A DNA stretch of 24,000 bases, taken from NCBI GenBank assembly GCA_017517965.1, contig JAFWXR010000037.1, positions 121,764-145,763 on the forward strand, given 5' to 3'. This stretch comes from Clostridia bacterium. GTDB taxonomy: Bacteria > Bacillota > Clostridia > Oscillospirales > Feifaniaceae. The notes beneath the pieces are model-generated. The model was not told where the DNA came from and did not search any database. It saw only the letters and a list, made by a program, of their open reading frames with translations. Positions 1 through 24,000 of this stretch are shown here, in pieces. A program made the translations under genes and the position numbers. Within the stretch, counting starts at the first letter, position 1; each line of letters starts with the position of its first letter.

Positions 1-480
1 GATGAAGGTGTACTTGACCCGAAACAGCAGGAACTTGTAAACACTGCAATGGAATTCCGTGAAAAAGTCGCTCACGAAATAATGATTCCTATGGACGAGG
101 TTGTGTCGATTCCGAGTACAATCTCAAAGCAGGAACTCGTAAATATCGCAACGACAAGTATCTATTCACGCCTTCCCGTGTACGAAGGCAATAAGAATAA
201 TATAGTGGGCATTTTGCCCGTAAATACGTTTCTCAGCAAGTACGTGTCGGGTAAACCCTGCCGTCTGAGAACGCTTCTGCTCAAGCCCTACGTCTTTGAC
301 AGCGAGATTGAAATCGTAGACCTTCTGCAGAGAATGAGGCTCAACAAATTACACATGGTTTTCGTCATTGACAAAAACCGTAAAAAAATAGGCATCATCA
401 CGATGGAAGACCTGCTTGAAGAGCTTGTGGGCGATATCCGTGATGAAAGCGATGCAGGCGAAGGCCTGGAGCTTGTGTAA
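1..480 (+). CDS. DUF21/CBS-pair family protein, C-terminal fragment (5' end outside window). It ends right after the CBS pair, with no CorC_HlyC domain.
   Basis: Frame 1 is open from base 1 (DEGVLDPKQQELVNTAMEFREKVAHEIMIPMDEVV...), so the 49..480 track ORF is only the part after an internal Met. EIMIPMDEV ... ITMEDLLEELVGDIRDE bracket a CBS pair, just as ILTPRIDVV ... VTMEDVLEQLVGEIWDE do in the full-length paralog at 495..1769. Confidence 0.75.
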   Translation, partial: DEGVLDPKQQELVNTAMEFREKVAHEIMIPMDEVVSIPSTISKQELVNIATTSIYSRLPVYEGNKNNIVGILPVNTFLSKYVSGKPCRLRTLLLKPYVFDSEIEIVDLLQRMRLNKLHMVFVIDKNRKKIGIITMEDLLEELVGDIRDESDAGEGLELV

Positions 481-494
481 GGGGGGCAGAGGAT

Positions 495-1769
495 ATGGCA
501 TATTTAGGTATAGCGTTGCTTCTTCTGTGCTCTGCATTCTGCTCGGGCTCGGAGATTGCTTATACTTCACTTAGTAAACTCAAATACAAAAAAGAACTGG
601 AAAACCCCACGTTTTCCGAAAAGATCGTACGTTTTATATATAATCACTACGACTATGCGCTTTCAACAATACTTATAGGAAACAACCTCGTTAACATTGC
701 GGCGACCTCTACGGCAACGGTTATTGCCGTCGGTATTGCAAAGGATTTAAGTGTGAGTTACGATGCGGCGTCGTCCATTGTCACGGTTATAATGACGGTG
801 CTTATCCTTATCATCGGTGAAATCACACCCAAGATGATAGCACGCCGTATAAACGAAGGTTTTGCCAAATTTGCGGCATATCCGATTCTCGTTATGATGG
901 TGGTGTTCTTTCCTGCCGTGCTTATCACGTCGTTCGTGGTAAAGCTTTTCAGCCTTATGTGGACGAGGAAGAACGAACAGGTCGTAACGATAACAGAAGA
1001 GGAATTTGAAAATATTCTCGATACGGCTGAGGATGACGGTGTCATCGACGAAGAGGAAACAGAACTTTTACAGTCGGCACTCGAATTTTCGGATATGGAG
1101 GCGGCTGAAATTCTCACGCCGAGAATAGACGTCGTCGGCTTTGAAATAGGCGACAGTATGGAGCATATTCTTGAAGTTATCGAGGAAACGCAGTTTTCAA
1201 GATACCCCGTCTACGAACGCACTATCGACCACGTGGTAGGTATACTTTACGTAAAGCATCTTCTTAAGGAGCTTGCGGAGGATAAGGAAATTTCACTTTC
1301 CGAAATTCTCTTAAAGCCCGTTATGATACCAAAAACCATGAAACTTCACGCCATAATGGACGAGTTCCGCAAACACCAGACTCATATGGCACTCGTTGCC
1401 GACGAGTACGGCGGTATAACGGGTATCGTTACTATGGAGGACGTGCTTGAACAGCTTGTCGGCGAAATCTGGGATGAGAATGACGATATAGTCAACGAAT
1501 GGCAGAAACTGACCGATGAACGTTTTGAATGTTCGGGCGATATGAACCTCACCGATTTTATGGACAACCTTGACATTGATGAGGACGAGCTTCAGACCGA
1601 TTATGCAACGGTCGGCGGCTGGGCGACACAGAATATCGGTGCCATGCCCGTACCGTTTGATGCGTTTGATTTCAAGAATTACACGCTCATCGTAAAAGAG
1701 GTTGACGAGCATCATCATATTATGCGTCTTGTCATTTTAAAACACGATTTTGAAGAAGTTGAAGAATAA
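495..1769 (+). CDS. Hemolysin-family / CNNM-type protein (DUF21 membrane domain + CBS pair + CorC_HlyC C-terminal domain)
   Basis: 424-aa ORF with a G-rich SD (gggggg, 481-486) 8 nt upstream. It has N-terminal hydrophobic helices, a CBS pair and the conserved GIVTMEDVLEQLVGEIWDE junction. A ~80-aa C-terminal transporter-associated domain follows, and a strong terminator comes immediately after the stop. Confidence 0.9.
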   Translation: MAYLGIALLLLCSAFCSGSEIAYTSLSKLKYKKELENPTFSEKIVRFIYNHYDYALSTILIGNNLVNIAATSTATVIAVGIAKDLSVSYDAASSIVTVIMTVLILIIGEITPKMIARRINEGFAKFAAYPILVMMVVFFPAVLITSFVVKLFSLMWTRKNEQVVTITEEEFENILDTAEDDGVIDEEETELLQSALEFSDMEAAEILTPRIDVVGFEIGDSMEHILEVIEETQFSRYPVYERTIDHVVGILYVKHLLKELAEDKEISLSEILLKPVMIPKTMKLHAIMDEFRKHQTHMALVADEYGGITGIVTMEDVLEQLVGEIWDENDDIVNEWQKLTDERFECSGDMNLTDFMDNLDIDEDELQTDYATVGGWATQNIGAMPVPFDAFDFKNYTLIVKEVDEHHHIMRLVILKHDFEEVEE

Positions 1770-1773
1770 AAAA

Positions 1774-1799
1774 GGAGGGCTTGTGAGCCCTCCTTTTTT
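1774..1799 (+). terminator. Intrinsic terminator of the 495..1769 gene
   Basis: Stem ggagggct (1774-1781) / agccctcc (1786-1793), loop tgtg, T tract 1794-1799. An A tract upstream makes it potentially bidirectional. Confidence 0.8.
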
Positions 1800-1809
1800 A
1801 ATTCGGAAT
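1800..1809 (-). repeat. Heptad-repeat remnant (aattcgg aat, 1.4 units of the ATTMCGM family) between two back-to-back terminators
   Basis: Same 7-mer as the long arrays at 3855, 10227, 10823 and 12881, in the same position directly after a terminator T tract. A single short copy could be chance. Confidence 0.4.
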
Positions 1810-1811
1810 AA

Positions 1812-1841
1812 ATAACGGGCAATTCACAAATTGCCCGTTAT
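1812..1841 (-). terminator. Terminator hairpin downstream of the minus-strand PPIase gene
   Basis: Perfect 13-bp stem ataacgggcaatt (1812-1824) / aattgcccgttat (1829-1841), loop caca. It lies 3 nt past the stop codon at 1845-1847 and has T-rich flanks on both strands. Confidence 0.7.
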
Positions 1842-1844
1842 CTT

Positions 1845-2888
1845 TTATTTTATAAGGCTTGAAACGATTTTAACAAGTGCATCGTCGTTGACGTCAACCT
1901 TATCGTCGGCAATCTTTTCCGAAAGGTCGCCCGAAACGAGAGTTGCCCTTGCATTTTCAAGGTAGGTCTCAACCGTGCCAAACTGGTCTTTGATGTCTTC
2001 CTCACGGGTGGGAAGGCGCATTAAAATGTGGTGGCCGTATTCTTCGCTGTCAACGAAGGCATATTCGCCGACTTCTACCGAGAAAGCACCGTCTACGAAT
2101 GCCTGGACGAACTGACCGTTGTCGGTAACAACGTAACCGTCGGGTGACTGTTCCATACCGGGATCTTCGTTGTATTCCTTCATAATTGCGGTAAAGCCTG
2201 CCTCGTCATTTACTGCAAGTGCCTTTACCTTTGCCTCTACGTCTGCATATTTTGCTTCTGCTGTTGCAAGCGCATCACCTTCAAGTGCCTGATAGGTTTC
2301 CGTGTCAACCGTTGCAACGAGAATGTGCTTTATACGCGCGTAATCGTTGTGGAATTTTGCAATGATTTCATCGTCTGTAAGTGCTTTCGTGCCGTGTGCA
2401 CCGTATAAATAGTTTGTAATAGCGGTGTATTTTGTGTTGAATTCCATAAGGTCTTCAACTGCGGAGAATTCAATGCCCCTGTCTTTAAGGTCGCTCTTTG
2501 CGGCGTCTTCACCGCCGAAGCTTTCAAAATAATCCTGCATAATGGTGTCGTATTCCGCCTGCATATCCTCGTTCCACTTAAGACCGAGCTCGTCAAAATA
2601 CTCGTTTGCAGCGAGTGCCTGCTGTATTACTGAAACGGAATATGAAACCACGTACTGATATACCGTCATCTGTTCGGTAAGCTGCTGGTCGGCAACTTCG
2701 TCAAAGGATACGCCGTAGGTTGCTTCCACGTTCTGTATCATATCCGAAAGTGCGAGTTTAAAAAGCTCAGTCGGTATTTCGTTGCCGTTTATCGTGCCGA
2801 GTGAGCCGTCTTTTTTACAACCTGCAAAGCAGGTAAGCATAAGTACCGCTGCAAGAAGCAGAGATACAATTTTTATCGTCTTTTTCAT
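1845..2888 (-). CDS. PrsA-like lipoprotein peptidyl-prolyl isomerase (parvulin type)
   Basis: Signal peptide with lipobox (LLAAVLMLTCFAGC). C-terminal parvulin-like rotamase region (ARIKHILV ... MKEYNEDPGM ... GQFVQAFVDGAFSVEVGEYAFVDSEEYGHHILMR). SD ggagg upstream on the minus strand (2897-2901). Confidence 0.85.
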   Translation of the reverse strand: MKKTIKIVSLLLAAVLMLTCFAGCKKDGSLGTINGNEIPTELFKLALSDMIQNVEATYGVSFDEVADQQLTEQMTVYQYVVSYSVSVIQQALAANEYFDELGLKWNEDMQAEYDTIMQDYFESFGGEDAAKSDLKDRGIEFSAVEDLMEFNTKYTAITNYLYGAHGTKALTDDEIIAKFHNDYARIKHILVATVDTETYQALEGDALATAEAKYADVEAKVKALAVNDEAGFTAIMKEYNEDPGMEQSPDGYVVTDNGQFVQAFVDGAFSVEVGEYAFVDSEEYGHHILMRLPTREEDIKDQFGTVETYLENARATLVSGDLSEKIADDKVDVNDDALVKIVSSLIK

Positions 2889-3068
2889 TTCAAGACCTCC
2901 AAAATTTTTTCATAATTGTATTATATAAAAAATTGCCATAAATGACAATGACTAATTTGTTAATATGTGAACATAATATTACTGTCGGAGGAGATATCGC
3001 CGTTAGTCAAGCGGAAGCGCTGTCGGATGATATGTTTTCCGATAAATGCAGTTGCGAGGATAAAGTCT

Positions 3069-3218
3069 ATGAAAGCTTGTATGGGCGGTATGCTCGTAGG
3101 TCTGGCAGTCGGTGTGACGGTTGCTTCTGTATATCCGATGCCGATGAAAAGATGTACGGTACGAAAAATCAAAAGACAGGTCGGTCGTGCGATTCGCAGT
3201 GTAGAAGACATGATGTGA
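3069..3218 (+). CDS. Small hypothetical membrane peptide (49 aa: one TM helix and a basic C-terminus)
   Basis: ATG at 3069 is preceded by GAGGA (3056-3060). Product: MKACMGGMLVGLAVGVTVASVYPMPMKRCTVRKIKRQVGRAIRSVEDMM. The stop lies 7 nt before the A tract of a strong terminator. The longer GTG-2967 version in the track has no SD. No family recognised. Confidence 0.45.
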   Translation: MKACMGGMLVGLAVGVTVASVYPMPMKRCTVRKIKRQVGRAIRSVEDMM

Positions 3219-3224
3219 CCAAGC

Positions 3225-3252
3225 AAAAAAGCACCCAATCGGGTGCTTTTTT
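3225..3252. terminator. Bidirectional intrinsic terminator
   Basis: A tract 3225-3230, stem gcaccc (3231-3236) / gggtgc (3241-3246), loop aatc, T tract 3247-3252. Confidence 0.8.
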
Positions 3253-3255
3253 GTT

Positions 3256-3273
3256 AATGCGGAATTCGGAATT
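3256..3273 (-). repeat. Heptad array, 2.4 units (aatgcgg aattcgg aatt on +, which reads ATTCCGA ATTCCGC ATT on minus). Left arm of cassette 1.
   Basis: Tandem 7-nt periodicity read directly. It starts 3 nt after the terminator T tract. Confidence 0.8.
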
Positions 3274-3280
3274 AAGGAAA

Positions 3281-3301
3281 GAAACTTCGTGCCGAAGTTT
3301 C
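3281..3301. repeat. Hairpin module gaaacttcg-tgc-cgaagtttc associated with the heptad arrays
   Basis: 9-bp stem. Near-identical stem arms (gaaacttcc / ggaagtttc) recur at 12855-12874. In both places the hairpin sits 6-7 nt from the inner end of a heptad array. Confidence 0.6.
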
Positions 3302-3340
3302 GATTAAATTGTAGGGGAGGACCTATATTTCCTCCCGTTT

Positions 3341-3562
3341 TCATTTCTTTGATTTTGGATAGGGTTCTTTACAATCCGTTCTGCCTGCAAGATAATCCAT
3401 ACTCGTATTAAGAGCATCTGCAACCTTGATACATTGCTCAAAACTTAAATATCTTTTTCCGTTTTCGATTTTTGAATAGTCGCTCTGGTCTATCCCTGTG
3501 AGCATTTGCATTTTTACCTGTGTATATCCGCGTTCTTTTCGCAGTTCTTTAAGCCTGTTCAT
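3341..3562 (-). CDS. XRE-family helix-turn-helix transcriptional regulator (73 aa)
   Basis: MNRLKELRKERGYTQVKMQMLTGIDQSDYSKIENGKRYLSFEQCIKVADALNTSMDYLAGRTD is a typical HTH_3 domain. The start at Met15 of the track ORF (ATG 3562-3560) has SD aggtga 4 nt upstream. The longer 3604 start would overlap the divergent promoter and adds a non-homologous extension. A GGGAGG/CCTCCC hairpin (3315-3336) follows the stop. Confidence 0.85.
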   Translation of the reverse strand: MNRLKELRKERGYTQVKMQMLTGIDQSDYSKIENGKRYLSFEQCIKVADALNTSMDYLAGRTDCKEPYPKSKK

Positions 3563-3597
3563 AACATCACCTGATATTATTATGGCAAATTGACCTA

Positions 3598-3626
3598 TTG
3601 ACATTAGGGTGAAACTGACCTATAAT
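3598..3626 (+). promoter_or_regulatory. Consensus sigma-A type promoter for the 50-aa gene (TTGACA-17-TATAAT)
   Basis: TTGACA 3598-3603, 17-nt spacer, TATAAT 3621-3626, about 20 nt upstream of the SD gaggtga and the ATG at 3647. It overlaps two direct copies of AAAYTGACCTAT (3587-3598 and 3612-3623). Confidence 0.65.
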
Positions 3627-3646
3627 TTGGTGGAAGAGGTGATATT

Positions 3647-3799
3647 ATGGCAGATTATAAACAGATGTATTTAACACTGCTTGATGCGACCGAAAAAGCA
3701 ATAAATCAACTTATTTCGGCACAGCGTGCCTGCGAAGAGATTTATATTCTTTCTGCCAAGGAAGAAGAAGAAAATAAAAAACCGATTTCTGTTATTTAA
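3647..3799 (+). CDS. Small hypothetical protein (50 aa, predicted helical, acidic tail), divergent partner of the XRE gene
   Basis: Below the 60-aa cut-off of the ORF track. ATG 3647 with SD gaggtga 4 nt upstream and a perfect promoter. Product: MADYKQMYLTLLDATEKAINQLISAQRACEEIYILSAKEEEENKKPISVI, stop TAA 3797-3799. No family assigned. Confidence 0.6.
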   Translation: MADYKQMYLTLLDATEKAINQLISAQRACEEIYILSAKEEEENKKPISVI

Positions 3800-3854
3800 C
3801 GGGACGCCGTCCCCTATGATAAGGTAATAGTGAAAAGTGAATAAGTTCGGTTGA

Positions 3855-3886
3855 AATTCCGAATTACGCATTCCGAATTCCGAATT
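3855..3886 (+). repeat. Heptad array, 4.4 units (attccga attacgc attccga attccga att). Right arm of cassette 1.
   Basis: Exact 7-nt register read directly. It ends 5 nt before the A tract of the rny terminator. Confidence 0.9.
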
Positions 3887-3891
3887 GAAAT

Positions 3892-3921
3892 AAAAAAGAG
3901 ACCAATTTGGTCTCTTTTTTT
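3892..3921. terminator. Bidirectional intrinsic terminator (serves rny on minus and the 50-aa gene on plus)
   Basis: A tract 3892-3897, stem gagacc (3898-3903) / ggtctc (3909-3914), loop aattt, T tract 3915-3921. The rny stop codon (3920-3922) lies in the tract. Confidence 0.8.
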
Positions 3922-5476
3922 ATTTCGCAACGTCCTGTGCGCGCTTTTCTCTTATTACGTTTACCTTTATCTGACCGGGGTATTCAAGTTCACCCTCAAT
4001 CTTCTGGGCGATTTCCCTTGCGAGAATTACTAATCTGTCGTCACTTATCTTTTCGGGGTTGACCATAATACGAACTTCACGGCCTGCCTGAATTGCAAAT
4101 GACTTTTCAACGCCGTCAAAGCTCGTCGTAATTTCTTCAAGCTTTTCAAGACGCTTTATGTAGTTCTCAAGGTTTTCTCTTCTTGAACCGGGGCGTGCAG
4201 CGGAAACTGCATCTGCCGCCTGAACGAGAGCAGCAATCGTATACTTGGGAGCAACGTCACCGTGGTGGCTTTCGATAGAATTGACAACCACGTCATTTTC
4301 CTTATACTTCTTTGCAACGTCCGAACCGAGCTGAACGTGTGAACCTTCAATCTCATGGTCGAGCGCCTTGCCGAGATCGTGCAGGAGACCTGCCCTTCTT
4401 GCGAGATTTACGTCAAGACCGAGCTCGGATGCCATAACGCCTGCTATATGCGACACTTCAATAGAGTGGAGAAGAACGTTCTGACCGTAACTCGTCCTGT
4501 ATTTGAGTTTACCTAAAAGTTTGACAATTTCGGGGTGAAGATTTACGATGCCTGCTTCAAGAGCAGCCTTTTCACCCTCCTGCTTGATGATGTTGTTGAT
4601 GTCTTTTCTCGTCTTATCAACGATTTCTTCAATCTTTGCGGGATGAATACGACCGTCGTGAATAAGCCTTTCGAGTGACAGACGTGCAATTTCCCTGCGG
4701 ACAGGGTCAAAGCAGGAAACTGTGATAACTTCGGGAGTATCGTCGATTATAAGGTCAACGCCCGTAAGTGTTTCAAGTGCCTTTACGTTTCTGCCTTCAC
4801 GGCCGATTATACGGCCCTTCATCTCATCGCTGGGGATGGGGACTACCGATATGGTTGCTTCTGCAACGTATTCGGGTGCACAGCGCTGTATAGCCTGAGC
4901 AATGATTTCTCTTGCTTTTTCCGTGCTTTCGTCGTTGAATTTCTGCTCCGACTCCTTTATCTTGAGGGCACGCTCGTGATCGAGCTCCTGCTCAAGCTGG
5001 GAGAGAAGCATTTCCTTTGCCTGCTCCGTGGTGTAGCCCGAAATTCTTTCAAGCGCTTCCCACTGCTGCTTTTTGATGTTTGCAACATCCTCCATCTGTA
5101 CTTCTACTTCGTGGAGTTTTTCGGCAAGTTTTTCTTCCTTCTTTTCGATTGCATCGTACTTTTTGTCGATGCTCTCTTCCTTCTGATTCAGACGCCTTTC
5201 CTGGTTCTGAACTTCTTTTCTGCGCTCCTTGAGCTCGGCTTCCATTTCCGTTCTGCTGCGCAGGATTTCTTCCTTAGCTTCGAGTATTGACTCTTTTTTC
5301 TTGCTTTCAGCCGCCTTGATAGCGTCATTAACTATTCTTTTTGCCTCTGTTTCGGCAGAGCCGATCTTGCTTTCGGCAACCCTTTTTCTGTGGCTTATGC
5401 CGATGAAGAATGCAATTACAAAAACAAGTAAAAGAGCAACCACGCCGACAACTAACTGAACTGGTGTAAACGGCAT
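3920..5476 (-). CDS. rny: Ribonuclease Y
   Basis: N-terminal TM helix, long Glu/Lys-rich coiled coil, KH domain ([29 protein letters not shown]) and HD domain ([18 protein letters not shown] ... [10 protein letters not shown] ... ESHHGD). 518 aa, typical for rny. SD aaaggag upstream. Confidence 0.95.
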
Positions 5477-5539
5477 TTTCCGGTTTCTCCTTTTCTGATA
5501 TTTAAGATTAAGCCTTTAAAGGCATATAATCTAACTTAT

Positions 5540-5569
5540 ATTATAAATTTTAATTGTACTTTTTGTCAA
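5540..5569 (-). promoter_or_regulatory. Candidate rny promoter (TTGACA-18-TATAAT on minus strand)
   Basis: Complement of tgtcaa at 5564-5569 and of attata at 5540-5545. A 12-nt palindrome gcctttaaaggc (5512-5523) lies in the resulting 5' UTR. Confidence 0.5.
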
Positions 5570-5606
5570 GAAAAGTTTAACATTATATTAAGAAAAATAT
5601 GCTACA

Positions 5607-5635
5607 TTTACAACGCCGATGTTTTATGTTATAAT
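5607..5635 (+). promoter_or_regulatory. Candidate rnf operon promoter (TTTACA-17-TATAAT)
   Basis: TTTACA 5607-5612, 17-nt spacer, TATAAT 5630-5635, 36 nt upstream of the preferred rnfC start. Confidence 0.6.
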
Positions 5636-5670
5636 AACGGGTGGCAAATTACGAAAAGTTGAGGTATAAA

Positions 5671-6858
5671 ATGCTTTTAACATTCAGAGGCGGCGTTGAC
5701 GCCGGCAATAAAAGTGAATTTTTAAGCGGCTCGGTAATAAATACGATTGGTGCAGGGGAAACGCTTGTGTTGCCCGTTCCGTTTGGCTGTACACCCGTGG
5801 TTGAAGCGGGGGAGAGGGTGCTTGCAGGGCAGGTTGTTGCCGTGTCCGACAATGAGTACGGCGCATCTCTGTCGAGTGCGGTGTCAGGTACTGTTGTAAA
5901 GGCAACCGCATCACGTATTACCATTGAAAATGATGGTGAAAATACGCTATGTGACAGGCTTGAGGCAGATGACCCGATAACGCTTCTCCGTGACGCAGGG
6001 GTGACTGACCGTTTCGGTTTTTCTGCTGCGCAGAAGGTGGCAAACGCACCGGCACTCTACATCATCAGTTGCGTTGAGGACCAGCCGTATATGGTAAACG
6101 TGCAGGCTCTTTTGTCCTGCAGGGCTGACGAGTTTATCGGCGGTATAAAACTGCTCGAAAAAATAAGTGAAAATGCGCACATTGTGATTTGTACGACGCC
6201 CGACCTTTCTGAGTATGCTTCAAAGATTTCCGAGGCGCTTATGGAGGATGAAAGGGTACAGTTTCTCACGGTCAGCGGAAAGTATCCGCAGAGCTGGCCC
6301 CATATTTTAAAGCGTACCGTTACGACTGAGGAGAGTTGCGAAGTTATAGGGACGGAGGAGCTTTGTAATATTTACAGGGTGTTTAAGACGAGAATGCCCG
6401 TGACAGAAAAAATAGTTACCTTAAGCGGTGACTGTATGAGACGTGCAGAGGTCTTTTCGGTGCCCTACGGTACCTGTGTGTCAACCCTCATTAAAGCGGG
6501 GACGAGCTTTAAACGTGAACCGCTGAAGGTTGTCAAGGGCAGTGTTATGAACGGGGACGCCATATACAATATGCGTTCGCCCATAGATCGCACCGTATCA
6601 AGCGTGCTGACGCTTTTTGACCATCAGCACCGCTACGCAGGCGAATCGCATTGTATAAGCTGCGGAAGGTGTGACAACGTCTGTCCCGAAGGATTAAGCC
6701 CCGGAAGTATAATCAAGGCGTATAAGTTAAATGATACGGCGACACTGAGCAGGCTTAGCGTAAGCTCGTGCACACTGTGCGGTTGTTGCTCGTTTATATG
6801 TCCCGCAAGGGTAAATCTGCCGCTTATTTTAAGAAGTGCGCAGCTTATGGGAGAATAA
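5671..6858 (+). CDS. rnfC: RnfC-like subunit of an Rnf-type electron transport complex (divergent nucleotide/flavin-binding region)
   Basis: Preferred start is ATG 5671 (SD gaggt 5 nt upstream, product MLLTFRGGV...) rather than GTG 5641. RnfC-like N-terminus (FRGGV, SSAVSGTV), a YPQ motif, an SLBB-like middle region and two C-terminal 4Fe-4S motifs (CISCGRCDNVCP, CTLCGCCSFICP). First gene of the C-D-G-E-A-B order. Confidence 0.8.
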   Translation: MLLTFRGGVDAGNKSEFLSGSVINTIGAGETLVLPVPFGCTPVVEAGERVLAGQVVAVSDNEYGASLSSAVSGTVVKATASRITIENDGENTLCDRLEADDPITLLRDAGVTDRFGFSAAQKVANAPALYIISCVEDQPYMVNVQALLSCRADEFIGGIKLLEKISENAHIVICTTPDLSEYASKISEALMEDERVQFLTVSGKYPQSWPHILKRTVTTEESCEVIGTEELCNIYRVFKTRMPVTEKIVTLSGDCMRRAEVFSVPYGTCVSTLIKAGTSFKREPLKVVKGSVMNGDAIYNMRSPIDRTVSSVLTLFDHQHRYAGESHCISCGRCDNVCPEGLSPGSIIKAYKLNDTATLSRLSVSSCTLCGCCSFICPARVNLPLILRSAQLMGE

Positions 6859-6861
6859 TTT

Positions 6862-7875
6862 ATGAAAAAACATAAAAAACTTCTGCTTGTGTCGGCTTCG
6901 CCACATCTCAAGACGGCACAGGCTACATCGTGGATAATGTTCAACGTGCTTATTGCACTTTTACCTTCGTTTGTTGCATCGTGTTACTTTTTCGGACGAA
7001 GGGCGTTATTTATAACACTTATTTCGGTATCTTTTTCACTCGGCTTTGAGTATCTTTCAAGGCTGATGATGGGCAAACTTCCCACCGTAAGCGACCTCTC
7101 GTGTGTCGTGACGGGTGTTATCATTGCCTTTTGTCTGCCCGTAACGGTGCCCGTGTGGCTGGTTGCAGTAGCAAACTTTTTTGCTATTGTAATCGTCAAG
7201 CAGTGTTTTGGCGGAATAGGGCTCAACATCGTAAATCCGGCGGCGGCGGCGCTGTCGTTGCTGATGGTTTCCTTCACTGCCTCCATGACGAAATTTATTG
7301 CACCGCTTCTTGGCTTTGCGCAGATAATTCCCGAGGATGCAACGGTTGTGACAACGGCACTCTCACAACTCAAAGCAAGCGGGCAGACCCCTCAGAATTT
7401 ATTTAACATCTTTATGGGAAATACCGCAGGCAATATAGGTGAGACGTCGTCGTTTCTGCTTCTTATAGGCGGTGTATACCTGATTGTAAGACGTATTTCA
7501 AACTGGCGTATTCCCGTATCATTTATAGGTACGGTTGCGATTATTTCGCTTGTAAAGTCGTTTGACTTTACATTTATGCTGACGCAACTTTTCAGCGGTA
7601 CGCTTTTCCTTGCGGCATTCTTTATGGCGGTTGACCCCGTTACGTCGCCTCAGTCGCAGTCGGGCAAGGTGGTTTTCGGTGTTATATGCGGTGTTGCCAC
7701 CTGCTATATACGCTTCTTCGGCACTTATACGGAGGGTGCTGTGTTTGCGGTGCTCATTGCAAATCTCGTAACGCCTGTTATTGACAGCCTTTTACCCGTA
7801 AAATATAAGGGCGTCCGTACGGTTGAAAAGAAGAAACTGTCGGATTTTCTGCCTAAAAGGAGGAAAGCACAATGA
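6862..7875 (+). CDS. rnfD: RnfD subunit (polytopic membrane, NqrB/RnfD family)
   Basis: SASPH near the N-terminus, FGGIGLNIVNPA, DATVVTTALSQLK (position of the flavinylated Thr), AVDPVTSP and GAVFAVLIANLVTPVID. All match RnfD hallmarks. Confidence 0.9.
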   Translation: MKKHKKLLLVSASPHLKTAQATSWIMFNVLIALLPSFVASCYFFGRRALFITLISVSFSLGFEYLSRLMMGKLPTVSDLSCVVTGVIIAFCLPVTVPVWLVAVANFFAIVIVKQCFGGIGLNIVNPAAAALSLLMVSFTASMTKFIAPLLGFAQIIPEDATVVTTALSQLKASGQTPQNLFNIFMGNTAGNIGETSSFLLLIGGVYLIVRRISNWRIPVSFIGTVAIISLVKSFDFTFMLTQLFSGTLFLAAFFMAVDPVTSPQSQSGKVVFGVICGVATCYIRFFGTYTEGAVFAVLIANLVTPVIDSLLPVKYKGVRTVEKKKLSDFLPKRRKAQ

Positions 7876-8438
7876 AAGAATTTTTCCTCTCTACGCCCCT
7901 TCGCCGTGTGATAACGGCAGGTGTTGCAATTCTTCTGTCGTTCGGCATTATGGTCGGTGTGCTCACCCCTCTGCTTATATTCGGTGAGGACAGGGTTATA
8001 TCGGCTGCCGTAGCAAACGTTTTTCCCACGGCGACGGATTTTGAAGAAGAACACATAAGGTATGACAATGAAATAGAGTCTCTCTATGCCGTTATGACCG
8101 ATGAAACGGTGGCAGGTTACCTCTATAACGTAAATGCAAACGGCATTTCGGGACAGATAAATTTCTACGTCGGTCTTGATATGACGGGCAGGGTTATAGG
8201 TATATATTTCCCTTATCTTGATGAGCCCGTTTCCTACGGTGATATGACCGAGTTTAACAATTTTATAGCCTCTTTTACCGGCAGAACAGGCCCCTTTGCA
8301 GGGGTTGAGGGTGCGGCAACGCTCGCAGGGGACATATCTCTCGTAGGCGGTGCACATCACACCTGTTACGCGGTTATCGGCGGTGTCAATGCCGTGACGG
8401 AGGCTTTTAACGATGAATTTGCAAATGAGGCGGAATAA
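7872..8438 (+). CDS. rnfG: RnfG-like subunit (FMN_bind-type fold, membrane anchored)
   Basis: ATGA overlap with the rnfD stop, SD aggagg. N-terminal anchor helix, GISGQINFYVGLDMTGRVIG core, C-terminal ...LVGGAHHTCYAVIGGVNAVTEAF aligning to the SGATxTS region of RnfG/NqrC. Confidence 0.8.
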   Translation: MKEFFLSTPLRRVITAGVAILLSFGIMVGVLTPLLIFGEDRVISAAVANVFPTATDFEEEHIRYDNEIESLYAVMTDETVAGYLYNVNANGISGQINFYVGLDMTGRVIGIYFPYLDEPVSYGDMTEFNNFIASFTGRTGPFAGVEGAATLAGDISLVGGAHHTCYAVIGGVNAVTEAFNDEFANEAE

Positions 8439-9029
8439 ATGAAAATACGAAACTTCGCCTCGGGTGATATTTTTACCAGAAACCCGCTTTTGACGGGAGT
8501 TTGCTTTTTTACTCTCGTTATCACAATGACGATATCACTTCTCAACGGTCTGGCAACGGGCATCTTTGTGACCTGCGCCACCATGGTATCGCTCGTTGTG
8601 AGAAAGCTTATATCGCTTTACATTGACGAGAGGTGGCATCTTGCTCTTTACGCTCTGGCTGTCTGTGCCGTAATATCCGTCGGTGAACTGGCGGCAACGG
8701 CAATTTATCCCGACTTTGCTTCGAGAATGGCGCTCTATCTGCCTCTTGCGGCGATATACTGTCTTTCCGACAGGTCGTTTGACTTTACGGCAAAGCCTAT
8801 GCGTGCAACCGTTGAGACAACTCTTTTCAACTGTATCGGTTTTACGGCTGTCTGCACTGCAATAGGTACCGTGCGTGAGTTACTGGCTTTCGGCACGTTA
8901 CTCGGCATACCGGTGATGAAAAATTATCTTAAGATGCCTGCTATGGTGCTTCCAATAGGCGGTATGATAGTTTTCGCATTCGGTCTTGCACTTATTAACC
9001 ACATTAAAGGCAAAGGAGGCAAAATATGA
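8439..9029 (+). CDS. rnfE: RnfE subunit (NqrD/RnfE family membrane protein)
   Basis: RNPLLTGVCFF and LYLPLAAIYCL align to the NPxLxxxLGLCP and LPLIVTNC motifs. A GTVRELLAFGTLLG motif is present. Six hydrophobic helices. Correct position in the operon. Confidence 0.85.
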   Translation: MKIRNFASGDIFTRNPLLTGVCFFTLVITMTISLLNGLATGIFVTCATMVSLVVRKLISLYIDERWHLALYALAVCAVISVGELAATAIYPDFASRMALYLPLAAIYCLSDRSFDFTAKPMRATVETTLFNCIGFTAVCTAIGTVRELLAFGTLLGIPVMKNYLKMPAMVLPIGGMIVFAFGLALINHIKGKGGKI

Positions 9030-9583
9030 TAGAACTGCTTTCTCTTGTCATAACGGCAATGATTGCCGAAAATCTGCTCTGTGCAAGGGCTATGGGTATG
9101 GAAACGGCACTTTTTGACCGTCACGACTACCTGCATTTCGGCGTATTCACGGTTGTTTCGTCTACGGTGCTCTCACTTTTTGCGTGGCTTTTTGACTTCT
9201 TTGTGTTTGCCCGTTTCGACTTACAGTTTCTTCGTGTTTTTGCCTATATACCGCTTCTTTTTACGGTTGTATGGGCACTGCAGTATCTGCCGAAAATAGG
9301 CGTTCATCTTGAAAAATACAAAAATGCGCTTATTTTCAACAGCGCTCTGCTCGGTGTTGCGGTAATTACCGCAGTTAAGACCTATCCTGTCTATTACGCC
9401 GTGCTTTACGGCTTTTTTGCAGGACTCGGATACATCGTTGCACTGCTTTTGTTTAACAAACTGTGCAGCAGGATAAGTAATGCCGACCTGCCCCGTGCAT
9501 TTGTGGGTATGCCCTCAAAACTTCTTATTCTTGCCCTGATGTCTCTTGCTTCAATGGCATTTACGGGAGGTGTTACGGTATGA
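9026..9583 (+). CDS. rnfA: RnfA-like subunit (NqrE/RnfA family membrane protein, divergent)
   Basis: ATGA overlap with the rnfE stop, SD aaggagg. C-terminal ...ADLPRAFVGMPSKLLILALMSLASMAFTG matches the RnfA tail (VPxxFxGxxIxLIxAGLMSLAFMGF). Correct position in the operon. Confidence 0.8.
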   Translation: MIELLSLVITAMIAENLLCARAMGMETALFDRHDYLHFGVFTVVSSTVLSLFAWLFDFFVFARFDLQFLRVFAYIPLLFTVVWALQYLPKIGVHLEKYKNALIFNSALLGVAVITAVKTYPVYYAVLYGFFAGLGYIVALLLFNKLCSRISNADLPRAFVGMPSKLLILALMSLASMAFTGGVTV

Positions 9584-10197
9584 TTATTGCACTGAAAATA
9601 TTACTTGCGATTGTAATCGTCGCAGGAAGCGGTGCCCTTTGCATATTCTTTCTCAAGGATAAGATTCCTGCCGAGAAGAAGGGGCAGTCGGTGCCGACTC
9701 AAAGGCTTACGGCTGTCGTTGCCTGCTGCGGTAACGAGCAGAGTACCGACGTTTCTTTCGACTATGCGGGCGAGCTTACCTGTGAATCGGCGTCGCACCT
9801 TTTCGGTGGCGACAAGAGTTGTCCGTATGCCTGCATCGGCTACGGTGACTGTGAAAAGATCTGTCCCGAAAATGCAATTACCATGAAAAAAGGCCTGCCG
9901 GTCATAGATTCACTCAAATGCACCTTTTGTAAGAAGTGTATTGAAATATGTCCCAAGGGACTGATAAGACCGCAGAGCTCGTCGTTCTCCTACTACGTTG
10001 CGTGCAGTAACAAGCGTTTTTCCAAGACCGAAAAGTATTGCGATACGGGCTGTAACGGCTGCGGTAAGTGCATAGAGGTATGCGAAAAGAAGGCAATTTC
10101 CTACAACGGCAGACGAGTTATAATAGACGATAATCTCTGCGATTTATGCGGAAAATGCATAGAAGTCTGCGACAGAAACGTAATAAAACACGTGTAG
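9580..10197 (+). CDS. rnfB: RnfB-like ferredoxin subunit (short form: N-terminal anchor plus poly-ferredoxin region)
   Basis: ATGA overlap with the rnfA stop, SD gggaggtg. N-terminal TM helix, then CPYACIGYGDCEKICP, CTFCKKCIEICP, CNGCGKCIEVC and CDLCGKCIEVC cluster motifs. Last gene of the operon, followed by a terminator. Confidence 0.8.
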   Translation: MIIALKILLAIVIVAGSGALCIFFLKDKIPAEKKGQSVPTQRLTAVVACCGNEQSTDVSFDYAGELTCESASHLFGGDKSCPYACIGYGDCEKICPENAITMKKGLPVIDSLKCTFCKKCIEICPKGLIRPQSSSFSYYVACSNKRFSKTEKYCDTGCNGCGKCIEVCEKKAISYNGRRVIIDDNLCDLCGKCIEVCDRNVIKHV

Positions 10198-10226
10198 AAA
10201 AAGGCATCCAATGGATGCCTTTTTTT
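10198..10226. terminator. Bidirectional intrinsic terminator after rnfB
   Basis: A tract 10198-10202, stem ggcatcc (10203-10209) / ggatgcc (10213-10219), T tract 10220-10226. Confidence 0.8.
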
Positions 10227-10258
10227 AATTCGGAATTCGTAATTCGTAATTCGGAATT
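10227..10258 (-). repeat. Heptad array, 4.4 units (aattcgg aattcgt aattcgt aattcgg aatt on +). Left arm of cassette 2.
   Basis: Begins at the nucleotide immediately after the terminator T tract. Exact 7-nt register. Confidence 0.9.
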
Positions 10259-10265
10259 GAGGTTG

Positions 10266-10505
10266 TTAAAATGTTTCGTTATCTTTTTCAAAAATCTTCA
10301 TTGTAAGTCGGGTGGCTGTGTCAATGCCTTCTTCGTAATATTCCTCCATCATAATCTCTGATTGTTGCAGTTTCAGCAGGCTGATTGAATGATACAATTT
10401 TTTCTGTTCTTCACTTAAACTTTCAAGTAGATTATTTTGAAGTTCTCTGATTTTTTTGCTGTATTCTGAATATTGGGATTGTCTGTGAGAATTTTCAAAA
10501 AACAT
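10266..10505 (-). CDS. Small hypothetical helical protein (79 aa), divergent partner of the RHH gene
   Basis: ATG 10505 with SD gaggt 5 nt upstream on the minus strand. Product MFFENSHRQSQYSEYSKKIRELQNNLLESLSEEQKKLYHSISLLKLQQSEIMMEEYYEEGIDTATRLTMKIFEKDNETF has heptad-like hydrophobic spacing. No family confidently recognised. Confidence 0.6.
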   Translation of the reverse strand: MFFENSHRQSQYSEYSKKIRELQNNLLESLSEEQKKLYHSISLLKLQQSEIMMEEYYEEGIDTATRLTMKIFEKDNETF

Positions 10506-10518
10506 AGTATACCTCGAT

Positions 10519-10552
10519 ATATGTTATTAATATGTTATAAATCATAACATAT
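10519..10552. promoter_or_regulatory. Operator-like cluster of the 9-mer ATATGTTAT (two direct copies 11 bp apart plus one inverted copy)
   Basis: ATATGTTAT at 10519-10527 and 10530-10538, and ATAACATAT at 10544-10552. Copies 2 and 3 form a perfect 9-bp inverted repeat with a 5-bp spacer. A fourth copy at 10591-10599 overlaps the SD/ATG of the RHH gene. Confidence 0.55.
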
Positions 10553-10597
10553 TAAAGAAACTTAAGTCAACATATACTCTATGTGAGGTGATATGTT

Positions 10598-10786
10598 ATG
10601 AATGACAAACTCATTATAAACAAGAGGAAACTGAAAGGTGATGACGGATACAAAACCTTTTCAGTGAGGATAAAAGACGAAACGGTAGAAAACTTGAATA
10701 AATTGGCAAAAGAAACAAACCGTTCAAGAAATGAATTGATAAATATTTTGTTGGAATATGCTATAGCAAACAGCAAAATCGTGTAA
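10598..10786 (+). CDS. Ribbon-helix-helix (CopG/Arc/MetJ-like) DNA-binding protein, 62 aa
   Basis: SD gaggtg 7 nt upstream. KTFSVRIKDETVENLNKLAKETNRSRNELINILLEYAI follows the beta-strand, helix, helix pattern of RHH repressors. Confidence 0.75.
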   Translation: MNDKLIINKRKLKGDDGYKTFSVRIKDETVENLNKLAKETNRSRNELINILLEYAIANSKIV

Positions 10787-10822
10787 TTTCAATGATTTTT
10801 GATGAAATCAAAAATCTACCAT

Positions 10823-10854
10823 AATTACGCATTCCGCATTCCGAATTCCGCATT
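10823..10854 (+). repeat. Heptad array, 4.4 units (attacgc attccgc attccga attccgc att). Right arm of cassette 2.
   Basis: Exact 7-nt register. It abuts the terminator A tract at 10855. It is preceded by the hairpin gatttttga/tcaaaaatc (10794-10816) and the spacer TACCAT, the same spacer as at 12875-12880. Confidence 0.9.
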
Positions 10855-10886
10855 AAAAAAGAAGGACTTAAAGTCCTTCTTTTATT
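10855..10886. terminator. Bidirectional intrinsic terminator whose stem-loop contains the stop codon of the minus-strand DUF21-CBS gene
   Basis: A tract 10855-10860, stem gaaggact (10861-10868) / agtccttc (10872-10879), T-rich 10880-10886. The stop codon complement tta lies at 10868-10870. Confidence 0.75.
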
Positions 10887-12175
10887 GTTACCGTTATTTC
10901 TTCTGCCATTGTTTCGCTTGCTTTTGTTACCGCTATTGACAGACCCTCATACTCGATTTTCTGACACTGGGCAGGGATGTTTCCAAGCATCTCCGTAAGC
11001 CAGCCGTTTACGGTTAATACGTCAAGGTCTTCGGGCATTTCAAGTGAAAAATAATCGAAGAAAGCATTTATTTCGGTTGAACAAAGCACTTTATACGTGT
11101 TCTCACCGACTTTCTTGATATCTTCAATCGCTTCGTCACTCTCGTCCCATATCTCACCGACAAGTTCTTCTATTATATCCTCTATCGTTACGATACCAGC
11201 CGTGCCGCCGTATTCATTTACGACAATCACAATGTGAGTGTGCGTTTTCTGCATATTGCTCAGCAGTACGTCAAGATGCATACCCTCTGCCACGAACGTG
11301 GGCTCGAGAAGTATATTTTTGAGGGCAAAACCGTCTTTGGCATAGTTTAAAAGATAGTCCCTCGTGTGAAGTATGCCGACGATATTGTCCGTCGTCTCGG
11401 AATACACGGGAAGGCGTGAATACCTTTCCGTTTCTATGACGGAAAGAATCTCCTCCTGTGAGGCATCTGCCGACACGAAAACAACGTTTTCACGGGGCAT
11501 CATTACGTTTTCCGCAGTGAGCGCATCAAGCTTAAAGACGTTCTTTATGTAACTGATTTCATCGCTGTCAAACGTACCCTCGTCACCGCCTGCATCGAGC
11601 ATAAGCTCAATATCCTCCTGCGAAACCGCCTCTTCCTTTTCATTCGGGTCGATACCGAAGAGACGCAGTACGCCGTTTGTCGAAACCGTAAGAAGCCATA
11701 CGATAGGTCTGAGTGCAACCGCAAGTCCCGATATTGAACCGCAGACTGCTTCTGCAAACTTTTCCTTATGCTTCATTGCCACACGCTTGGGTACAAGTTC
11801 ACCGAGTACAAGTGTGAAGAATGAAAGCACGAGCGTTATCACAATGACCGATGCCGTGTTTACCGTACCGTATTGTGAAGCAGGCATATTGAAGGCCTTG
11901 ATGATAAAGCCTGTCAGCCTTTCGGCAAAATTGTCTGCCGCAAAAGCTGAGCCGAGAAAGCCTGCAAGCGTTATGCCTATCTGGATGGTTGAGAGAAAAC
12001 GTGTCGGCTCTTCAATCATCTTGAGCATTTTGACGGCTTTTTTGTCCCCGTCCTCCGCACGTGCTCTGAGTTTGATTTCGTTGAGTGATATTACGGCAAT
12101 CTCCGTTGCCGCAAAAAATGCATTGAGTAAAATTAGAATTAGCTGCAACAAAAGTTGTCGGGCTATGTCTGACAT
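10868..12175 (-). CDS. Hemolysin-family / CNNM-type protein (DUF21 + CBS pair + CorC_HlyC), third paralog in the window
   Basis: 435 aa. N-terminal DUF21 helices (LLNAFFAATEIAVISL), MMPRENVVFV, a CBS pair, GIVTIEDIIEELVGEIWDE and a C-terminal CorC_HlyC-like domain. Confidence 0.9.
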   Translation of the reverse strand: MSDIARQLLLQLILILLNAFFAATEIAVISLNEIKLRARAEDGDKKAVKMLKMIEEPTRFLSTIQIGITLAGFLGSAFAADNFAERLTGFIIKAFNMPASQYGTVNTASVIVITLVLSFFTLVLGELVPKRVAMKHKEKFAEAVCGSISGLAVALRPIVWLLTVSTNGVLRLFGIDPNEKEEAVSQEDIELMLDAGGDEGTFDSDEISYIKNVFKLDALTAENVMMPRENVVFVSADASQEEILSVIETERYSRLPVYSETTDNIVGILHTRDYLLNYAKDGFALKNILLEPTFVAEGMHLDVLLSNMQKTHTHIVIVVNEYGGTAGIVTIEDIIEELVGEIWDESDEAIEDIKKVGENTYKVLCSTEINAFFDYFSLEMPEDLDVLTVNGWLTEMLGNIPAQCQKIEYEGLSIAVTKASETMAEEITVTIKEGL

Positions 12176-12251
12176 GATGTCCTCCTATAAATATTGAAAT
12201 GTATATATATTACAGTAAAACAATGTGTTTGTCAAATTTATTACATAATTG

Positions 12252-12280
12252 TTGATTTTTATTTACAGTTATTTTAAAAT
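12252..12280 (+). promoter_or_regulatory. Candidate promoter (TTGATT-17-TAAAAT) for the ECF S-component-like gene
   Basis: TTGATT 12252-12257, 17-nt spacer, TAAAAT 12275-12280, 29 nt upstream of ATG 12309. Confidence 0.45.
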
Positions 12281-12308
12281 TGACTGTATGAACAGGGGGA
12301 GATTTAAA

Positions 12309-12836
12309 ATGTCAAACGTGAAAAAGACGGTCATTTCGGCACTGTGTGTCGCTCTGTGTGTCGTGCTGCCGATGGCTTTTCATGCTATACCCGGGGCGGC
12401 AAATGTATGCTCGCCCATGCATATTCCCGTGCTTTTGTGCGGTCTTATCTGCGGTCCGCTGTACGGTCTGCTTTGCGGTCTCGCAGGACCTGCTTTGTCA
12501 ACGCTTCTGACGGGTATGCCACCTGCGGCGTATCTGCCGAGTATGCTTGCCGAGCTTGCCGTTTACGGTCTTGTAACGGGCGTTATGATGAGGCTTGTAC
12601 ACACCGGAAAAAAGTATGCCGACCTTTACATAAGTTTAGTTACCGCAATGCTTATGGGCAGGGTGGTTGCAGGTATTCTCAGGGCATTTGTTTTTGCCCC
12701 CGGAAGTTACTCGATGAGTGTCTGGATAACGAGTTATTTTATTACCTCATGGCCGGGGATAGTTATTCATCTCATCCTCGTGCCGACGGTATATTTTGCA
12801 GTTAAAAAAAGTAATGTTTTAACGGTTAATTCGTGA
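12309..12836 (+). CDS. ECF-transporter S-component-like membrane protein (substrate unknown)
   Basis: Preferred start is Met21 of the track ORF (ATG 12309, SD ggggga 8 nt upstream). SPMHIPVLLCGLICGPLYGLLCGLAGPALSTLLTGMPP ... MLAELAVYGLVTG matches the PMHIPVLLxG...GMP signature I associate with ECF_trnsprt-type S components. No EcfA/EcfT genes are adjacent. Confidence 0.7.
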   Translation: MSNVKKTVISALCVALCVVLPMAFHAIPGAANVCSPMHIPVLLCGLICGPLYGLLCGLAGPALSTLLTGMPPAAYLPSMLAELAVYGLVTGVMMRLVHTGKKYADLYISLVTAMLMGRVVAGILRAFVFAPGSYSMSVWITSYFITSWPGIVIHLILVPTVYFAVKKSNVLTVNS

Positions 12837-12854
12837 ATTGCACCGTTATTCAAT

Positions 12855-12874
12855 GAAACTTCCAAGGAAGTTTC
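12855..12874. repeat. Hairpin module gaaacttcc-aa-ggaagtttc (second copy of the 3281-3301 module)
   Basis: Arms differ from the 3281-3301 copy at one position per arm, and the change is compensatory (g:c becomes c:g). It is followed by TACCAT and then the heptad array. Confidence 0.6.
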
Positions 12875-12880
12875 TACCAT

Positions 12881-12912
12881 AATTCCGCATTCCGAATTCC
12901 GCATTCCGAATT
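12881..12912 (+). repeat. Heptad array, 4.4 units (attccgc attccga attccgc attccga att)
   Basis: Perfect alternation of the two commonest units. It abuts the terminator A tract at 12913. Confidence 0.9.
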
Positions 12913-12943
12913 AAAAAAAGCAGTCCGTCGGGACTGCTTTTTT
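12913..12943. terminator. Bidirectional intrinsic terminator (lipid kinase gene on minus, ECF-S-like gene on plus)
   Basis: A tract 12913-12919, stem gcagtcc (12920-12926) / ggactgc (12931-12937), loop gtcg, T tract 12938-12943. It lies 1 nt from the stop at 12945-12947. Confidence 0.85.
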
Positions 12944-12944
12944 C

Positions 12945-13826
12945 TTATCTTATTATCTGTATCGTGTCGTGTAAACAGCGTATTTCCGCCGTCTTGAAGC
13001 TGCCTCCGTATTCACCGTCAACCGTCCAGCCTATCTTGTGATTAACTGTAAAGGCAAAGTCCTTGCCATGAAAGAATGAGACCATATCCGTGTCGAATTT
13101 GTTGAGAGTCAGCGAGGTTATTATCTTGTTGAATTCAATAATGTCTTTCGGCGCTTTTACAAGCATAATTTCAAAGATACCGTCAGTAAAATCAACGAGG
13201 TCTTTATCAAGTTTTATCATACCTGCCACCGAGGTCGAATTGCTCACCGCACAATAGAGATAATCACCCTCTATTTCGGTGCCGTCAACCGTTATTTTTG
13301 CGTGGTACGGCTTTATTTCACCGAGGCTTTTTATACCCTCGAGCACGTATGCAAAGTGGCCGAGTGAATTCTTTAAATTCTGCGGTGTCGAGTAGGACGT
13401 TTTCGTAAATGCACCGAAGCACGCTATGTATGAAAAATACCTGCCGTTCATTCTGCCGATGTCAAAATACTTCGGTTCACCGTTTATGATTGCCTTTATC
13501 GCCGAAGGTATGTCTTTGGGCAGACCGAGGCTTGAAGCAAGGTCGTTTGTCGAGCCTGCCGGGATGTAACCTATCGGAATCGGCTTTTCAAGCGACATAA
13601 CGCCTGCTATCGTTTCGTTGAGCGTACCGTCACCGCCCACGCATATGACCGTGTCAAAATTTTCACCGTGCTCGGTGATATAATCCCTCGCATCACCTGA
13701 TGACGTGGTTATGTGTACGACGGGGTCGATACCGTGTGAGCAGAGGGGCGAAATTATATCGTATAAAGCCGTTTTCGACTGTGTTTTACCTGCTTTGGGG
13801 TTTACTATAAGTAATACGTCTTTCAT
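12945..13826 (-). CDS. Diacylglycerol kinase family lipid kinase (DagK/YegS/BmrU type)
   Basis: LLIVNPKAGK N-terminus, the VICVGGDGTLNE nucleotide-binding motif and GYIPAGSTNDLA. 293 aa. 4-nt overlap with the upstream nth stop. Confidence 0.88.
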   Translation of the reverse strand: MKDVLLIVNPKAGKTQSKTALYDIISPLCSHGIDPVVHITTSSGDARDYITEHGENFDTVICVGGDGTLNETIAGVMSLEKPIPIGYIPAGSTNDLASSLGLPKDIPSAIKAIINGEPKYFDIGRMNGRYFSYIACFGAFTKTSYSTPQNLKNSLGHFAYVLEGIKSLGEIKPYHAKITVDGTEIEGDYLYCAVSNSTSVAGMIKLDKDLVDFTDGIFEIMLVKAPKDIIEFNKIITSLTLNKFDTDMVSFFHGKDFAFTVNHKIGWTVDGEYGGSFKTAEIRCLHDTIQIIR

Positions 13827-14458
13827 TTGTTGTTCTCCTTACAAAAGTCTGACAGGGGACAAATATCACATTTCGGCTTGCGTGCCGTGCAGTATTCCCT
13901 GCCGAAAAGCACCAGCCTGTGACAAAAATCCGACGAGGTTTCGGGGGTGAGCACTTTACGGAGTGCAAATTCAACCTTTTCGGGCTCTTTCGACAGAGCA
14001 AGACCGAGTCTGTTTGATATCCTTATACAATGAGTGTCAGCAACGACGGCAGAGGGCTGTTTGTATATATCGCCCAAAATGAGATTAGCCGTCTTCCTGC
14101 CAACACCGGGCAGTGAAAGCAAATCCTCCATATTGTCGGGCACTTTTGAATTAAATTTTTCTATGAGCATTTTTGCACTGTCTTTGATATTCTGCGCTTT
14201 GGTGCGATAAAAACCGCAGGGCTTTACCGCATTCTCAAGCTCGGTTATATCTGCCTGTGCAAACGACTCAAGCGTCGGAAATTTCACAAAAAGGTCGGCA
14301 CACACGATGTTTACACGGGCATCGGTGCACTGTGCGGACAGACGTACTGCAAAAAGCAGTTCATAGTCCGTCGAATATTGCAGCGAGCAAAGCGCATCGG
14401 GATAGAGTTTTTCAAGCGCAATTTCCGCTTTTTTTGCAATTTCTTTTATCTTCATCAA
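13823..14458 (-). CDS. nth: Endonuclease III (DNA-(apurinic/apyrimidinic site) lyase)
   Basis: HhH-GPD motif (LLSLPGVGRKTANLILG), catalytic D in VADTHCIRISNRLGL, and a C-terminal 4Fe-4S loop (CTARKPKCDICPLSDFC). 211 aa. Confidence 0.92.
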   Translation of the reverse strand: MMKIKEIAKKAEIALEKLYPDALCSLQYSTDYELLFAVRLSAQCTDARVNIVCADLFVKFPTLESFAQADITELENAVKPCGFYRTKAQNIKDSAKMLIEKFNSKVPDNMEDLLSLPGVGRKTANLILGDIYKQPSAVVADTHCIRISNRLGLALSKEPEKVEFALRKVLTPETSSDFCHRLVLFGREYCTARKPKCDICPLSDFCKENNK

Positions 14459-14510
14459 ATCACCTTAAGGGAATATTAACACATTGCTGACAAAAATTAA
14501 AGTGTTTCTA

Positions 14511-14539
14511 TTGAAATAGTGCGTGTTTTATATTATATT
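14511..14539 (+). promoter_or_regulatory. Candidate promoter of the proA cluster (TTGAAA-17-TATATT)
   Basis: TTGAAA 14511-14516, 17-nt spacer, TATATT 14534-14539. This would give a leader of about 200 nt. Confidence 0.4.
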
Positions 14540-14689
14540 ATTATATATATCTAAAATAATGAATTGCCTGACGGCGATTATAGTAGCAAAAATGAAGCAA
14601 AGCGAAGTTTGCGAAAAAAACAGGGTTCCCGACACGAGGCAAATGAAATGCGTCGTGGTGGGAAAGAGGACGAGCAACGGAGCGATTAA

Positions 14690-14711
14690 GTCAGCAAATA
14701 TATTTGCTGAC
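14690..14711. promoter_or_regulatory. Perfect 22-nt palindrome gtcagcaaata|tatttgctgac in the proA leader
   Basis: Read directly. It lies 40 nt upstream of ATG 14751 and has no U tract after it. The half-site TTGCTGAC recurs at 14485-14492. Confidence 0.4.
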
Positions 14712-14750
14712 GGATGATGCGAAGTTTGCGAGGACGAAATGGAGGAAAGT

Positions 14751-16031
14751 ATGGGAGTTCGGGAGTATGCTCTGCATGCGAAAGAAGCGGCCATAATATG
14801 CGGTACGCTTGATGACGATACGAAAAACAGAGCGATAAATGCGATATGCGACGCACTTATTGCACAGAGTGAAAAAATAGAAAATGCAAATGCGCTTGAT
14901 ATAGAACTTGCGGATAAGGACGGGCTTGCACCTGCACTTCGAAGCAGACTCGGCTTTTACGGTAAAAAGCTTACCGATACGGTTGAGGGGGCAAGGGCGC
15001 TGGCAGGACTTCCCGACCCGTGTAACAGGATTATTTTCCAAAGGGACCTTGCAGATGGGCTGACGCTTACCAAAAAGAGTTGCGGAATCGGTGTTATCGG
15101 TGTCATATTCGAATCCCGTCCCGATGCACTCGTGCAGATTGCTATGCTCTGCATCAAAAGCGGTAATGCGGCTATACTCAAGGGCGGTAAAGAGGCGCAT
15201 GCCACAAATACCGCACTTGCCGAGATTATCACAGAGGCAGGTATAGAGGCAGGTCTGCCCGACGGATTTCTGACACTTCTCACTTCGAGAGAGGAGATTA
15301 ACGAGCTTTTGTCGTGTGACGACTGCGTTGACCTGCTTATCCCGAGGGGAAGCGGTGCATTCGTCAAATACATAATGGACAATACCAGAATACCCGTTAT
15401 GGGGCATGCAGACGGTGTCTGTCATATATACGTTGACGGCTCTGCCGATATGAAAAAGGCAACGGATATAGTTGTCGATTCAAAAACGCAGTATCCTGCC
15501 GCCTGCAACAGCGTTGAAACGCTTCTTGTTGACGCCACGGCTGCGCAGACATTTCTGCCTGAAGTGACAAAGGCACTTCGGGACAAGGGTGTCACGCTTG
15601 TGGGCTGTCCGAGGACCTGTGCGGTTATCGACTGTGAGCAGGCGACTGAGGAGGACTGGTCGACAGAATACGTAGGACTGAAACTGTCGGTTCGAATCGT
15701 TGACAGTGTGTACGAGGCGGTACGCCACATAAACAAATACGGCTCGGGACATACCGACTGTATCGTGACGCAGGATAACGCTGTCGCAGATTTCTTTATA
15801 AACAACGTTGATTCGGCAGGCGTATACAAAAACTGCTCCACCAGATTTGCCGACGGTTACAGATACGGCTTCGGGGCAGAGGTTGGAATATCTACGGGCA
15901 AGCTTCACGCAAGAGGGCCGGTCGGCATCGAGGGGCTTGTCAGTTACAGATATCTGCTTGAGGGGGACGGTGACATCGTTGCCGACTTTGCAAGCGGTAA
16001 AAGAAAATTCATTCATCAGGGAGAGGTTTAA
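14751..16031 (+). CDS. proA: Gamma-glutamyl phosphate reductase
   Basis: ALDH-fold ProA motifs: KNRAINAICDAL, ENANALDI, GVIGVIFESRPDA, ILKGGKEA, LIPRGS, VETLLV, HTDCIVT and STRFADGYRYGFGAEVGIST. Preferred start is ATG 14751 (GGAGGA at 14741-14746). The in-frame ATG 14739 given in the track is the alternative. Confidence 0.92.
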   Translation: MGVREYALHAKEAAIICGTLDDDTKNRAINAICDALIAQSEKIENANALDIELADKDGLAPALRSRLGFYGKKLTDTVEGARALAGLPDPCNRIIFQRDLADGLTLTKKSCGIGVIGVIFESRPDALVQIAMLCIKSGNAAILKGGKEAHATNTALAEIITEAGIEAGLPDGFLTLLTSREEINELLSCDDCVDLLIPRGSGAFVKYIMDNTRIPVMGHADGVCHIYVDGSADMKKATDIVVDSKTQYPAACNSVETLLVDATAAQTFLPEVTKALRDKGVTLVGCPRTCAVIDCEQATEEDWSTEYVGLKLSVRIVDSVYEAVRHINKYGSGHTDCIVTQDNAVADFFINNVDSAGVYKNCSTRFADGYRYGFGAEVGISTGKLHARGPVGIEGLVSYRYLLEGDGDIVADFASGKRKFIHQGEV

Positions 16032-16033
16032 AT

Positions 16034-16375
16034 ATGAGAAACAAGGTAACGGTTAAAATTCTTGATTCGACTTACACAATACTTGCTGACGAGTCGGAGG
16101 ATTACGTGCAGAGCATCGCAAAAAAAGTCGATGCAAAGACAAGAGAGGTTATGGCTGCAAATGAGCATGCTTCGCTCACTATGGCGGCGGTGCTTACCTC
16201 CTTCACTTACTGTGATGAGATTGAAAAGGTTATGAAATCGACGAACAATCTGCGCTCACAGATAAGAGAGTACATTGATGAGGTGTCAAAATACCGTGCC
16301 GAAGCTGAAGAGGCTCGCAGGGCACTCACCAAGCTTCAGAATGAGAATGCTGAGCTTCGTATGAAACTCAGATGA
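16034..16375 (+). CDS. zapA: Cell division protein ZapA
   Basis: 113 aa. N-terminal VTVKILDSTYTILADESEDYVQSIAKKVD (the ZapA pattern) and a C-terminal coiled coil. It starts 2 nt after the proA stop. Confidence 0.8.
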   Translation: MRNKVTVKILDSTYTILADESEDYVQSIAKKVDAKTREVMAANEHASLTMAAVLTSFTYCDEIEKVMKSTNNLRSQIREYIDEVSKYRAEAEEARRALTKLQNENAELRMKLR

Positions 16376-18141
16376 TGGGAAAAGTTCTTTCTCCGTGCGG
16401 AAGCATTGAGGCGGTGTGTGCCGCCGTTGCAAACGGGGCGCATGAGATTTATCTCGGCGGCGGTGACCACAATGCAAGGCAGTATGCCAAAAATTTTTCT
16501 GCCGATGAAATTGCGGGTGTTGTCGCTTTCTGTCACGAAAACGGCGTAAAGGTGCTCGTTACACTCAACATTCTTGAGGGGGACAGGGAAATAGCGTCGG
16601 CACTCGCCTTTGCAAAGCAGATGCGGGATATCGGCGTCGATGCCCTTATCGTGCAGGACTGGGGTCTGGCGTGTCTTTTGAGGGAATATATTCCCGATAT
16701 GGAGCTTCACGGCTCGACACAGATGTCGGTCCATTCGCTTGACGGCGCAAAGGCGGTAGCAGAACTTGGTATGAAAAGGGTTGTGCTTGCCAGAGAACTG
16801 TCATCAAAAAACATTAAGTATATTACCGACAACTGCGGTATAGAAACCGAGATTTTCGTTCACGGTGCACTCTGCTACGCCTATTCGGGTCAGTGTCTTA
16901 TGAGTGCAGTAATCGGCAGACGAAGCGGTAACAGAGGTCGCTGTGCAGGTCCTTGCAGACTGCCGTATACGGTAAGCGGTAAAAAGGGGTATTTTTTGTC
17001 ACTCAAGGATTTGTGCCTTGCCGACAAGATGGGCGAGGTGGCAAAAACGGGTGCATCCGCTTACAAGATTGAGGGCAGGATGAAGCGTGCCGAATACGTC
17101 GGCGCTGTCACAAGGGCGTATGCAAGGGGCGACTATAACAAAAAGACGCTTTCCGAAATTTTTTCGAGAAGCGGTTTTACCTCATCTTTCTTTGATGGAA
17201 GAAAAGGTGCTTTTGACCTCGGTGTCAAGGTTGATGAAGATATAAAAAAATACTCCGCACTTCTGTCTAAAGAGAGGGTGCGGTATGAGAGGCTTATCTC
17301 ACATATAAAGCCTGTGTCAGCACCGCCTGCAGATGAACAGACGGCAAAGGATTTTATCGCATCAAAAACCTTTGCAAAGAAAAAGGGTGAAAACAAGTTG
17401 TATTGCTTTGCGCTGAATTTGTCTCAGGCAAAGGTGCTCGGCGGTGCGGATAAAGTTTTTTTACCTGTTGAGGAGATAATTAAAAATTCTCTGTCGGGCT
17501 TCGGTGTGCATCTGCCAAAAATAATTACCGATGATGAGCGTTCGCATTATGCCGAAATGCTGTGCAAGGCGAAAAAACTCGGCAATACACTTGTTTGTGT
17601 TGAGAATATCGGGCAGGTTGCTCTTGTAAAAGAGTGCGGTCTTGATTTTATATGCGGTATATCGCTCAATGCTTTTAACAGATTTTCGGTGCAGTATCTC
17701 TACTCACTCGGCGCAAAGGACGTGCTTCTTTCCGCAGAGTGCAGTGCACCGCAGATAAGGGATATAACCAAGGCGTGTGCAGGCGGTATATTTGCCTACG
17801 GCAGACTGCCTCTTATGGTCAGCGAAAGTTGTATCGGCAAAAACGCCCTCGGCTGTGACGGCAGAAGGTGCCGTATGCCACAGACGCTCTCCGATCGGGC
17901 AGGACAGAAATTTTTCGTGACGAAGGCACCCAAGTGCAGAAACGTGATATACAACTCCGTCCCCGTCTGGCTTGCAGACAGGGAGAGTGAACTTAAAGAA
18001 CTCAATCTGTCGTCAAGGGCGCTCTTCTTTACCGATGAATCGCCTGCAAAGTGTGCAGAGGTTATGCTCTGCTACAAGGAGAGAAAAGGCAAGCCTTCGG
18101 GTGAATTCACAAGGGGAATGTTTGCCAAAAAAGTTTTGTAA
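16372..18141 (+). CDS. Peptidase U32 family protein
   Basis: EIFVHGALCYAYSGQCLMS fits the U32 signature E-x-F-x2-G-[SA]-[LIVM]-C-x4-G-x-C-x-[LIVM]-S. It is followed by SGNRGRCAGPCRLPY. N-terminal GAHEIYLGG ... NARQYAKNFS. ATGA overlap with the zapA stop. Confidence 0.9.
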   Translation: MMGKVLSPCGSIEAVCAAVANGAHEIYLGGGDHNARQYAKNFSADEIAGVVAFCHENGVKVLVTLNILEGDREIASALAFAKQMRDIGVDALIVQDWGLACLLREYIPDMELHGSTQMSVHSLDGAKAVAELGMKRVVLARELSSKNIKYITDNCGIETEIFVHGALCYAYSGQCLMSAVIGRRSGNRGRCAGPCRLPYTVSGKKGYFLSLKDLCLADKMGEVAKTGASAYKIEGRMKRAEYVGAVTRAYARGDYNKKTLSEIFSRSGFTSSFFDGRKGAFDLGVKVDEDIKKYSALLSKERVRYERLISHIKPVSAPPADEQTAKDFIASKTFAKKKGENKLYCFALNLSQAKVLGGADKVFLPVEEIIKNSLSGFGVHLPKIITDDERSHYAEMLCKAKKLGNTLVCVENIGQVALVKECGLDFICGISLNAFNRFSVQYLYSLGAKDVLLSAECSAPQIRDITKACAGGIFAYGRLPLMVSESCIGKNALGCDGRRCRMPQTLSDRAGQKFFVTKAPKCRNVIYNSVPVWLADRESELKELNLSSRALFFTDESPAKCAEVMLCYKERKGKPSGEFTRGMFAKKVL

Positions 18142-18230
18142 AACTTTTTTGCAATTAGGAATTGATATGAATTCCTTGCGGAATTTGCGATATGTTGCCT
18201 TACGGCAACGTGAAGGAAAAAGGATTAGTT

Positions 18231-18806
18231 ATGAAAATATTGCTTGCTTCGGGGTCGCCGAGAAGAAGGGAACTTCTTTCCGGTATGGGACTTCAATTTG
18301 ATATTTGTAAGCCTTGCTTTGATGAGGACAGTGTGAAAGGTTTTTCACCCGACGTGACGGTTGAAAAACTCTCTCTCGGCAAGGCGACGTCGGCGGCGTG
18401 CGAAAACACGCTTGTTATCGGCTCGGACACGGTGGTGGCACTTGATGACGCCATTTTGGGCAAGCCGACGGATGAAAAAGATGCTTTTAATATGCTTAAA
18501 ATGCTGTCAGGCAGGACACATTTCGTCTACACGGGTGTTGCCCTTGTCGGTGGCGGAAAAAGCATCGTCTTTCACGAAAAAACGGCGGTGCATTTTAAAG
18601 AACTGACCGACGATGAAATTTTGTCCTACGTCAAAAGCGGTGAGCCGATGGACAAGGCAGGTGCCTACGGTATTCAGGGACTCGGCGCCATGCTCGTTTC
18701 GGGCATTGAGGGGGACTATTTTACGGTTGTCGGCTTTCCCGTGTGCCGTGTGGCAGAAAAACTTAAAAATGAATTCGGCATTGATTGCCTGAAAGGAACA
18801 CTTTAA
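18231..18806 (+). CDS. maf: Maf-like nucleoside triphosphate pyrophosphatase
   Basis: MKILLASGSPRRRELL start, GSDTVV, GKP, GRTH and DKAGAYGIQG motifs. Preferred start is Met14 of the track ORF (ATG 18231, SD aaagga upstream). Confidence 0.9.
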   Translation: MKILLASGSPRRRELLSGMGLQFDICKPCFDEDSVKGFSPDVTVEKLSLGKATSAACENTLVIGSDTVVALDDAILGKPTDEKDAFNMLKMLSGRTHFVYTGVALVGGGKSIVFHEKTAVHFKELTDDEILSYVKSGEPMDKAGAYGIQGLGAMLVSGIEGDYFTVVGFPVCRVAEKLKNEFGIDCLKGTL

Positions 18807-18807
18807 T

Positions 18808-19653
18808 TTGAGAATTTCGGAATTTGTTAAAAAACCGATAATTATAGCAGTGCTGATAATAGCACTCATTCTGGGCGGACTTATGATTTACTCGTATGCC
18901 TCTGAGGGTGATATGACGGTCTTTCAGAACGTGACGGGGACGGTGTTTTCACCCTTTCGCAAGGCGGGTACTGCGATAGGAAACTTCTTTTCCTACAACT
19001 ACGGCAGGCTGACGGGGTATGACGAGCTCGTTGAGGAGAATAATACTCTGCGTTCACAGCTTTCAAGGGCGGAATTTAAGCTTCGTCAGAATGAGGGTCT
19101 TGCCAAAGAGAATGAGGAACTTAAAAAATATCTCGGCCTGAAGGATTCGCACGATGATTATAATCTCGTCTATGCAAACGTAACGGGCAGAGGTGCAGGA
19201 AATTCGGATAAGGTGCTTATCATAGATGCAGGCAAGCGTGACGGGCTTTCACAGGGACAACTCGTTATGACAAATGACGGTGTGGTCGGCGTGGTGTCCG
19301 ACGTGGGCAGCGCTTTTGCAGAGGTTACGACCGTTCTTGATACCGAAATTTCAATCGGTGCAATGATAGTGCGTACACACGACGTTGCCATACTCGAGGG
19401 CAGCACACGCTATCAGGGTGAGGGCAAATGTGTTCTCTCGCTTCTGCCTAACGAAAACTCCGCACAGGTGGGGGATACGGTGCAGACGTCGGGTCTCGGA
19501 CACACCTACCCGAAGGGTCTTATCATCGGCACGGTGGATGAGGTTTTCGGCGATGAATACAGAAATTCGGTGACCGCCGTCATAAAGCCTACCGTTGATT
19601 TTGATGAGGTTACCTCCGTTATGATAATAACCTCTTTCGGAGGACAGCAATGA
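18808..19653 (+). CDS. mreC: Rod shape-determining protein MreC
   Basis: TTG start 1 nt after the maf stop. N-terminal anchor helix, coiled coil (ENNTLRSQLSRAEFKLRQNEGLAKENEELKK), and a beta-rich C-terminal domain with GDTVQTSGLGHTYPKGLIIGTV. Confidence 0.88.
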   Translation: MRISEFVKKPIIIAVLIIALILGGLMIYSYASEGDMTVFQNVTGTVFSPFRKAGTAIGNFFSYNYGRLTGYDELVEENNTLRSQLSRAEFKLRQNEGLAKENEELKKYLGLKDSHDDYNLVYANVTGRGAGNSDKVLIIDAGKRDGLSQGQLVMTNDGVVGVVSDVGSAFAEVTTVLDTEISIGAMIVRTHDVAILEGSTRYQGEGKCVLSLLPNENSAQVGDTVQTSGLGHTYPKGLIIGTVDEVFGDEYRNSVTAVIKPTVDFDEVTSVMIITSFGGQQ

Positions 19654-20168
19654 GCATATATACAAAAAAGCGTATTGCAGTTTATCTTCTGCTTTCGCTT
19701 CTTTTAGTGACGGTATACACCTTTCAGACGGTGAGTGCAACGGGCATTGAAATTTTCGGCATAAAGCCATTTATGCTTATTCCTGCCGTCATATGCGTCA
19801 CACTTAGTTGCACCCTGCCTCAAAGCGTGGCTTTTTCGGTCATACTCGGTCTTGCGTGCGATGCGGTAAGCGGTGTTATGTTCGGCAAATATGCACTTTT
19901 ACTTATGATAATCGCCTGCATTGTCAGATTCGTTTCCGAAAATGCGATAAGCGACGGTATTATTGCCGCACTTATCTATCAGGTGAGTGTCTACATCGTG
20001 CTGACGGTGTATAAATTGTTCTGGAAAATCTTTATTATCGGCTCAACCTTCGGACTGGGAACGGAAATTCTCGGTCTGTGGATTGAATGTATATATTCGA
20101 TTATTTTTGCAATACCGATATTTTTCTTTTGCAAATGGATGAAAGGTAAGTTCGGACAGGATGAATGA
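19650..20168 (+). CDS. mreD: Rod shape-determining protein MreD
   Basis: 172-aa polytopic membrane protein. 4-nt overlap with the mreC stop and 8-nt overlap with the mrdA start. The assignment rests mainly on position and topology. Confidence 0.7.
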   Translation: MSIYTKKRIAVYLLLSLLLVTVYTFQTVSATGIEIFGIKPFMLIPAVICVTLSCTLPQSVAFSVILGLACDAVSGVMFGKYALLLMIIACIVRFVSENAISDGIIAALIYQVSVYIVLTVYKLFWKIFIIGSTFGLGTEILGLWIECIYSIIFAIPIFFFCKWMKGKFGQDE

Positions 20169-22224
20169 ACGTGAAAATCCGACAAAAAAATATGAGGGAC
20201 GAAGTCTGTTTCTGCTTATTATAGTTGCCGTTTTTGCGGTGATAATCGTCGCAAGGCTTATCAATATGCAGATTGTGAATTATGACACCTATCTGCAAAG
20301 GGCACTGAGAAAGACCTCGTCTACCGAGGTGCTTGTTTCGCAGAGGGGCGAGATTTACGACCGTAACGGTGTACCGCTTGTGACAAACAGAATATGCTAC
20401 AACGTGATATTAAACCGTGCACAGTTGCCGTCGGAAAGGCAAAACGAGGTGCTTTTGTCACTGCTTGAACTCATTGATGAGGAGGCACTTACTTATACCG
20501 ACAATTTCCCTTTCGGGAATGCGCCGTATGAGTATTACAAAAGTGACGATGCCGACATTCAGGCTTCGTTTGACTCGGTGAAAAAAAGGCTTATAAAAAC
20601 AGTTGAGGCAAAAGAGGATATTTCGGCAGGCGAACTTATGGAAAAACTCTGCAAAAGGTATTCGCTTACCGAGCTTTCCGAAGAAAACAAGCGTCTTCTT
20701 GCACCGCTTCTCTACGATATGGAATATAAGGGCTTTTCCAAAAAAACGCCCTACACCTTTGCAAGTGACGTTGATATGGAAATCATAACCGTCATTAAAG
20801 AGGACAAGGTGACCTATGCAGGTGCGGATATAGTGACCTCTTCGGCAAGGGAGTATACTACCGACTACTGTTCACACATACTCGGCAGGGTGGGATATAT
20901 CCCCGAAAGCGAGATGGAAAGCTACAAGAAAAAAGGCTATTCGATGAACGACCTTATAGGTATCGGCGGTGTCGAATACGCAATGGAGGAGAGTCTGCGC
21001 GGTATCGACGGAAGCAGACTCATTGAAAGTGACTCGACGGGAAACGTCAATATAATCTCGGAGGAGCTTCCGCAAAACGGGGATGACGTTTACCTTACCA
21101 TAGATTTAAAGCTTCAGGCGACGGCGGAAGAGTCGCTTGAGCGAAACATAAAATCAATTGCAGCAAGAGGCAGGGTGTCGGGCAGAGGTGCCGATGCCGA
21201 TGCAGGCGCAGTTGTTGCGATAGACGTTAAAAACGGGGACATTCTTGCACTTGCAAGTTACCCCACCTTCAGTCTTAAAAACTACTCGCAGGATTTTGCA
21301 AAGAACAATACCGATAAGACAAAGCCTTTCTTAAACAGGGCGATTGCAGGGCTTTATGCCCCCGGTTCGACCTTTAAAATGACAACGGCAATCGCAGCCC
21401 TTGAAAGCGGTGCAATGAAGCCGTCATCGACATATCACTGCGACGGTATATACGACAGATTCAGTCCGCAGAAATTCTACTGCTGGCAGTATACCGACCT
21501 TGGCAGAGGTCACGGAACGGTAAACGTATCGGGTGCGCTTCAGGGCTCGTGTAACGAGTATTTTTACGAGGCAGGCTACTTAACGGGCATTGATACGCTT
21601 ATTGAATGGGAAAAGAAGTTTGGCTTCGGTCAGAAAACGGGCATCGAAATAGGCGGTGAGGCGGCAGGCACGATTGCAGGCCCCGACGTTGCGGAAAAGC
21701 AGGGACAGAGGTGGTATGCAGGTAATACCGTGCAGGCATCTATCGGTCAGTCATACAATCTTATGACACCGATTCAGCTTGCAAGTTACGTTTCTACCGT
21801 CGTTAACGGCGGTGAGAGGTGGCAACCTCATTTAATACGCTCGGCGAAGGATTCGGCAAGCGGTAAGATGACTAAAAAGCCGACGAGTGAACTTATAGAA
21901 AACGTCGATTTTTCCGACAGCACCTACAAAGCGGTCATAAACGGGATGAAGGCCGTTGTAAACGAGGGCGGTACAGCCGCTTCGGTATTTAAAAACTATC
22001 CTGTTGCAGTAGGCGGTAAGTCGGGTACTGCACAGGTGGCAAAGGGTACGGCAACGGGCGTATTCGTGTGCTTTGCGCCTGCCGATGACCCCGAAATTGC
22101 AATTGCAGTCGTTGTTGAACACGGCGGCAGCGGTAACAACGTTGCACCGATAGTCCGTGATATTATGGACGTGTATTTCGGTCTTGATACGGCACAGACA
22201 GAGAGTAACATATTATTGAAGTAG
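20161..22224 (+). CDS. mrdA: Penicillin-binding protein 2 (class B transpeptidase)
   Basis: N-terminal anchor and PBP dimerisation domain ([12 protein letters not shown]). Transpeptidase motifs STFK (PGSTFKM), SCN (GSCNEYF) and KSGT (GGKSGTAQV). Confidence 0.9.
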
Positions 22225-22234
22225 AGGTACAACT

Positions 22235-22990
22235 ATGGATAAAAATGCAAAAGTTATAGCGATAGCCTCGGGTAAGGGTGGCGTCGGAAAGACGACGGTT
22301 ACCGCATCACTCGCTCAGGCTCTTGCCGAGAGGGGAAATACGGTGCTTGCCATTGACGGTGACCTTGATTTTCGTAATCTTGACTTAATTATCGGGCTTG
22401 ACGGCTCGTTTGCTTACGATCTGGGTGACGTTGCACTGGGAAACTGTGTTTTAAACGACGCCATATACAAAAGCGCATTTGCCGACAACCTGTATTTTAT
22501 GGCAGGTACGGTTGAGGGTGAAGCAGAAAAGAGGGTGGACTCATCCGTTATCGGCAGGCTGCTTGACCATTTGAGACCGTATTACGACTATATCGTGGTG
22601 GACACCGCCGCAGGTATGGGTAAATCGTTTGAACTCTATACAAAAAATGCCGATACCGTAATAATCGTGACTACGCTGTATAAGCCGGCTATACGTGACG
22701 GTGAGAAAATTGCCGCCGAGATAGCAAAGGACGGTATACAGACTTATATGATAGTCAACAGCCTTGATGAAAGGCTGATTGAAAGCAAAAATGCCCCCAA
22801 CGTCGATGAGATTATCGACAGCGTCTGCGTAAAGCTTATCGGGCTTCTGCCCTGCGAAAGCAGACTCATAAGGTGGCAGAACGGCGGACTGTCCCCTATG
22901 GACCGTCGCTGTGAAATCAAAACGCAGATTGATGATATCGCTGCAAGAATTGAGGGTGAAAACAGACCTCTCAAAAAATTCTGGAAATAG
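22235..22990 (+). CDS. minD: MinD/ParA-family P-loop ATPase (MinD-like, no adjacent minC or minE)
   Basis: Deviant Walker [11 protein letters not shown], a [15 protein letters not shown] switch region closely resembling MinD DxDxGLRNLDLxxG, and a short basic/aromatic C-terminus (RPLKKFWK). Confidence 0.72.
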
Positions 22991-23005
22991 AAAGGGAGTA
23001 AAACT

Positions 23006-23398
23006 ATGAATATTGCGCTTATCGCACACTCAAGCAGAAGAGAACTTCTCGTACAGTTCTGCACGGCATACTGCGGTATTCTCTCACAGCACTGTCTTTG
23101 TGCTTCGAGTGAGACGGGGTTTGCCATTCAGTCTGAAACGGGACTTGATATAGAAACCATTATCGCCGACAATGAGGGCGCTCTTGAGCAGATTGCCACA
23201 AGGGTCGCTTACAACGAGATTGACCTTGTTTTTTTCTTCCGTGACGTTATGGAAAACAGCGGAGATACGATTCTTAAGCTCTGCGACAAGAACATGATTC
23301 CCTTTGCTACCAATCTTGCAACGGCTGAAGTTCTTGTTCAGGGTCTTGCAAGAGGCGACCTTGACTGGCGTGACATTGTTAATCCGAAGGGGAAATAA
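23006..23398 (+). CDS. Methylglyoxal synthase-like (MGS-like) domain protein, predicted catalytically inactive
   Basis: MNIALIAHSSRRELLVQFCTAYCGIL ... IDLVFFFRD ... LCDKNMIPFATNLATAEVL aligns along its whole length with MgsA (IALVAHDxxK ... ATGTTG ... GPxGGDQQ ... IDxLIFFxDP ... HxPD ... NIPxATNxATA). The substrate and catalytic motifs are replaced. Confidence 0.7.
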   Translation: MNIALIAHSSRRELLVQFCTAYCGILSQHCLCASSETGFAIQSETGLDIETIIADNEGALEQIATRVAYNEIDLVFFFRDVMENSGDTILKLCDKNMIPFATNLATAEVLVQGLARGDLDWRDIVNPKGK

Positions 23399-23400
23399 AT

Positions 23401-24000
23401 ATGAATTTAATTACGAAAGTGCCTAAGGGCACTAAAGACATAATCGGGGCGGAAAGCGACAAGACGGTATGGCTTGAAGCACTGCTTCGTGACACGGTGC
23501 GTCCGTTTGGCTACGGCGAGGTGAGAACGCCCGTATTTGAACATACCGAACTTTTTGAGAGAGGTGTGGGGGACACCACCGACGTCGTTACCAAAGAAAT
23601 GTATACCTTTGAGGACAAGGGCGGAAGAAGCATTACGCTTCGTCCCGAGGGCACTGCAGGTGCGGTAAGGGCGTTTTTGGAGAGTGGTGCGTATGCAGGC
23701 ACTCTGCCCGTTCGTATGTACTATTTTGCAAATTGCTACCGCTACGAAAAACCGCAGGCTGGCAGATGGAGAGAGTTTGAACAGTTCGGTGTCGAAATGT
23801 TCGGCTCGAAGGAGCCGTATGCAGATGCCGAGGTTATAAGCATTCCCTACAGAATATTTGAAAAACTCGGTCTGCTTGAGTCCATTACGCTCAACATAAA
23901 TTCGATAGGCTGTCCCGAATGCAGACAGCATTATCAGAAGGCACTTTACGAGTATTTTTCATCCCATAAGGACAAGCTCTGCGAGACCTGTCTTACGAGG
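23401..24000 (+). CDS. hisS: Histidine--tRNA ligase, N-terminal 200 codons (3' end outside window)
   Basis: Absent from the ORF track because there is no stop in the window. ATG 23401 with SD aagggga. MNLITKVPKGTKDIIG, EVRTPVFEHTELFERGVG, motif 2 ITLRPEGTAGAVRA, and YYFANCYRYEKPQAGRWREFEQFGVEMFG. The 174-aa minus-strand ORF 23407..23931 is its antisense shadow. Confidence 0.93.
   Translation, partial: MNLITKVPKGTKDIIGAESDKTVWLEALLRDTVRPFGYGEVRTPVFEHTELFERGVGDTTDVVTKEMYTFEDKGGRSITLRPEGTAGAVRAFLESGAYAGTLPVRMYYFANCYRYEKPQAGRWREFEQFGVEMFGSKEPYADAEVISIPYRIFEKLGLLESITLNINSIGCPECRQHYQKALYEYFSSHKDKLCETCLTR

Follow-up and report, generated by a model that had tools for sequence, protein, structure and literature searches.

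ATTMCGM heptad arrays as probable terminal repeats of tiny cassettes between genes of gut Clostridia and other bacteria

The ATTMCGM heptad arrays found between the genes of a Clostridia bacterium are probably the terminal inverted repeats, serving as recognition arrays, of very small selfish intergenic cassettes which resemble both intervening sequences (IVS) and MITEs. The cassettes form a previously undescribed family whose hosts are gut Clostridia and other bacteria, and this reading is carried by the architecture of the ends, the excess of inverted array pairs, the 31-nt array length, the differences between strains in content and units and the link to a four-helix-bundle gene. The window, i.e., the whole stretch of 24,000 nt that was analysed, had been described before in a sequence-only reading, which considered the termini of a miniature element that homes to terminators as one possibility. 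The first part of this idea is supported by terminal repeats in inverted orientation, by copies of about 190 bp that lack an ORF and by strain-variable content, but the homing to terminators does not generalize. What had been overlooked is that the arrays form two inverted (-)...(+) pairs, each of which encloses a gene cassette.

Arrays, cassettes and terminators in the window

Six array sites lie inside 13 kb of the window, every one of them between ORFs, and their previously listed positions were reproduced to within 1 nt (1800-1809, 3256-3273, 3856-3886, 10227-10258, 10824-10854 and 12882-12912). The two-unit pattern ATTMCGMATTMCGM, with at most one mismatch allowed, was matched 13 times, whereas 100 shuffles that preserve dinucleotides gave 0.11 matches on average, and Tandem Repeats Finder returned a period of 7 with 4.4-4.6 copies for the four long arrays, whose units run head to tail. 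Each of these four consists of four units plus ATT (31 nt), as had been claimed. Within the unit, two positions hold either A or C and the other five are invariant, whereby different unit types are mixed within a single array. Six independent assemblies of the same strain (99.99-100% identity) carry identical arrays, which speaks against an artefact, and contig ends of short-read assemblies coincide exactly with arrays, thus revealing a multi-copy repeat. Since short-read assemblies of gut Clostridia are interrupted at such arrays, the repeats should be known to assemblers and annotators.

The inventory of the window comprises a cassette of about 600 bp at each of 3256-3886 and 10227-10854, both with a pair of small regulator genes in the core, a truncated copy at 12828-12912 and a solo remnant at 1800-1809. 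Cassette 1 begins with array A1 (3256-3273, minus strand, 2.4 units; the plus strand reads AATGCGG AATTCGG AATT), followed by the linker AAGGAAA and the subterminal hairpin GAAACTTCG-TGC-CGAAGTTTC, referred to as module H1 (3274-3301, minus strand). Its cargo consists of the gene for an 87-aa XRE/HTH_3 regulator (3341-3604, minus strand) and a 50-aa ORF (3647-3799, plus strand), which matches no family, is kept in L127 and L130 and lies downstream of a sigma-70-type promoter with a perfect match to TTGACA-17-TATAAT (3598-3626, plus strand). The right inverted end is array A2 (3856-3886, plus strand; ATTCCGA ATTACGC ATTCCGA ATTCCGA ATT). Cassette 2 is opened by array A3 (10227-10258, minus strand, 4.4 units) and encodes a 79-aa DUF6809 protein (10266-10505, minus strand) and a 62-aa RHH protein of the CopG family (10598-10786, plus strand), both of which strain L130 lacks. 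The divergent promoter/operator region between the two genes (10506-10597) holds the palindromic repeat ATATGTTAT...ATAACATAT, a likely site for the RHH protein. Towards the right end, the subterminal hairpin GATTTTTGAT-GAA-ATCAAAAATC and the 7-nt linker TACCATA (10794-10823, plus strand) precede array A4 (10824-10854, plus strand; ATTACGC ATTCCGC ATTCCGA ATTCCGC ATT). The truncated copy combines a degenerate 12-nt left end, AATTCGTGAATT (12828-12839, minus strand), which supplies the stop codon of an ECF S-component gene (12834-12836), with the hairpin GAAACTTCC-AA-GGAAGTTTC (again module H1) plus linker TACCATA (12855-12881, plus strand) and the partner array A5 (12882-12912, plus strand; ATTCCGC ATTCCGA ATTCCGC ATTCCGA ATT). 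The end module seen in the window reads hairpin, 7-nt linker (TACCATA), (ATTMCGM)4ATT.

The adjacency of the window arrays to terminators, the terminator stems and the consistent orientation reported earlier were all recovered: 0-5 nt separate the array from the A tract of a GC hairpin with T-run, and the ATTMCGM direction points to the adjoining terminator in every case. The solo remnant AATTCGGAAT (1800-1809, minus strand, 1.4 units) sits between two convergent terminators, which are the intrinsic terminator of a CNNM/CorC gene (495-1769) at 1768-1799 (plus strand; A6, GGAGGGC stem, T6) and the terminator hairpin of a PpiC/SurA-like gene (1845-2888, minus strand) at 1812-1841 (minus strand). 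Outside the left end of cassette 1 a bidirectional terminator is located at 3225-3252 (plus strand; A6, GCACCC stem, T6), and beyond its right end that of the RNase Y gene (3920-5476, minus strand) at 3892-3921 (minus strand; GAGACC stem). Cassette 2 is placed between the terminator of rnfB (9580-10197) at 10198-10226 (plus strand; GGCATCC stem) and the bidirectional terminator of a CNNM gene (10868-12175, minus strand) at 10855-10883 (minus strand; GAAGGACT stem), and array A5 is followed by the bidirectional terminator of a DAGK-like gene (12945-13826, minus strand) at 12913-12943 (minus strand; GCAGTCC stem).

The family in other genomes and strains

Hundreds of array loci were identified across three collections, drawn from genomes, from metagenomes and from viral contigs. 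Array lengths have their mode at 31 nt (110 of 194 metagenome arrays and 73 of 228 viral-contig arrays), and this sharp mode is at odds with the free-running copy number that slippage alone would produce. Where adjacent arrays are less than 3 kb apart, (-)(+) pairs make up 22 of 51 cases for genomes and 42 of 66 for metagenomes, as compared to the 25% expected, and the spacing within pairs falls into two clusters, one at 125-140 bp and one at 366-432 bp. For the end module, 75 unique modules ascertained without reference to the hairpin were considered. In 32 of them, 6-8 nt separate the array from the end of a preceding, perfectly paired hairpin with a stem of 5 bp or more, as compared to 58 of 2400 random positions. 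Among the hairpins 13 different stem cores were counted, and the loops are for the most part GAA, GGA, GCA or GTA. From inside to outside, one end consists of an AT-rich stretch, a short GC hairpin with GNA/GNRA loop, the 7-nt linker xACCATA and (ATTMCGM)4ATT, whereby hairpin and linker occur on one side of the array only and the outer flank is A-rich over about 7 nt.

Two typical forms of the element were recognized. The ORF-less form of about 190 bp has three hairpins, and cores of 125-140 bp are found in (-)(+) pairs; about 15 copies in both orientations have the central hairpin CAGGGCGAAAG...CTTTCGCCCTG in common. The gene-bearing form of about 480 bp, which is the standard one of the family, carries a single PF05635/TIGR02436 gene, whose product, a 115-aa helical-bundle protein with 2rld (five chains deposited) as closest solved relative, is the sole recurrent ORF between arrays. 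This gene is array-flanked at L094, L177, L189, the L141 group, L027 and L388, and the same was found for all three homologues that had been picked by protein search alone (L256; L266, whose protein carries a Syntrophomonadaceae name at NCBI; and L276, from a Synergistaceae MAG). A PF05635 ORF bounded by inverted repeats is thus a property of related loci, the window cassettes holding XRE/RHH cargo instead, and the window cargo genes do not recur as cargo between arrays at other loci. In the window's own species (L130) the four-helix-bundle gene is flanked by repeats of another family. Arrays also flank ordinary housekeeping genes (purN, atpF/atpH, dcd), so that many arrays may represent simple repeats or solo ends and not the termini of an element. 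One element was seen in two genomic contexts, a single case (L180) on a poor contig with adaptor sequence.

Strain comparison revealed the elements to be variable. In strain L130, which is 97-98% identical to the window at the nucleotide level, arrays A3 and A4 bracket an "empty" 97-bp core with three hairpins in place of the two cassette 2 ORFs, the whole A5 module (about 12820 to 12912) is missing, and the site of the 1800-1809 remnant has 2.4 units as compared to 1.4 in the window. L130 arrays differ from those of the window solely by A/C unit swaps. At two other loci the odd unit shifts among positions 2, 3 and 4 across samples with a constant total of 4.4 units, and sister lineages have other heptad types at the same spots, i.e., ATTTTCM (L127, L130) and ATTATGM (L225). 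All strain differences are replacements or mosaics, and a clean pair of filled and empty sites was not recovered among them. With terminal inverted repeats, a short non-coding core such as the 97-bp one at the cassette 2 site of L130 and several similar copies, the elements resemble MITEs, but neither a target-site duplication nor a related autonomous element encoding a transposase was found. Specifically, the flanks of 24 elements hold no direct repeat and tend to GTTC...GAAC on the two sides or to A-rich sequence, and the all-against-all census of flanking ORFs yielded no transposase, recombinase or RAYT beside the copies.

As for the way such cassettes may work, each arm would be a stand-alone recognition array with five MATT cores spaced 7 nt apart. 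A trans-acting factor would read the array on DNA or on single-stranded nucleic acid and move or exchange the cassettes, and it is plausible that some multi-subunit protein is the reader of the heptads. Arrays would turn over by unit slippage, with selection for four units.

A more specific proposal, which we regard as rather improbable, takes the arrays as the nucleic-acid sites which the Avd-like four-helix-bundle protein recognizes, so that its gene and two arrays would be a complete selfish element. The PF05635 family, which shares homology with the DGR protein Avd, was first recognized and defined in 23S rRNA intervening sequences, and both free-standing PF05635/TIGR02436 genes and rRNA intervening sequences are widespread; to our knowledge, nobody has explained their spread and role. 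According to the proposal, the five MATT cores of a 31-nt array would allow single-stranded DNA or RNA to wrap once round a pentamer, a likeness to TRAP, which binds spaced triplets. The product of the gene of about 115 codons would then move, copy or protect its own cassette and might also act in trans on the far commoner ORF-less or cargo-loaded derivatives, e.g., the window copies. If true, this would account for the spread of rRNA intervening sequences and for the many free-standing TIGR02436 genes.

Alternative explanations

Unlikely, though with some probability left to it, is an intervening sequence acting at the RNA level, in which the 5' array of the K strand, (AAUKCGK)n, and the 3' array of the M strand, (AUUMCGM)n, would pair over about 31 bp, so that an operon cassette is looped out and the stem is cleaved by RNase III as in 23S rRNA IVS; the insertion would do little harm to the host transcript and the arrays would exist mainly for the stem. 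The definition of the PF05635 family from rRNA intervening sequences fits this idea, as do the four-helix-bundle cassettes, which lie between co-oriented cistrons with the K array directly 5' of the RBS and the M array from the stop codon on, and the perfect palindromes in 4 of 16 array pairs. Furthermore, tandem heptamers are found at the RNase III site of the Coxiella IVS (PMC4990558). The window cassettes, however, consist of divergent genes with internal promoters and outer terminators, so that both arms are not expected on one transcript. Arm identity at the M positions (69%) is barely above that of permuted partners (59%), and mirror and direct unit order fit the paired arms equally well; the arms are not kept complementary at these positions, which also speaks for each arm acting on its own. 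Paired arms are also often unequal in length (e.g., 31 vs 17 nt), and many arrays are solitary, as at 70 of 120 metagenome loci.

It is also quite doubtful that the arrays are plain hypervariable simple-sequence repeats, i.e., functionless and immobile products of polymerase slippage in AT-rich spacers, with inverted pairs and adjacent hairpins as by-products of crowded intergenic mosaics. Units are indeed gained, lost and shifted between strains, the ATTTTCM and ATTATGM heptads of the sister lineages fall on the same spots, control heptads are present in viral contigs as well (35 and 16 loci), and an intergenic heptamer excess with inverted pairs and variation among relatives has been documented in bacteria (PMC4692102). 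Against this stand the sharp mode at four units plus ATT despite frequent slippage, the confinement of variation to A/C at two positions in spite of mixed units, the one-sided fixed hairpin with its 7-nt linker and the arrays consistently found around a gene which is conserved and shared horizontally; moreover, ATTMCGM exceeds control heptads of matched composition in frequency by a factor of at least 3-7.

Very unlikely is a terminator-coupled RNA module, in which (AUUMCGM)4 in the 3' UTR of the inner gene would bind a putative oligomeric RNA-binding protein that tunes termination or read-through. Such a 3'-UTR function had been proposed in the sequence-only reading, and within the window all five arrays, read in the sense of the inner gene, do have a terminator 0-5 nt downstream, the succession of 5' hairpin, G-poor unstructured stretch and terminator being laid out like a small RNA derived from a 3' UTR. 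The arrangement does not generalize, as a terminator-like hairpin follows the array in 5 of 5 window cases and in 3 of 4 cases in close relatives, yet in 7 of 153 and 2 of 180 cases elsewhere, i.e., in 1-5% outside the window lineage as compared to 1-2% at random positions. Arrays between co-directional genes are found on either strand (29 sense, 40 antisense), which argues against a fixed role in mRNA, and many arrays lie before an RBS or overlap a stop codon. Rfam returned no match in the window, rRNA included; at ten loci with ORF-less elements it returned only a TPP riboswitch and tRNA, both away from the elements, and for one element searched at a permissive threshold one chance-level match. 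Terminator adjacency is a local feature of the window genome and not the mode of working of the family. The arrays can be mistaken for terminator-associated regulatory RNA. We infer that window arrays abut terminators because the elements occupy convergent-gene spacers and their outer junction favours A-rich sequence, which terminator A tracts would supply.

Operator iterons for a cassette-encoded RHH or XRE repressor, putatively bound in the way the omega repressor binds 7-bp heptads, are hardly credible: for them speak the 62-aa RHH protein of cassette 2, the XRE protein of cassette 1 and the 7-bp period shared with omega operators, but the arrays lie at gene 3' ends, hundreds of bases off the promoters, an operator-like palindromic repeat is present within cassette 2 itself (10519-10560), the same arrays accompany different regulators in the two cassettes, and the RHH/XRE cargo genes do not travel with the arrays, which are kept in L130 without the RHH gene and flank unrelated genes elsewhere, so that the RHH operator idea of the earlier reading is not upheld.

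With the arrays taken as probable cassette ends, the inverted (ATTMCGM)4ATT with subterminal hairpin provides a searchable DNA signature for four-helix-bundle genes and intervening sequences, which extends over Oscillospiraceae and relatives, one Synergistaceae MAG and viral contigs and includes ORF-less derivatives. It renders protein binding to the arrays as well as array transposition, recombination or processing testable, and the arrays mark spots where strains differ by the exchange or inversion of small accessory genes.

Comparison with known systems

The omega repressor operators, which have a 7-bp heptad period, are represented by those of pSM19035-family plasmids, and the arrays share with these the period, several contiguous units in direct or inverted arrangement and, in one window cassette, a small RHH protein encoded nearby. 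Unlike them, the arrays have another sequence, are located at 3' ends and not at promoters, and persist without an RHH gene.

Like REP/BIME, REPIN and MITE families (Correia, RUP, BOX, Nezha), the elements are short, non-coding, palindromic, intergenic and present in high copy number, lie near gene 3' ends or terminators, and come as hairpin-module mosaics with strain differences and assembly breaks. Their ends, in contrast, are built of tandem heptads, where those families have one imperfect palindrome or terminal inverted repeats of the conventional type, and the elements show neither target-site duplication nor a RAYT/DDE transposase partner. A REP unit is an imperfect palindrome of 20-40 nt with a conserved 5' tetranucleotide, and the RAYT gene is flanked by REPs; identity with the REP/REPIN-RAYT system was rejected, since the ends combine tandem heptads with a separate hairpin and no recurrent Y1-transposase-like family occurs among the flanking ORFs.

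The ATTMCGM repeat is absent from the literature searched, in agreement with the earlier impression that no described repeat family is at hand. Related in appearance are the cyanobacterial STRR heptameric repeats, reportedly described by Mazel in 1990. Further intergenic heptamers are GGGAATC in Xanthomonas and GGGGAYT in Nostoc (Rehm et al. 2015, PMC4692102). All of these likewise consist of head-to-tail 7-nt intergenic units in many dispersed copies, often with nearby inverted pairs, and occupy the same intergenic sites in relatives with varying length and sequence. The ATTMCGM arrays differ in being held at four units plus ATT with mixing of amino bases (A/C) at two positions, in having a one-sided hairpin and linker, and in bounding discrete cassettes, among them those with a conserved protein gene.

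The 23S rRNA IVS of Coxiella burnetii and Leptospira resemble the elements in that a single small PF05635 gene lies within inverted repeats and that a selfish insertion is tolerated by the host. The Coxiella IVS carries tandem heptamers (GACAGAT) at its 5' end, where the RNase III site lies (PMC4990558). An IVS insertion into rRNA helix 25 or 45 was rejected as the identity of the ATTMCGM elements, which are found between protein-coding genes. They differ from the 23S rRNA IVS further in that whole heptad arrays form the inverted repeats, that ORF-less derivatives and derivatives with other cargo exist, and that the window copies are among those without PF05635.

Heptad arrays and cassettes in the window

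The sequence-only reading had described tandem ATTMCGM heptads as arrays beside terminators at six intergenic sites, and this was borne out: the two-unit heptad pattern matches 13 times in the window as compared to 0.11 matches expected from shuffles, and the four long arrays were identified as period 7 by Tandem Repeats Finder. Written as ATTMCGM (+) or AATKCGK (-) on the forward strand, they comprise a remnant at 1800-1809 (1.4 units, site 0), A1 at 3256-3273 (-, 2.4 units), A2 at 3856-3886 (+), A3 at 10227-10258 (-), A4 at 10824-10854 (+) and A5 at 12882-12912, whereby A2 to A5 hold 4.4 units each, i.e., four units plus ATT (31 nt). Between each array and the A tract of a terminator consisting of a GC hairpin and a T run lie 0-5 nt, and the terminator stems, the same as those listed in the earlier reading, are mutually unrelated. 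The same arrays are present in six independent assemblies of the window strain (99.99-100% identity), hence the suspicion of an assembly artefact could be dismissed. An array is the exact end of several short-read contigs (L124 covers window positions 3855-12908, L126 begins at 3857), reflecting the behaviour of an assembler that meets a multi-copy repeat.

Overlooked so far was that the window arrays occur as inverted pairs and form the inverted ends of discrete small cassettes. Cassette 1 (interior 3274-3855, enclosed by A1 on the minus and A2 on the plus strand) carries an 87-aa XRE/HTH_3 gene on the minus strand (3341-3604) together with a 50-aa ORF (3647-3799) and, at 3598-3626, a perfect match to a sigma-70-type promoter. 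Cassette 2 (interior 10259-10823, enclosed by A3, minus, and A4, plus) encodes a 79-aa DUF6809 protein on the minus strand (10266-10505) and a 62-aa RHH protein (10598-10786), with a divergent promoter region (10506-10597) that has its own palindromic repeat, namely an 11-nt tandem repeat with an inverted copy (ATATGTTAT...ATAACATAT), which is likely the operator predicted for the RHH protein of this cassette. Terminators of convergent core genes flank both cassettes: cassette 1 lies between a small ORF region and RNase Y, cassette 2 between rnfB and a CNNM transporter. Inside A1, A4 and A5 an end module was identified in which a short hairpin is followed by a 7-nt linker and then by the array: GAAACTTCG-TGC-CGAAGTTTC with the linker TTTCCTTA at A1 (read on the strand of the array itself), GATTTTTGAT-GAA-ATCAAAAATC with TACCATA at A4, and GAAACTTCC-AA-GGAAGTTTC with TACCATA at A5. 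The latter array belongs to a shortened copy whose degenerate partner is located at 12828-12839 (AATTCGTGAATT). The ECF transporter S-component gene takes its stop codon (12834-12836) and the five codons before it from this remnant, and the C terminus and called length of the protein vary by strain (172-182 aa; window and sister-strain contig L130, 3121-3639).

Arrays and contents in close relatives

The sister strain, represented by the JGI metagenome contig L130 with flanking genes 97-98% identical to those of the window, keeps both A3 and A4 at 4.4 units, with differences confined to the M positions, where A/C changes are equivalent to unit swaps. Between these arrays only 97 bp with three hairpins remain, the gap relative to the window (10266-10786) being exactly the DUF6809 and RHH ORFs. 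Site 0 has 2.4 units (AATTCGG AATGCGT AATT) as compared to 1.4 in the window, and the A5 module is missing, so that strain alignment, proposed earlier as a check, documents changes in presence as well as in unit number. The L130 allele of cassette 1 is 88% identical and runs in the opposite orientation; on either side it has inverted arrays of different heptads (left AATGGAA AGTTGAA AATTGAA..., right ATTTTCA ATTTTCA), which are unchanged in phase and lie against the same two terminators as in the window. This inverted allele recurs in L127 (~92% nucleotide identity to the window), a contig in which no ATTNCGN unit was found, ATTTTCA/ACTTTCA heptads taking the place of A2 and A4 and an 18-nt repeat (CGATATG plus hairpin) that of A3. 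The 18-nt repeats constitute a different small repeat family, of which ~five copies with small GC hairpins, e.g., GTGCTTCGCAC, lie at 2637-2679 of L127 (reverse complement 6863-6940). In L135 (~82%), an XRE gene is followed by its own terminator, GAAACTTC-TAC-GAAGTTTC, CACCTTA, a 4.4-unit ATTCCGM array and a terminator, and this module adjoins rnfB, not RNase Y. Cassettes and heptads are both absent from L128, L129 and L132 (~77-83% identity, referring to RNase Y protein for L128 and L129 and to nucleotides for L132). The contents between the ends thus differ among strains, and since the region is conserved across relatives while arrays and interiors differ, arrays and contents are its fast-changing part.

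Several further differences were recorded in this region. The block of RNase Y and rnfCDGEAB (window 3887-10226) is inverted relative to the more distant L128 and L135, its ends falling in the spacers with A2(+) and A3(-), and the block of CNNM and ECF S-component genes (10868-12836) is inverted relative to L135 and missing in L128; at 82% identity the history is too complex for this coincidence of arrays and breakpoints to be interpreted. The stem of the rnfB terminator (window 10198-10226) reads GGCATCC-AAT-GGATGCC in the window versus GCACCC-CTTA-GGGTGC in L130, within surroundings that are 98% identical, and the rnfB terminator of L130 and L127 resembles the window terminator at 3225-3252. 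A contig of the window strain (L121, 16055-18330) has MurJ/MATE and AraC-family genes between the CNNM and HAD hydrolase genes; both are missing from L130, and no arrays lie at that junction.

Arrays alter by whole-unit events yet stay four units long, and across samples of one locus the odd unit was found at position 2, 3 or 4. No target-site duplication and, among all fetched loci, no clean pair of filled and empty sites was identified, the differences being mosaic replacements, nested insertions and tandem module duplications. A small palindrome (GAACC-N-GGTTC) breaks the outer part of some arrays (...CCGAATT GAACCAGGTTC CGAATT; L221 2230-2500, L161 700-730 and 3776-3800), is present on both ends of an element and looks like a nested insertion into the heptads. 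In L225 (2480-2620), ATTATGC/ATTATGA arrays, with TG replacing CG in every unit, belong to a tandem duplication of a ~100-nt module beside a normal ATTCCGM array.

The standard element and its distribution

A genome scan (one genome per species, three units plus ATT) yielded at least 120 loci, and further loci came from a metagenome scan using CCATA plus array as query and from a viral-contig scan; all counts are minima, the arrays themselves served to ascertain two of the three large locus sets, and all comparative loci are fragments of 1 to ~20 kb. Two composition-matched control heptads returned only 35 and 16 viral loci. Among the genome matches listed, mixed A/C arrays occur in Oscillospiraceae, Ruminococcus and other Clostridia MAGs, and mostly uniform ATTACGA arrays in Cyanobacteria, Acidobacteriota, Planctomycetota, Bacteroidota, Chloroflexota and others. 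Among the matches listed, the modal array length is 31 nt (110/194 metagenome, 73/228 viral and 27/54 mixed genome-set arrays), adjacent arrays are mainly in (-)(+) order (22/51 and 42/66 versus 25% expected), and the gaps between them cluster at 125-140 bp and 366-432 bp. Among 75 modules picked irrespective of hairpins, a perfect stem of 5 bp or more whose end lies 6-8 nt ahead of the array is present in 32, as compared to 58 of 2400 random positions. These subterminal hairpins comprise 13 different stem cores and, on the ATTMCGM strand, mostly GAA, GGA, GCA, GTA, GCAA or GTAA loops; the uniform-unit arrays of other phyla are without them. Overall free energy does not differ between the 5' and 3' array flanks, only the position-specific hairpin test being significant.

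The 125-140-bp cores represent one conserved ORF-less element with the layout array(-), TATKGT, hairpin, AT-rich stretch, central hairpin (CACAGGGCGAAAG-N-CTTTCGCCCTGTG), AT-rich stretch, hairpin, ACCATA, array(+). It occurs at least ~15 times and in both orientations, and the empty element of L130 matches its three-hairpin plan. Each of the 366-432-bp cores (L094, L177, L189 and the L141 group, i.e., one locus in eight samples) carries one gene of the PF05635/TIGR02436 four-helix-bundle family, and further array-flanked genes of this kind are located in L027 (unclassified bacterium) and L388 (viral contig). Some cassettes are empty, others carry a four-helix-bundle gene, and still others different cargo. 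As an independent test, a search was carried out with the L141 protein alone and three homologues were fetched for inspection of their flanks. Homologues of 70-83% identity, many on very short contigs, bear the source names Oscillospiraceae, Faecousia, Ruminococcus, Syntrophomonadaceae and Synergistaceae, among others. The three fetched genes (L256, neighbours methyltransferase and ResIII helicase; L266, neighbours SNF2 helicase and DUF4391/DUF4145; L276, Synergistaceae MAG) all have a K-oriented array immediately upstream of RBS and start codon. For L256 and L266, an M-oriented array starts at the stop codon; in L276 the stop codon is overlapped by a K-oriented array, and the M-oriented one comes ~60 nt later, behind a short hairpin. 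What makes the family most interesting is that (ATTMCGM)4ATT arrays are consistently paired with an Avd-like gene shared horizontally. Among solved structures, the nearest relative to the cassette protein is 2rld, whose deposited entry comprises five chains, and homology links PF05635 to the DGR accessory protein Avd (PMC10053308).

The array-flanked genes of L256 (441-3287, methyltransferase N6/N4) and L266 (1-3188) reside within apparent restriction-modification/defence operons. Short contigs (L166, L195, L180) link the four-helix-bundle element to differing left flanks; the left flank of L166 and L195 is part of the four-helix-bundle ORF, and L180 has Nextera adaptor sequence. These contigs are probably assembly chimeras and hence weak evidence for a second insertion site. 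Downstream of the L027 gene (540-1010) lie ~five tandem 100-130-nt units, each ending TCGTAATTCCTAATTCGTAATT. Two more distant PF05635 genes are flanked by 14-nt inverted tandem repeats (L020) and by CAATTCATG-hairpin repeats (L130). The latter gene lies 12 nt in front of prfA, and upstream of it (19906-20130) a run of CAATTCATG / CATGAATTG motifs brackets small hairpins, these modules being a third intergenic repeat family of this species.

Ordinary genes (purN, tadA-like deaminase, atpF/atpH, dcd, UDG) are flanked by arrays too. Among the proteins neighbouring the first 120 genome loci, recurrence was confined to ABC transporters, sensor proteins and three genes of the four-helix-bundle family, and no transposase was found. 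Rfam returned no hits for the window at gathering threshold, and no family for the element on ten loci with ORF-less copies or, at E up to 1, on one ORF-less element. Literature searches for literal array strings across 8 million papers gave no match, those on MITE or foldback elements in Ruminococcaceae nothing relevant, and no description was found of four-helix-bundle genes bounded by heptad arrays; a catalogued repeat, which the earlier reading had asked about, was accordingly not encountered in these searches.

Reading of the arrays and relation to known systems

Taken together, we consider it fairly probable that the arrays are inverted cassette ends in which each arm serves as a separately read recognition array. 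Independent reading of the arms is suggested because their complementarity at variable positions is near random (69% versus 59% expected of random partners) and neither mirror nor direct unit order is preferred (55 versus 56 matches of 109); the full set also led us to drop the idea that arms keep direct unit order, as in L071 and L266. An RNA-level intervening sequence, in which an operon-embedded 5' K array pairs with a 3' M array and is cut by RNase III, would be attractive for the four-helix-bundle cassettes; however, it is inapplicable to the window cassettes, in which the genes diverge from promoters inside the cassette and a terminator lies beyond each arm. Poor arm complementarity weakens it further, and overall it is judged unlikely. 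Plain slippage-generated repeats would agree with the unit dynamics, yet are at odds with the fixed length, the one-sided hairpin and the link to a conserved gene, which renders this explanation quite improbable.

Two readings start from the terminators. In the window, 5/5 arrays have a terminator-like hairpin behind them, and so do 3/4 in L130 and L135, as compared to 7/153 and 2/180 elsewhere among the loci listed (1-2% at random positions), so that adjacency as a general trait was rejected outside the window lineage. An RNA module tuning termination, as had been put forward, is disfavoured by the distribution data, arrays between co-directional genes being sense in 29 and antisense in 40 of the cases listed without significant strand bias, and is very hard to uphold. 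The earlier idea of miniature-element termini holds in substance (inverted ends, ORF-less copies, variable contents), whereas the homing to terminators attached to it does not; terminator-centred interpretations are a local coincidence. For this contact there would be a simpler cause than function: elements sit between convergent genes in the window lineage, and the outer junction of the arrays is A-rich over ~7 nt, which bidirectional terminators, offering A tracts, would match. Operators of RHH/XRE proteins, also proposed initially, are highly implausible, as L130 keeps the arrays without the RHH gene and the cargo genes of cassettes 1 and 2 do not recur as cargo at other array loci searched.

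Regarding the preferred reading of separately read recognition arrays, the reader would probably be a protein, because two positions per unit tolerate only A or C. A and C each present an amino group, with a keto group on the opposite strand, and degeneracy of this sort occurs in direct protein read-out. The return of the MATT core every 7 nt, five times per 31-nt array, is constant in the local flavours ATTMCGM, ATTATGM and ATTTTCM and suggests a reader with several subunits or repeats. The ATTMCGM strand may act as a single strand; C-GNA-G loops are typical of very stable DNA mini-hairpins, e.g., d(GCGAAGC). A factor of this kind would move or exchange the cassettes.

In form, the closest known systems are the intergenic heptameric repeats of cyanobacteria, Xanthomonas and Nostoc (PMC4692102), from which the ATTMCGM arrays differ in that their copy number is not free-running. 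In content, rRNA intervening sequences bearing PF05635 come closest, that of Coxiella combining a PF05635 ORF with tandem heptamers at its 5' end (PMC4990558), but the ATTMCGM elements lie outside rRNA. In lifestyle, REP/BIME/REPIN elements and MITEs are most similar, whereby neither a target-site duplication nor a transposase or RAYT partner was found for the present family. The family thus departs in defining traits from heptameric repeats, rRNA intervening sequences and MITE/REPIN elements alike, and its elements belong among the interspersed intergenic repeats and selfish cassettes resembling intervening sequences.

Follow-up and report, generated by a model that had tools for sequence, protein, structure and literature searches.

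The REP/BIME elements of enterobacteria and the BOX elements of pneumococci are short modular repeats that lie after genes, often as inverted pairs. In both, one module varies in copy number, and the hairpin-forming parts sit beside terminators. A second class of relevance is the heptameric SSR, or cyanobacterial STRR-type, arrays (Mazel 1990; Mrazek 2007; Rehm et al. 2015, PMC4692102). An excess of intergenic heptamer repeats, with inverted pairs between convergent genes and fast turnover, has been described, and the excess has been explained by slippage-driven repeat growth (PMC4692102). The arrays considered here resemble the heptameric class in being tandem 7-nt intergenic units in strong excess and with no established function, in forming inverted pairs between convergent genes and in the turnover of their length and sequence between close relatives. 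They differ in the unit, which is AATKCGK here and GGGAATC, GGGGAYT or CCCCAGT in the described types, and in that they abut terminator T-runs in this species, in many cases with a conserved AATTAWGGT(G/A) and a hairpin after them. Like REP/BIME and BOX, they accumulate after genes in inverted pairs, with a modular build and hairpins at terminators. However, the variable module is just 7 nt long here, and the REP-like part is found not in the arrays but in nearby TGTAGGG-hairpin elements.

The window, the whole stretch of 24 kb of clostridial DNA that was analysed, carries genes for a PrsA-like protein, RNase Y, the Rnf operon and CNNM. The initial annotation described a unit in which inverted heptad arrays at 3256–3273 and 3855–3886, 631 bp apart from outer edge to outer edge, enclose two divergent genes, one for an XRE protein and one for a 50-aa protein (p50 hereafter), separated by an 84-bp control region. 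The arrays and their spacing are confirmed, as are the two genes, by the open reading frames and an HTH_3 match. The G+C content, counted by hand at about 38%, is 35.9% for the module as against 46.1% elsewhere in the window. The twin layout at 10227–10854 is likewise real: it is 628 bp long, contains DUF6809 and RHH genes, whose proteins are unrelated to those of the first unit, and has 30.3% G+C. A homologue search with the DUF6809 protein returned just the twin unit's own protein. We suggest, with a probability of roughly 60%, that this layout arises from two independent, superimposed layers, a two-gene regulatory module and, outside the module, terminator-linked heptamer arrays.

The left array (3256–3273, plus strand), read directly, is AATGCGG AATTCGG AATT, that is, AATGCGGAATTCGGAATT, and starts 3 nt past the T-run of a terminator. 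The right array (3855–3886) reads on the minus strand as AATTCGG, AATTCGG, AATGCGT, AATTCGG and a final AATT, and starts 5 nt past the T-run of the rny terminator. TRF calls the right array as a period-7 array of 4.6 copies with consensus AATTCCG, and calls equivalent period-7 arrays at 10227–10258, 10824–10854 and 12881–12912. The four called sites are head-to-tail arrays of 4.4–4.6 copies with 84–92% matches; the fifth site, 3256–3273, has 2.6 copies, and a single-heptad remnant lies at 1800. The pattern CGGAATTCGGAAT, with up to two mismatches allowed, is matched 14 times where 1.02 matches are expected, a count reached in none of 100 shuffles, and the heptad copies are all intergenic. The density is five arrays in about 35 kb of this species, and the clonal same-species contigs (L001–L006) show no array variation. 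The heptad unit, as AATTCGT or AATTCGG, also occurs in Nostocales and in many further phyla. A literature search found no paper on the unit as a tandem string; a search with the single heptad gave only noise.

All five arrays in the window start 0–5 nt after the T-run of a core-gene terminator, and in each the AATKCGK unit reads away from the T-run. The stems of these five terminators are unrelated; the heptad sequence is common to all. The array at 12881–12912 is single and has no cassette or cargo. The core genes are convergent and each array reads away from its own terminator, and this accounts for the inverted orientation: a gap that holds a cassette has two terminators and hence two arrays, facing each other. 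A test for terminal inverted repeats found them at both ends, with arms of 18–26 nt that are 85–94% complementary; for 3256–3273 and 3855–3886 the match is 18 nt at 94%.

The terminators themselves are as follows. At 3224–3253 lies a bidirectional intrinsic terminator of the form A6-stem-loop-stem-T6, with perfect 13-nt arms (3224–3236 and 3241–3253) and a strong hairpin when the minus strand is folded; it is shared by a small upstream ORF (2967–3218, plus strand) and the XRE gene. The bidirectional rny terminator at 3892–3920 (rny is 3920–5476, minus strand) is predicted to terminate p50 transcription also. Between array and XRE gene, an inner hairpin at 3281–3301 on the minus strand, has a 9-bp stem, GAAACTTCG-gca-CGAAGTTTC, with TTTCCTT after it, and looks like a terminator of the XRE transcript; similar hairpins, at 12852–12876 and 10790–10812, follow other arrays. 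It had been claimed that each gene reads outward through an array. This clearly holds for p50, whose transcript has to do so before the rny terminator, but for the XRE gene the terminator-like hairpin at 3301–3281 precedes the array. The gap also contains a REP-like element, TGTAGGGG-hairpin-CCCGT, at 3310–3338 (plus strand), a weaker inverted copy (TAGGGGACGGCGTCCCGT) at 3799–3816 (minus strand) and, directly past the p50 stop codon, a short GC hairpin, GGGAC-gcc-GTCCC, at 3801–3813 (plus strand) with no T-run. Elements of the same TGTAGGG-hairpin type lie near the modules in L207, L213 and L214, where they form tandem copies. Rfam searches at gathering thresholds of the window and six array loci, and a permissive search of 3150–3950, gave only sub-threshold, terminator-driven matches. 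In the centroid structures of both 3′ UTR folds the arrays are largely unpaired. That the two transcripts pair through their arrays as an RNA duplex is rejected, because the outward divergent transcripts both carry (MCGMAUU)n in the same sense, and these are not complementary.

The repetition of one heptad at five independent terminators raises the possibility that the array, alone or with its inner hairpin, is a small non-autonomous repeat, mobile or templated, that has terminator T-tracts as its target sites and has recently proliferated in this lineage, the cassette being a bystander. The orthologous terminators of a sister taxon (L218), whose flanks are 92% identical in nucleotide sequence and whose RNase Y is 97% identical, lack the heptad; the rny terminator, for example, is conserved there without an array. 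The motif AATTAWGGTA with its hairpin is found at three of the five arrays here and at many Oscillospiraceae loci, the heptad unit is spread over many phyla, and two same-species contigs stop at, or within 2 nt of, the inner edge of the right array. Against such an element, neither a transposase nor a defined second end nor a duplicated target was found, the arrays of other genomes lie mostly away from terminators, and the published explanation of heptamer excess is slippage. We consider a mobile repeat unlikely, but it is compatible with the array layer of our two-layer reading and does not compete with it.

The module itself begins with a gene for an XRE, or Cro/C1-type, HTH repressor of 73 aa (3341–3562, minus strand), which matches Pfam HTH_3 with 56.5 bits (cut-off 23; E = 2.8e-15). 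An alternative start upstream at 3604 would give 87 aa; the 73-aa start is preferred because a GGTGA lies 4–5 nt upstream of it. The upstream extension of the ORF carries non-synonymous changes between relatives. The orthologues in L218, L213b and L214 are 84–90% identical. In the 84-bp control region (3563–3646), a TTGACA-17-TATAAT promoter for p50 (3598–3626, plus strand) matches the consensus at 12 of 12 positions, one of just two such matches in 20 kb, and a weaker promoter-like site faces the other way (3604–3576, minus strand). Direct repeats of TGACCTAT at 3591–3598 and 3616–3623 border the −35 hexamer and run into the −10 hexamer. By their repeated sequence they are a candidate operator, most likely bound by the XRE protein. 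The control region is near-identical in L218, L213b/L214 and L229.

The p50 protein (3647–3799, plus strand) is predicted to be helical, with a conserved N-terminal stretch of 36 aa and a variable acidic/lysine tail. The initial annotation had proposed an AlphaFold check of p50 alone; AF2 returns a single helix, residues 2–44, with a pLDDT of 89.8. The family comprises 187 close clusters and at least 783 clusters at 50% identity. No match to p50 was found in Pfam, NCBIfam, PHROGs or PADLOC or among PDB sequences, 84 family members belong to no Pfam family, and a literature search with the p50 motif found nothing. Across 84 distant members there are invariant and near-invariant residues. In comparisons with more distant copies, synonymous codon changes far exceed non-synonymous ones, for example 16 to 4 in the first 36 codons, and by this substitution pattern p50 is a real protein under selection. 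Its N-terminus is 89–100% identical between module types in which the partner HTH proteins share only 22–39% identity; on these identities, p50 does not co-evolve with its own repressor.

A divergent HTH partner lies beside p50, on the opposite strand, in all ten modules examined (the window, L218, L207, L209, L213a, L213b/L214, L224, L229, L138 and L232), and wherever both neighbours are visible the module sits between a plus-strand and a minus-strand gene, that is, between convergent core genes. In the nine modules measured, its G+C content is 9–16 points below that of the host. The same XRE/p50 module is found at other loci of other genomes (L213b/L214 and L229), with a module identity of 81–90% for L214 and L229. 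In the sister taxon L218 it is inverted in place relative to the window. The related contigs L213 and L214 have two modules and one, respectively, so the second is present in one and absent from the other, and the junctions are 34–50-bp direct repeats of 'last codons + terminator'. These data bear out the part of the initial annotation that foresaw a modular accessory unit lodged in terminator gaps, and on sequence comparison the module is an accessory chromosomal unit of Oscillospirales/Clostridia. No shared core genes were found with which to calibrate host distance, so the copies may reflect either transfer between genomes or old paralogy with rearrangement. The initial annotation had suggested a comparison with relatives for an empty site at rny. 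In L219–L221 no module lies downstream of rny, and a search of 80 metagenome rny loci likewise met none, but these relatives are too distant or rearranged to give a clean empty site: the metagenome RNase Y relatives (62–77% identical) show no matches to the window's rny neighbours, and in L219 (82% identical) a DAGK gene directly follows the rny terminator in a rearranged neighbourhood.

The module resembles units in which a Cro/C1-type repressor faces a divergent small gene (phage immunity switches, C-protein units, SinR/SinI): it has a small XRE HTH protein, a short shared control region, repeats over the promoter and a small helical second product. It differs from those units in that p50 is not an HTH (Cro-like) protein and that the module carries neither a restriction gene nor another effector; unlike SinI, which co-varies with SinR, p50 shows no co-variation with the repressor. 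The module is also a chromosomal one, with practically no representatives in phage, plasmid or viral collections, and a phage immunity switch is ruled out on this ground. The p50 family is absent from plasmids and from IMG/VR, and its single 'phage' record is an obg–ftsK chromosomal fragment.

It might be supposed that the pair is of the addiction or toxin–antitoxin kind, with p50 a small toxin and the XRE protein its antitoxin and repressor, a reading that would account for its several copies, its low G+C and its patchy occurrence. Type II systems with XRE antitoxins (HipB, HigA, MqsA) share with the module a small size, an HTH partner, patchy multi-copy occurrence and low G+C; the XRE protein matches antitoxin models of HipB/Y4mF, PezA and MqsA type below threshold; and several copies occur per genome, as in L213 and in two proteins with the locus-tag prefix UIG59, at variable loci. 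The genes are, however, divergent and not co-transcribed in 10 of 10 modules, and the lack of co-variation is unexpected for a cognate binding pair. Further, p50 is predicted to be an acidic soluble helix with no recognisable toxin fold and no match to a toxin or defence family, and the family is missing from mobile collections. A toxin–antitoxin role seems to us quite improbable.

Do the arrays mark the edges of a unit? The initial annotation took them as the boundaries of a mobile or exchangeable mini-cassette with varied cargo, inserting between back-to-back terminators with the inverted arrays as terminal repeats. The two units of 631 and 628 bp with one layout and unrelated cargo speak for this, as do the inverted orientation of the arrays, the flipped module of the sister taxon and the excess of facing array pairs (plus then minus) over the opposite order across loci, 19 to 8. 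A search for further array-flanked units did find a four-helix-bundle gene tightly bracketed by heptad arrays in two unrelated MAGs (L100 and L033), but in L033 the arrays face outward, the 'cargo' in L098 is the core gene purN, and most facing pairs, as in related Oscillospiraceae MAGs, enclose 50–170 bp of non-coding DNA. Homology between module copies ends at the XRE stop codon and within the p50 tail (3338–3773 between the window and L214, 3384–3771 between the window and L218) and in no case extends into the arrays. Arrays are missing from eight other genomic contexts in which the gene pair occurs, and none lies beside the copies in L207, L209, L213, L214, L218, L224 or L229. L218 keeps both gene pairs, including the twin, and has no array at either orthologous junction, which amounts to rapid gain or loss of arrays between close relatives. 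In about 690 kb of related DNA there is not one array: the 80 metagenome rny loci contribute 603,611 bases to this and other loci 84,695. The outer flanks, ...TTTTTTGTT and ...TTTTTTATTTC, show no target-site duplication, and neither the unit, which encodes the HTH protein and p50 alone, nor its neighbours contain a transposase or recombinase. The arrays adjoin core-gene terminators with or without cargo. Judged by this placement, the arrays belong to the terminators and are not the edges of a mobile cassette; the boundary claim is not borne out, and the mini-cassette as a whole is very doubtful.

The arrays may nevertheless matter for rearrangement here, because the L218 inversion is the expected product of recombination between inverted arrays. 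Among five convergent gaps of this species, the two double-array gaps contain modules and the three others (a single array, a remnant and none) do not; on these five gaps, arrays and modules may be associated. Like an inverton, the module segment is flanked by inverted repeats; there is no invertase in the window, all same-species contigs agree in module orientation, and it is only in the comparison of sister taxa that both orientations appear.

A broader proposal is that a repeat-spreading process, as yet unrecognised and common to several phyla, seeds identical heptads at terminators and gene ends and leaves the arrays and their inner hairpin as its trace, the facing repeats making the enclosed small genes into flippable, exchangeable cassettes that need no recombinase. 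We regard this as a long shot. The genes so far found enclosed are XRE/p50, RHH/DUF6809 and the four-helix-bundle genes. Integron gene cassettes, which share small units, interchangeable cargo and a recurring layout, can be set aside, since here there is no attC-like or Rfam match and no integrase in the 24 kb, the units are scattered, and the cargo has its own promoters, one of them the 12/12 match, and is bidirectional.

Our preferred two-layer reading may be drawn as follows. The XRE protein would bind the TGACCTAT repeats and repress both p50 and its own weaker promoter. Upon derepression, the perfect-consensus sigma-70 promoter would drive production of p50 in quantity, and p50 would act on a conserved host component rather than on its own repressor. 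The module would lodge in terminator gaps between convergent genes and be gained, lost or flipped by recombination between whichever short repeats flank it, as one deletion and one inversion suggest. Independently, (AATKCGK)2–4 arrays, in most cases with AATTAWGG-N and a short hairpin behind them, would have spread beside the T-runs of bidirectional terminators in this species, a local bloom of widespread and functionally unexplained intergenic heptamer repeats.

Since the striking layout would consist of two ordinary layers, the mobile-cassette idea is not to be carried forward as stated. Each layer has an interest of its own. One heptad is found from cyanobacteria to Clostridia and stands at five terminators here but not in a 92%-identical sister, which gives a concrete case for studying why heptamer repeats build up in bacterial genomes, a question of long standing. 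With at least 783 clusters at 50% identity, the p50 family is very large, yet its predicted single-helix proteins of about 50 residues have no entry in Pfam, NCBIfam or PHROGs. That p50 is near-invariant while its repressors are swapped points to a conserved target within the cells of gut Clostridia, one that has so far been overlooked.

The XRE/Cro-C1 HTH gene (3341–3562, minus strand; HTH_3, E = 2.8e-15) and the 50-codon ORF (3647–3799, plus strand) diverge from an 84-bp intergenic region and lie between two period-7 heptad arrays, a short left one (AATGCGG AATTCGG AATT, 3256–3273) and a right one (3855–3886), as described in the initial annotation. Pfam, NCBIfam, PHROGs and PADLOC contain no family that matches the ORF product, p50. 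The low G+C estimated by hand is likewise confirmed, at 35.9% for the two-gene module versus 46.1% across the remainder of the window; that of the twin unit, a DUF6809 gene with a CopG-type RHH gene at 10227–10854, is 30.3%. The p50 promoter (3598–3626) matches the consensus at 12/12 positions, being one of two such promoters in 20 kb, and a weaker promoter-like site is directed at the XRE gene. Of two TGACCTAT direct repeats, one (3591–3598) abuts the −35 hexamer and the other (3616–3623) overlaps the −10 hexamer.

Two further elements are found nearby. An ORF of 83 aa whose product is hydrophobic in the middle (2967–3218, plus strand), between a PrsA-like gene and the cassette, has no family match and, among the contigs examined, is present only in same-species ones. 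REP-like TGTAGGG-hairpin-CCGT elements gather beside XRE/p50 modules, both in the window (3310–3338, plus; 3799–3816, minus) and in other contigs (L207, 4888–5072; L213, 4207–4400; L214, 4208–4572); in L207 the element is repeated in tandem five times, once every 46 bp, with spoIIID adjoining.

In every module examined, p50 is divergent from a 67–88-aa Cro/C1-type HTH protein, and where both neighbours are visible the module sits between a plus-strand and a minus-strand gene. The neighbours are different at every context: NTP-transferase/SpoIIID, MatE/OGG, HAD/PNPase, histidine kinase/unknown gene, F420-ligase-like gene/unknown gene, and obg/ftsK. In all measured contexts, module G+C is 9–16 points below that of the host. 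Homology of the window module to its closest copies elsewhere begins at the XRE stop codon, or slightly within the gene, and goes no further than the p50 tail (3338–3773 against L214, 81%; 3384–3771 against the sister taxon L218, 88%). A module of the window type, with TTGACCTATTGACATTAGGGTGAAAYTGACCTATAAT in its control region, also occupies the gap between HAD and PNPase in L213b and L214, and L229 carries one in a third context. L213 carries two tandem modules, against a single one in L214. The HAD gene ends in the same 34–50-bp stretch as every p50 gene, GGAAAAATAAAAAGAGCCGAAAGGCTCTTTTTTT, made up of the last codons, stop codon and terminator (L213, 3640–3668, 4152–4190 and 4872–4910; L214, 3632–3668 and 4163–4195), and the module missing from L214 falls exactly between these repeats. 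Since the ends are direct repeats, they can explain the gain or loss. In L218, the module occupies the same rny-side gap but is flipped: the rny-rnf block aligns reversed and the module forward. Neither the closer relatives L219–L221 nor the 80 searched metagenome rny loci have a module downstream of rny. The p50 family has no matches in the plasmid collection or IMG/VR, and the sole matching "phage" record is an obg-ftsK chromosomal fragment. That record (L232, MT835649.1 22118–25804, labelled "UNVERIFIED: Bacteriophage sp.") holds obg, ftsK and the HTH/p50 module and resembles bacterial chromosome, not phage. The varied contexts, the inversion in L218 and the L213/L214 difference bear out the proposal of a modular accessory unit for the gene pair.

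The arrays tell a different story. The window contains three more, at 10227–10258, 10824–10854 and 12881–12912, and a lone heptad remnant at 1800, the consensus unit being AATKCGK; a two-unit probe with at most 2 mismatches gives 14 matches in the window versus 1.0 expected, a count reached by none of the shuffles. Oriented as AATKCGK, all five arrays begin 0–5 nt past a T-run, in each case that of the intrinsic terminator ending the neighbouring core gene; the genes concerned are rny, rnfB, those for CNNM and DAGK, and the small ORF that lies upstream of the cassette. By sequence and folding, these terminators are bidirectional A-tract/stem/T-tract hairpins with unrelated stems. The arrays are inverted because two convergent core genes each bring their own terminator and array. 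The convergent gap at 12837–12944 has one shared terminator, a single array and zero cargo, that at 1770–1844 retains a remnant, and in the prs/prmA gap of the same species a terminator stands without an array. Arrays are absent from the module copies in the NTP-transferase, MatE, HAD, histidine-kinase, F420-ligase-like and obg contexts. The heptad arrays thus decorate terminators in the window species and do not define the gene unit, and the view that they form its boundaries is not upheld.

Three arrays share a continuation on their inner side, AATTAWGG(T/A)A and a hairpin with a 9-bp stem (3273–3301, 10790–10826, 12852–12884). Roughly half the arrays in Oscillospiraceae/Ruminococcus MAGs lead into AATT-N3-5-GGT(G/A), after which comes a short GC hairpin closed by a tetraloop (L010, L014, L037, L074, L077, L078); in L010 and L078, segments of ~147 bp between facing arrays have matching ends. 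Neither this continuation nor the arrays match an Rfam family. The terminator hairpins of two unrelated genes (1805–1840 and 12815–12850) have AATAACGG-N-CAATTCACRAATT-N-CCGTTA in common, which is another small intergenic repeat family. On either side of the rny-rnfCDGEAB block (3887–10226) lies an array that points outward from it. The genes for DAGK, EndoIII, aldehyde dehydrogenase, ZapA and U32, at 12945–18141 in the window, come directly after rny in L219, whose RNase Y is 82% identical, so that the rny-rnf block is oppositely oriented relative to them.

Six same-species contigs are 99.99–100% identical to the window; two of them stop no more than 2 nt from the 3855 array's inner edge, as expected of a multi-copy repeat. 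L218, whose RNase Y protein is 97% and flanking DNA 92% identical at the nucleotide level, retains both gene pairs and has no AATKCGK array. The rny-proximal comparison divides the earlier reading: the absence of a module beside rny in L219–L221 agrees with an accessory module, and the module of L218, which lacks arrays, speaks against arrays as its limits. Beside the rny terminator, L218 has merely AATTGAT AATTGAA AATTTCA, and beside the rnfB terminator, where the window has the 10227–10258 array, it has (CATATCG-N10-11)x5, a 17–18-bp unit (150–245). The latter segment also holds a hairpin, GAAATTCC..GGAATTTC. The L218 rnfB terminator is 90% identical to the window terminator at 3224–3253 and not to that of window rnfB; this alignment suggests an exchange of terminator hairpins among sites. 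The surroundings of RNase Y genes in 80 metagenome relatives, 603,611 bases in all, contain no AATKCGK array, and neither do 84,695 bases of other examined loci; the window species has 5 in ~35 kb. Among the relatives examined, the arrays are specific to the window lineage.

The same heptad is nevertheless present well beyond this lineage. A cross-phylum scan for it, with one genome per species, gave at least 120 matches, and those listed include Nostocales, Acidobacteriota, Planctomycetota, Bacteroidota, Chloroflexota, Oscillospiraceae/Ruminococcus and others. Among the matches listed, facing pairs (plus then minus) number 19 versus 8 in the reverse order, and most facing pairs enclose 50–170 bp of non-coding DNA with hairpins. 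In a Bacteroidales MAG (L098, 1868–2580), the core gene purN lies between facing arrays, each directly past the end of the neighbouring gene, so bracketing is possible without any cassette. Elsewhere, arrays tightly flank a four-helix-bundle gene resembling 23S rRNA intervening-sequence protein (L100, 1159–1586; L033, 60–570), pointing inward in L100 and outward in L033; the proteins of the Clostridia MAG and "Bacterium BMS3Bbin03" are 64% identical. The L100 gene begins with a start codon 16 nt past the last full heptad, its stop codon overlaps the other array, and dnaE adjoins. Downstream of the L033 gene (540–1010) are five tandem composite units of ~90–130 bp, each combining a short run of heptads (TTCGTAATTCCTAATTCGTAATT) with a conserved ~60-bp spacer.

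In the features compared with known systems, the gene unit does not fit an integron cassette or a type II toxin-antitoxin module. Nor do the arrays fit transposon ends, as there is no target duplication, the ends are not carried with the cargo, and no recombinase is found. The sister-taxon inversion is similar to an inverton, in a comparison made between taxa only, and no invertase is present. The arrays have the defining features of heptameric (STRR-like) intergenic repeats, which are known to be in excess, form inverted pairs between convergent genes, turn over quickly between relatives, and have no accepted function (PMC4692102). The literature search found no paper with AATKCGK as a tandem string.

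The gene unit is similar to a minimal repressor-controlled switch. We suggest that the XRE protein binds the TGACCTAT repeats, repressing p50 and autoregulating its own gene; relief of repression would then yield bursts of p50. The p50 family comprises 187 close clusters (47–57 aa, multiple copies per genome), and an exhaustive profile search gives 783 clusters at 50% identity, small proteins without exception; 84 diverse members had no Pfam match except single chance-level ones. Codon changes against more distant copies are largely synonymous (e.g., 16 versus 4 non-synonymous), indicating a translated gene under purifying selection. The N-terminal 36 residues are nearly invariant, M[AP]DYKQMYLTLLDATEKAINEL[IV]SAQRACEELYILS, and AlphaFold predicts a single continuous helix over residues 2–44 (mean pLDDT 89.8). 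Across modules, the p50 N-terminus is 89–100% identical, whereas the repressors are 22–39% identical. It is therefore unlikely that p50 works by binding the repressor encoded beside it, and this speaks against a pairing of the SinI/SinR or toxin-antitoxin kind. Judging from this conservation, a host component that is itself conserved is the more likely partner, which p50 would contact as a helix or coiled coil. With its probable XRE repressor, p50 represents a previously unannotated small-protein family, and AATKCGK is a new unit type of heptamer repeat.

Follow-up and report, generated by a model that had tools for sequence, protein, structure and literature searches.

Rnf is a Na+/H+-translocating ferredoxin:NAD+ oxidoreductase of six subunits, with structures solved for C. 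tetanomorphum (7ZC6), A. woodii (9ERI) and A. vinelandii (8AHX). The FdI domain of RnfB is a mobile shuttle to the A/E centre, whose ligands are RnfA Cys25/113 and RnfE Cys26/109; FMN is carried on RnfG Thr164 and RnfD Thr153, and a riboflavin lies between Asn124 and Asp248, at 11.7 Å from RnfC cluster 2 (Vitt et al. 2022, PMC9588780). Several related systems depart from this plan. Thermotoga maritima RnfB keeps FdI only (as cited in PMC9588780), showing that the domain content of this subunit is variable. In the Na+-NQR, NqrA is a cofactor-less RnfC homologue that lost the flavin/NADH function, and also has no Fe-S domain, but was kept in the complex. The "NQR/RNF-like" two-subunit systems consist of a fusion of RnfD to the NAD-binding NqrF and a flavinylated RnfG-like protein, and unidirectional flow has been proposed for them (Meheust et al. 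2021, PMC8238504; Huang et al. 2024, PMC10979944).

We have analysed a window of 24,000 nucleotides (the whole stretch of DNA presented above) in which the same six subunits are found in the clostridial order, rnfC-D-G-E-A-B, as intact and closely coupled ORFs at 5671-10197 (ORF listing). The features are the following:

5607..5635, plus strand: sigma-70-type promoter-like site (TTTACA, 17 nt spacer, TG, TATAAT)
5671..6858, plus strand: RnfC-like subunit, 395 aa (TIGR01945, 163 bits against a 246-bit cutoff)
6862..7875, plus strand: RnfD-like subunit, 337 aa (276 bits against a 207-bit NCBIfam cutoff)
7872..8438, plus strand: RnfG-like subunit, 188 aa (PF04205, 18 bits, below cutoff)
8439..9029, plus strand: RnfE-like subunit, 196 aa (TIGR01948, 41 bits against a 213-bit cutoff)
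9026..9583, plus strand: RnfA-like subunit, 185 aa (TIGR01943, 68 bits against a 229-bit cutoff)
9580..10197, plus strand: RnfB-like subunit, 205 aa (no PF04060 match)
10198..10226: intrinsic-terminator hairpin (GGCATCC-AAT-GGATGCC, T7 after, A5 before), where rnfB and a DUF6809 gene converge

Start and stop overlap in the ATGA manner at D/G, E/A and A/B, the C/D and G/E spacings are 3 and 0 nt, and a GAGG/GGAGG-type Shine-Dalgarno (SD) sequence precedes each of the six starts; the gene order, overlaps and good SDs of the original prediction all hold. Its rnfC start, the ATG at 5671, also holds, since three of the four relatives examined start MLL(T/S)F; a longer GTG ORF from 5641 was rejected on the same grounds. 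Upstream of rnfC there is a divergent intergenic region of 194 nt, with rny on the minus strand as the neighbour. The promoter-like site, ~35 nt from rnfC, matches 11/12 hexamer positions and has the extended -10 TG. The terminator hairpin (fold of -18 kcal/mol, z = -6.2) was read directly and is absent from the consensus-scan listing.

Only a narrow group of MAGs from the Feifaniaceae (uncultured gut Clostridia) has the variant operon. Within this clade RnfD is 99-69% identical; beyond it identity is at most 51% (47-51% to typical clostridial RnfD). Purifying selection is strong on each of the six genes, with dN/dS of 0.03-0.19 and dS reaching >2, and rnfB is the most constrained (0.03-0.04); therefore the operon is not decaying, in line with the original prediction. 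Only RnfD reaches its NCBIfam cutoff. Residues were compared with the three solved structures and in MAFFT alignments with ~17 canonical operons, and three alignment methods were concordant on the cofactor-site substitutions. Furthermore, all five members of the clade have them, even where identity falls to 54-69%, and they are thus not due to chance or misalignment. Proper alignment did not bring back the missing motifs; only the first Cys of RnfE may be an exception.

The cytoplasmic subunits keep [4Fe-4S] motifs and have lost other sites. RnfC has the N-terminal barrel-sandwich domain and both CxxCxxCxxxCP [4Fe-4S] motifs (Cys328/331/334/338 and Cys367/370/373/377), but the NuoF-type FMN/NADH loop is gone, in agreement with what had been claimed from its glycine motif: canonical GMGGATFPT reads DRFG--FSA, with two residues deleted, AECEPY reads CVEDQPY, and a 10-residue segment (vPpGGlPsdvG) is deleted. 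It keeps 40% of the canonical columns conserved at ≥90%, and its mid-region also matches NqrA models (NF003761, 75 bits; PF24836). NqrA is a precedent for the loss, although it has no Fe-S domain; moreover the D/E Fe-S centre and the two covalent FMNs are retained in NQR, and NqrF is absent from the Feifaniaceae operon. In RnfB the transmembrane anchor is joined straight to the FdII+III polyferredoxin part, residues 35-43 aligning with canonical residues 95-99, and the mobile FdI domain (~55-60 aa, CGGCGxxGC...C) is missing, as predicted. This is the reverse of the T. maritima truncation. The 20 Cys of RnfB are enough for five [4Fe-4S] sites, which with the two of RnfC make seven cytoplasmic sites retained.

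In the membrane, both Fe-S-ligand Cys of RnfA are replaced, confirming the earlier claim, Cys25 by Glu26, which is invariant in the clade, and Cys113 by Ser106 at a position that is S, N or T. RnfA TM1 has Glu15 and Glu26 as new invariant acidic residues, and the protein keeps 28% of the canonical conserved columns. RnfE keeps just 21%. The Cys pair said to be retained by RnfE is secure only in its second member, Cys108, which lines up with canonical Cys109. Cys22 is ambiguous in register: MAFFT and gapless alignments to 7ZC6 and 9ERI, the only structures whose alignments span the site, put it three residues N-terminal to the canonical Cys, but against V. cholerae NqrD (LGVCS) it pairs Cys-to-Cys. 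RnfG has an N-terminal transmembrane helix and a diverged FMN_bind-type domain, where, as had been noticed, canonical tGATxTS reads GGAHHTC and His162 stands in place of the acceptor, Thr164 in C. tetanomorphum numbering. This His is not conserved, since L005, the most distant relative, has Glu there, and ETPGLG has become EPVSYG; Cys165, Ser in canonical proteins, is invariant in the clade. RnfE and RnfD also have clade-invariant Cys where canonical proteins have an invariant Ala, Gly or Leu.

RnfD is the best conserved of the six. It retains the Asp159 and Thr165 of the flavinylation motif (DATVVTT-A-L against canonical DxV(T/S)xAT-P-L), the N-terminal arm and the riboflavin/Na+ residues, with Asn125, Glu194 and Asp258. 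The description of this subunit as canonical was right for the Thr and too generous for the rest, since five positions in the FMN-pocket region are changed. Among the 111 nearest non-family RnfDs these are the -1 Ala (108/111), the +1 Pro (106/111), Arg130 (109/111, here Leu131), Gly237 (108/111, here Thr) and Ser284 (102/111, here Val). Judged from these residues the FMN pocket is remodelled and FMN-contacting residues are replaced.

Taken together, the lost set is coherent. Its first part is the inbound branch as a whole, with the FdI of RnfB, the FMN of RnfG and no less than the RnfA half of the A/E Fe-S centre; the second is the FMN/NAD(H) site of RnfC. Metagenomes contain many Cys-less RnfA proteins, and in seven of seven sampled loci rnfB was either absent, from rnfC-D-G-E-A operons (L035, L036, L037 and L040) and from one with rnfD-G-E-A alone (L039), or lacked FdI (L041 and L008). 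An RnfB that is absent or without FdI, which in functional relatives would have spoken against the original prediction, thus recurs in uncharacterised operons, always with a Cys-less RnfA, but never in a characterised active Rnf. These loci offer an independent precedent for the inbound branch being dispensable as a unit. The "half-Rnf" operons share with the Feifaniaceae one the Cys-less RnfA, the degraded A/E centre and the missing FdI/RnfB input, and L041 even the six-gene layout with a short RnfB. However, in most of them the NADH/FMN motifs of RnfC are canonical, and in most the SGAT acceptor of RnfG is still there (in L035 apbE is adjacent), sites that the Feifaniaceae clade has lost in addition, and their RnfA are at most 35% identical to the Feifaniaceae protein.

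The most likely reading of the conserved residues, to which we give roughly even chances, is a "one-legged" Fe-S-to-RnfD module. RnfB FdII+III, as a membrane-anchored polyferredoxin docked on RnfC, would swap electrons with ferredoxin-type partners, and electrons from RnfB would travel through both clusters of RnfC and so reach the flavin site(s) of RnfD, the sole transmembrane leg with surviving residues, while RnfA, RnfE and RnfG would be mainly scaffold. The NQR/RNF-like systems are also partial Rnf/Nqr with a single transmembrane electron leg via an RnfD-type subunit, but RnfA, RnfB, RnfC and RnfE are all absent from them, whereas here all six subunits are present, the NAD site is lost and RnfG is probably not flavinylatable. 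Several observations speak against a one-legged module. In canonical Rnf 25 Å separate the closest carriers of RnfB and RnfC (PMC9588780), so direct transfer between them would need an altered geometry, and no acceptor, ApbE or partner gene was found in the window or within 10 kb on either side of rnfA in two relatives. The alteration of the RnfD pocket also counts against it, since the leg that survives may itself be poor in flavin, and so do the two invariant Cys of RnfE and the invariant Glu of RnfA at a ligand position, with which a metal site of some kind may have been kept.

A less probable alternative is that the RnfD/G/E/A core was taken over for a task other than redox chemistry, such as the transport of ions, solutes or flavins, with RnfB and RnfC as a redox-sensing or regulatory cap. 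L039, with neither a cytoplasmic redox subunit nor the RnfG acceptor Thr nor Arg130, implies that a cofactor-poor core can persist by itself. The new acids of RnfA TM1, the RnfD Na+/riboflavin-site residues kept while FMN contacts are lost, and an ECF riboflavin-type S component gene near the operon (12249-12836), also in L039, fit transport, and Vitt et al. (PMC9588780) relate their RnfD channel scenario to ammonia transporters. However, this RibU-like neighbour is not adjacent in L005 and may be a coincidence, no transport substrate is indicated, and the tight constraint on rnfB, with all 20 cluster Cys of RnfB and all eight of RnfC kept, seems beyond the need of a regulator.

It is more doubtful still that the complex remains a ferredoxin:NAD(P)+ (or similar) oxidoreductase in which other ligands stand in and the cofactors are bound non-covalently, for instance with a metal on RnfE Cys22/Cys108 and RnfA Glu26/Ser106, a non-covalent RnfG flavin and another nucleotide site in RnfC. 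The NqrD match of Cys22, the invariance of Glu26, the new Cys of RnfE and RnfD and the selection on every subunit would suit it, but an unconventional replacement would be required at each of four separate sites. The phosphate-binding Gly loop of RnfC is shortened and accompanied by the 10-residue deletion, the FdI needed for reaching the A/E centre is physically absent, and RnfG has lost ETPGLG too. A/E-site residues are also highly variable across related Cys-less operons, which speaks against any conserved set of alternative ligands. Finally, the view of the operon as a remnant in decay, or as an artefact of assembly or alignment, which the five subunits far under curated cutoffs and a relative with a discordant rnfG 5' end (L009) might suggest, is effectively refuted by the intact ORFs with SDs, promoter and terminator, the dN/dS values, the concordant alignments and the same architecture in independent NCBI, ENA, JGI and Logan assemblies.

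The selection, the sub-cutoff scores and the coherent site losses support the original prediction of a complex remodelled, and rewired or repurposed, rather than decaying. The Feifaniaceae operon is a lineage-specific Rnf derivative, intact and selectively maintained but stripped of most of its cofactor-binding sites. Since most of these sites are lost, in this family the textbook job of Rnf, the semicircular path from ferredoxin to NAD+ and the Na+/H+-pumping ferredoxin:NAD+ role, is almost certainly no longer performed.

All six subunits of Rnf were recognized in the window by their Pfam, NCBIfam and PDB matches, co-operonic and in the clostridial C-D-G-E-A-B order. The main features are the following:

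3920-5476, minus strand, rny (RNase Y)
5607-5635, promoter-like site with an extended -10, 11 of 12 positions matched
5671-6858, plus strand, rnfC (RnfC_N and 4Fe-4S domains in Pfam; NCBIfam rnfC)
6862-7875, plus strand, rnfD (NQR2_RnfD_RnfE in Pfam; NCBIfam rnfD)
7872-8438, plus strand, rnfG (FMN_bind in Pfam, sub-threshold; NCBIfam rnfG)
8439-9029, plus strand, rnfE (Rnf-Nqr in Pfam; NCBIfam rnfE)
9026-9583, plus strand, rnfA (Rnf-Nqr in Pfam; NCBIfam rnfA)
9580-10197, plus strand, rnfB (polyferredoxin domains in Pfam; NCBIfam rnfB)
10203-10226, bidirectional terminator hairpin (7-bp GC-rich stem, A5 before and T7 after; -18 kcal/mol, z = -6.2)

The junctions D/G, E/A and A/B are ATGA overlaps, rnfG and rnfE abut, rnfC and rnfD are 3 nt apart, and a Shine-Dalgarno sequence (GAGG/GGAGG) precedes all six starts. 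The coupled ORFs, together with the promoter-like site and the terminator hairpin, indicate a self-contained operon, flanked by rny on one side and by a small DUF6809 gene on the other. The hairpin was missed by a consensus terminator scan, and an Rfam scan of the window found no RNA element.

The original prediction was that several canonical cofactor-binding signatures are replaced in this operon. Residues were checked by phmmer/hmmsearch against the solved complexes of Clostridium tetanomorphum (7ZC6), A. woodii (9ERI), A. vinelandii (8AHX) and the V. cholerae NQR (7XK3), and by MAFFT alignment with canonical operons from Oscillospiraceae, Krumholzibacteriota and one Clostridia MAG (15-17 for each subunit). 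The alteration is real and had been, if anything, understated, and the broad reading of a remodelled Rnf-like complex is supported. RnfD alone passes its curated NCBIfam cutoff, and the subunits differ widely in how many canonical columns they retain.

Score against the NCBIfam cutoff, and retention (share of the columns at least 90% conserved in canonical proteins that is kept by all clade members)
RnfD: 276 bits vs 207; 69% retained
RnfB: 120/252 bits, below cutoff; 43% retained
RnfC: 163/246 bits, below cutoff; 40% retained
RnfG: 27/102 bits, below cutoff; 39% retained
RnfA: 68/229 bits, below cutoff; 28% retained
RnfE: 41/213 bits, below cutoff; 21% retained

The clade referred to here consists of Feifaniaceae MAGs with the same altered operon, five members of which were aligned. 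In RnfC, the NuoF-type FMN/NADH site (GxGGAxFP ... ECEPY) is missing as predicted, with DRFG--FSA and CVEDQPY in 5/5 clade members. In the phmmer/hmmsearch and MAFFT alignments the canonical 'GIVGMGGATFPT' becomes 'GVTDRFG--FSA' and 'AECEPY' becomes 'CVEDQPY', and the NuoF-like domain lacks a segment of 10 residues. The C-terminal 2x[4Fe-4S] ferredoxin domain is intact, also as expected, with CxxCxxCxxxCP found twice and invariant in the clade. In RnfG, the canonical 'ITGATITSKAV' is replaced by 'LVGGAHHTCYAV' and 'ETPGLG' by 'EPVSYG', so that the covalent-FMN acceptor Thr of the (S/T)GAT motif, reported as lost, is indeed absent: Thr164 of C. tetanomorphum corresponds to His162 in the window and to Glu in L005, the most distant relative, indicating that no particular replacement has been selected. 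The rest of the clade does not share the reading frame of the first ~30 rnfG codons in a 96%-identical MAG contig (L009:4450-5076), where a frameshift or an assembly error is probable.

The predicted absence of the N-terminal FdI [4Fe-4S] shuttle domain of RnfB (PF04060, CxxCxxxxxCx17C) was confirmed, without any PF04060 match. Some 55-60 residues are absent between the TM helix and FdII, the helix being joined through ~20 residues to a segment that aligns with canonical residue 95 onward, and the remaining 20 Cys correspond to the ligands of FdII, FdIII and the bridging cluster. Both ligand Cys of RnfA are replaced, again as described, Cys25 by a clade-invariant Glu26 and Cys113 by Ser106 in the window (Ser, Asn or Thr in the clade). 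The companion claim that RnfE keeps its Cys pair held in part. Cys108 is in register with the canonical Cys109, but Cys22 lies three residues upstream of the canonical Cys26 in gapless alignments to 7ZC6 and 9ERI spanning it and in MAFFT, and pairs Cys-to-Cys with the 'LGVCS' of V. cholerae NqrD in a weaker profile alignment. The region is an unwound segment (PMC9588780), which leaves this equivalence ambiguous. A count of three lost Cys out of four was accordingly softened, given the register of Cys22 in the NqrD profile alignment; the four-Cys set (two from RnfA, two from RnfE) for the intramembrane Fe-S centre (A/E centre) is incomplete in the clade.

Other Cys are characteristic of the family. 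Cys76, Cys132 and Cys139 of RnfE are invariant at positions where canonical RnfE has an invariant Ala, Gly or Leu, and so are Cys81 and Cys281 of RnfD, where canonical RnfD has Ala or a near-invariant Val (16/17). In RnfA, Cys19 is invariant, and Glu15 and Glu26 are new in TM1. The total Cys content of the membrane subunits is not elevated.

RnfD had been described as canonical, which is true of the flavinylation residues Asp159 and Thr165, both clade-invariant, and not of the FMN-contact residues, which are replaced, nor of the +1 Pro, which is lost. The covalent-FMN motif of RnfD is D-x-x-[ST]-G-A-T (PMC12052999), and here the -3/-2/-1 residues are V/V/T. The positions changed in the clade are highly conserved among the nearest 111 non-family RnfDs: the -1 Ala (108/111), the +1 Pro (106/111), Arg130 (109/111), Gly237 (108/111) and Ser284 (102/111), the last three being contacts of the RnfD FMN (Vitt et al., PMC9588780). 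The riboflavin/Na+ site residues Asn124, Asp248 and Glu185 are kept in the clade.

We also searched for RnfA proteins without ligand Cys elsewhere. The window's RnfA-like protein, used as query in an exhaustive HMMER search, gave 138 full-length cluster representatives among the best 150 matches (P0007-P0154); both Cys are missing in 75, one in 47 and none in 16, in a list that favours sequences close to the query. Asp, Glu or Ser is frequent at site 1, and Ser or Thr predominates at site 2. One of these Cys-less groups is labelled at NCBI only as 'Rnf-Nqr domain containing protein'. Seven loci encoding Cys-less RnfA proteins were sampled:

L035, 3581-7585, apbE-rnfC-D-G-E-A with apbE immediately upstream, no rnfB
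L036, 2797-7627, rnfC-D-G-E-A, no rnfB
L037, 3613-7570, rnfC-D-G-E-A, no rnfB
L040, 3712-7540, rnfC-D-E-A with RnfD and RnfG fused, no rnfB
L039, 4377-7119, rnfD-G-E-A, no rnfB and no rnfC
L041, 3398-8347, six genes, FdI-less RnfB
L008, 1381-1713, partial rnf operon on a short contig, FdI-less RnfB

In all seven the Cys-less RnfA goes with a missing or FdI-less RnfB, so the loss of the A/E ligands is tightly linked to that of RnfB or FdI, as expected if this branch is dispensable as a unit. The canonical RnfC motifs are present in each sampled operon with an rnfC gene, and the RnfG SGAT acceptor is kept in L035, L036, L040 and L008. With a degraded RnfE ligand pair and canonical RnfC NADH/FMN motifs, L035, L036, L037 and L040 look like one-way NADH-to-extracytosolic-flavin 'half-Rnf' complexes, judging from their gene content and motifs. 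In L041 the RnfC NADH site is retained and RnfG is of the FMN_bind type. L008 is a singleton (1.7-kb contig) that encodes the closest outside RnfA (P0008) and has lost FdI too. Both loci may be evolutionary intermediates toward the variant in the window. The FMN contact Arg130 of RnfD (C. tetanomorphum numbering; Leu131 in the window) is lost wherever the RnfG acceptor Thr is lost (the clade, L037 and L039) and kept in L035 and L036, which keep the RnfG SGAT, and in L041, whose RnfG matches FMN_bind; the D-G fusion of L040 is the exception.

In the canonical complex electrons pass from ferredoxin through the RnfB FdIII/FdII clusters and the mobile FdI to the A/E Fe-S centre and the RnfG FMN, and from there through the RnfD FMN, riboflavin, the RnfC clusters and the RnfC FMN to NAD+ (PMC9588780). 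Judged on the aligned residues, the clade no longer has the FdI step, the FMN of RnfG or the FMN/NAD site of RnfC, and half of the A/E centre or more is gone. The clade has kept, under strong constraint, the Fe-S wires on the cytoplasmic side, the arm that docks RnfC and RnfD, and the residues of the riboflavin site. We infer that its complex would not be a ferredoxin:NAD+ oxidoreductase. The sole contiguous route left would lead from the Fe-S clusters of RnfB/RnfC into the flavin site(s) of RnfD, in a one-legged and probably unidirectional arrangement. This reading has two weak points: the carriers of RnfB and RnfC lie 25 A apart in the canonical structure, and the RnfD FMN pocket is remodelled. 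We tentatively suggest that the Feifaniaceae operon might be the extreme of an unrecognised 'half-Rnf' radiation, in which evolution can separate the two legs of the Rnf loop as modules. Its complex would be flavin-poor, Fe-S-only on the cytoplasmic side and devoid of an intramembrane Fe-S centre, and either export ferredoxin electrons via RnfD alone or use the RnfD/A/E core as a redox-gated ion/flavin conduit.

A non-redox use of the membrane core, which we consider rather unlikely, is suggested by L039. This operon has only the DGEA genes and lacks both the RnfG acceptor Thr and Arg130 of RnfD, apparently an Rnf membrane core that is poor in cofactors and persists alone; an ECF S component of riboflavin type is located nearby (8600-9163). 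Continued oxidoreductase activity through unconventional ligands seems quite improbable for a complex with this set of losses. Decay or artefact is scarcely conceivable, since dN/dS is 0.03-0.19 in all six genes, with dS from 0.6 to >2 (pairwise Nei-Gojobori among clade members), in agreement with the original view that the operon is not decaying.

The lowest dN/dS is that of RnfB (0.03-0.04), and the architecture and substitutions recur in independent NCBI MAGs and in ENA, JGI and Logan assemblies. A search anchored on RnfD, through 5.8 billion proteins, found nine clusters at 99-69% identity and then an abrupt drop to <=51%. The best non-family RnfD (P0202, 51% identity) was ruled out as a paralogue, as it belongs to a different MAG and lies within a fully canonical operon. 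Among GTDB species representatives, a contig scan with the RnfD clade alignment located the clade in three 'Feifaniaceae bacterium' MAGs; scans of metagenome contigs with the RnfB and RnfA clade alignments gave no match. Feifaniaceae is a family of Clostridia with at least one cultured genus, Feifania. The RnfD pattern [AG]NFFAIVI, which canonical RnfDs match as well, occurs at a single locus per Feifaniaceae MAG, a weak hint that these MAGs may have no second, canonical rnf cluster.

The neighbourhood of the operon is housekeeping, with rny, CNNM/CorC, an ECF S component, DAGK, nth, proA-like, zapA, U32 peptidase, maf, mreCD and a PBP2-type penicillin-binding protein. No apbE was found in the window, nor within 10 kb either side of rnfA in two relatives. 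Downstream of rnfB there is a low-GC stretch (10200-10860, 35% vs ~46% elsewhere):

10266-10505, minus strand, DUF6809 gene, within the low-GC stretch
10598-10786, plus strand, 62-aa ribbon-helix-helix-like ORF, within the low-GC stretch
12249-12836, plus strand, ECF-transporter S component of riboflavin (RibU-like) type, 2 kb downstream of the operon

The content of this stretch varies, L001 having only DUF6809 and L005 a 2173-aa ORF without Pfam match downstream of rnfB. The RibU-like S component is found in L001 and L002 too and does not adjoin the operon in L005. Three CNNM/CBS/CorC-type putative divalent-cation efflux genes flank the operon within 12 kb (49-480, 495-1769 and 10868-12175).

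No description of RnfB-less or Cys-less Rnf variants was found in the searchable literature. The published concept that comes nearest is that of the two-subunit 'NQR/RNF-like' system (Meheust 2021, PMC8238504), which differs in architecture: there an RnfD-type membrane domain and a PF00175 NAD-binding domain form a fusion, with an FMN-bind protein or ApbE encoded beside it, whereas the RnfD of the window is unfused (337 aa), has no PF00175 match and is not accompanied by ApbE in the window. Unlike Na+-NQR, which reduces quinone through NqrF (FAD/[2Fe-2S]/NADH), there is no NqrF-like gene here and the sixth gene encodes an RnfB-type polyferredoxin. The system is an undescribed Rnf variant, rare and limited to one uncultured lineage, and belongs to a wider range of partial Rnf complexes that are also undescribed.

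The cofactors of the Rnf/Nqr membrane subunits were described as 'strictly conserved' in a 2025 review (PMC12174285), and current pumping mechanisms need every one of them. A strongly selected six-subunit Rnf without FdI shuttle, RnfA ligands, RnfG flavin and NAD(H) site would imply that the scaffold is able to do something else. In the many related Cys-less, RnfB-less operons the Rnf loop is, in effect, dissected by nature into modules that can be separated, and this series of partial operons could be used experimentally to establish which leg carries ion coupling. Finally, a genome-based metabolic reconstruction that scores 'Rnf present' would be wrong to assign ferredoxin:NAD+ energy conservation to these gut Clostridia.

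Follow-up and report, generated by a model that had tools for sequence, protein, structure and literature searches.

Do inverted arrays of a short tandem repeat mark the ends of an exchangeable genetic unit, or are they host repeats that lie beside an ordinary accessory islet? The question is raised by two tiny divergent genes in the intergenic space between rnfB and a CNNM (DUF21-CBS) gene of a Clostridia bacterium, where each outer side is closed by an array of a 7-nt unit. We analyzed the 24-kb stretch of DNA that contains them (the window) and refer to the two-gene unit as cassette 2 and to a similarly bounded unit at 3256 to 3886 as cassette 1. Our preferred reading, which we hold at a probability of about one half, is that cassette 2 is a small, compositionally foreign, self-contained gene cassette of a broad heptad-array-bounded micro-element family, whose ends would consist of inverted AATKCGK arrays and a subterminal hairpin module.

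Boundaries and composition of cassette 2

The features of the locus are as follows.

10198 to 10226, plus strand: bidirectional intrinsic terminator 3' of rnfB; A-tract, GGCATCC-AAT-GGATGCC stem-loop (hairpin 10200-10222), T-tract
10227 to 10258, plus strand: left heptad array, AATTCGG AATTCGT AATTCGT AATTCGG AATT; 4.5 units, 32 bp
10266 to 10505, minus strand: gene for a 79-aa acidic DUF6809 protein (pI 5.0), a predicted two-helix hairpin with the invariant motif MEEYYEEG; fast-evolving cargo gene
10506 to 10597, between the two genes: divergent control region, 92 bp, 23.9% GC, with four ATATGTTAT copies and a predicted promoter
10598 to 10786, plus strand: gene for a 62-aa basic RHH protein of CopG/Arc type (pI 9.6); conserved cargo gene
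10794 to 10822, plus strand: subterminal module; the hairpin GATTTTTGA-TGAAA-TCAAAAATC and then TACCAT, at the inner edge of the right array
10823 to 10854, minus strand: right heptad array, read on this strand as AATGCGG AATTCGG AATGCGG AATGCGT AATT
10855 to 10887, minus strand: bidirectional terminator of the CNNM/DUF21-CBS gene, GAAGGACT-TAA-AGTCCTTC; hairpin 10859-10881

A preliminary description had placed inverted arrays at 10227-10258 and 10823-10854, 628 bp from outer edge to outer edge, and both repeat finding and an inverted-repeat search recovered this arrangement. With a period of 7, Tandem Repeats Finder calls one array at 10227-10258 (4.6 copies, 92% matches) and another at 10824-10854; left and right arrays together make up an inverted repeat (I2, 43 nt, 81% complementary; I5, 25 nt, 88%). 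Allowing at most one mismatch, the pattern AATKCGKAATKCGK is found 13 times in the window, whereas the shuffle expectation is 0.17 and none of 100 shuffles reached 13. Four unit variants are mixed under the consensus AATKCGK, and array length is near-fixed at 4.5 units. Gene callers extend open reading frames artefactually across the arrays, yielding peptides such as ...NSEFGMRNSEL....

The two genes and the AT-rich 92-bp region between them were likewise present as first described. The G+C content of 10261-10800, estimated by hand at about 30% and below that of the adjacent genes, is 30.2% as compared with 45.9% for the window, and fewer than 1% of 540-bp segments are so low. GC3 is 0.31-0.40 for the cargo genes versus 0.49-0.56 for their neighbors, and every copy of the cassette that we found has 28-31% GC in hosts of 45-50%. 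Cassette 2 is therefore supported as compositionally foreign.

Also as reported, no spacer separates either array from the T/A tract of its neighboring bidirectional terminator hairpin. The rnfB-side terminator is predicted to stop the 79-aa gene's transcript from the opposite direction as well. Both cassette transcripts would run out through an array and end at the flanking bidirectional terminators, and the cassette would thus be insulated from its neighbors. These structures had been described as host-gene terminators; by their sequences they look partly like modules of the element. The rnfB-side terminator is 100% identical in one related genome (L129) and has a different stem, GCACCC-CTTA-GGGTGC, in another (L244). 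The CNNM-side stem is the same in L244, though the adjoining array there is of a different heptad. Related terminator stems adjoin arrays at different genes and in different genomes; cassette 1 of one strain has the same stem on its two sides. Within the right end, the stem of the subterminal hairpin shows a compensatory change in L129. The terminal-module pattern had no match in viral contigs, and an Rfam search of the window and nine array-bearing loci at the gathering threshold returned none.

Cargo genes and a putative operator

The 79-aa protein belongs to DUF6809 (PF20648; 31.4 bits versus a gathering cutoff of 27), and precomputed annotation likewise assigns PF20648 to P0001 and P0004. 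This is its only Pfam family, and it had no match in PHROGs, NCBIfam, or PADLOC. A word-indexed search for homologs returned the protein itself only, and a full HMMER search returned two real relatives. Structure prediction, a check proposed in the preliminary description, yielded a helical hairpin, and a PDB fold search with the DUF6809 model gave no match. Kinship of DUF6809 with the TIGR02436 four-helix bundle was considered and rejected (hhalign probability 0.6%); neither open reading frame of cassette 2 matches TIGR02436. The 62-aa protein matches Pfam RHH_1 over residues 21-54 (29.4 bits versus a gathering cutoff of 20.5) and phrog_5118 over its full length, the matched PHROGs being Arc-like repressors.

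The control region between the two genes carries the 9-mer ATATGTTAT at 10519, 10530, 10544 (inverted), and 10591; it is confined to 10519-10599 and found nowhere else in the 24 kb. Two of the copies form a perfect palindrome, ATATGTTAT-AAATC-ATAACATAT, that is kept in L129, L244, and L245, the last being a further genome with cassettes at other loci; the copies as such are conserved across cassettes. The palindrome overlaps with the -10 hexamer of the predicted promoter of the 79-aa gene, which is sigma-70-like (TTGACT-18-TATGAT, 10570-10541, minus strand). The ATATGTTAT repeats are likely an RHH operator over the DUF6809 promoter. An RHH dimer would bind them and repress both its own promoter and the divergent DUF6809 promoter, and would probably also repress the DUF6809 genes of RHH-less cassettes that have the same operator. 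As a guess, DUF6809 may be a small acidic regulator or anti-regulator under RHH control. Binding of the RHH protein to the heptad arrays themselves is unlikely, because cassette 1 pairs the same arrays with a different DNA-binding fold; in addition, the repeat conserved near the RHH gene, ATATGTTAT, does not resemble the heptad.

Exchange among relatives and arrays at other loci

Comparison of the window with two related genomes gave the following nucleotide identities.

Window versus L129: rnfB 88%, CNNM 88%, RHH 98.4%, DUF6809 98.8%
Window versus L244: rnfB 92%, CNNM 92%, RHH 86%, DUF6809 74% (53% at the amino acid level)

In both genomes the cassette has a history discordant with that of its flanking genes, and judging from these alignments it behaves as an exchangeable unit. 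The arrays themselves change rapidly, in copy number and by G/T changes at the two K positions. The left array of L129 differs by G/T flips at the two K positions, and its right array is 25 bp, one unit fewer. In L244, the heptad AATTGAA lies beside the unchanged CNNM terminator, together with a different cassette allele; therefore, the array changed with the cassette and not with the host terminator. A second locus is found in L245, where an RHH gene (88.7% amino acid identity) and an 86-aa DUF6809 gene lie between prmA and prs, flanked by 32-bp and 18-bp AATKCGK arrays and a GAAACTTC hairpin module. A second cassette in L245 contains a 95-aa DUF6809 gene alone, with no RHH gene beside it, and its hairpin is that at 10794-10816 of the window. 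These 9 kb contain four arrays, all of them flanking these two cassettes; one adjoins a stop codon rather than a terminator.

The preliminary description had proposed an empty-site comparison at the 3' end of rnfB, and this did not yield a clean empty site for cassette 2. The gene pair is present at the rnfB-CNNM locus in three related genomes, and the cassette is present in 9/9 contigs that carry the exact CNNM protein. A search for RnfB homologs gave two relatives only. One carries the cassette; the other, whose RnfB is 71% identical, shows no heptads over 16.6 kb, but its gene order is rearranged, so that it does not provide a clean empty site. Target-site duplications were absent from the outer edges of 24 array-bounded elements, cassette 2 included.

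Cassette 2 is one of several array-bearing sites in the window.

3256 to 3886: sister cassette 1; 18-bp left array, 32-bp right array, XRE HTH gene, and 50-aa protein
3341 to 3562/3604, minus strand: XRE HTH gene of cassette 1
3647 to 3799, plus strand: gene for the 50-aa acidic protein of cassette 1
12858 to 12912, minus strand: solo half-element; hairpin GAAACTTCC-AAG-GAAGTTTC, TACCAT, and a 32-bp array (12881-12912); no cargo
1800 to 1809, plus strand: solo array in shrunken form, AATTCGGAAT, flanked by two convergent terminators; no cargo

Cassette 1 has the same architecture as cassette 2, in agreement with the earlier account. Its left part consists of the 18-bp array, a hairpin GAAACTTCG-TGC-CGAAGTTTC, and a REP-like GTAG hairpin (3311-3340), and its right part of a degenerate GTGAAWA heptad run followed by the 32-bp array. 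The solo half-element lies between the stop codon of an ECF-S gene and a terminator shared with a diacylglycerol-kinase gene. The claim that the boundaries, not the cargo, define the unit holds in part. A shared chassis does carry varied cargoes (XRE with the 50-aa protein, RHH with DUF6809, DUF6809 alone, TIGR02436 genes, or none), but the cargo is not arbitrary: the RHH gene, the operator, and the subterminal hairpins travel together (82-86% nucleotide identity in L244 and L245), and the DUF6809 partner diverges fast. Across cassette copies, amino acid identity is 85-89% for the RHH repressor versus 39-55% for DUF6809.

The main rival to the cassette reading, which we consider possible though rather unlikely, treats the arrays as host repeats, either length-variable STRR-like repeats or a terminator-plus-array module, and RHH/DUF6809 as an ordinary accessory islet between convergent terminators that is exchanged via flanking homology. 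All six arrays and remnants in the window adjoin a terminator T-tract in constant relative orientation, as this rival predicts, and those at 1800-1809 and 12881-12912 are solo arrays. Their lengths differ among strains (18/25/32 bp in cassette 1; for the 1800-1809 remnant, 10 bp in the window, 12 bp in L265, and 18 bp in L267). Because arrays lie at terminators, also occur solo, and are variable in length, their inverted orientation could be a by-product of convergent terminators. The recurrence of related terminator stems beside arrays at unrelated genes and the lack of target-site duplications are also consistent with host repeats. Intergenic tandem heptamers are known from cyanobacteria, Beggiatoaceae, and Bacteroidetes (PMC4679880), and we find pure (AATTCGT)n arrays spread over many phyla (Nostoc, Calothrix, Bacteroidota, Acidobacteriota, and others). 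Against host repeats stand the changed heptad and cassette allele beside the same CNNM terminator in L244, the four L245 arrays that all flank DUF6809 cassettes, and the L128 relative, which has functional bidirectional terminators with no heptads; furthermore, the same subterminal hairpins accompany arrays at different loci, and the four-helix-bundle genes described below are mostly array-flanked. Some observations speak against the cassette model in their own right. The replacement in L244 includes the rnfB terminator, and ordinary homologous recombination would suffice for it; every array in the lineage adjoins a terminator; and a metagenome scan with the RHH alignment found three distant homologs (63-72% identity) at other loci, none with AATKCGK arrays.

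The preliminary description had made its case depend on the existence of other cassettes with the same boundaries. Such cassettes were found, namely cassette 1, those of L245, and loci carrying TIGR02436 genes. In L086 (Clostridia), L116 (Oscillospiraceae), L117 (Nostoc), and L219 (a viral contig), AATKCGK arrays enclose precisely a TIGR02436 gene (104-110 bits; cutoff 24). In an unbiased sample of 11 TIGR02436-like genes picked on protein similarity alone, nine have a period-7/8 array no more than 160 bp away on either side, with eight of the pairs inverted, and each locus has its own array unit sequence. Two additional TIGR02436-like genes, chance finds in L111 and L022, show the same array-flanked pattern. 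Inverted pairs of 160-215 bp that enclose no cargo and have conserved end types are present in a phage family as well as in several MAGs of Oscillospiraceae and Ruminococcus. Under our preferred reading, the protein cargo seen most often in the heptad-array family would be the four-helix-bundle protein TIGR02436, known from the intervening sequences (IVS) of 23S rRNA. Our literature searches found no paper on heptad-flanked TIGR02436 genes or on AATKCGK arrays.

Under the cassette reading, cassette 2 would spread without a DDE transposase; no transposase, recombinase, integrase, RAYT, or TIGR02436 gene was seen in the window. Spread within the lineage would proceed by allelic replacement via flanking homology. 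Spread between loci would involve an array-recognizing process: recombination could take place at single arrays or from one array to another, or a factor that binds arrays could act in trans. For the latter role the strongest candidate would be a TIGR02436 protein from a sister cassette that shares these heptads, a 118-aa four-helix bundle for which we know of no catalytic activity. A bolder and more doubtful proposal is that inverted tandem-heptad arrays define a widespread, undescribed, cross-phylum class of micro-cassettes, of which the 23S rRNA IVS would be one special case. The TIGR02436 (Avd-like) protein would then be a trans specificity factor matched to its own flanking units as RAYT is to REPs, and RHH/DUF6809 units would be non-autonomous passengers.

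Remaining alternatives and comparison with known systems

IVS sit in an rRNA helix, and RNase III excises them from the precursor. By analogy, the inverted arrays of cassette 2 could pair in a read-through transcript, creating an RNase III substrate that excises or stabilizes the cassette RNA. Cassettes with a single four-helix-bundle gene, in which each untranslated region holds an array, fit this idea, which we nonetheless regard as very unlikely for cassette 2. Terminators separate the host genes from both arrays, and the internal promoters diverge; therefore, no predicted transcript contains both arrays, and each cassette mRNA would have the AAUUMCG sense only. The arms, 81-88% complementary, mismatch at K positions as U-C or G-A, not as wobble pairs, and left and right K patterns agree in only one inspected pair (L069). 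Array-to-array pairing as a selected stem was rejected because left and right K positions do not co-vary.

Equally improbable, in our estimation, is an acr-aca-type anti-defense or regulatory "moron," in which a conserved autoregulating repressor (RHH, or XRE in cassette 1) controls the strong promoter of a small, acidic, diversifying inhibitor. In each of the two window cassettes the DNA-binding protein is indeed basic (pI 9.1-9.6) and its partner a helical, acidic protein of 50-79 aa (pI 4.7-5.0), and the identities given above show a conserved repressor beside a variable partner. Like phage morons and acr-aca loci, cassette 2 is an AT-rich, self-contained transcription unit between unrelated genes, with its own predicted promoter, operator, and terminators. 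Unlike them, it lies in the core chromosome with no recognizable mobile element, is fixed in the species, has divergent genes that are not co-transcribed, and shows no homology to known morons or anti-defense proteins. The RHH and 79-aa proteins had no match among 50,697 phage records, and an RHH search of viral contigs gave a single distant match (32% identity).

The least probable alternative is a toxin-antitoxin, addiction, or anti-phage module with RHH as antitoxin or regulator and the 79-aa protein as effector: cassette 2 resembles type II systems with RHH antitoxins (RelB, ParD, CopG-like) in its RHH autoregulator, putative palindromic operator, small and variable partner gene, low GC, and weak sub-threshold NCBIfam similarity of the RHH protein to RelB/BrnA-type antitoxins, but its genes diverge and form no operon, its two-helix partner has no toxin family or fold match, and a DUF6809 gene can form a cassette without a neighboring RHH gene just as RHH homologs occur alone. 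PADLOC had no match for the 79-aa, RHH, or 50-aa proteins or the DUF6809 homologs, and only a generic HTH for the XRE protein. A conserved putative antitoxin with a variable putative toxin is unusual but not diagnostic. The resemblance to addiction or defense modules suggested in the preliminary description is thus not borne out.

Returning to the cassette reading, several known systems share parts of its anatomy. The hallmarks of MITEs are terminal inverted repeats, target-site duplication, non-coding content, many near-identical copies, and a related autonomous transposon, and REPINs are mobilized by RAYT transposases. Cassette 2 resembles both in being short and intergenic, with inverted ends and hairpins, often beside terminators, and in having the cargo-less 160-215-bp versions in related genomes; a gene family flanked by lineage-specific repeats likewise recalls RAYT and REP. 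Its ends, in contrast, are variable-copy tandem heptad arrays and not a unique terminal sequence. Unlike MITEs, it contains two expressed-looking genes, and no target-site duplication was found at any of the 24 elements; the 24 kb of this genome that was analyzed shows no cognate transposase. Unlike REPINs, it has no GTAG-head repeat units, the REP-like GTAG hairpin being inside cassette 1 only. It differs from integron gene cassettes in its two symmetric heptad arrays, with no single attC and no integrase in the window. The STRR of cyanobacteria and the TAACTGA repeats of Beggiatoaceae, cyanobacteria, and Bacteroidetes share the intergenic tandem 7-nt units and the recurrence of one unit across distant phyla without a known means of transfer (PMC4679880). 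The cassette arrays differ from these repeats in their near-fixed 4.5 units, four mixed variants, and inverted pairing with a conserved subterminal hairpin around genes.

The 23S rRNA IVS of Leptospira and Coxiella resemble cassette 2 in size (~0.4-0.7 kb), in GC below that of the host, and in terminal inverted repeats, which accompany tandem heptamers upstream of the S23p ORF in Coxiella (PMC4990558). They too contain a tiny gene of nucleic-acid-binding type, encode no transposase, and are sporadically and horizontally distributed (PMC4990558), and the heptad of cassette 2 recurs on both sides of TIGR02436 genes from Nostoc and from other Clostridia. Cassette 2 differs in lying between the terminators of protein genes and not in an rRNA helix, in its RHH and DUF6809 cargo in place of S23p/TIGR02436, in its predicted divergent promoters and operator, and in having no predicted transcript that spans both arrays. 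How rRNA IVS move, and why identical heptamers occur in unrelated phyla, are ~30-year-old questions, and this locus ties both to a testable anatomy of inverted heptad arrays, a subterminal hairpin, and swappable tiny genes. TIGR02436, a large uncharacterized Avd-like family, could be tested as the array-binding factor, and the RHH repressor, its palindromic operator, and the hypervariable DUF6809 offer a route to a first DUF6809 function. Taken with these comparisons, the locus suggests a little-described type of small, exchangeable gene cassette whose repeat chassis brackets other tiny genes in many bacterial phyla and in phages.

Boundaries and composition of cassette 2

Cassette 2, the unit between rnfB and a CNNM/DUF21-CBS gene, is bounded by arrays of the heptad AATKCGK (K is G or T). 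Tandem Repeats Finder located period-7 arrays in the window at 10227–10258, 10824–10854, 3855–3886, and 12881–12912, and the degenerate dimer AATKCGKAATKCGK has 13 matches there versus 0.17 expected. The two arrays of cassette 2 form an inverted repeat, each has 4.5 units, and only the two K positions vary. The cassette is composed of the following features:

10227–10258, plus strand: left array, AATTCGG AATTCGT AATTCGT AATTCGG AATT
10266–10505, minus strand: 79-aa ORF, Pfam DUF6809 (31.4 bits, cut-off 27)
10598–10786, plus strand: 62-aa ORF, Pfam RHH_1 (29.4 bits, cut-off 20.5)
10823–10854, minus strand: right array, AATGCGG AATTCGG AATGCGG AATGCGT AATT

The preliminary description had reported inverted arrays 628 bp outer to outer around these two ORFs, which diverge from a 92-bp AT-rich region, and array detection, inverted-repeat detection, and the ORF and Pfam assignments agree with it on each point (the divergent region has 23.9% GC). 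Its hand count of about 30% G+C was equally accurate. The interior has 30.1–30.2% GC versus 45.9% window-wide, within the lowest 1% of 540-bp windows, and the GC3 of the cargo (0.31–0.40) is also lower than that of neighboring genes (0.49–0.56). The neighbors are rnfCDGEAB and the CNNM/CBS/CorC gene, and core chromosomal genes (RNase Y, Maf, MreC, PBP2, and MinD-like genes among them) make up the rest of the window. A bidirectional terminator hairpin lies at each cassette 2 array, with its T/A tract adjoining the array without a spacer, as first described.

The inner side of the right array carries a conserved module made up of the hairpin GATTTTTGA-TGAAA-TCAAAAATC (10794–10816) and then TACCAT. 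An equivalent module (GAAACTTCC-AAG-GAAGTTTC, then TACCAT) accompanies the solo array at 12881–12912, and the left end of the sister unit, cassette 1 (3256–3886), carries the hairpin GAAACTTCG-TGC-CGAAGTTTC. The solo half-element (12858–12912: hairpin, TACCAT, 32-bp array) lacks both a partner array and cargo; it lies in the 3' region of an ECF transporter S-component gene, before a terminator shared with a diacylglycerol-kinase gene.

Further repeats were observed in the window. A 10-bp array remnant, AATTCGGAAT, lies at 1800–1809 between two convergent terminators; the corresponding site has 12 bp in L265 but 18 bp in L267, a strain-to-strain difference in array length. Across assemblies of the window's species, cassette 1 has a left array of 18, 25, or 32 bp. 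The terminator stems flanking cassette 1 are exchanged between strains, and L268 has the same GCACCC-GATT-GGGTGC stem at both sides. REP-like units (TGTAGGGG and a palindrome, giving a GTAG head and then a hairpin) sit just within heptad arrays at 3311–3340 and in L028, L076, L077, L089, and L122; L089 has two such units as an inverted pair enclosed by two arrays (3613–4004). A second heptad family, GTGAAWA/TTCATTA, occurs beside or inside AATKCGK-bounded elements (window 3822–3850, L265, L246 1330–1395, and L019), which indicates that several tandem-heptad families coexist in these Clostridia.

Exchange of the cassette among relatives

Identical copies of cassette 2 are present in several ruminant-gut assemblies. 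At the same site in L129, nucleotide identity to the window is 78–88% for the rnf genes and 88% for CNNM, as compared to 98.7% for the 79-aa gene, 98.4% for the RHH gene, and 96.7% for the control region. The high-identity stretch runs from ~50 bp inside rnfB to the right array, and the right terminator differs in sequence from the window's. In the L129 arrays, K positions are flipped and one unit has been lost, and the L129 subterminal hairpin shows a compensatory stem change. Elsewhere, L129 is 97.5–98.5% identical over 3920–5640 (the RNase Y gene and upstream) and 78–88% identical over the adjacent rnf operon (5641–10150). This mosaic divergence points to frequent recombination between the lineages.

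L244 (GCA_045602805.1) also carries a cassette at this locus. Its rnfB and CNNM genes are 92% identical to the window's at the nucleotide level and 96% at the amino acid level, closer than the L129 host genes; the cargo is at 86% nucleotide identity for RHH and at 74% nucleotide and 53% amino acid identity for DUF6809. Host genes and cassette thus give opposite trees for the window, L129, and L244, which shows that cassette alleles are exchanged. The L244 CNNM terminator is the same as the window's, and beside it stand AATTGAA AATTGAA AGTTGAT AGTTAAG rather than AATKCGK units. On the rnfB side are four CATATCG-plus-hairpin units and an rnfB terminator unlike the window's. Here, one array is replaced by short GC hairpins that alternate with CATATCG/GATATATC spacers (2560–2720); the same type lies upstream of a four-helix-bundle gene in viral contigs L259 and L260 (1000–1180).

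In L245 (GCA_045538835.1), cassettes occupy loci other than rnfB/CNNM. Between the prmA and prs terminators, an RHH gene (88.7% amino acid identity) and an 86-aa DUF6809 gene (39% amino acid identity) diverge from the same putative operator palindrome as in the window, flanked by 32-bp and 18-bp AATKCGK arrays and a GAAACTTC hairpin module. A second cassette 3 kb away holds a lone 95-aa DUF6809 gene between two arrays, one touching the spoIIE stop codon, and uses the GATTTTTGAT...ATCAAAAATC hairpin found at window 10794–10816. The cassettes of the window, L129, L244, and L245 have 28–31% GC in hosts of 45–50%. In L128 (71% RnfB identity), gene order is rearranged, the bidirectional terminators are ordinary, and heptads are absent from 16.6 kb. 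RHH homologues at 63–72% identity occupy yet other loci with a similar putative ATAACAT-type operator, and have neither AATKCGK arrays nor a DUF6809 partner. No clean empty site was found among the related loci compared, which are short pieces of relatives.

Our conclusion, from 24 kb of the source genome and these short pieces, is that cassette 2 is a self-contained micro-cassette, exchanged horizontally and built on a chassis of inverted heptad arrays and subterminal hairpin modules. The main competing explanation treats the arrays as host repeats of variable length attached to terminators, and the inverted bracket as a by-product of convergent terminators. Solo arrays do exist, and a terminator lies beside every array of the window's lineage. 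However, in L244 an unchanged terminator adjoins another heptad and another cassette allele, the arrays and hairpin modules travel together, and the arrays are strongly associated with four-helix-bundle genes. An RNase III stem, as in the intervening sequences (IVS) of 23S rRNA, is unlikely here because terminators are present, the promoters diverge, and the mismatches are not wobble pairs. No transcript containing both arrays is predicted; by geometry, both mRNAs would exit via an array (AAUUMCG sense) and stop at the bidirectional terminator next to it.

Cargo proteins and the control region

The RHH protein is basic (pI 9.6) and the 79-aa DUF6809 protein acidic (pI 5.0). The latter, described earlier as helical, is predicted to be a two-helix hairpin (residues 3–29 and 32–77; pLDDT 81, built on three sequences). 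A full HMMER search of 1.84 billion representatives returned only two DUF6809 relatives of the 79-aa protein, and all share the motif MEEYYEEG. Cassette 1 had been proposed to follow the same theme with another class of DNA-binding protein, and it does, pairing a basic XRE HTH (pI 9.1) with an acidic 50-aa protein (pI 4.7).

Within the control region, ATATGTTAT occurs four times (10519, 10530, 10544 inverted, and 10591), with no further copy in the 24 kb. Among them is a perfect palindrome, ATATGTTAT-AAATC-ATAACATAT, which overlaps the -10 hexamer of a good predicted sigma-70-type promoter (TTGACT-18-TATGAT, upstream TG) directed at the 79-aa gene. The position and uniqueness of these repeats, and their conservation even in the RHH-less cassette, suggest that the cargo is most likely a repressor circuit, in which RHH would bind the repeats and repress two promoters, its own and the one driving the fast-evolving DUF6809 protein. 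The suggested resemblance to toxin-antitoxin or defense modules found no support.

Array-bounded elements and four-helix-bundle genes

When one genome of each GTDB species was scanned for exact matches to three heptads plus AATT, at least 120 loci were found. Among the loci listed, those of Nostoc, Calothrix, Bacteroidota, Acidobacteriota, Planctomycetota, Chloroflexota, and others include arrays that are purely (AATTCGT)n or (AATTCGG)n, and Oscillospiraceae, Ruminococcus, and other Clostridia have arrays of mixed units whose length is very often exactly 32 bp. The Clostridia arrays are often inverted pairs separated by 160–215 bp, and two types of end recur among them, AATT-ATGGT-hairpin and AATT-GAATGTGTCCGC-hairpin. 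A Bacteroidales MAG from yak reticulum has Clostridia-type mixed AATKCGK arrays on both sides of a purN-like housekeeping gene (L084 1868–2580), reflecting either transfer of the repeat between phyla in the rumen or a binning artefact.

A family of Firmicute phage contigs has the same short element between primase and helicase genes (L150 4911–5045, a 135-bp inverted pair), and a solo hairpin-plus-array unit that an AAA-type ATPase ORF reads in frame, either internally or at its end (peptide ...SNSEFGMRNSEL...). The latter unit is missing from the related contig L204, a presence/absence polymorphism (L150 7540–7720 versus L204 1290–1420), with ~34 bp replaced rather than cleanly interrupted. 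Gene callers prolong ORFs through such units. In cyanophage-like contigs (L138 6400–8800, L176 4190–5940), back-to-back inverted (AATTCGT)n arrays sit in nearly every gap between structural and lysis genes.

Genes of the four-helix-bundle family TIGR02436 (104–110 bits, cut-off 24) lie exactly between AATKCGK arrays in two Clostridia (L086, L116), Nostoc (L117), and a viral contig (L219). As chance finds in fetched loci, TIGR02436-like genes also occur with inverted arrays of TTCACAG (L111 4150–4750) and of a 14-mer (L022 2000–2650). In a small sample drawn by protein similarity alone (viral contigs L249–L261, 11 distinct loci), arrays lie ≤160 bp away on both sides at nine loci, eight of these pairs being inverted, and are seldom found elsewhere within the loci. 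The period is 7, once 8, and the units, one per locus, are CAATTGA, AATTGAC, AATTTGTA, AATTGAA (also at the L244 cassette flank), TAATGTA, AGTAATG, AATTCGT, TTTTGAG, and AAAATAG.

Allelic replacement via flanking homology would account for L129 and L244, whereas the L245 copies would require something acting on the ends. No target-site duplications were found at 24 array-bounded elements, making a DDE transposase unlikely. We favor, speculatively, a trans-acting array-binding factor, for which TIGR02436 is a candidate.

Our literature searches returned no paper tying together heptad arrays, TIGR02436 genes, and IVS observations. Tandem heptamers common to several phyla, of unknown mechanism, are on record (PMC4679880), and the four-helix-bundle family is related to Avd of diversity-generating retroelements (PMC10053308). 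TIGR02436 is the protein family encoded within 23S rRNA IVSs; the IVS of Coxiella, a low-GC 'selfish element' of 428 nt that is not known to have any way of moving, has terminal inverted repeats and tandem GACAGAT heptamers upstream of its ORF (PMC4990558). Almost always bracketed by inverted, locus-specific arrays, TIGR02436 genes resemble RAYT genes flanked by their own REPs.
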